Virus record (IMG/VR): IMGVR_UViG_3300029573_000061
Location: 1 to 12,697 of that record
Reading direction: 5' to 3' (one strand)
Source of the DNA: a virus
Length of the DNA stretch: 12,697 nt
Shown: piece after piece, positions 1 through 12,697 of the stretch
Layout: the number at the start of each line of letters is the position of its first letter
How positions within the stretch are numbered: the first letter of the stretch is position 1
Program-made: the position numbers and the translations under genes
Notes under the pieces: generated by a model
The model's input: the letters and a program-made list of their open reading frames with translations, nothing else
What the model was told of the DNA's origin: nothing
Databases searched by the model: none

Positions 1-198
1 GACAGCTACGACCCGAAGACCAACACGCGCACTATCTCAAAGATTGAAAAAGTCTACGAGGTCAGCGTTTGCCCGTTCCCGGCTTACCCGGCGGCAAGCG
101 TTGAAGCGCGGAAGGCACGGCAAGACGGATTGAACCGCCTGGAAGCACTGAACAACGCGCGGATTCTTGCAAACATCATTTTGGCAAAGGAGTTTTAA
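1..198 (+). CDS. Prohead protease, HK97 family (C-terminal part of the gene that begins at 12218 and crosses the circular junction)
   Basis: Frame 1 from base 1 continues the frame of the ATG at 12218 (12599 is codon position 1 and equals base 1). Translation reads ...GMSFAFKVPQGGDSYDPKTNTRTISKIEKVYEVSVCPFPAYPAASVEARKARQDGLNRLEALNNARILANIILAKEF and stops at TAA 196-198. The catalytic-region motifs resemble HK97 gp4/U35 peptidases. The gene lies between portal and capsid as in HK97-like head modules. Confidence 0.8.
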   Translation, partial: DSYDPKTNTRTISKIEKVYEVSVCPFPAYPAASVEARKARQDGLNRLEALNNARILANIILAKEF

Positions 199-200
199 CC

Positions 201-1454
201 ATGTTTAAGACCGTTCAAGACGCATTCAACCACTACCGCAACTATTCCCTTGCGGACATTGAGAAGCGCGCCCAGGAGGTCAAGGGCGTTATTGAGACAG
301 ACCCCGGCGTAGACATCAAGGCCCTTAACATTGAGCTTACCGGCCTTGCGGAAGCCAAGGCCAACGCCCAGGAGAAGCAGGGCGACCAGGGCGGCGCACA
401 GGGCGCACAGGAGCCGGAGGCACGCGGCTACAACCCCATCACCGGCGCGAACTTTGCGGGCGGAAGCTACCAGGCGACCACGGGCGACGTTTACGCAAGC
501 GCGGAGTACCGCAGCGCCTTCTACAAGACCCTTACGGGCAAGAGCCTTAACCAGGCGGAGAAGAACGCATTTAACCGCGCTATGGAGATTGAGAAGCGGG
601 CCGGTTCGGACGCTTACACCACTTCCGGCAACACGCCCGTTATCATCCCAACGGCCACGCTCAACGAGATTGTGAGCAAGGCCCGCAACGAGGGCGGCAC
701 GCTTTCCATTGCCCGCGCGTTCAACATGCCCAGCAAGATTAGCATTCCCGTTGCCACGCCTTCCGGCAAGGCCGCATGGCACACGGAGGGCGCTACCGTG
801 AACACGGAGCAGCCCAGCGTTACCAACGTCACCTTTGACGCCAACGAGATTATCAAGATTTTCTCTATCAGCGCCAAGGTTAAGACCATGAGCATTAGCG
901 CGTTTGAGTCCTATCTTGCGGACGAACTCAACAAGTGCGTGTTTGAGTGCATCGCCGACAGCCTTATCAACGGCAACGGCACCAACCAGGGCATGGGACT
1001 TGAGAAGGGCGTTACCTGGAACGCCGAGAACAGCGTTACCGTTGCCAAGGGCGGTTCTATCGCCTACGCGGACGTTGTTAACACGGTTGCCCTTCTGAAG
1101 CGCGGCTATTCCAAGGGCGCTAAGTGGGTCATGAACAATGCCACCCTTTACCGCGTCTTCTATGGGATGCTGGACGGCAACAAGCGCCCCGTCTTCATCG
1201 CCGACACCCAGAACGACGGCATTGGCAAGATTCTGGGCTTTGAGGTTGTCGTAGATGATTATGTGGCCGACAACGTTTGCTATTTCGGCAACTTTGACTA
1301 TCTGGGCTACAACCTTGCCAACGGCATTGCGGTTGAGTCTTCTACCCAGTCCGCCTTCCGTTCCGGCCTTATCGACTATCGCGGCATGGCCATCGCCGAC
1401 ACGCGCGTTATCGTGCCGGAAGCCTTCACCAAGCTTGCCATTGCCACGGCCTAG
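201..1454 (+). CDS. Major capsid protein, HK97 fold, with an N-terminal scaffolding (delta) domain
   Basis: A 417-aa ORF begins 3 bp after the protease stop, with an AAGGAG ribosome-binding site at 187-192. The charged, coiled-coil-like N-terminal region (EKRAQEVKG...AEAKANAQEKQ) is followed by a capsid-fold region with an HK97-like C-terminus (GNFDYLGYNLANGIAVESS...GMAIADTRVIVPEAFTKL). Codon bias is strong toward CTT, CGC and AAC. Confidence 0.88.
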   Translation: MFKTVQDAFNHYRNYSLADIEKRAQEVKGVIETDPGVDIKALNIELTGLAEAKANAQEKQGDQGGAQGAQEPEARGYNPITGANFAGGSYQATTGDVYASAEYRSAFYKTLTGKSLNQAEKNAFNRAMEIEKRAGSDAYTTSGNTPVIIPTATLNEIVSKARNEGGTLSIARAFNMPSKISIPVATPSGKAAWHTEGATVNTEQPSVTNVTFDANEIIKIFSISAKVKTMSISAFESYLADELNKCVFECIADSLINGNGTNQGMGLEKGVTWNAENSVTVAKGGSIAYADVVNTVALLKRGYSKGAKWVMNNATLYRVFYGMLDGNKRPVFIADTQNDGIGKILGFEVVVDDYVADNVCYFGNFDYLGYNLANGIAVESSTQSAFRSGLIDYRGMAIADTRVIVPEAFTKLAIATA

Positions 1455-1466
1455 GGGGTATAGCGC

Positions 1467-1739
1467 ATGGCACAGGTTATAAGCATTGACGAAGCCCGCG
1501 AGTGGTTGCGCCTGGACGGCACCGACAACGACGCGGTTGTTTCCGGGCTTATCGACGGCGCGGCGGAGTACATCGCCATTGCTACCGGCCTGGACGCGAA
1601 CGCGCAAGCACAAAGCCCGTTGGCAAAGACGGCGACGAAGTTTCTTCTTTCGCTTTGGTACGACCCAACGCAGACCGACACCGACAGGCTGCAACGTTCA
1701 ATCGACAACCTGCTAAAGGCGGTTACGCACGTGGGCTAA
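1467..1739 (+). CDS. Head-tail connector protein (gp6-like, Phage_connect_1 family)
   Basis: A 90-aa protein beginning MAQVISIDEAREWLRLDGTDNDAVVSGLIDGAAEYIAIATG...LLSLWYDP...SIDNLLKAV. The size, N-terminal EA(K/R)xxLRxD motif and position immediately after the capsid gene match gp6-like head completion proteins. Confidence 0.75.
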   Translation: MAQVISIDEAREWLRLDGTDNDAVVSGLIDGAAEYIAIATGLDANAQAQSPLAKTATKFLLSLWYDPTQTDTDRLQRSIDNLLKAVTHVG

Positions 1740-1755
1740 AGGTGAGTGGTGGGCT

Positions 1756-2046
1756 ATGAAGGAATGGGCTAGACCGTTCTACACTTCCACGGCCTGGAGG
1801 AAGACCCAAAGGGCCTACATGGAAAGCAAGCACTATGTATGCGAGCGTTGCGGGAAACCCGCCTACATAGTCCACCACAAGACCTATCTAACGCCTAAGA
1901 ACATAGGCGACCCGGCAATAACGTTGGCATGGGACAACCTGGAAGCCCTATGCCAAACGTGCCACCAGCACGAGCATTTCAGAAACAACCAGGTAACGGC
2001 ACCGGGCTTGCGTTTCGACGCATCCGGGCAATTGACAAAGGAATAG
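1756..2046 (+). CDS. HNH endonuclease (phage packaging-associated)
   Basis: A 96-aa ORF carries WRKTQRAY...CERCGK...VHHKTYL...DNLEALCQTCHQHEH, the classic HNH and zinc-finger motifs. It sits just upstream of the terS-terL pair, as in HK97-like cos phages where the HNH protein assists terminase cleavage. Confidence 0.85.
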   Translation: MKEWARPFYTSTAWRKTQRAYMESKHYVCERCGKPAYIVHHKTYLTPKNIGDPAITLAWDNLEALCQTCHQHEHFRNNQVTAPGLRFDASGQLTKE

Positions 2047-2068
2047 GCGTTACGTTGCAGCAGACCGT

Positions 2069-2084
2069 TTGGGCCGTGGCCCAA
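2069..2084. repeat. Perfect 16-bp palindrome TTGGGCCGTGGCCCAA directly downstream of the HNH gene
   Basis: The reverse complement of TTGGGCC is GGCCCAA, with a 2-nt spacer. No T-tract follows, so it is not a canonical intrinsic terminator. It may be a protein-binding site, part of cos, or an RNA hairpin. Confidence 0.5.
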
Positions 2085-2465
2085 CCGTAACCCACGCGCA
2101 AGACCTATGGGGCCCTTGCCGGACTAGTCACCCGGCGGCGCTAACTAGTTCTTTCCGGTTCTTCTTCTTAGCGGTTCTTGTACCGGCCCCGGGCGGCGTG
2201 GAGTGGCGACCCATCCTAGCGCAAGGGCGGCAAGCCACGCGGTACCGCACGGAAGGGCTAGGCGGAAGCCTACGAACTGGGCGGGCTATCCTTACTTCTT
2301 CATCACCCAACCAGCTAGCGCGGTTCAAACGGCCTACTGGAGCGCAACGACCTAACCCGGACACCCCCAGCCCCCGAACGGACGGAAGGCGCGGCGTAAT
2401 CGAGCTGCCTACCTTTCCTTACCCGTCCGGGGTTTTCCATATGAGGGGGGTATATTTTGATATGA

Positions 2466-2481
2466 AAGACAGCAAGACAGC
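2466..2481 (+). promoter_or_regulatory. Tandem AAGACAGC x2 motif (copy 1 of 3 loci), abutting TTGACA at 2482-2487, upstream of terS
   Basis: The exact string AAGACAGCAAGACAGC recurs at 10863-10878 and as three units at 5050-5073. Each copy is intergenic and upstream of an operon. Confidence 0.6.
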
Positions 2482-2502
2482 TTGACATGTTGGGGTAATG
2501 GC

Positions 2503-2850
2503 ATGGAGATAGACAAAGACAAAATCAGACGCGCGGAAACGCGCAAGCTTAACCGGCTTGTTAAGGCCGTGCCGGACGAAAAGAAGACCGTTGCACAGAG
2601 CCTAACCAGGGAACTTGTCTTCATGGCGGGGACGCTGGAGGAGCTAAGGGCGTTCGTTGACGAAAACGGCGCGGTTGACAACTTCAAAAACGGGCGGCAA
2701 GAGATGCTAAGGGAATCCCCGGCGTTGAAGAGCTACAGTACGCTTATTCAGCGCTACAGCCTTCTTTACAAGCAGCTTTGCGACCTACTGCCTAAAGAGG
2801 TAGCCAAACAGGCGGAAGACGAACTAATGAACTTCCTGGGCATGGGCTAG
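2503..2850 (+). CDS. terS: Terminase small subunit, P27 family
   Basis: A 115-aa protein MEIDKDKIRRAETRKLNRLVKAVPDEKKTVAQSLTRELVFMAGTLEELRAF...YSLLYKQLCDLL matches the pattern of P27-family small terminases paired with HNH and Terminase_1 TerL. The start is chosen at the ATG at 2503, since the TTG at 2482 lacks a ribosome-binding site. The gene lies directly upstream of terL. Confidence 0.75.
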   Translation: MEIDKDKIRRAETRKLNRLVKAVPDEKKTVAQSLTRELVFMAGTLEELRAFVDENGAVDNFKNGRQEMLRESPALKSYSTLIQRYSLLYKQLCDLLPKEVAKQAEDELMNFLGMG

Positions 2851-2863
2851 GGGGCGGCAAGGC

Positions 2864-4504
2864 ATGAACTACCTAAAAGCCTACCTGGACGCGATAGAAG
2901 GCGGTGAGATTGTCGTATGCAAGCGGATACGGAAGGTTTACACGCGCCTTGTCTACGAAGCGGAAAACCCCGGCAAGTATCGCTTTGACGAAGAGCGGGC
3001 AAACCGCCCCATAGAATTCATTGAGCGCTTTTGCAAGCACAGCAAGGGCGAATGGGCGGGGCAACCCGTGCGCCTGGAGCTATTCCAGAAAGCTTTCATT
3101 AGTGCCTTGTTCGGCTTTGTTGACAGCAAGACAGGCTTTAGAAAGTACCGTGAAGCCTTCTTCATGGTTGCCCGGAAGAACGGAAAAAGCACGATGCTTG
3201 CGGGCATCGCCCTATACATGTTGCTTGCGGACGGGGAAGCGGGCGCGGAAGTCTACAGCGTTGCCACGAAGAAAGACCAGGCCAAAATCATTTTTGACGA
3301 AGTTTGCCACATGGTGAGCCAAAGCCCCTACCTGCGTAAGCACATCAAGAAGCGCAAAAGTGACCTTTACTTTTCGGCTTCAATGAGCAAGCTACAGCCC
3401 CTGGGCAAGAATTCCGACACCCTGGACGGCCTTAATTCGTCTTGCGTAATCCTGGACGAAGCCCACGCGGTGAAAGACCGCAACTTGTACGAGGTAATGA
3501 AGCAATCGCAAAGCGCTAGGACGCAGCCACTTTTCGTCACAATCACCACGGCGGGAACCGTGCGGGAATGCATCTTCGACGATATGTATTCCTACGCTTG
3601 CAAGGTTGCGGACGGGGTAATAACAGACCCAACATTTTTGCCAATCGTCTACGAGCTGGACAGCAAGGCCGAATGGAAAGACCCCGGCGCATGGTTCAAG
3701 CCAAACCCAGGGCTAGGACGGATAAAGAAGCTTGAAGACCTAATGGCGAAAGTCGAACGCGCAAAGCAAAGCCCAAAAGACCTTAGCGGCATTCTCTGCA
3801 AGGACTTCAACGTAAGGGAAACGCTTTACAACGCATGGCTTGACTTCGACACGATTAACAACGAATCGACATTCAGCCTAGAAGACTTTAGGGGTTGCTA
3901 TGCCATAGGCGGCGCGGACTTGTCACTAACGACAGACCTAACGTGTGCAACCGTCCTAATGCTCAACCCGGAAACGCGCGAGCGGTTCGTTTGGCAAATG
4001 TATTGGCTACCGGAAGACAACTTCAACCAGCGCGTTGCAGAGGAAAAAATACCCTACGACAAATGGCGGGAAGCGGGCCTGGTAAGGCTTTGCCGGGGAA
4101 ACACAATCGACTATAGCGACGTGACAGCGTGGTTTCTGGAGCTAGTCAACGAACACGGCATAACGCCTCTATGGGTTTACTACGACAGTTGGAGCGCCCG
4201 TTACTGGGTTGAGGAAATGGAGGGCTACGGCTTCAAAATGGAGCGGTGCATACAGGGGGCCAAGACGCTTTCACTTCCAATGCAAAACCTGGGCGCGGAC
4301 TTGCAGGCAAAGAAAGTCAACTACAACAACAACCCAATCTTGAAATGGTGCCTAACCAACACGGCGGTACAGGAAGACAGGAACGGCAACATAGTCCCAA
4401 AGAAGGCAAGCAGCCCGAAACAGCGCATAGACGGCACGGCAAGCCTTCTGGACGCTTACGTAGGGCTTTACGAGAAATACAACGAGTTTCTAAACGCACT
4501 GTAG
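2864..4504 (+). CDS. terL: Terminase large subunit (Terminase_1 family: ATPase plus RNaseH-like nuclease)
   Basis: A 546-aa protein with the Walker A-like motif VARKNGKST, a Walker B/DE region (SCVILDEAHAV) and a C-terminal nuclease motif (KQRIDGTASLLDAYV). The GGGGCGGCAAGG ribosome-binding region precedes the ATG at 2864. Confidence 0.9.
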   Translation: MNYLKAYLDAIEGGEIVVCKRIRKVYTRLVYEAENPGKYRFDEERANRPIEFIERFCKHSKGEWAGQPVRLELFQKAFISALFGFVDSKTGFRKYREAFFMVARKNGKSTMLAGIALYMLLADGEAGAEVYSVATKKDQAKIIFDEVCHMVSQSPYLRKHIKKRKSDLYFSASMSKLQPLGKNSDTLDGLNSSCVILDEAHAVKDRNLYEVMKQSQSARTQPLFVTITTAGTVRECIFDDMYSYACKVADGVITDPTFLPIVYELDSKAEWKDPGAWFKPNPGLGRIKKLEDLMAKVERAKQSPKDLSGILCKDFNVRETLYNAWLDFDTINNESTFSLEDFRGCYAIGGADLSLTTDLTCATVLMLNPETRERFVWQMYWLPEDNFNQRVAEEKIPYDKWREAGLVRLCRGNTIDYSDVTAWFLELVNEHGITPLWVYYDSWSARYWVEEMEGYGFKMERCIQGAKTLSLPMQNLGADLQAKKVNYNNNPILKWCLTNTAVQEDRNGNIVPKKASSPKQRIDGTASLLDAYVGLYEKYNEFLNAL

Positions 4505-4518
4505 AAGGAGGGCTAGAA

Positions 4519-4923
4519 ATGGCCGGAAAACAGGTTCTAAAGGATAAGAAAATCGTTATCTACAAGAAGCTAAGCTATAGGGATGCGGAGGGCTATCCGA
4601 CTACCGGCTATATGCCGGTACACCCGCAGCCTAGTATCTGGGCTTACTTCAAACAGCTTTCGACAAGCCTTGTCTATGCGAGCAGCACCACGACCACAAA
4701 GGAAGATTGCCTTTTCCGTATCAATTGGCTGGATTGCTTGCGCACGGCTTACCCCAGCGACCTGGTAATCGGGTATAGGGGCATTCTCTACCAGGTTACG
4801 CGCATTGACCCATACGAGGACTATACGCGCGACATGGTTTTGTACGGTAGCCGAAAGGACGGCAATACCATTAGCCCAATAATCCCTTACGACCCCAAGA
4901 AGCTAGCCCAAAACGGGAAATAG
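4519..4923 (+). CDS. Head closure / head-tail joining protein (Phage_H_T_join, SPP1 gp16-like)
   Basis: A 134-aa ORF with a strong ribosome-binding site (AAGGAGGG) before the ATG at 4519. It carries the family-typical C-terminal pattern ...KEDCLFRINWLDCLRTAYPSDLVIGYRGILYQVTRIDPYEDYTRDMVLYG. The long ORF-track N-terminal extension (4246-4518) overlaps terL and is rejected. Confidence 0.7.
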   Translation: MAGKQVLKDKKIVIYKKLSYRDAEGYPTTGYMPVHPQPSIWAYFKQLSTSLVYASSTTTTKEDCLFRINWLDCLRTAYPSDLVIGYRGILYQVTRIDPYEDYTRDMVLYGSRKDGNTISPIIPYDPKKLAQNGK

Positions 4924-4986
4924 CCCCAGGAGCCACAGAAAGCCCCGTAGCGGCGCGTTAGCGCGGCAATGGGCAAATACTCAAAG

Positions 4987-5031
4987 CGGCCTTTTAGAAC
5001 GCCTTAAAAGCGATTCTAGAAGGCCGTTTTT
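4987..5031 (+). terminator. Rho-independent terminator candidate after the terS-terL-head closure operon
   Basis: CGGCCTT (4987-4993) pairs with AAGGCCG (5020-5026), and inner pairing is TAGAA/TTCTA and CGC/GCG around a CTTAAAA loop. A TTTTT tract follows at 5027-5031. The hairpin is long and imperfect. Confidence 0.5.
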
Positions 5032-5049
5032 CTATGCAAACAAAGCTAG

Positions 5050-5073
5050 CAAGACAGCAAGACAGCAAGACAG
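5050..5073 (+). promoter_or_regulatory. Tandem CAAGACAG x3 motif (copy 2 of 3 loci), 20 bp upstream of a -35 element
   Basis: The sequence is CAAGACAGCAAGACAGCAAGACAGC, the same 8-mer unit as at 2466-2481 and 10863-10878. Confidence 0.6.
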
Positions 5074-5092
5074 CAAACAAATCAAAAATCTA

Positions 5093-5122
5093 TTGACAAG
5101 TTAGCCATATGGCCGTTAAAAT
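5093..5122 (+). promoter_or_regulatory. Sigma70-type promoter (-35 TTGACA, 18-bp spacer, -10 TAAAAT)
   Basis: TTGACA lies at 5093-5098 and TAAAAT at 5117-5122. The shared CATATGG..TAAAAT core also occurs at the portal-operon promoter (10933-10945). The predicted transcription start is near 5130, upstream of the SD-preceded ATG at 5163. Confidence 0.6.
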
Positions 5123-5162
5123 GGACAATGTAGTAACGGACTGCCTAGAAGAAGGGGCGACC

Positions 5163-5978
5163 ATGGTTAACGTTATCGACCTATCGGACATTGGGGCGGC
5201 AAGGGAAGACGAAAAGCCAAAGAGCAAGGGCATTCACATTGCCGTCATTGAGCCGGGGAAAGACCCGTACTTGAAGAAGGTAGCCCCGGACGCGGACGGC
5301 AGCTATCTGGGCGCGTTTCAAGACGAGGTAGGCGTGCTTGTGGAAGCCTACGAACCGCCATTCGGTGAAACGCCCTTGCTTTGGGTCAACGAAGAACTTC
5401 CGTTCAACGGCTCAACGCCAAACCGCGCAATCTACGCAAACAAGCGCATGGAGGGCATGGGCTATCTTTCCGAATTCGGCGACCACAGCAAGGCGGTAAA
5501 GGCGGGCGAGCTGTACGGCATCATTTGCGGCACGTTCATTGCCGTTTCGTACGACAGGGACGAAGAGGGCAACGACAAGCCCAGGGACATAACCGTAGAA
5601 GAATGGCTGGACGTGTGCGCGGCTTTCGCGGGCATCCGCAGCGTTCTTAGCGGTGCCCTGGAGGTCACGGGCCTACAGCGCGAGCATTGCACCGAACACA
5701 TAAAGGTGAACTTGCCCGGAAGCAAGGCGGACGAAGGCACCGGCAACGGTGAAGGCGTTTGGGTTCTTGTGAACAAGCCCGTGAAAGAAGACTACGACGC
5801 GGACGCGCGGGGCGGTTTCTATTTCGGCATCCTGGACAACGATTCTTGCTATTGGCCCGGACTCAACCACGGGGCCGTTATCCCGTTCGAAATGCGCGGC
5901 GACAAGCGACCCGTAGCGCCATATGAATGGCTTTACGACGGTTCAGAGCGCGAAAAGAAGTTCGGGAAGCTGGACTAG
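5163..5978 (+). CDS. DUF3846-like domain protein (N-terminal domain) with an uncharacterised C-terminal region
   Basis: The N-terminal segment IHIAVIEPGKDPYLKKVAPDADGSYLGAFQDEVGVLVEAYEPPFGETPLLWVNEELPFNGSTPNRAIY...GELYGIICGTFIAVSYDRDEEGNDKPRDITVEEWLDV follows my remembered DUF3846 pattern (IEPGK...LQ..VGG.IE...NEEG...N...I.G.F.I). That domain is common on conjugative and mobile elements, often near anti-restriction genes. The start is chosen at the ATG at 5163 (AAGGGG ribosome-binding site), because the ATGs at 5109 and 5121 fall inside the predicted promoter. Confidence 0.45.
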   Translation: MVNVIDLSDIGAAREDEKPKSKGIHIAVIEPGKDPYLKKVAPDADGSYLGAFQDEVGVLVEAYEPPFGETPLLWVNEELPFNGSTPNRAIYANKRMEGMGYLSEFGDHSKAVKAGELYGIICGTFIAVSYDRDEEGNDKPRDITVEEWLDVCAAFAGIRSVLSGALEVTGLQREHCTEHIKVNLPGSKADEGTGNGEGVWVLVNKPVKEDYDADARGGFYFGILDNDSCYWPGLNHGAVIPFEMRGDKRPVAPYEWLYDGSEREKKFGKLD

Positions 5979-5986
5979 GGGCGACC

Positions 5987-6052
5987 ATGAAACCAGGCGA
6001 CTTTATCCGAAAGGAAGACCCGCACGGCAAGAAACTGGAGGGTACCAAATGA
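5987..6052 (+). CDS. Possible 21-aa upstream ORF (MKPGDFIRKEDPHGKKLEGTK) translationally coupled to the next gene
   Basis: A GGGG ribosome-binding site lies 4 nt upstream of the ATG at 5987. The stop TGA at 6050-6052 overlaps the ATG at 6049 of the downstream gene in an ATGA arrangement. Such a small ORF may be fortuitous. Confidence 0.2.
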   Translation: MKPGDFIRKEDPHGKKLEGTK

Positions 6053-6369
6053 GCAAATGGGTTGTAACGCGCAAGCTTACGGGCGCGTTTGAGGGCTTCA
6101 AACAGTCTTTGACGATTGACGCGGACGCGGTAGCCATCCCGCTTGACGCGGAAATAGACGAGGGCGGCGCGGTTGCCCGCTTCAACGGCTTTGCAATCCC
6201 GCTGGAACCGGGCGACAGGGTTAACCAGGCGCGAGTTTGCCCGGAGTGCGGGCGCGTTTACACGGAATACCCGGCGCTAAGCCGCAAGGACAACCAGACG
6301 GAAATTTGCCCGGAATGCGGCACACGTGAAGCCCTGGAAGCGTTCGAACGATACCAGGAAGGACGGTAA
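6049..6369 (+). CDS. Zinc-ribbon protein with a double CPECG motif, function unknown
   Basis: A 106-aa ORF with a GGAGGG ribosome-binding site 7 nt upstream. Two CxxC pairs (CPECGRVY...CPECGTRE) are spaced as in a Zn-ribbon. I do not recognise a family for it. Confidence 0.55.
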   Translation: MSKWVVTRKLTGAFEGFKQSLTIDADAVAIPLDAEIDEGGAVARFNGFAIPLEPGDRVNQARVCPECGRVYTEYPALSRKDNQTEICPECGTREALEAFERYQEGR

Positions 6370-6374
6370 AAGGC

Positions 6375-6833
6375 ATGGGAAGCTATACCCTTTACGCCCT
6401 TGCTGTACCGGACGGGCGAATACCGCGCCTTTACGTGGGCGTTACCGCCCAGAAGCCTACTAGGCGCTGGAACGGCGGCGAGGGCTACAAGAGCTCGGCA
6501 AAGTTCTACCAGGCAATCAAGGCTTGCGGCTGGAACAACGTTAGGCACTTCATCATTGCGGACGGCTTGACGGAAGAAGAAGCCTACAGGCTGGAGCGCG
6601 AGGAAATAGGCCGAATGCGGCTAACCGCCCTGGGCTGGAACGTGGCACCGGGCGGCAAGGAACCATGGAACAAGGGCAAGACGGGCGTTTTCACAGCGGA
6701 AGCCCTGGAGAAAATGCGGCGGGCGAAGATAGGCAACAAATACGCGGCGAAGAAGAGAAAGGGGCCGGAATATGAAGGCGATAGCGATAGTGAACCAGAA
6801 GGGCGGCGTTGGAAAGACAACGACAGCCGTTAA
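6375..6833 (+). CDS. GIY-YIG nuclease family protein with a NUMOD3-like motif (homing-endonuclease-like)
   Basis: TLYALAV...RLYVGVTAQKPTRRW has the GIY-(10 aa)-YIG spacing and the conserved Arg. The downstream acidic motif LEREEI and the segment GKTGVFTAEALEKMRRAKIGNK resemble a NUMOD3 DNA-binding module. The 3' end overlaps parA by 62 nt in another frame. Confidence 0.55.
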   Translation: MGSYTLYALAVPDGRIPRLYVGVTAQKPTRRWNGGEGYKSSAKFYQAIKACGWNNVRHFIIADGLTEEEAYRLEREEIGRMRLTALGWNVAPGGKEPWNKGKTGVFTAEALEKMRRAKIGNKYAAKKRKGPEYEGDSDSEPEGRRWKDNDSR

Positions 6834-7530
6834 CCTGGGCGCGGCGCTTTCCGACAGCGGGAAGCGCGTTCTATTGGTTGACTTAGACCCGCAAGGGAGC
6901 CTAACAACCAGCCTGGGCGTAGACGTTGCCCAGGAAGATACAACGGCCTATGAGCTATTGAGGGGCGACAAGCCCGCGCAAGAGGTCATAAGGCACATGA
7001 AAAGGGGTTACGACCTAATACCCGGCGACCTGCGACTAACGGGGATTGAGAAGGGAAGCAACGACGTAGTAGGGCGCGAATACCTGCTAAAAGAAGCCCT
7101 GGAGGGCGTTACGGGCGCATACGACTACGTTTTAGTGGACTGTAGCCCTTCCCTGGGCGTTCTTTCGCTCAACGCGCTAACGGCATGTGACGCGGTTCTA
7201 ATCCCCACCCAGGCGGAATACCTAGCCCTAACCGGGCTTGCACAGCTTACGCAGACCATAGCCGTTGCAAGGCGGCGGCTAAACCCGTCCCTAACCATAG
7301 CGGGCGTGGTTATGACAATGTACGACAGGCGCAAAAACCTAACGGCGGCGGTAGAAGCACGCCTGGGCGAACTGTTCCCCGGCAAGCTTTGCAAGACCCG
7401 CATTAGGTGCAACGTCGCGCTAGCGGAAGCGCCCACGCAAGGCGTTGATATTTTCGCCTACGACCCACGGAGCAACGGGGCGAAAGACTACCAGGCGCTA
7501 GCGGACGAACTAACGGAGAAGGAGCAATAG
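6772..7530 (+). CDS. parA: ParA/Soj-family partition ATPase (type Ib)
   Basis: It has the deviant Walker A motif KGGVGKTTT at the N-terminus (MKAIAIVNQKGGVGKTTTAVNLGAAL), is 252 aa long, and is followed 2 bp later by a small RHH protein gene. Confidence 0.9.
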   Translation: MKAIAIVNQKGGVGKTTTAVNLGAALSDSGKRVLLVDLDPQGSLTTSLGVDVAQEDTTAYELLRGDKPAQEVIRHMKRGYDLIPGDLRLTGIEKGSNDVVGREYLLKEALEGVTGAYDYVLVDCSPSLGVLSLNALTACDAVLIPTQAEYLALTGLAQLTQTIAVARRRLNPSLTIAGVVMTMYDRRKNLTAAVEARLGELFPGKLCKTRIRCNVALAEAPTQGVDIFAYDPRSNGAKDYQALADELTEKEQ

Positions 7531-7532
7531 GA

Positions 7533-7838
7533 ATGGCAAGAAAGAAAGACTTTGGACTAGAAGCGGTTGAAGCGTTCCTGGACGCGGACGAACAGGAAGA
7601 GAAGCAACAGGAAGAGAAGAAGGCAAAGAGGGAAGCCACCCTGGTTTCATGGCGCATAAGCAACGACACGCTAAGGCGGTTCAAGGGCTTTGCAATCATG
7701 AACGGCGGCACCCAGATAGAAGCCATTGAGAAGGTAATTAACGACTACCTGGACGGCAAGGCGCTGGAGCCGGAAGAGAAACAGGCATACGACGCTTTCA
7801 TGAGGGTTTACAAGCCCAGAAAAAACGGAGGTGCATAG
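7533..7838 (+). CDS. Ribbon-helix-helix (ParG/CopG-like) protein, likely the centromere-binding partner of ParA
   Basis: A 101-aa protein with an acidic/Lys-rich flexible N-terminus followed by an RHH-like segment (ATLVSWRISNDTLRRFKGFAIMNGGTQIEAIEKVINDYL). Its position directly downstream of parA is typical of type Ib partition cassettes. Confidence 0.55.
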   Translation: MARKKDFGLEAVEAFLDADEQEEKQQEEKKAKREATLVSWRISNDTLRRFKGFAIMNGGTQIEAIEKVINDYLDGKALEPEEKQAYDAFMRVYKPRKNGGA

Positions 7839-7840
7839 CA

Positions 7841-8080
7841 ATGCGAATGCAGATTGACGGCGTTACCTACTACGACAAGGACGAAGTTGCAAAGCTTTTC
7901 AACTGTTCCACGCGGACGGTAAGGCGCTACCAGCTTGCGGGCCACTTTGAGCAAAGGAAGGTAAACCGTAGTTGGTTCTTCACGGAGCAAAGCGTTTTGG
8001 ACTACCTGGAGCAAAGGGGCATCGTCTGCTATGCAAAGCCGGAAAAGAAGGGGGGCGCTACGAATGAGCAGAAAAATTAG
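7841..8080 (+). CDS. Helix-turn-helix DNA-binding protein (MerR/Xis/AlpA-like, HTH_17)
   Basis: A 79-aa protein carrying YYDKDEVAKLFNCSTRTVRRYQLAGHF, the characteristic excisionase/AlpA-type HTH. A GGAGGTG ribosome-binding site precedes the ATG. Confidence 0.6.
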   Translation: MRMQIDGVTYYDKDEVAKLFNCSTRTVRRYQLAGHFEQRKVNRSWFFTEQSVLDYLEQRGIVCYAKPEKKGGATNEQKN

Positions 8081-9224
8081 CGTTGTCGAATACGTGGGCA
8101 AGAGCCTGGGCGGGCGTAACTTGAAGGCCCTGGGCAATGCCCTGGGAACGTTGGTTGACAAGGGCGTAATTGAGTTTCACGAGGGCGCTAGCGCCGGATA
8201 CCTGGACAGCCTGGAGCTTGCGGACGGCAAGACGCTTGAAGACGTGGACGCGGCACTAGCGGACTACCTGCAAGCACAGACGGAGCCGAAGAGCGGCACG
8301 GCAATACGGACTTTGCGCGGACAGTACGAAAAAGGGCTAATAGTGCCTAGGGACGCTGTAACAAAGCGCGTCTTTGACGGTATGCCGTTCGACATTGAAA
8401 CGGCTATACAAGTCGTTAGCAAGGAATGCGCGGCGGACAGGTGCGCAAAAGACGTAATAGTTACCCTACGCAACAACCAGACAAAAATAAACGAAGTCAT
8501 GGACAAGCTTAACGCGGACGATAGGCGCGTTTTTGCGGCTATATGCAATTGCGTTGCCCAGGGAATACATAGGGTTACGCCAACGCAGCTTTTCAGGCTT
8601 GCATACCAGGAACCGAACGCCACGCCCTGGGAAACCCAACTGGAGCGAATGCACGACAGCATAGAGAAAATGGCAAGCATATACATAGTGCTTGACGTTA
8701 GCGCGATTTTTTCAATTTACCCAGAATTGAACATGATAAAGACGGAAGGCAACTTCATAGAGGTTACGGGGTGGGCATTCAGACCACACAAGGACGGCAA
8801 AATATCAACGTTCTACGAGTTCGGGCGGGCTATACCGGTTCTATACCAGTACGCCTTAGCCGTAAACCAAATGACAACCCTAAAGCCCACGAGGGCCAAC
8901 GCGCTTAGCACGAATCTAAGAAGGACGAAGGACAACCAGGCCGTTGTGCAGCTAATCGCCGACAGGGTAGACGGCCTGGAGGGAATGAAGAAGGGCGGCA
9001 AGAAGCCCTATAGGAACATGTACAAAATCAACTATCAAAGCTTTTACGACCGGGCGGACTTTTCTAAATGCTCATCAGACGATTCAAAGAAGAAGAAGCG
9101 CCAACGCATAAAGAATGCCGTTAGAAAACAGCTTGACTACCTTACGGAGCGCGGCGTAATCGCGAGTTGGGAACGCCTGGAGGACGGCACGGGCGTTGCC
9201 ATCAACCCCGGAGGGGCGGCGTAA
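8064..9224 (+). CDS. Hypothetical protein, possible replication initiator / iteron-binding protein
   Basis: A 386-aa ORF taking the ATG at 8064 (ribosome-binding site AAGAAGGGGGG), with an alternative ATG at 8031 that lacks one. No family is recognised. A wHTH-like segment (DDRRVFAAICNCVAQGIHRVTPTQLFRLAY) and a basic C-terminus (KKKKRQRIKNAVRKQLDYLTERG) are present. The gene lies between the regulator and primase genes, upstream of the iteron region. Confidence 0.3.
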   Translation: MSRKISVVEYVGKSLGGRNLKALGNALGTLVDKGVIEFHEGASAGYLDSLELADGKTLEDVDAALADYLQAQTEPKSGTAIRTLRGQYEKGLIVPRDAVTKRVFDGMPFDIETAIQVVSKECAADRCAKDVIVTLRNNQTKINEVMDKLNADDRRVFAAICNCVAQGIHRVTPTQLFRLAYQEPNATPWETQLERMHDSIEKMASIYIVLDVSAIFSIYPELNMIKTEGNFIEVTGWAFRPHKDGKISTFYEFGRAIPVLYQYALAVNQMTTLKPTRANALSTNLRRTKDNQAVVQLIADRVDGLEGMKKGGKKPYRNMYKINYQSFYDRADFSKCSSDDSKKKKRQRIKNAVRKQLDYLTERGVIASWERLEDGTGVAINPGGAA

Positions 9225-9226
9225 CC

Positions 9227-10213
9227 ATGCGGGCGCTAAGGAACATACCGGAAGAGTTGAAGGCCGTACCGCATTGGGTAACGCGCGGCATCAGCGGCGG
9301 CGGCGCGGCAGACCGCAAGAAGCCATACAACCCAAACACCAACGCCCCGGCTAGGGTAAACAACCCCAACACCTGGGCGACGTTCGAAGCGTGCGAGAAG
9401 GCCGTAAGGCGGGCGAGGTACAGCGGCCTGGGCTTTGTCTTCACCGGGGATTATCTGGTAATAGACCTGGACAACGTAATAGACGCAAGGGGCAACGTGC
9501 TAAGGGACGCGGCGCGGATAATCGAAGCCGTGGACAGCTACACGGAGAAGAGCCTAAGCGGGCGCGGCTTTCACATCATCGCCCACAAGCCGCCCTTTGA
9601 AATCGGCGTGAACCGCGCAAGCTTTGCCCTGGACGAAGCCACGCTAGCGAGGTTCACGCGGGAAGAGCTGGACAGGGCCACGGGCGAGCTACGCGAGAAA
9701 AGGCCCGGAATAGAGTTTTACGACAGCGGGCGTTACATGGCGCTTACGGGCGACGTGTACCAGGGGCGCGACACGATAAGTGAAGCGCCGGAAGCCCTGG
9801 AGCGCGTCTATAGCGCCTACGTTGCGGGCGCTAGGGCCACGCAAGCCCAGAAGCCGCGCGTTGCGGCAAGCTACGCCACGGGCGGCAACCTGGAGACTGT
9901 AAGGGCGCGAATGTTCAGAGGGCGCAACCGCGACCAGATAAGACAGCTTTGGAGCGGCGACGTTAGCGCATGGGGAAGCGAAAGCGAAGCGGCGCTAAGG
10001 CTTTGCGACCATCTAGCCTTCTACACGGACAAAGACCCGGCGCAAATGGCGGCGCTATTCCGCCAAAGCGGGCTTTACCGCGCAAAGTGCGACGAACCGC
10101 GCGGGAACGGCAAAACATGGCTTGACGTTGTGATAGAAAAGGCAATGGCAAAGCCAATGGCGACTTATAGCGAATACGTGCAAGGCCACAGAAGCCCGTA
10201 TAAGGAGGGCTAG
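9227..10213 (+). CDS. DNA primase-polymerase (Prim-Pol N-terminal domain plus PriCT-like C-terminal motif), with no helicase domain
   Basis: The segment LKAVPHWVTRG...KKPYNPNT...NNPNTWATFEACEKAV...YSGLGFVFTGDYLVIDLDNV...SYTEKSLSGRGFHII follows the bifunctional primase/polymerase pattern seen in plasmid, PICI and P4 primases. The C-terminal SESEAALRLCDHLAFYTDKDPAQMAALFRQSGLYRAKCDEP matches the PriCT-type motif. A GGAGGGG ribosome-binding site precedes the ATG at 9227. Confidence 0.7.
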   Translation: MRALRNIPEELKAVPHWVTRGISGGGAADRKKPYNPNTNAPARVNNPNTWATFEACEKAVRRARYSGLGFVFTGDYLVIDLDNVIDARGNVLRDAARIIEAVDSYTEKSLSGRGFHIIAHKPPFEIGVNRASFALDEATLARFTREELDRATGELREKRPGIEFYDSGRYMALTGDVYQGRDTISEAPEALERVYSAYVAGARATQAQKPRVAASYATGGNLETVRARMFRGRNRDQIRQLWSGDVSAWGSESEAALRLCDHLAFYTDKDPAQMAALFRQSGLYRAKCDEPRGNGKTWLDVVIEKAMAKPMATYSEYVQGHRSPYKEG

Positions 10214-10235
10214 GCACCAAACGGGGCATTTGCCC

Positions 10236-10286
10236 ACGAACTGAATTAAAGGCCGTAGAAACGGCATCACAGCGCCCCACAGGGGC
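10236..10286 (+). repeat. Roughly 50-bp imperfect direct repeat, copy A (its 3' half is the terminator hairpin)
   Basis: GAACTGAATTAAAGGCCGTAGAAACGGCATCACAGCGCCCCACAGGGGC at 10236-10286 is matched at 10419-10469 by GAACGAATTTAAAGCGGTTCTAGGGGCATCACAGCGCCCCACAGGGGC. The last 24 bp are identical in both copies. Confidence 0.7.
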
Positions 10287-10297
10287 GTTTTTCTTTT
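10271..10297 (+). terminator. Strong intrinsic terminator after the primase gene
   Basis: The stem CGCCCC (10273-10278) pairs with GGGGCG (10282-10287) around an ACA loop, extended by an A-T pair. The tract TTTTTCTTTT at 10288-10297 follows. Confidence 0.75.
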
Positions 10298-10418
10298 GCC
10301 CACGCAAACCGCGCGAGCCTGGGCGGCACAAACTGGGCTTTGCGCCCCGGCCCTGGAAGCCACAAGCCCACAGAATCGTTTTTAAGCGTCATTTAGCCCA
10401 TGCATAGGGCGTTTTCCC

Positions 10419-10469
10419 ATGGAACGAATTTAAAGCGGTTCTAGGGGCATCACAGCGCCCCACAGGGGC
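10419..10469 (+). repeat. Roughly 50-bp imperfect direct repeat, copy B (same GC hairpin but no T-tract)
   Basis: See copy A. The sequence following this copy is ATCTAAAGC, so the hairpin here would not terminate transcription. Confidence 0.7.
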
Positions 10470-10545
10470 ATCTAAAGCAATCCTGGACGCACAAACCACG
10501 GCACAAGCTAAACGACGGGCTACCAAAGCCGCCCCAAACTACCCC

Positions 10546-10568
10546 GCCCCTAATGTTTCGAACATGTT
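10546..10568. repeat. Two 11-bp direct repeats ATGTTTC(G/A)AAC containing the short palindromes TTCGAA and AACATGTT
   Basis: The sequence CTAATGTTTCGAACATGTTTCAAAC lies immediately upstream of the iterons and shares the CATGT core with them. Confidence 0.55.
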
Positions 10569-10569
10569 T

Positions 10570-10635
10570 CAAACCATGTAGAAGTGTCCCCCAAACCATG
10601 TAGAAGTGTCCCCCAAACCATGTAGAAGTGTCCCC
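10570..10635. repeat. Three perfect tandem 22-bp iterons (CAAACCATGTAGAAGTGTCCCC), putative replication origin
   Basis: The copies run 10570-10591, 10592-10613 and 10614-10635 and abut head-to-tail with no spacers. An AT-rich tract with a 2 x 10-bp tandem repeat (TACAAGTCTT at 10692-10711) follows. The region lies in a 770-bp non-coding stretch downstream of the primase operon. Confidence 0.7.
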
Positions 10636-10862
10636 CCCATTTTCGCCAAAAACGGCCTATTACCAGCGATAACGGCCAATTTTCCATTCGCTACAAGTCT
10701 TTACAAGTCTTTCTATCTATTACCTAATACAGGAAGGGGTACTAGTAAGACAGACTCACCTGTTAGTAGAAGCGCCCCAAAATCTTTTCTTCATTGCCTG
10801 GAGCGGAAAAGCGGGCGGACGAAAAACGCGCGGAAGTTTTCAACATTCCCATCTTTGCCACA

Positions 10863-10878
10863 AAGACAGCAAGACAGC
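10863..10878 (+). promoter_or_regulatory. Tandem AAGACAGC x2 motif (copy 3 of 3 loci), upstream of the portal operon promoter
   Basis: The 16-mer is identical to the one at 2466-2481. Confidence 0.6.
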
Positions 10879-10921
10879 TTAAATGTATAAGTGTATACCC
10901 ATGATGCATGTTTTGCTATGA

Positions 10922-10945
10922 TTGACAGCTTGCATATGGTAAAAT
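10922..10945 (+). promoter_or_regulatory. Promoter candidate for the portal-protease-capsid operon (extended -10 TGgTAAAAT; TTGACA 12 bp upstream)
   Basis: TTGACA lies at 10922-10927 and TGGTAAAAT at 10937-10945. The CATATGG-TAAAAT core is shared with the 5093-5122 promoter. The direct repeats GATTGAC x2 plus CATTGAC at 10956-10981 lie between the promoter and the portal start and are operator-like. Confidence 0.5.
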
Positions 10946-11000
10946 CGTCTATAGCGATTGACGATTGACTATCGTTCATTGACTTTTGGGGGGTGAAGAA

Positions 11001-12221
11001 GTGGGATTCTTGCAGACATTCAAGCGGCGTTTTCGTCCTGGGCGCGAACTTTCGCAGGTTCAGACGCTTACGGGCAACACGGCGACCTATACGGCATTCA
11101 GCGGCGGCGCTTACGATAACGACATTTACCGTGGAGCGGTTGACGCTATCGCACGCAATGCGGCAAAGCTCAAAGGGGCGCACATCGTCACCGGGGCGGA
11201 CAACCAGGCAAAGGCCGGGGACAAGTCACTAGACAGGCTTTTGCAGATTCAGCCAAACCCCTATATGACGGCCTACGACCTTATCTATAAGCTTTGCACC
11301 CACTACTATCTGAACAACAACGCCTTTGCCTTCCTGGACAGGGACGGGCGCGGGGCCGTTCGCAACGTGTACCCCATCACTTGCACCCAGGCGGACTTCT
11401 TGACCGATGCAAGCGGGCGGCTTTTCGTGCAATTCCGCTTTAGGAGCGGTAACACGTTCGTTCTTCCGTATGGCGACGTTATCCACTTGCGGCGCAACTT
11501 CAACAGCAACGACCTTATGGGCGACACAAACGAAGCCCTTTACCCGGCCCTGGAGCTAGCGCACACGGAGAATGAGGGCATTATCAACGGCATCAAGAGC
11601 GGCGCGACCATCCGGGGCATTCTCAAATACACCCAGGTTCTTGCACCGGAGAAGTTGAAGGCCGACAAAGAAGCGTTCATAGCCGAATACCTGGACGTTG
11701 CCAACAATGGCGGCATTGTCGCCACGGATTCAAAAAGCGAATACGTGCCGATTGACAGCAAGCCCGTTACCATCGACCCGGAGCAGACGAAGACCACGGC
11801 GACGAAGATTTACAACTACCTGGGAATTTCGGAGAAAATCGTAAATTCGACCTATTCGGAAGACGAATGGGGCGCGTTCTACGAATCCGTTATTGAGCCG
11901 TTCGCCCTTCTGCTTTCCCTGGAGTTCACGCGCAAGGTTTTCACGGAGCGCGAACGCGCATTCGGCAACGAAATTCGTTTCGGCGCGGGGCGGCTTATGT
12001 ACGCATCAAACCAAACGAAGATTGAGACGGTACGCGAGCTAATGCCGTTCGGCGTTCTTACTGTCAACCAGGCTTTGGAGATTCTCAACCTTCCGCCCGT
12101 TGAAGACGGCGACAGGCGTTTGCAGTCGCTCAACAACGCCAACACGGAGATTGTGGACAGCTACCAGCAGCAGAAGGCGGCGGGGACGGCCCCGGACACT
12201 GAAAAGGGGGCTACGGCATGA
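11001..12221 (+). CDS. Portal protein, HK97 family
   Basis: The ORF frame runs 10986-12221. The likely start is the GTG at 11001, which has a GGGGGGTGA ribosome-binding region. The TTG at 10986 is the ORF-track start. The 406-aa length, the position upstream of the protease and capsid genes, and the 4-bp ATGA overlap with the protease start at 12218 all fit a portal gene. Confidence 0.8.
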   Translation: MGFLQTFKRRFRPGRELSQVQTLTGNTATYTAFSGGAYDNDIYRGAVDAIARNAAKLKGAHIVTGADNQAKAGDKSLDRLLQIQPNPYMTAYDLIYKLCTHYYLNNNAFAFLDRDGRGAVRNVYPITCTQADFLTDASGRLFVQFRFRSGNTFVLPYGDVIHLRRNFNSNDLMGDTNEALYPALELAHTENEGIINGIKSGATIRGILKYTQVLAPEKLKADKEAFIAEYLDVANNGGIVATDSKSEYVPIDSKPVTIDPEQTKTTATKIYNYLGISEKIVNSTYSEDEWGAFYESVIEPFALLLSLEFTRKVFTERERAFGNEIRFGAGRLMYASNQTKIETVRELMPFGVLTVNQALEILNLPPVEDGDRRLQSLNNANTEIVDSYQQQKAAGTAPDTEKGATA

Positions 12222-12697
12222 AAGAGCTAAGGACAGCGACAATCAAGGCGGACGCGCCCACGGCAGAGGGCGGCGGAAACCTTGTTTTGATAGGTACGCC
12301 AATCGTCTACGACACCCCGACAACGATTAACGACCCAGCGGGAAGCTACACGGAAGTTATCAAGCGCGGGGCGCTGGACGGCGCGGACATTGCGGACAGC
12401 CGTTTGCTTTACAACCACGACCTAAACCGCATCCCGCTAGCGCGTACACCCAAGACGCTTCATTTCAACGTCACCGGCAGGGGGCTTGAAATGCGGGCGG
12501 AATTGCCGGACACGGAGGAAGCGCGTTCTATTTACACGGCAGTGAAGCGCGGCGACCTATCCGGCATGAGTTTTGCGTTCAAGGTGCCACAGGGCGGCGA
12601 CAGCTACGACCCGAAGACCAACACGCGCACTATCTCAAAGATTGAAAAAGTCTACGAGGTCAGCGTTTGCCCGTTCCCGGCTTACCCGGCGGCAAGC
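12218..12697 (+). CDS. Prohead protease, HK97 family (N-terminal part; continues at 1-198 across the circular junction)
   Basis: The ATG at 12218 overlaps the portal stop, with an AAAGGGGG ribosome-binding site upstream. Translation reads MKELRTATIKADAPTAEGGGNLVLIGTPIVYDTPTTINDPAGSYTEVIKRGALDGADIADSRLLYNHDLNRIPLARTPKTLHFNVTGRGLEMRAELPDTEEARSIYTAVKRGDLSGMSFAFKV... and shows the H/S protease motifs of the U35 family. Confidence 0.8.
   Translation, partial: MKELRTATIKADAPTAEGGGNLVLIGTPIVYDTPTTINDPAGSYTEVIKRGALDGADIADSRLLYNHDLNRIPLARTPKTLHFNVTGRGLEMRAELPDTEEARSIYTAVKRGDLSGMSFAFKVPQGGDSYDPKTNTRTISKIEKVYEVSVCPFPAYPAAS
12599..12697. repeat. Terminal 99-bp exact duplication of bases 1-99 (circular-contig overlap)
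   Basis: Bases 12599-12697 are identical to bases 1-99 and sit inside the protease coding frame, which they keep continuous. This implies a 12,598-bp circular unit. Confidence 0.9.

What the first reader, a model, noticed from the sequence alone, without database searches (positions are those of the whole stretch)
1..12697. 12.6-kb circular episome that encodes a full head-assembly and DNA-packaging module plus plasmid-style replication and partition, but has no tail, lysis or integrase genes
The sequence shows portal, prohead protease, HK97 capsid, gp6-like connector, head-closure protein, TerS, TerL and a packaging HNH. It also shows ParA plus an RHH protein, a primase, an initiator candidate and an iteron origin. 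That is everything needed to build and fill a capsid and to persist as a low-copy plasmid. Nothing encodes a tail, tape measure, baseplate, holin/endolysin or integrase. Capsid-forming PICIs (cf-PICIs) are integrative islands with the same head and packaging gene set that steal only tails from helper phages. This element looks like an extrachromosomal, ParA-partitioned counterpart, or alternatively the smallest kind of phage-plasmid. At about 12.6 kb it is far below the genome size of any autonomous tailed phage. Its capsid protein is of normal size, so a single copy may not fill a head and it may be packaged as concatemers.
Basis: partly seen in the sequence, partly recalled or inferred. Interest (0 to 1): 0.9.

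Follow-up and report, generated by a model that had tools for sequence, protein, structure and literature searches.

The report
Capsid-making satellite plasmid of gut Bacillota
This is a complete 12.6-kb circular plasmid that makes and fills its own phage head but has no tail, lysis or integration genes. It is a plasmid-borne version, from Gram-positive gut bacteria, of the "capsid-forming" phage satellites, a lifestyle so far proposed only for a few Vibrio elements.

Summary
The window is a 12,598-bp unit closed by an exact 99-bp terminal repeat. All genes lie on one strand.

- **Head and packaging genes:** portal, S78 protease, HK97-type capsid, gp6-like connector, HNH, a TerS-position protein, TerL and a head-closure protein.
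- **Plasmid genes:** ParA, a ribbon-helix-helix (RHH) protein, an HTH_17 protein, a 386-aa winged-helix protein, a prim-pol and 3 x 22-bp iterons.
- **Absent:** no tail, lysis or integrase gene, and no membrane-spanning protein.

It is not a fragment. Eight related contigs close as circles of 12.0-14.1 kb with breakpoints in different genes.

Its packaging genes are 68-87% identical to those of integrase-bearing islands in Bacillota genomes that match Firmicutes cf-PICIs. Across the related loci, integrase and ParA never co-occur. ParA-type elements never sit on contigs longer than 14.3 kb (Fisher p = 1.6e-5). The two modules swapped at least five times.

The concept already exists in the literature as cf-PISP, described in Vibrio only. 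This is therefore a new, independently derived Bacillota variant.

One new lead came out of the work. Eight-bp repeat arrays precede all three gene blocks and co-vary with the RHH protein. This suggests an omega-like protein that both partitions the plasmid and represses the head genes.

Helper dependence, induction and capsid size remain inferred.

The parts
12218..12697 (+). Prohead serine protease, N-terminal part. The gene runs through the circular junction and ends at 198.
   Evidence: It is an intact 192-aa ORF only after circularisation. Matches PF04586 at E = 4e-29.
1..198 (+). Prohead protease, C-terminal part. Positions 1-99 duplicate 12599-12697. Stop codon at 196-198.
201..1454 (+). 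HK97-fold major capsid protein (417 aa) with an N-terminal delta/scaffold region of about 145 aa.
   Evidence: PF05065 at E = 2e-33, matching residues 147-412. dN/dS about 0.21.
1467..1739 (+). gp6-like head-tail connector (adaptor).
   Evidence: PF05135 at E = 8e-07, above the Pfam cut-off.
1756..2046 (+). Packaging-associated HNH endonuclease.
   Evidence: PF01844 at E = 1e-08.
2047..2465 (.). Non-coding HNH-TerS spacer and candidate cos/terminase recognition region. Conserved blocks (CCCCCAG, GTAATC, GGTTT..GAGGGGGG) lie near its 3' end.
   Evidence: Every family member has a spacer here, 116-877 bp long. Conserved blocks are seen in alignment A4. No Rfam or tRNA hit. The cos function is inferred.
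2466..2481 (+). AAGACAGC x 2 array, 21 nt upstream of the TerS start codon.
2503..2850 (+). Small-terminase-position protein (115 aa).
   Evidence: Matches phrog_1066 (unknown function) at 1.5e-32. It always lies directly upstream of TerL, also in full phages and phage-plasmids. The TerS role is inferred.
2864..4504 (+). Large terminase (ATPase + nuclease domains).
   Evidence: PF03354 and PF20441. dN/dS 0.03-0.09.
4519..4923 (+). Head-closure / head-completion protein, the stopper that forms the interface to the tail.
   Evidence: PF05521 scores 23.8 bits, just under the cut-off. PHROG Hc1 gives 5e-06. Homologues carry PF05521.
4988..5031 (+). Terminator-like hairpin (12-bp stem) plus T-run, after the packaging block.
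   Evidence: Read directly from the sequence. Conserved in relatives.
5048..5076 (+). AAGACAGC x 3.6 array, 16 nt upstream of the -35 hexamer.
5093..5122 (+). Best sigma-70-type promoter in the window (TTGACA-18-TAAAAT, 11 of 12 matches). It would drive the maintenance/replication block.
5163..5978 (+). DUF3846 protein of unknown function. The ORF opens at 5109, but that start lies inside the promoter.
   Evidence: PF12957 at E = 7e-12.
6049..6369 (+). Zinc-ribbon protein of unknown function.
   Evidence: phrog_2945 at 4e-17. Only weak zinc-ribbon hits.
6375..6833 (+). GIY-YIG/NUMOD-type homing-endonuclease-like protein. It overlaps the parA start by 62 nt.
   Evidence: phrog_314 at 9e-13. PADLOC HEase at 5e-04.
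6772..7530 (+). Small (type Ib-like) ParA partition ATPase.
   Evidence: PF13614 at 9e-57 and PF01656 at 3e-26. NCBIfam ParA_partition at 8e-37, below its cut-off.
7533..7838 (+). Ribbon-helix-helix protein with a disordered N-terminal tail. Candidate centromere-binding protein and repressor.
   Evidence: A profile of 13 ParA-adjacent homologues hits the RHH structure 2kel at E = 0.0012.
7841..8080 (+). HTH_17 (AlpA/Xis/MerR-like) DNA-binding protein.
   Evidence: PF12728 at 1e-09.
8064..9224 (+). 386-aa multi-winged-helix protein, the candidate iteron-binding initiator.
9227..10213 (+). Primase-polymerase-like protein without a helicase domain.
   Evidence: PF22763 at 4e-19. PHROG DNA primase at 3e-58.
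10271..10297 (+). Intrinsic terminator after the replication block.
10570..10636 (+). Three exact 22-bp iterons (CAAACCATGTAGAAGTGTCCCC), followed by the lowest-GC stretch of the window (0.45). Putative origin.
   Evidence: Homologous 21-22-bp iterons occur in relatives.
10863..10878 (+). AAGACAGC x 2 array upstream of the head operon.
10937..10945 (+). Extended -10 promoter-like element (TGgTAAAAT) in front of the portal gene.
   Evidence: Read directly from the sequence. Not reported by the consensus scan.
10986..12221 (+). Portal protein. The likely true start is GTG at 11001, behind a GGGGGGTGA ribosome-binding site.
   Evidence: PF04860 at 8e-53.

Best explanation
The window is the complete genome of a capsid-forming phage satellite that lives as a low-copy plasmid instead of a chromosomal island. 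In the published nomenclature this is a cf-PISP. Its host is a gut-associated member of the Bacillota.

**Carried (plasmid) state, inferred.** Replication starts at the 22-bp iterons, using the winged-helix protein and the prim-pol. The ParA/RHH pair segregates the copies. The RHH protein probably binds the 8-bp AAGACAGC arrays in front of all three gene blocks. It would then serve both as centromere-binding protein and as repressor of the head and packaging genes, as omega does on pSM19035.

**Transfer state, inferred.**
- After derepression, by an unknown trigger that may be a helper phage, portal, protease and capsid protein build proheads.
- HNH, the TerS-position protein and TerL cut at a cos-type site in the HNH-TerS spacer and package unit-length DNA of about 12.6 kb.
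- The gp6-like adaptor and the head-closure protein seal the head.
- Cell lysis and a tail must come from a co-resident or co-occurring tailed phage.

**What is shown and what is inferred.** Shown: the gene content, the circularity, the recurrence of the element, its kinship with integrative islands, and the mutual exclusivity of integrase and ParA. Inferred: the plasmid copy control, the regulatory role of the RHH protein, the cos site, the head size and the helper dependence.
For: **Complete circle**
- Exact 99-bp overlap, with the protease ORF restored across it.
- Eight further closed relatives with breakpoints in different genes and the same overall plan: L003, L004, L161, L164, L018, L072, L115 and L130. 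Unit sizes are 12,020-14,069 bp.

**Fixed size**
- Homologues of the 386-aa protein occur only on contigs of 12.9 kb or less.
- Head-closure homologues (110 clusters) lie on contigs of 14.6 kb or less. The exceptions are five contigs of about 21-25 kb. The one with a full gene map (L173) is two units in tandem, and the part of L169 that was fetched also shows no tail gene.

**Same lineage as integrative cf-PICI-like islands**
- 465 TerL relatives in IMG/VR and 141 in GTDB genomes.
- Integrase-bearing relatives sit on contigs of up to 1.28 Mb.
- L133 in an Anaeromassilibacillus isolate has integrase, cI-like repressor, primase/VapE and a protease-capsid fusion. This fusion is the Firmicutes cfPICI trait described in PMC10085698.

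**Alternative lifestyles**
- Integrase (24 loci) and ParA (21 loci) never co-occur in the first 80 loci.
- In the full set, 45 loci are integrase-type and 28 ParA-type, again with none carrying both.
- 0 of 29 ParA-type contigs exceed 16.1 kb, against 19 of 45 integrase-type contigs; Fisher p = 1.6e-5.
- At least 5 switches on a neighbour-joining TerL tree.

**Functional, not decaying:** dN/dS is 0.03-0.25 for head and packaging genes.

**No tail, lysis or integrase genes**.

**Plasmid features**
- ParA and an RHH profile hit.
- Iterons conserved in relatives.
- 8-bp arrays at three sites, with 0 expected by chance.
- The arrays co-vary with the RHH protein and not with the HTH_17, winged-helix or prim-pol proteins.

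**Published precedent:** Vibrio cf-PISP (PMC13230959), and cf-PICIs that release tail-less heads and then take up free tails (bioRxiv 10.1101/2025.02.11.637232).
Against: - Everything is in silico. There is no read-depth, virion-DNA or host-linkage data.
- No helper phage was found. The head-closure protein has no detectable relative in cultured phages, nor on any phage-sized contig.
- No cI/Stl-type repressor is present, so the induction route is unknown.
- Circular assembly alone cannot tell a plasmid from an excised replicating form. The lack of an integrase and the presence of ParA argue against the latter.
- The array in front of TerS has no recognisable -10 element, so its status as an operator is uncertain.
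Confidence: 0.75

Rival explanations
1. It is a fragment or mis-assembly of a larger tailed phage or prophage, or the excised circular intermediate of an integrative island.
For: Short-read assemblers can produce false terminal overlaps. The element's closest kin include integrated islands.
Against: - The junction restores an intact protease gene, and L002 and L164 span it.
- Nine independent circles of 12.0-14.1 kb break in different genes.
- There is no integrase.
- ParA-type relatives are never on contigs above 14.3 kb.
- Homologues of the 386-aa protein and of the head-closure protein are confined to contigs of about 12-14 kb, or to two units in tandem.
Confidence: 0.03
2. It is a decaying remnant of a phage-plasmid that has lost its tail and lysis modules. 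It would now be an ordinary non-transmissible plasmid carrying dead head genes.
For: Full phage-plasmids with related TerL and TerS-like genes exist in Clostridioides and Bacillus, at 32-55 kb.
Against: - Those TerL proteins are at most about 51% identical. Integrative satellite-like islands reach 68-87%.
- All eight head and packaging genes are intact in dozens of divergent relatives, with dN/dS of 0.03-0.25.
- The size range is narrow.
Confidence: 0.07
3. It is one segment of a split (multipartite) phage-plasmid, or a self-sufficient tail-less transfer agent. Tail and lysis functions would be encoded on a dedicated partner replicon, or not needed at all, rather than taken from an unrelated helper phage.
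For: No helper candidate with a matching neck protein was found anywhere. Elements of this family co-occur as variants in one sample (L173).
Against: - No partner replicon is known.
- The presence of adaptor and stopper genes implies that the head joins a pre-assembled tail.
- Integrative siblings behave as satellites in the published Gram-negative systems (bioRxiv 10.1101/2022.09.08.507074).
- There is no precedent for a tail-less HK97-type head delivering DNA.
Confidence: 0.12

Closest known systems
[quoted passage not shown]
   Same: - A small circular extrachromosomal element (15.8 kb there, 12.6 kb here).
- The full head plus HNH/terminase gene set.
- No tail genes and no canonical integrase.
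- parA and a replication gene.
- The proposed life cycle is the same: vertical inheritance as a plasmid, horizontal spread in its own capsids on helper tails.
   Different: - The phylum differs: Bacillota here, Vibrio there. The authors found no similar element outside Vibrio.
- The head module here belongs to the Firmicutes cf-PICI lineage, so the plasmid form arose independently.
- The backbone differs. Here it is ParA, RHH, HTH_17, a winged-helix protein, a prim-pol and iterons. There it is parA, repA, a ProQ/FinO-like regulator and an Stl-like regulator.
- The window has no tyrosine recombinase, although some relatives (L115, L130) have a small one inside the head module.
[quoted passage not shown]
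   Same: - The same head and packaging gene set, in the same order: morphogenesis genes, then hnh, terS, terL.
- Size of about 12-15 kb.
- No tail or holin genes.
- TerL is 68-87% identical to that of integrase-bearing islands in Bacillota genomes.
   Different: - There is no integrase and no chromosomal site.
- ParA/RHH and a different replication set replace the integrase, cI-like repressor and primase-helicase module.
delta/omega (ParA/RHH) partition-and-regulation system of the inc18 plasmid pSM19035 (from my own knowledge of the literature)
   Same: - A small ParA followed by a small RHH protein.
- Short tandem repeats (7 bp there, 8 bp here) at three separate promoter regions. These could serve both as centromeres and as operators.
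   Different: - No detectable sequence similarity to omega.
- Binding has not been tested.
- Here two of the three targets are virion-gene blocks.
Phage-plasmids (for example the 32-36-kb Clostridioides difficile phage-plasmids and the 44-55-kb Bacillus ones)
   Same: Both combine plasmid maintenance with virion genes. Both have the related TerL and TerS-position proteins.
   Different: Phage-plasmids carry complete tail and lysis modules and are at least 31.9 kb. Their TerL is at most about 51% identical.

Membership tests
cf-PICI | Own capsid, prohead protease and portal genes. | tested here: met
   PF05065, PF04586 and PF04860.
cf-PICI | Head-tail connector and adaptor/closure genes. | tested here: met
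   PF05135 is above its cut-off. PF05521 is 1.2 bits below its cut-off, but PHROG Hc1 gives 5e-06 and homologues are annotated PF05521.
cf-PICI | HNH + TerS + TerL packaging set. | tested here: met
   HNH and TerL by Pfam. TerS only by position and phrog_1066.
cf-PICI | No tail and no holin/lysin genes. | tested here: met
   No hit in four HMM libraries, and no membrane-helix ORF.
cf-PICI | Integrase and residence in a chromosomal attachment site. | tested here: not met
   No recombinase of any kind. The element closes as a circle. ParA-type relatives never lie on long contigs.
cf-PICI | Induction by, and tail capture from, a helper phage. | not testable with these tools
   No helper candidate was found by neck-protein similarity.
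cf-PISP (satellite-plasmid) | Small circular extrachromosomal replicon. | tested here: met
   In silico only. A 99-bp overlap, nine closed relatives of 12.0-14.1 kb, and 0 of 29 on contigs above 16.1 kb.
cf-PISP (satellite-plasmid) | Plasmid maintenance genes (parA, rep). | tested here: met
   ParA at 9e-57, the RHH partner and iterons. The identity of the Rep protein remains inconclusive.
cf-PISP (satellite-plasmid) | The cf-PICI-type head and packaging set, without tails or a canonical integrase. | tested here: met
cf-PISP (satellite-plasmid) | Common descent with the Vibrio TG54 element. | not tested
The head module clusters with Bacillota islands, so independent origin is likely.
Phage-plasmid | A complete virion (head + tail) and a lysis module on the plasmid. 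| tested here: not met
   No tail or lysis genes. Related phage-plasmids are at least 31.9 kb.
Type Ib ParA/RHH partition system (omega/delta-like) | A small ParA without an N-terminal HTH, an RHH gene immediately downstream, and arrays of short repeats as the centromere. | tested here: inconclusive
   - ParA is 252 aa.
- RHH profile hit at E = 0.0012.
- 8-bp arrays at three sites, which co-vary with the RHH protein.
- Binding was not tested.
Iteron-controlled theta replicon | Tandem iterons plus a winged-helix Rep initiator. | tested here: inconclusive
   - Iterons are present and conserved in relatives.

The most novel reading that the evidence does not exclude
The RHH partner of ParA is an omega-like master switch. 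By binding the 8-bp arrays in front of the maintenance block, the terminase block and the head block, it would tie plasmid segregation and copy number directly to repression of virion production. Helper infection, or titration of the protein, would then flip the element from plasmid to particle. Separately, the repeated swaps between integrase and ParA modules would make this family a natural system for studying how satellites move between chromosomal and plasmid life.
Probability: 0.3. Interest if true: 0.75.

Novelty: new variant of a known kind. Interest (0 to 1): 0.6.

Why it matters
- **Breadth.** Capsid-forming satellites that live as plasmids have so far only been proposed, from genome data, for Vibrio. 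This window and its relatives show that the same solution arose independently, and repeatedly, in Bacillota. At least 29 ParA-type loci were found, nine of them closed circles, with G+C from 34% to 55%.
- **Where they occur.** Many of the related sequences come from human and animal gut metagenomes.
- **Why they are missed.** Such elements fall between categories. Phage tools call them incomplete phages, plasmid tools call them non-mobilisable plasmids, and satellite finders require an integrase.
- **Consequence if they work as proposed.** They would be a route of plasmid transfer that needs only free phage tails.
- **A tractable question.** They also offer a compact system in which a partition protein may control capsid production.

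Tried and rejected
- **RNA genes.** The Rfam E-value scan and ARAGORN found no RNA gene, including in the 435-bp HNH-TerS spacer.
- **DNA matches.** Megablast of the whole unit against INPHARED phages and PLSDB plasmids found nothing.
- **Search for a helper phage.** tblastn of the head-closure protein against cultured phages gave no hit. An IMG/VR scan returned only the same small-element family. The 5.8-billion-protein search gave 110 homologues. Their longest contigs are 14.6 kb or less, apart from five of about 21-25 kb. The one with a full gene map (L173) is two units in tandem, and none of the fetched stretches shows a tail gene.
- **TerS-position protein.** A profile search against PDB gave only chance-level hits.
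- **Defence cargo.** PADLOC found nothing convincing in the accessory genes.
- **Repeat arrays in distant ParA-type relatives.** A naive genome-wide 7-mer count was dominated by base composition and was abandoned.
- **Exact look-up.** The long form of the 386-aa ORF was not on record.
- **Antisense ORFs rejected.** The 499-aa ORF antisense to the capsid gene (195-1694) and the 138-aa ORF in the spacer are GC-driven. They have no homologues or family hits.

Full report
**1. What is in the window**

The first and last 99 bases are identical, so the unit is 12,598 bp. All credible genes lie on the + strand.

Starting at the junction and going round the circle:

| Feature | Coordinates | Evidence |
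|---|---|---|
| Prohead protease | 12218 through the junction to 198 | PF04586 |
| HK97-type capsid protein | 201-1454 | PF05065 |
| gp6-like connector | 1467-1739 | PF05135 |
| HNH endonuclease | 1756-2046 | PF01844 |
| Non-coding spacer (435 bp) | 2047-2481 | no gene |
| 115-aa protein in the TerS position | 2503-2850 | phrog_1066 |
| TerL | 2864-4504 | PF03354 + PF20441 |
| Head-closure protein | 4519-4923 | PF05521, 1.2 bits under the cut-off; PHROG Hc1 |
| Hairpin terminator | 4988-5031 | read from sequence |
| DUF3846 protein | 5163-5978 | PF12957 |
| Zinc-ribbon protein | 6049-6369 | phrog_2945 |
| GIY-YIG-like homing-endonuclease homologue | 6375-6833 | phrog_314 |
| ParA | 6772-7530 | PF13614 |
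| 101-aa RHH protein | 7533-7838 | profile hit to PDB 2kel |
| HTH_17 protein | 7841-8080 | PF12728 |
| 386-aa protein without any family | 8064-9224 | none |
| Prim-pol-like protein with an NrS-1-type helix bundle, no helicase | 9227-10213 | PF22763 |
| Terminator | 10271-10297 | |
| Three exact 22-bp iterons | 10570-10636 | |
| Lowest-GC stretch of the window | after the iterons | |
| Portal | 10986-12221 | PF04860 |

Sources for the table are.

The protease ORF is intact only when the sequence is circularised. Nothing matches a tail, tape measure, baseplate, holin, endolysin or recombinase in Pfam, PHROGs, NCBIfam or PADLOC. No ORF has a membrane-helix-like hydrophobic stretch. Three labels rest on indirect evidence: TerS, the RHH protein and the initiator.

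**2. It is a complete circle, not a fragment**

- L002 and L164 (96-99% identical proteins) run across the window's junction.
- Eight related contigs also carry assembler-type terminal repeats. Their breakpoints lie in different genes. Their unit sizes are 12,020-14,069 bp (L003, L004, L161, L164, L018, L072, L115, L130).
- Homologues of the 386-aa protein are found only on contigs of 12.9 kb or less.
- 110 clusters of head-closure homologues lie on contigs of 14.6 kb or less, apart from five contigs of about 21-25 kb. The one with a full gene map (L173) is two units in tandem, and the fetched half of L169 also has no tail gene.

**3. Kinship**

- TerL has 465 relatives in IMG/VR and 141 in GTDB species genomes. 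Most of the best 160 are 64-100% identical.
- Most of the IMG/VR contigs are 11-16 kb. The genome records are Bacillota: Oscillospiraceae, Lachnospiraceae, Christensenellaceae, Clostridium, Cohnella, Priestia and Niallia. A few MAGs carry other labels.
- Gene clustering showed the conserved order portal, protease, capsid, gp6, HNH, TerS-like, TerL, head closure.
- Many members carry a tyrosine integrase and sit on contigs of up to 1.28 Mb.
- L133, from an Anaeromassilibacillus isolate, reads integrase, cI-like repressor, primase/VapE helicase, portal, protease-capsid fusion and so on. This matches the published description of Firmicutes cf-PICIs (PMC10085698; bioRxiv 10.1101/2022.09.08.507074).
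- Cultured phages and PLSDB plasmids with related TerL are full-size (at least 31 kb). Identity is at most about 55% for phages and 51% for plasmids.

**4. Two alternative lifestyles in one family**

- In the first 80 loci, integrase (24) and ParA (21) never co-occur.
- In the full set, 45 loci are integrase-type and 28 ParA-type, again with no overlap.
- No ParA-type contig exceeds 14.3 kb, whereas 19 of 45 integrase-type contigs exceed 16.1 kb (Fisher p = 1.6e-5).
- Every closed circle with ParA has, directly after it, an RHH-like protein of about 100 aa and an HTH_17 protein, followed by a replication module.
- On a neighbour-joining TerL tree, at least five integrase/ParA switches are needed. 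ParA-type TerL proteins are up to about 86% identical to integrase-type ones. The tree is rough, so the number is a lower-bound estimate only.
- Head and packaging genes evolve under purifying selection, with dN/dS of 0.03-0.25 against four relatives. They are in use.

**5. Plasmid functions**

- **ParA.** It is a small Walker-type ATPase.
- **RHH protein.** A profile of 13 ParA-adjacent small proteins hits the RHH regulator 2kel at E = 0.0012 and a CopG-family RHH at 0.18.
- **Iterons.** Iterons of 21-22 bp recur in the same intergenic region of relatives. The consensus is AAACCRTGTARAAGTGT in L164, L003 and L161. L004, L018 and L130 have different ones.

**6. A regulatory lead**

The octamer AAGACAGC forms tandem arrays at three places:
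- x 2 at 2466, 21 nt before the TerS start;
- x 3.6 at 5048-5076, 16 nt before the best promoter in the window (TTGACA-18-TAAAAT, 5093-5122);
- x 2 at 10863, upstream of a TGgTAAAAT element in front of the portal gene.

The 16-mer occurs 4 times against 0 expected.

Among 168 loci the double octamer occurs only in L001, L002 and L164. L001 and L164 have a 96-100% identical RHH protein. Yet L164 has diverged strongly in HTH_17 (66%), the winged-helix protein (51%) and the prim-pol (42%).

Relatives with a 37%-identical RHH protein (L003, L161) carry GTAAGAAY-type 8-bp arrays at the same three positions. So does L004, where no RHH match to the window was detected. L005, L007 and L015 carry TAAACAWG-type arrays before TerS.

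This pattern resembles omega/delta of pSM19035, where one RHH protein is both centromere binder and global repressor (my knowledge of that system, not tested here). It suggests that the partition protein also silences the virion genes. This is a hypothesis.

**7. Packaging and head size**

- Every family member keeps a non-coding spacer between HNH and the TerS-like gene, 116-877 bp long.
- In the window's clade the spacer's 3' part holds blocks that stay conserved while the rest diverges.
- HNH-dependent terminases are known from cos phages of the HK97 type (Kala et al. 2014, as cited in the cf-PICI paper). I therefore place cos here, as an inference.
- The narrow 12.0-14.1-kb size range fits one genome per small head. 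P4 packages 11.6 kb in a T = 4 head (as summarised in bioRxiv 10.1101/2025.06.18.659913). The size of the capsid protein gives no information on this.

**8. Mosaicism**

- Against L164, only the HTH_17, winged-helix and prim-pol block is replaced (42-66% identity against 88-100% elsewhere).
- Against L003 and L161, the head-closure protein is 95-98% identical (dS about 0.17) while the neighbouring TerL is 86% (dS above 1.1). In L004 the head-closure protein is only 57% identical.
- Exchange of neck genes independently of the packaging module is what was reported for cf-PICIs adapting to different tails (bioRxiv 10.1101/2025.02.11.637232).

**9. Comparison with the literature**

- SatelliteFinder found 969 cfPICIs, all but three in chromosomes. 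Elements without an integrase were set aside (PMC10085698).
- A 2025 preprint, published in Nature Communications in 2026, described 15.8-kb circular Vibrio elements with parA, repA and a cf-PICI head set. It named them cf-PISP and reported no similar element outside Vibrio (PMC13230959).
- Full-text searches for satellite-plasmids returned only that work.

The window is therefore the same kind of thing. It was built independently on the Firmicutes cf-PICI head module with a different plasmid backbone, and it belongs to a sizeable, previously undescribed Bacillota group.

**10. Verdict**

It is a new variant of a recently proposed kind. The plasmid state, helper dependence, induction mechanism and the regulatory role of the RHH protein remain to be shown experimentally.

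Noticed in passing
window 2466-2481, 5048-5076, 10863-10878; L164 4717, 8919, 11506; L004/L003/L161 equivalent sites: Tandem 8-bp arrays sit in front of all three gene blocks. Their sequence changes together with the ParA-adjacent RHH protein: AAGACAGC, GTAAGAAY or TAAACAWG in different relatives. It does not change with the HTH_17, winged-helix or prim-pol proteins.
   Followed up: partly
window 4519-4923 against L003, L161 and L004: The head-closure gene is 95-98% identical to that of L003 and L161 (dS about 0.17), while the adjacent TerL is 86% (dS above 1.1). It is only 57% identical in L004. This points to recent recombination at the presumed tail interface.
   Followed up: partly
window 7841-10213 against L164 1699-4089: Only the block of HTH_17, winged-helix protein and prim-pol is swapped between two otherwise near-identical elements (42-66% against 88-100% protein identity). 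The iteron core motif AAACCATGTARAAGTGT is nevertheless kept.
   Followed up: partly
L091 6038-6613; also L115, L130, L038, L042, L089: A 191-aa tyrosine recombinase consisting of the catalytic domain only (PF00589 at 9e-27) sits inside the head module, between the gp6-like connector and HNH. L115 and L130 are closed ParA-type circles that carry it. This recalls the odd recombinase reported inside the Vibrio cf-PISP head module. It may resolve multimers.
   Followed up: partly
L091 (Clostridium sp. K13 scaf_59, 12,653 bp, 77-bp terminal repeat): A cultured isolate carries a closed 12.6-kb member of the family. It has no ParA and no full-length integrase, only the small recombinase and a 404-aa protein with a C-terminal HTH. 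It is a possible experimental entry point.
   Followed up: partly
L173 (ENA ERZ28618987 scaffold, 24,627 bp): Two different ParA-type elements lie head to tail on one scaffold. They have the same head module but different replication genes. This is either a cointegrate or an assembly join of co-resident variants.
   Followed up: no
L111-L113, L116 (MAGs labelled Campylobacter, contigs up to 94.9 kb, about 42% G+C): The Bacillota-type head and packaging module (TerL 69% identical) sits on contigs binned as Campylobacter. This is either mis-binning or cross-phylum spread of a capsid-forming island.
   Followed up: no
window 10224-10286 and 10407-10469: A 63-nt direct repeat (78% identical) lies between the prim-pol gene and the iterons. 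Each copy holds the hairpin GCGCCCCACAGGGGCG. Only the first copy is followed by a T-run (terminator).
   Followed up: no
window 2047-2465 against other family members: The HNH-TerS spacer is 350-460 bp in the window's clade but mostly 130-170 bp elsewhere. The extra G+C-rich part has no Rfam match and no coding signal.
   Followed up: partly
window 6375-6833: A GIY-YIG/NUMOD-like homing-endonuclease homologue lies inside the maintenance operon. Its 3' end overlaps the parA start by 62 nt. Its dN/dS (0.23-0.46) is mostly higher than that of its neighbours.
   Followed up: no
window, whole (composition profile): GC skew is positive from about 2.5 to 10 kb and near zero or negative across the head module. 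The turning points coincide with the candidate cos region and with the iteron region.
   Followed up: no
window 195-1694, minus strand: A 499-aa open frame runs antisense to the capsid gene. It is a by-product of high G+C and has no family hit. It misled a longest-ORF gene caller.
   Followed up: yes

Follow-up and report, generated by a model that had tools for sequence, protein, structure and literature searches.

The long HNH-terS gap of a circular 12.6-kb capsid-encoding element probably joins a predicted 3'-cos site to a clade-specific structured insert

Gene content of the element and its HNH-terS gap

The DNA analysed here (positions 1 to 12,697 of IMG/VR virus record IMGVR_UViG_3300029573_000061, hereafter the window) carries all of its long ORFs on the plus strand (Table 1). 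Its first 99 nt (1-99) are identical to its last 99 nt (12599-12697) and four relatives (L002, L161, L162 and L166) are continuous across the junction of its ends; we therefore regard the window as a circular assembly of ~12,598 bp (about 12.6 kb). Besides HNH, TerS and TerL, the element encodes a capsid, a portal, a protease and two proteins of head-tail connector type, and Pfam scans of all main ORFs of this circular 12.6-kb element revealed no tail, lysis or integrase genes. The terS-like gene itself has no match in Pfam. Relatives of the window include many contigs of ~12-12.8 kb from human-gut metagenomes. In its overall make-up, the window may resemble a capsid-forming, satellite-like element, possibly one maintained as a plasmid. 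The AT-rich non-coding stretch that precedes the portal gene is a candidate origin and/or late-promoter region, and an intrinsic-terminator-like strong hairpin followed by a T-run (10271-10289), located after the primase-polymerase gene, is the only strong predicted terminator in the circle.

Table 1. Features of the window and the basis of their assignment
Feature	Position	Strand	Basis or remark
Major capsid gene	201-1454	+	Pfam scans of main ORFs
gp6-type connector gene	1467-1739	+	Pfam scans of main ORFs
HNH endonuclease gene	1756-2046	+	96 aa; PF01844, E=1.3e-8; final gene before cos
Structured non-coding insert, candidate RNA	about 2040-2358	+	~310 nt; clade-specific
Internal hairpin TTGCCGG-ACTAGTCAC-CCGGCGG	2116-2138	+	GC-group consensus; alignment A7, columns 83-89 with 99-105
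C-runs CCCCC-AG-CCCCC	2364-2375	.	Left element of the cos module (cosQ-like position)
Predicted cohesive-end (cosN) block TAATCGAGCTGCCT	about 2397-2410	.	Inferred from homology to the B13 overhang and from contig ends
Imperfect inverted repeat ACCCGTCC...GAGGGGGGT	2421-2452	.	Contains the G-run; homologous to AAACCCCTCC-ATGAGTTTTCATAT-GGGGAGGGGTAAA
Three 8-bp direct repeats AAGACAGC, AAGACAGC, TTGACATG	2466-2489	.	Repeat D15; just upstream of terS
Small terminase-like gene (terS)	2503-2850	+	115 aa; position and conservation in all relatives
Large terminase gene (TerL)	2864-4504	+	PF03354 and PF20441
Head-completion protein gene	4522-4923	+	Followed by several unknown ORFs
ParA gene	6772-7530	+	
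HTH_17 protein gene	7841-8080	+	
Primase-polymerase gene	9167-10213	+	With NrS-1 HBD domain
AT-rich non-coding stretch	10214-10985		770 bp, between primase-polymerase and portal genes; GC down to 43%, strong negative GC skew
Portal gene	10986-12221	+	
Prohead protease gene	12227-end	+	Runs on into 1-~190

The HNH frame stops at 2046 and the ATG of terS lies at 2503, leaving a gap of 456 bp (2047-2502). The gene order gp6-HNH-gap-terS-TerL is kept in nearly all of the about 300 related loci from IMG/VR, GTDB genomes and metagenomes that made up our comparison set, and the HNH-terS gap of most of these relatives measures 75-140 bp. A first-pass annotation, made from the letters of the window alone, had described the gap as large and non-coding, and both descriptions hold. 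The sole long ORF in the gap (2069-2485; 138 aa, TTG start) has no Pfam match, its frame is broken in L002, L161, L162 and L166, whose sequences at this place are 94-96% identical to that of the window, and no open frame is shared by 33 homologous sequences. On account of the missing Pfam match and of the broken frame in close relatives, a coding reading of this ORF was dropped.

The same annotation had called the gap GC-rich and palindrome-dense, and had singled out several motifs as candidate terminase-binding and nicking elements of a cos site. The octamer GACTAGTC (2122-2129), the adjoining ACCCGGCGGCGCT (2130-2142) and the G-run GAGGGGGG (2443-2450) are present where it placed them, and the G-run is part of the cos module described below. 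The second octamer, AACTAGTT, exists but occupies 2143-2150, one position away from where it had been reported, and CGGTTCTT does occur twice (2156-2163 and 2172-2179), the copies lying 16 nt apart rather than in tandem. What had been taken for a perfect 16-bp palindrome at 2069-2084 has the sequence TTGGGCC-GT-GGCCCAA, in which two 7-bp arms are separated by 2 nt. The GC content of the gap is higher than that of the whole window (60.5% versus 55.5%), but the difference is modest. The abundance of palindromes and that of CCGG cores, also claimed to be numerous, are both at chance level relative to 1000 dinucleotide-preserving shuffles (P 0.26-0.68): three palindromic 8-mers were counted against 2.35 expected (P=0.43), eight palindromic 6-mers against 8.95, one 7-bp hairpin against 0.4, and seven CCGG cores against 5.2 (P=0.26). 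Above chance, instead, are a long-range inverted repeat (I1) formed by 2048-2076 and 2321-2349 and its conservation in relatives.

A conserved cos module upstream of terS

A cos module occupies the 3' third of the gap (about 2364-2490). It is conserved among about 300 relatives, including those with TerL identity as low as 50%, and its distance from terS is constant. The module consists of a run of five to eight C residues at about -100 to -140 followed, ~30 nt further on, by a GACCG-N-GGGG block and then by (A/T)AAACCCCTCC-ATGAGTTTTCATAT-GGGGAGGGGTAAA; its 3' end is made up of short, lineage-specific direct repeats, after which terS starts. Nearly all relatives have the C-run ~100-140 nt upstream of terS, irrespective of the position of the HNH stop codon. 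The repeats adjoining terS differ from one lineage to another, with GCTTACAT present twice in L003 and GTAAACA-type repeats in L005, L015 and L018. Such a change of repeat between lineages, with the position kept, would fit binding sites whose sequence follows the specificity of TerS, and the three 8-bp repeats of the window are candidate TerS-binding (cosB-like) sites.

The genome ends of one phage with a related large terminase have been mapped. Bacillus phage B13 (OP066531.2) has a 14-nt 3' overhang, 5'-GGACCGAGAGGGGA-3', which is annotated in its record, was found with PhageTerm and is supported by restriction analysis (PMC9610010). The TerL proteins of B13 and of the window are 50% identical, and joining the ends of the B13 record reproduces the family module and yields an alignment with 2364-2455 of the window. 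In the joined sequence, a C-run precedes the right genome end by ~30 nt, the overhang coincides with the GACCG...GGGG block, and further downstream come the G-run and terS. The TAATCGAGCTGCCT block of the window aligns column for column with the B13 overhang, similarity within the block being weak (ATCGAG versus ACCGAG).

Contig ends of relatives, an independent proxy for the termini, cluster in this block. Six distinct metagenomic contigs start in or immediately after the homologous cohesive block (L017, L027/L204, L033, L037, L107 and L116) and two end inside it, namely L315 (13.3 kb, ending in ...ACCGAGGGGG) and L242, which belongs to the clade of the window and ends at the GTAA(T)C motif. 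Two others (L196 and L240) start about 10-20 nt further in, and some contig ends in the region (L163, L165 and L194) lie outside the block. The cos of the window is predicted to be an ordinary 3'-cos of the HK97/B13 type, with termini placed by homology at about 2397-2410. The first-pass annotation was right in looking for cos between HNH and terS; the module that aligns with the mapped B13 cos is, however, confined to the 3' third of the gap.

An imperfect inverted repeat (CCCCGAACGGACGGAAGG / CCTTTCCTTACCCGTCCGGGG, within 2368-2435) brackets the predicted cohesive block, and gave a chance miRNA-like Rfam match on the minus strand. In several distant relatives, the C-run and its flanks are complementary to the G-run and its flanks; L152/L155 carry the second run in inverted form, a C-run replacing the G-run.

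A clade-specific insert between HNH and cos

The remainder of the gap is a conserved non-coding insert that occurs in a single genomic context and whose pairing is specific to the plus strand. The distance from the C-run to terS is constant and that from the C-run to the HNH stop codon varies among relatives: in most of them the HNH frame reaches into or beyond the C-run, whereas 210-325 nt are interposed in the clade of the window. Searches with blastn and nhmmer, together with IMG/VR motif matches filtered with the HMM, identified more than 35 distinct homologous inserts, most of them on ~12-12.8-kb contigs from human-gut metagenomes, always in the arrangement HNH-insert-terS and one per locus; the insert is missing from most relatives. 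No copies outside this arrangement were found by blastn, by nhmmer or in two IMG/VR motif scans, host chromosomes being covered as flanks of genome-derived loci only. The inserts fall into a GC-rich group (the window, L002-4 and L161-171) and an AT-rich group (L005, L007, L015, L173-197, L242, L261 and others). An HMM of the AT-rich group fails to detect the GC-rich group, including the window, in nhmmer searches; their treatment as one family rests on position, size, a closing helix with a tandem G·U and one similar hairpin.

The clade also includes a member devoid of insert, L172, in which this "empty site" contains a single AAGCTATGGCAATTACATCCCCCC and the HNH frame reads through the C-run. 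Inserts of the AT-rich group have a ~15-nt direct repeat, GCTAT[A/G]GCAATTAAT, on both sides. Its left copy usually shows a stop codon (TAG, TGA or TAA) at the exact position of TGG in the right copy, and the former coding sequence makes up the 3' arm of the closing helix in these inserts. The GC-rich group, to which the window belongs, has no flanking direct repeat. The single copy in L172 and the flanking repeats of the AT-rich group look like the outcome of an insertion or duplication event, which raises the alternatives of a miniature inverted-repeat transposable element (MITE) and of an intron considered below. For the AT-rich group, we also weighed translational bypassing, from CUA-UAG to the downstream CUA-UGG, and discounted it: the ~290-nt gap greatly exceeds known hops, the landing site lies inside the helix and the window's group has no repeat.

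The left border of AT-rich inserts (e.g. L005:2299-2330) is a near-perfect palindrome, GCTATAGCAATT/AATTGTTATAGC, which gives the 5' arm of the closing helix two potential partners, the adjoining 3' end of HNH and the distal copy 290 nt downstream. These alternative pairings would form mutually exclusive structures around the HNH stop codon.

Fold of the insert and evidence for pairing

The insert is closed by a helix pairing 2053-2078 with 2319-2344, which may extend over the HNH stop codon by pairing of 2040-2052 with 2345-2358; it is 26-40 bp long, begins at the HNH stop codon and stops a few bases short of the C-run. The segment 2069-2084 is part of its 5' arm. The octamer GACTAGTC is essentially the loop of the internal hairpin at 2116-2138, whose stem is invariant in the GC-rich group and thus without covariation support; the AT-rich group has a hairpin of similar sequence, UGCGGU...ACCG.

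Covariation in homologues, a comparison proposed in the first-pass annotation, showed the closing helix to remain paired through compensatory changes, with six covarying pairs in the AT-rich group and at least nine double-changed pairs between two GC-rich subgroups. Across 20 AT-rich sequences, 95.9% of cells are paired versus 27-45% when the partners are slid by 1-3 columns, and none of 500 shuffles, which leave the phylogenetic signal in place, matched the covariation score. Two internal hairpins covary as well, a further enclosing helix (UAUGC..GAAC with GUUC..GCAUA) is supported, and an invariant tandem G·U step is found in the closing helix of both groups. Ratios of G·U to A·C pairs were 222:11 and 89:2, the latter in the window's group, these counts being inflated because the structure was predicted on the plus strand. 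The consensus fold amounts to -50.6 kcal/mol on the plus strand versus -24.3 kcal/mol on the minus strand; single-sequence fold z-scores are modest (-1.7 on the plus strand and -2.7 on the minus strand).

Comparison of the region with Rfam, likewise proposed in the annotation, identified no family: with Rfam 15 run at E<=10 on the full window and on the region, both here and in L005, nothing came near a gathering score, and only chance miRNA/snoRNA-type matches far below threshold were returned. Group I and group II intron models gave no match at E<=10 in 521-nt and 501-nt searches, a tRNA/tmRNA scan was empty, near and distant DNA searches of GenBank phages and plasmids found no match, and a promoter/terminator scan around the insert revealed nothing above chance. 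The main text of two large surveys of structured-RNA candidates makes no mention of an HNH- or cos-associated motif (PMC8040213, PMC10690425).

Other occupants of the HNH-cos slot

Other lineages carry different sequences at this position. In L110, L121-L131, L159 and L208-L237 (e.g. L110:2800-3546), HNH has a C-terminal P-loop (GSPxSGKT) domain of ~150 aa that takes up the interval from the HNH core to the C-run, its last codons reading through the C-run. The slot of L134-L155 (e.g. L135:3359-3520), a Bacilli/Clostridia lineage with 50-57% TerL identity, holds a conserved ORF of 54-84 aa (...EELAKALDEGP...IEIKD(T/S)P...) that ends at or runs through the C-run in most cases. Shorter non-coding inserts of about 130-180 nt, unrelated in appearance, occupy the same position in L028 (1156-1290) and L085 (3341-3520); their closing stems, TATTACGCC.../...GGCGTAATA and TATGCCTTTGTAT/ATACAAAGGCATA, respectively, measure 13-18 bp. 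Larger insertions also occupy the slot in other lineages. Stem-closed inserts thus seem to recur between HNH and cos. A kinship of the window's insert with the HNH P-loop extension was considered and discarded, tblastn matching the HNH core only.

Interpretation and alternative explanations

We consider it probable that the gap comprises two unrelated elements, a 3'-cos at 2364-2490 and a clade-specific structured RNA insert at 2040-2358. The structured non-coding RNA that the first-pass annotation had offered as its fallback is the better description for the first two thirds of the gap, the last ~130 bp being cos. By analogy with the B13/HK97 model, TerS would bind the repeats beside its own gene and TerL, aided by HNH, would introduce staggered nicks in 2397-2410 that leave 3' overhangs. 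HNH and the insert would then form the right end of the packaged DNA and terS its left end, with the C-run occupying the position of a termination (cosQ-like) element.

As regards the insert, its location, its conservation, its plus-strand pairing, its lack of coding capacity and its constant genomic context are observed. We take it to be a co-transcribed structured RNA, possibly released by RNase III, whose transcription, processing and any function are inferred. It would be transcribed from the plus strand with the head and HNH genes and would fold into a multi-helix RNA clamped by the 26-40-bp helix. Given that the only strong predicted terminator lies at 10271-10289, the insert is probably located inside one long portal-to-terminase transcript. 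A duplex of this length clamping a folded core of ~250 nt is the classic geometry of an RNase III substrate. We conjecture that the long helix serves as an RNase III-type processing site, which we judge its most likely mode of action; cleavage would free a stable RNA of ~240-260 nt and uncouple the capsid-HNH mRNA from the terS-terL mRNA. Tentatively, the insert may represent an undescribed class of structured non-coding RNA (about 230-335 nt) found only in a clade of small capsid-encoding satellite/plasmid-like elements, most of them from human-gut metagenomes. Lying beside cos, at the very right-hand end of the packaged DNA, it might act in trans or in cis on how the packaging genes are expressed, on packaging itself, or on interactions with a helper phage or with host defence.

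Several other explanations were weighed against the division of the gap into a cos and an RNA insert. The whole 456 bp might be an extended cos, as the first-pass annotation had it, with the palindromes and repeats of 2069-2179 serving as terminase-binding and nicking sites. The region does lie between HNH and terS, where a cos is expected, and inverted and direct repeats are present in it, but its palindromes and CCGG cores are no commoner than in shuffled sequences. The features proposed as cosN- and cosB-like (2069-2084, GACTAGTC/AACTAGTT and CGGTTCTT) all map inside the insert, which is missing from most relatives although these keep the full cos module, and they are not kept as palindromes in the closest insert-bearing relatives (L003/L004). 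Since, in addition, the alignment places the mapped end of B13 about 250-330 bp further downstream, and a G·U strand bias is unexpected for double-stranded protein-binding sites, we regard an extended cos as very unlikely. Unlikely, too, is a MITE-like miniature mobile element, or the remnant of a site-specific insertion, devoid of function of its own. The long terminal inverted repeats (2048-2076 with 2321-2349) and their conservation in relatives, the ~15-nt flanking repeat of the AT-rich group together with the single-copy empty site of L172, and the different stem-closed inserts of L028 and L085 in the same slot are all as such an origin would have it. Yet the insert is present once per genome in a constant context, with no other copy among the loci searched or in IMG/VR motif scans; its pairing, with strand-specific G·U, is kept by compensatory changes over more than 30 diverged variants; the internal hairpins covary too; and the GC-rich group has no flanking direct repeat.

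The reading-through of the C-run by HNH in L172 and in most short-gap relatives brings to mind a self-splicing intron or otherwise excised mRNA element, whose removal would restore an ancestral C-terminal tail of HNH through the C-run; excision between the repeats of the AT-rich group would indeed restore ...KLWQLIPP. We nonetheless find this highly improbable: no group I or II model matched at E<=10 in the 521-nt search, a 30-bp helix linking the 5' and 3' ends is unlike introns, the HNH tail is short and poorly conserved, with stops from 70 nt after to 17 nt before the C-run, and the GC-rich group of the window lacks the repeat pair. That sister lineages encode a ~150-aa P-loop extension of HNH or a 54-84-aa ORF in the slot would be in keeping with the insert being decayed coding sequence, a pseudogene of either, but tblastn of these extensions against the inserts finds the HNH core only, no frame is preserved, and compensatory changes in a helix are unexpected in a decaying sequence, all of which makes this explanation scarcely credible. 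Finally, the fold might act in plus-strand single-stranded DNA, for example as an initiation or priming signal of a primase-polymerase replicon. The element encodes a primase-polymerase and ParA, and G·T pairs are tolerated in single-stranded DNA hairpins, such that the strand bias fits this reading too. It appears quite improbable, however, as the separate AT-rich 770-bp region (10214-10985) is a more natural origin, the insert is missing from most relatives with the same replication genes, and a site right after a stop codon in a run of same-strand genes fits a transcribed element.

If the two-element reading is correct, the novelty lies in a conserved, plus-strand-specific non-coding fold for which no family has been described, the cos part being of an already-known kind. 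The cos assignment gives a testable genome-end coordinate (about 2397-2410) for tail-less, capsid-encoding elements of 12-13 kb from the human gut, and shows one cos architecture to be common to many Bacillota phages and satellites. The HNH-cos slot emerges as a hot spot filled, depending on the lineage, by a P-loop domain, a small ORF or stem-closed non-coding inserts. Should the insert prove functional as an RNA, it would rank among the rare large structured RNAs linked to the packaging module of a phage satellite, and would be tractable as a single deletable copy beside a mapped landmark.

Comparison with known systems

The predicted cos of the window shares with that of B13 the order HNH, cos, terS-terL, a C-run ~30 nt ahead of the end, a 14-nt block, an inverted repeat with a G-run and a terS gene ~60-90 nt downstream. 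It differs in the cohesive block, which in the window's clade (TAATC...GCC; TAATCGAGCTGCCT in the window) is unlike GGACCGAGAGGGGA of B13, and in the slot between HNH and cos, which holds a 131-aa ORF in B13 and the non-coding structured insert in the window. The cos of phage lambda is organized as cosQ-cosN-cosB, generates 12-nt 5' overhangs, requires no HNH protein, and makes use of IHF and R sites. The two have in common a nicking site, a short upstream element and downstream small-terminase repeats beside the terminase genes; sequence similarity is absent, and the cosQ and cosB labels are applied to the window by position only.

For the insert, helices cleaved by RNase III are known to excise stable RNAs from longer transcripts, as in the stems of rRNA precursors and the early mRNA sites of phage T7. 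The likeness, a long near-perfect duplex flanking a structured RNA in a polycistronic transcript, is a functional analogy only. Miniature inverted-repeat elements of the Correia, ERIC and RUP types are dispersed, have many copies and form hairpins when co-transcribed. The insert resembles them in its terminal inverted repeats and, in one group, in its flanking direct repeats; it differs in that its context is always the same, that its interior is complex and covaries, and that no further copies were found.

With regard to the element as a whole, the closest counterparts are the capsid-forming PICIs (cf-PICIs) of Firmicutes, which display the order portal-protease-capsid...hnh-terS-terL in the Bacillus/Clostridium/Staphylococcus group and for which no RNA element at cos is described (bioRxiv 10.1101/2022.09.08.507074). 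Like them, the window encodes portal, protease, capsid, connectors, HNH, TerS and TerL and has no tail or lysis genes; unlike them, it has no integrase domain in the scanned ORFs, and is a 12.6-kb circle equipped with ParA and a primase-polymerase.

Follow-up and report, generated by a model that had tools for sequence, protein, structure and literature searches.

Tandem repeat arrays at three positions of capsid-forming satellite plasmids, candidate sites of an RHH ParB-like protein

Background

In type Ib partition systems a small ribbon-helix-helix (RHH) protein binds repeats and stimulates the ATPase of ParA through its N-terminal tail, whereby the plasmid is stabilised. One such system is ParF/ParG of plasmid TP228, where the par operon is under autoregulation by the centromere-binding RHH protein. 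The ParG boxes are short, follow each other at 8-bp spacing upstream of parF, and are confined to the par locus.

A wider distribution of sites is seen with omega, the RHH ParB protein of plasmid pSM19035, whose arrays of 7-bp repeats overlap three promoters (PMC9499535). Two repeats suffice for tight binding of omega, whereas at least four contiguous repeats are needed to activate its ParA, delta (PMC9499535). Episomal capsid-forming satellites (cf-PISP) have been found only in Vibrio, and repeat arrays were not described in them (PMC13230959). These elements are circular, have a length of about 11-16 kb, and carry genes for capsid, portal, protease, adaptor, HNH protein, terminase, parA and replication proteins (PMC13230959).

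Here we analyse an element that combines features of these systems. The element type itself is barely described.

A satellite plasmid from Bacillota

The window, that is, the whole analysed stretch of DNA (12,697 bp of an IMG/VR virus record), has a 99-bp terminal overlap, the last 99 bp repeating the start. Thus it is a circular assembly of approximately 12,598 bp. All 16 genes lie on one strand. The order around the circle is portal, protease, major capsid protein, head-tail connector, HNH protein and 420 bp of non-coding DNA; then terS, terL, head closure, DUF3846, Zn-ribbon and homing-endonuclease-like proteins; then ParA, p101 (101 aa), HTH_17, p397 (397 aa), primase-polymerase and 770 bp of non-coding DNA. 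The orthologous element L123 has a matching gene table. Head and packaging genes (capsid, portal, protease, adaptors, HNH, terS, terL) were assigned with Pfam and PHROG. No tail, lysis or integrase genes were found among the 16 genes by analysis of open reading frames, Pfam and PHROG, or in the gene table of L123. Comparison of the whole window with phage and plasmid collections by megablast produced no matches, and scanning it with Rfam and for tRNAs gave no hits either.

The window is the plasmid form of a capsid-forming, tail-less satellite family. It resembles the cf-PISP in its circular extrachromosomal form, in the set of head and packaging genes, and in the absence of tail genes and integrase. 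However, unlike the Vibrio elements, its family resides in Bacillota and gut metagenomes, and has a primase-polymerase replicon and a trio of ParA, RHH-like and HTH_17 genes. The head and packaging set without tails is also shared with cfPICI, as is chromosomal integration of many terL relatives; on the other hand, the window has no integrase, carries partition and replication genes, and has another set of regulators. As a cf-PISP-like satellite, it would rely on a helper phage for tails and transfer.

The family is large. In IMG/VR the terL gene has 465 relatives, most of them on contigs of 11-15 kb, and in species-representative genomes 141, of which almost all are from Bacillota (Clostridia and Bacilli). 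Some of the terL relatives are on stand-alone small contigs, many of 11-14 kb, and many are integrated in chromosomes. Thus gut Bacillota commonly harbour capsid-forming satellite-plasmids, which had hitherto been reported from Vibrio alone.

The features considered below are as follows.
2412 to 2451, plus strand: cos-like inverted-repeat element CCTTTCC...GGGGTTTTCCATATGAGGGGGG, between the HNH gene and terS
2466 to 2489, plus strand: site 1, two perfect AAGACAGC units (2466-2481) and a degenerate third unit TTGACATG
2503 to 2850, plus strand: terS, small terminase (PHROG 1066), downstream of site 1
4983 to 5036, plus strand: terminator-like hairpin with a U-run, ending the structural/packaging operon just before site 2
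5043 to 5076, plus strand: site 2, three perfect AAGACAGC units (5051-5074) preceded by a degenerate unit AAGCTAGC (5043-5050)
5093 to 5122, plus strand: sigma-70-like promoter TTGACA-18-TAAAAT, the sole 11/12 match in the element
6772 to 7530, plus strand: ParA, 252 aa
7533 to 7838, plus strand: p101, proposed RHH centromere/operator-binding protein
7841 to 8080, plus strand: HTH_17 (AlpA/excisionase/MerR-like; Pfam HTH_17, 1.1e-9), a rival candidate binder
10271 to 10297, plus strand: terminator-like hairpin (10271-10289) with a U-run, ending the maintenance operon
10863 to 10878, plus strand: site 3, two perfect AAGACAGC units, conserved in class-A relatives
10986 to 12221, plus strand: portal, first gene of the head operon, downstream of site 3 (Pfam Phage_portal on the L123 orthologue)

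Three octamer arrays

The exact 16-mer AAGACAGCAAGACAGC, consisting of two AAGACAGC units, occurs on the plus strand at positions 2466-2481, 5051-5066, 5059-5074 and 10863-10878. Tandem AAGACAGC units therefore form a double repeat at 2466-2481, a triple repeat at 5051-5074 and a double repeat at 10863-10878, and all three arrays are intergenic. The number of 16-mers expected by chance is 0.01, and the observed count was reached in none of 200 dinucleotide shuffles of the window. This confirms the initial observation, made in the first-pass annotation, of a non-random octamer occurring at three places, in one orientation and always between genes; only the coordinates of the three-unit string, given as 5050-5073, were off by one, as the quoted 25-nt string spans 5050-5074.

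Site 1 lies between the cos-like element, which ends 15 bp before it, and the ribosome-binding site of terS, approximately 21 bp upstream of the terS start codon. The cos-like element is conserved throughout the family, both in relatives that have the ParA/RHH module (RHH-plus) and in those that do not (RHH-minus), and is presumed to be the cos region by its position, as in cos phages with HNH and terminase genes. The periodic tract of site 2 spans 5048-5076 (3.6 units), and site 3 is situated 107 bp upstream of the portal ORF within the long non-coding region following the primase-polymerase gene. Directly after the motif there is TTGACA at 2482 (site 1) and TTAAAT at 10879 (site 3), as had been noted. 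The three sites resemble each other over no more than about 22 nt, and thus they are not copies of a longer cassette.

Transcription units

Site 2 is located between two strong candidate signals. The hairpin at 4983-5030, immediately followed by a U-run, has a predicted energy of -28.2 kcal/mol (z -6.2). Downstream, the array is separated by 18 bp from the -35 box of the candidate promoter at 5093-5122, behind which lies the maintenance/cargo operon DUF3846 - Zn-ribbon - homing-endonuclease-like - ParA - RHH - HTH_17 - p397 - primase-polymerase. Arrays of L046, L057, L060 and L064 are likewise succeeded by equivalent promoters. Contrary to the earlier statement, the ParA/RHH pair thus does have an array at its own operon: this very operon is headed by a three-unit array and the only strong sigma-70-like promoter of the element.

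The arrays were also described as standing in front of all three transcription units. This holds for the two terminator-delimited units, each of which is preceded by an array, but no promoter could be detected at the terS site. The TTGACA following site 1 lies only 15 bp before the ATG at 2503 and therefore cannot serve as the -35 box of terS; it looks like a part of the degenerate third unit TTGACATG. Since site 1 is promoter-less, its role in transcription is unclear.

At site 3, TTGACA at 10922 and TAAAAT at 10940 were rejected as a normal promoter, as the spacer is 12 bp. The remaining weak candidates are an extended -10 box (TGgTAAAAT) and AAGACA-17-TATAAG. Weak or extended -10-type signals are known from activator-dependent late promoters, and in this respect the head operon would fit a model where the arrays are response elements for a protein of a helper phage or of the host, for instance a late activator, by which the satellite senses its helper. 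Overall we consider this model quite improbable, since the repeat unit co-varies with a protein encoded by the element itself and ordinary plasmids have par cassettes flanked by arrays, as described below; a helper activator is not required by the data.

ParA, p101 and HTH_17

ParA belongs to the ParA families by its Pfam matches (AAA_31, 8.5e-57; CbiA) and is ParA-like in PHROG (2.9e-64). It has a deviant Walker A motif at residues 10-17 (KGGVGKT at residues 10-16). The AAA_31 match spans residues 1-176, and there is no N-terminal DNA-binding domain; by sequence ParA is of the small Walker, type Ib-like kind.

The p101 gene starts at 7533, directly after the ParA stop at 7530, and in relatives a gene of the p101 family always immediately follows ParA. 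Its N-terminal tail, MARKKDFGL, is basic; further on come a predicted beta-strand, TLVSWRIS, and two helices. In the family, which comprises 902 homologues, mostly on contigs of about 12-14 kb, the basic N-terminus (MARKK or MSKKK) is conserved; a variable linker then leads to a C-terminal domain of strand-helix-helix layout. The family profile matches the RHH proteins SvtR (2kel, E 4e-4) and 9kkd of the CopG family (E 0.094). None of the Pfam RHH models passes the threshold on p101, the E-value of RHH_10 being 0.05. In the AF2 model an extended segment precedes helices 44-57 and 61-73, with pLDDT of about 80 in this part and 62 overall; the top Foldseek matches of the model are RHH proteins, but these are non-significant (E >1). 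Based on the profile and the model, we propose that p101 is an RHH-fold protein, and below it is referred to as RHH, with the segment corresponding to TLVSWRIS called the RHH head.

The arrangement is similar to that of delta/omega of pSM19035: behind the gene for a small Walker ParA comes that for a small, putative RHH protein whose N-terminal tail is flexible, and short non-palindromic units form contiguous tandem arrays dispersed at different operons. Of the three arrays, site 2 is clearly proximal to a promoter, site 3 is upstream of weak promoter-like signals, and site 1 is without a promoter. However, there is no detectable sequence homology with omega, and p101 has no match to the Pfam family Omega_Repress. 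The units are 8-bp AAGACAGC rather than 7-bp WATCACW; the arrays contain 2-4 rather than 7-10 units; one array adjoins the presumed cos site and is promoter-less; and the targets are capsid and packaging genes of a satellite, whereas those of omega are copy-control or toxin-antitoxin genes. Thus, judging by sequence, the p101 system is omega-like in arrangement, but falls outside the omega family. With ParF/ParG it shares short boxes at 8-bp spacing; on the other hand, the protein family and the box are different, and the boxes are spread to other operons.

Classes of units and of RHH heads

An exact scan of IMG/VR with the 16-mer yielded 42 loci, of which only two contigs were relatives of the window and the others were unrelated single matches. 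Screening 80 terL relatives for exact tandem repeats missed most arrays as well, because the units are degenerate and such a screen is largely blind to them, whereas a screen for periodic 5-mers succeeded. The motif search across related contigs then bore out the pattern seen in the window: short-period tandem arrays occur at the same three positions, with a unit specific to each class of elements.

The unit AAGACAGC is found at the same three places in L043/L020/L035, L044, L123 and L282-286 (class A). In class B (L045, L046, L293 and L297, with terL identity of 85-88%), the same places are occupied by the 8-bp unit GCTTACAT or its complement GTAAG, with four units ahead of the maintenance promoter. 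L057 has GTAAACAT at all three places (20 hits with 3.2 expected, reached in 0/200 shuffles), and L125 has GTATACAT before terS. Finally, in a large group (class D) the unit is GTTTACnnn with a 9-bp period, and its arrays include some of 6-9 units that adjoin the RHH and HTH_17 genes. The ACA core is common to all units. The counts of two-unit patterns across the loci form a diagonal matrix, every unit being confined to its own class.

The same classes are seen in the RHH heads. The head TLVSWRIS occurs with AAGACAGC (the window, L043, L123, L282-286), VVVSFRLD with GCTTACAT (L045, L046, L293, L297), VVSFRID with GTATACAT (L125), TVTFAFRT with GTAAACAT (L057), and TRATFIVRED with GTTTACnnn of period 9 (13 of the 16 loci scanned). 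Among 30 variants of the class-B RHH protein, the 19 sequences that were read have a near-invariant head and varying N-termini.

As the unit is exchanged in concert at the three positions of the relatives, a single specificity serves the whole set. To this extent the suggestion of a single DNA-binding protein acting on head, packaging and maintenance operons was right in outline, the binding itself being deduced from the sequences. It also makes it hardly credible that the repeats are neutral, slippage-prone tracts of the microsatellite type. Indeed, the copy number varies, as L282 has four perfect units at site 2 against three in the window, but one and the same unit at three loci goes far beyond what chance would give, and the positions of the arrays are retained while the unit changes in concert across the classes.

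Several genes of the element could be discarded as sources of the binding protein. In a number of class-A members the replication genes have been swapped, with identity of 47-49% for p397 and 41-46% for primase-polymerase, whereas p101 and ParA hold at 87-99%. L046 has no DUF3846 and Zn-ribbon genes, and its unit is the same as that of L045; in this element the array and promoter are upstream of parA, with only a homing-endonuclease-like gene between. DUF3846, Zn-ribbon, p397 and primase-polymerase are thus absent or swapped among elements with one shared motif.

HTH_17 deserves more attention. This gene immediately follows the RHH gene and accompanies it in all satellite relatives examined, including L141, and in class-D elements L114, L093 and L060 the largest array abuts or overlaps its 5' end. 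Winged-helix monomers of this type can align head-to-tail on direct repeats, and in other satellites packaging operons are under the control of AlpA-type proteins. The recognition helix and the wing do differ somewhat between classes. However, the helix is almost unchanged in elements with different units (CSTRTVRRY in class A, CSDRTVRRY in class C), and, conversely, within class A HTH_17 falls to 65% identity while both the motif and the RHH head remain identical. Binding of the arrays by HTH_17 is therefore unlikely, and arrays of the class-D type on ParA+RHH plasmids without a detected HTH_17 neighbour also argue against it.

RHH-minus relatives and terminase

In a further model the repeats are recognition sites of the small terminase (cosB-like), copied to two further places. 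Several observations are in agreement with it. Site 1 is where cos phages have terS-binding sites, 15 bp past the cos-like element; a single TAAAC unit follows this element family-wide, including many RHH-minus relatives; and between classes A and B the identity of terS tracks the motif (at least 95% versus 80-83%), element L287 included. In addition, all sites adjoin the structural module, and an exchange of modules would carry the sites along whichever protein binds them, which counts against the RHH protein as the binder.

The two dependencies can be separated in RHH-minus elements. In a comparison of 56 non-redundant regions upstream of terS, periodic repeats between the cos-like element and terS were present in RHH-plus and absent in RHH-minus members (Mann-Whitney p=7e-6, 28 vs 28). 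In complete elements lacking ParA/RHH, a short A-rich spacer takes the place of the repeats before terS. At the same time, terS of the RHH-plus element L114 is 61-65% identical to terS of RHH-minus elements L095, L117 and L110, and 53% identical to that of RHH-plus L060; the RHH-minus relatives of L060 terS are at 64-66%, and a single one of L063 terS is at 65%. In general, the RHH-minus kin of L114, L060 and L063 (61-67%) are at least as close by terS as RHH-plus elements outside their own subgroups. As the repeats occur only in RHH-plus members even though the closest terS relatives are RHH-minus, this is not an effect of the terS lineage. In addition, the substitutions between class-A and class-B terS are evenly spread (80% identity), whereas the units are very different; matching units flank par cassettes on terminase-free plasmids; and extra terminase sites at operon heads would have no obvious use. 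Taken together, this makes the terminase model very improbable.

The plasmids, which are the stronger argument for the RHH protein over HTH_17, are genuine ones from other phyla: Flavobacterium pA5BP1, a Tenacibaculum plasmid and pl03 of Lawsonia intracellularis. In all three ParA is followed by an RHH homologue with the TRATFIV head, and no terminase was found on them. No HTH_17 was detected in the scanned neighbours of ParA+RHH in the Flavobacterium and Tenacibaculum plasmids; in Lawsonia pl03 the gene after the RHH homologue is annotated as integrase. Units AGTAAAC/AGTAAT, the same as the class-D satellite unit, occur upstream of parA on these plasmids, and in Flavobacterium and Tenacibaculum also between parA and the RHH gene. 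They recur every 9 bp in Flavobacterium and Lawsonia and stand 18/27 bp apart in Tenacibaculum. The parA genes of plasmids L304 and L305 are flanked by arrays, with 3 hits in L305 (0.14 expected, 0/200 shuffles) and 2 hits in L304 (0.14 expected, 1/200 shuffles).

One element runs against the correspondence between units and heads. In L287, a class-A ParA/RHH/replication block (98.9% identical to that of L286) is joined to a class-B structural block, and the arrays at all three places are of class B. This contig is 16.4 kb long (1.3 unit lengths), its other end contains a partial second primase-polymerase gene, which is class-B-like, and a further over-length contig, L299 (21 kb), exists in the family. 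Because it is over-length, has two different primase-polymerase genes and is not the only contig of this kind, we treat L287 as ambiguous, probably a mixed-population assembly or a cointegrate, but keep it as evidence against binding by the RHH protein.

Possible function of the arrays

Among the binders named in the first-pass annotation (the AlpA-like HTH, the RHH protein or the ParA/RHH pair, and a helper activator), the RHH/ParA pair is favoured by the classes of heads, by the dependence of the repeats on the ParA/RHH module, and by the plasmid cassettes with cognate arrays. The arrays are probably cognate sites of the element's own RHH ParB-like protein p101, acting as an operator, a centromere or both. 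Regulator sites and dispersed centromeres, initially put as alternatives, are not mutually exclusive, since the RHH ParB protein omega does both (PMC9499535).

According to this model, each RHH dimer would read one non-palindromic 8-bp unit, with cooperative binding to two or more adjacent units. Site 2, the longest array with 3-4 units, would serve as the autoregulatory operator and is the best candidate for the partition site. The perfect arrays of 2-3 units in the window are below the at least four contiguous repeats that omega needs for ParA activation; by this yardstick, site 2 with its 3-4 units and degenerate neighbours is a plausible centromere. Sites 1 and 3, with two units each, resemble operator-type sites. 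They would put the RHH protein between the presumed cos and terS, and before the portal and other head genes, thus tying capsid and packaging functions to a regulator of plasmid maintenance, cf. omega of pSM19035. Binding at site 1 might act as a roadblock, control terminase expression, or control access to cos. Repression or activation at site 3, activity as a centromere, and what the site next to terS does are all inferred from this arrangement.

If the RHH protein binds the arrays, a single small partition protein would link vertical inheritance to the control of capsid formation and DNA packaging, and this would constitute a simple circuit silencing virion genes during plasmid life. The family would then also provide natural matched pairs of heads and units, at least five classes with units of 8 or 9 bp, useful for deriving the rules of RHH recognition.

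The class-B RHH head is also encoded, as a truncated paralogue, by temperate siphophages of 34-38 kb. Such a protein could in principle recognise the satellite arrays, which would be in line with sensing of a helper. However, class-B repeats were absent from the 15-20 kb examined of these phage contigs, and no kinship of their structural genes with those of the satellites was found. A stronger version of the RHH model is that the protein is a master switch, which segregates the plasmid, silences the head operon, and gates terminase expression or access beside cos, while a helper-phage truncated paralogue with the matching DNA-reading head competes or heterodimerises with it and thus turns the satellite on. 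This would be a new route of satellite induction; as it stands, we regard it as speculative and rather unlikely.

Units similar to those of the arrays were also observed within genes of the window. A lone AAGACAGC unit is present at position 9940 inside the primase-polymerase gene, and a degenerate dimer TTGACAGCAAGACAGG lies inside terL, at 3120-3135.

Circular form and family of the element

An exact 99-bp overlap between its two ends (1-99 = 12599-12697) identifies the window as a circular assembly of approximately 12,598 bp. The junction of the circle falls inside the protease gene. There are 465 terL relatives in IMG/VR, and the element is a member of a very large Bacillota family of tail-less, capsid-forming elements of approximately 11-15 kb. 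This view of the family was drawn from the whole window together with loci L043-L122 and L202-L281. Members occur in two forms, as stand-alone plasmid-like contigs carrying ParA-RHH-HTH_17 and a primase-polymerase, and as integrated islands. So far, Vibrio is the only reported source of episomal capsid-forming satellites (cf-PISP) (PMC13230959).

Further sequence features of the window

The following features were observed in the window outside the octamer arrays that precede terS, the maintenance/cargo operon and the portal gene.

2047-2465: GC-rich stretch of 420 bp between HNH and terS
3120-3135: degenerate two-unit octamer copy TTGACAGCAAGACAGG within terL, coding for VDSKTG
10224-10286 and 10407-10469: imperfect direct repeat of 63 nt, 78% identity
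10570-10636: iteron-like repeat CAAACCATGTAGAAGTGTCCCCC, three perfect tandem copies, non-coding, 3' of the primase-polymerase gene
10693-10712: ACAAGTCTTT, two tandem copies upstream of the portal gene
10952-10985: GATTGAC/CATTGAC, three copies immediately 5' of the portal ribosome-binding site

The stretch between HNH and terS contains no convincing ORF, and Rfam and tRNA searches of 2047-2465 gave no match. Its 3' end is formed by an inverted-repeat element, CCTCTCC...GGGAGGGG (2412-2451), which is kept throughout the family and is presumed to be the cos site.

The CAAACCATGTAGAAGTGTCCCCC unit is 22 bp long, the 23-nt copies sharing one base at the overlap. These repeats are iteron-like and mark a likely origin. 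Two class-B relatives, L293 and L297, carry a near-identical version of the unit in two copies, even though identity is only 46-48% for p397, the 397-aa protein encoded before their primase-polymerase. Both copies of the 63-nt repeat contain the hairpin GCGCCCCACAGGGGC, and a U-run follows the first copy only. Of the two short repeats 5' of the portal gene, ACAAGTCTTT is not class-specific, since class-B elements also contain a related sequence.

The degenerate octamer copy TTGACAGCAAGACAGG is kept together with terL in class-A relatives, the class to which the window belongs. This copy is probably coincidental.

Repeats in relatives and in an unrelated contig

The family member L049 (9471-9686) encodes the class-C RHH and HTH_17 and lacks ParA. 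It contains a small number of class-C units, which are degenerate (6 observed, 4 expected) and are placed before the portal gene, terS and the RHH gene itself. The integrase-bearing relative L078 lacks ParA and RHH and contains dense GTGAC arrays with a 9-bp period.

L078, 4133-4220 and 11795-12010: GTGAC arrays upstream of the portal gene and after the terL and head-closure genes

These positions correspond to the window arrays before the portal gene and before the maintenance/cargo operon, respectively. In some class-D elements (L114, 10040-10090; L093) the 9-bp array overlaps the 5' part of the HTH_17 coding sequence, and its translation gives a repetitive peptide at the N-terminus (MSNTGNNGNISNIGN; MDNKDNIDNIDNKDNIDNID). 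At least 12 consecutive AAGACAGC units were observed in an unrelated 70-kb viral contig (L021, 1446-1541), which has no similarity to the window element beyond this repeat.

Mixed contig and siphophages

The 16.4-kb contig L287 (ERZ1034962 NODE_563) joins a class-A maintenance block to a class-B structural block with class-B arrays, and a second primase-polymerase gene is also present in part. Possible explanations for this contig are a chimera, a cointegrate and a true recombinant.

Three temperate siphophage contigs of 34-38 kb (L290, L291, L292), with a serine recombinase, tail genes, holin/lysin and HNH-terS-TerL, contain a gene (10001-10435 or 10001-10384) for a protein of 127-144 aa with the DNA-reading head of the class-B satellite RHH, KDVVVSFRLDEAVVERFNDYAF. 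The N-terminus of this protein differs from that of the class-B satellite RHH, and its C-terminus is extended. CTTACA(T) repeats were absent from the 15-20 kb examined of these contigs. The shared RHH head could reflect cross-talk between helper and satellite.
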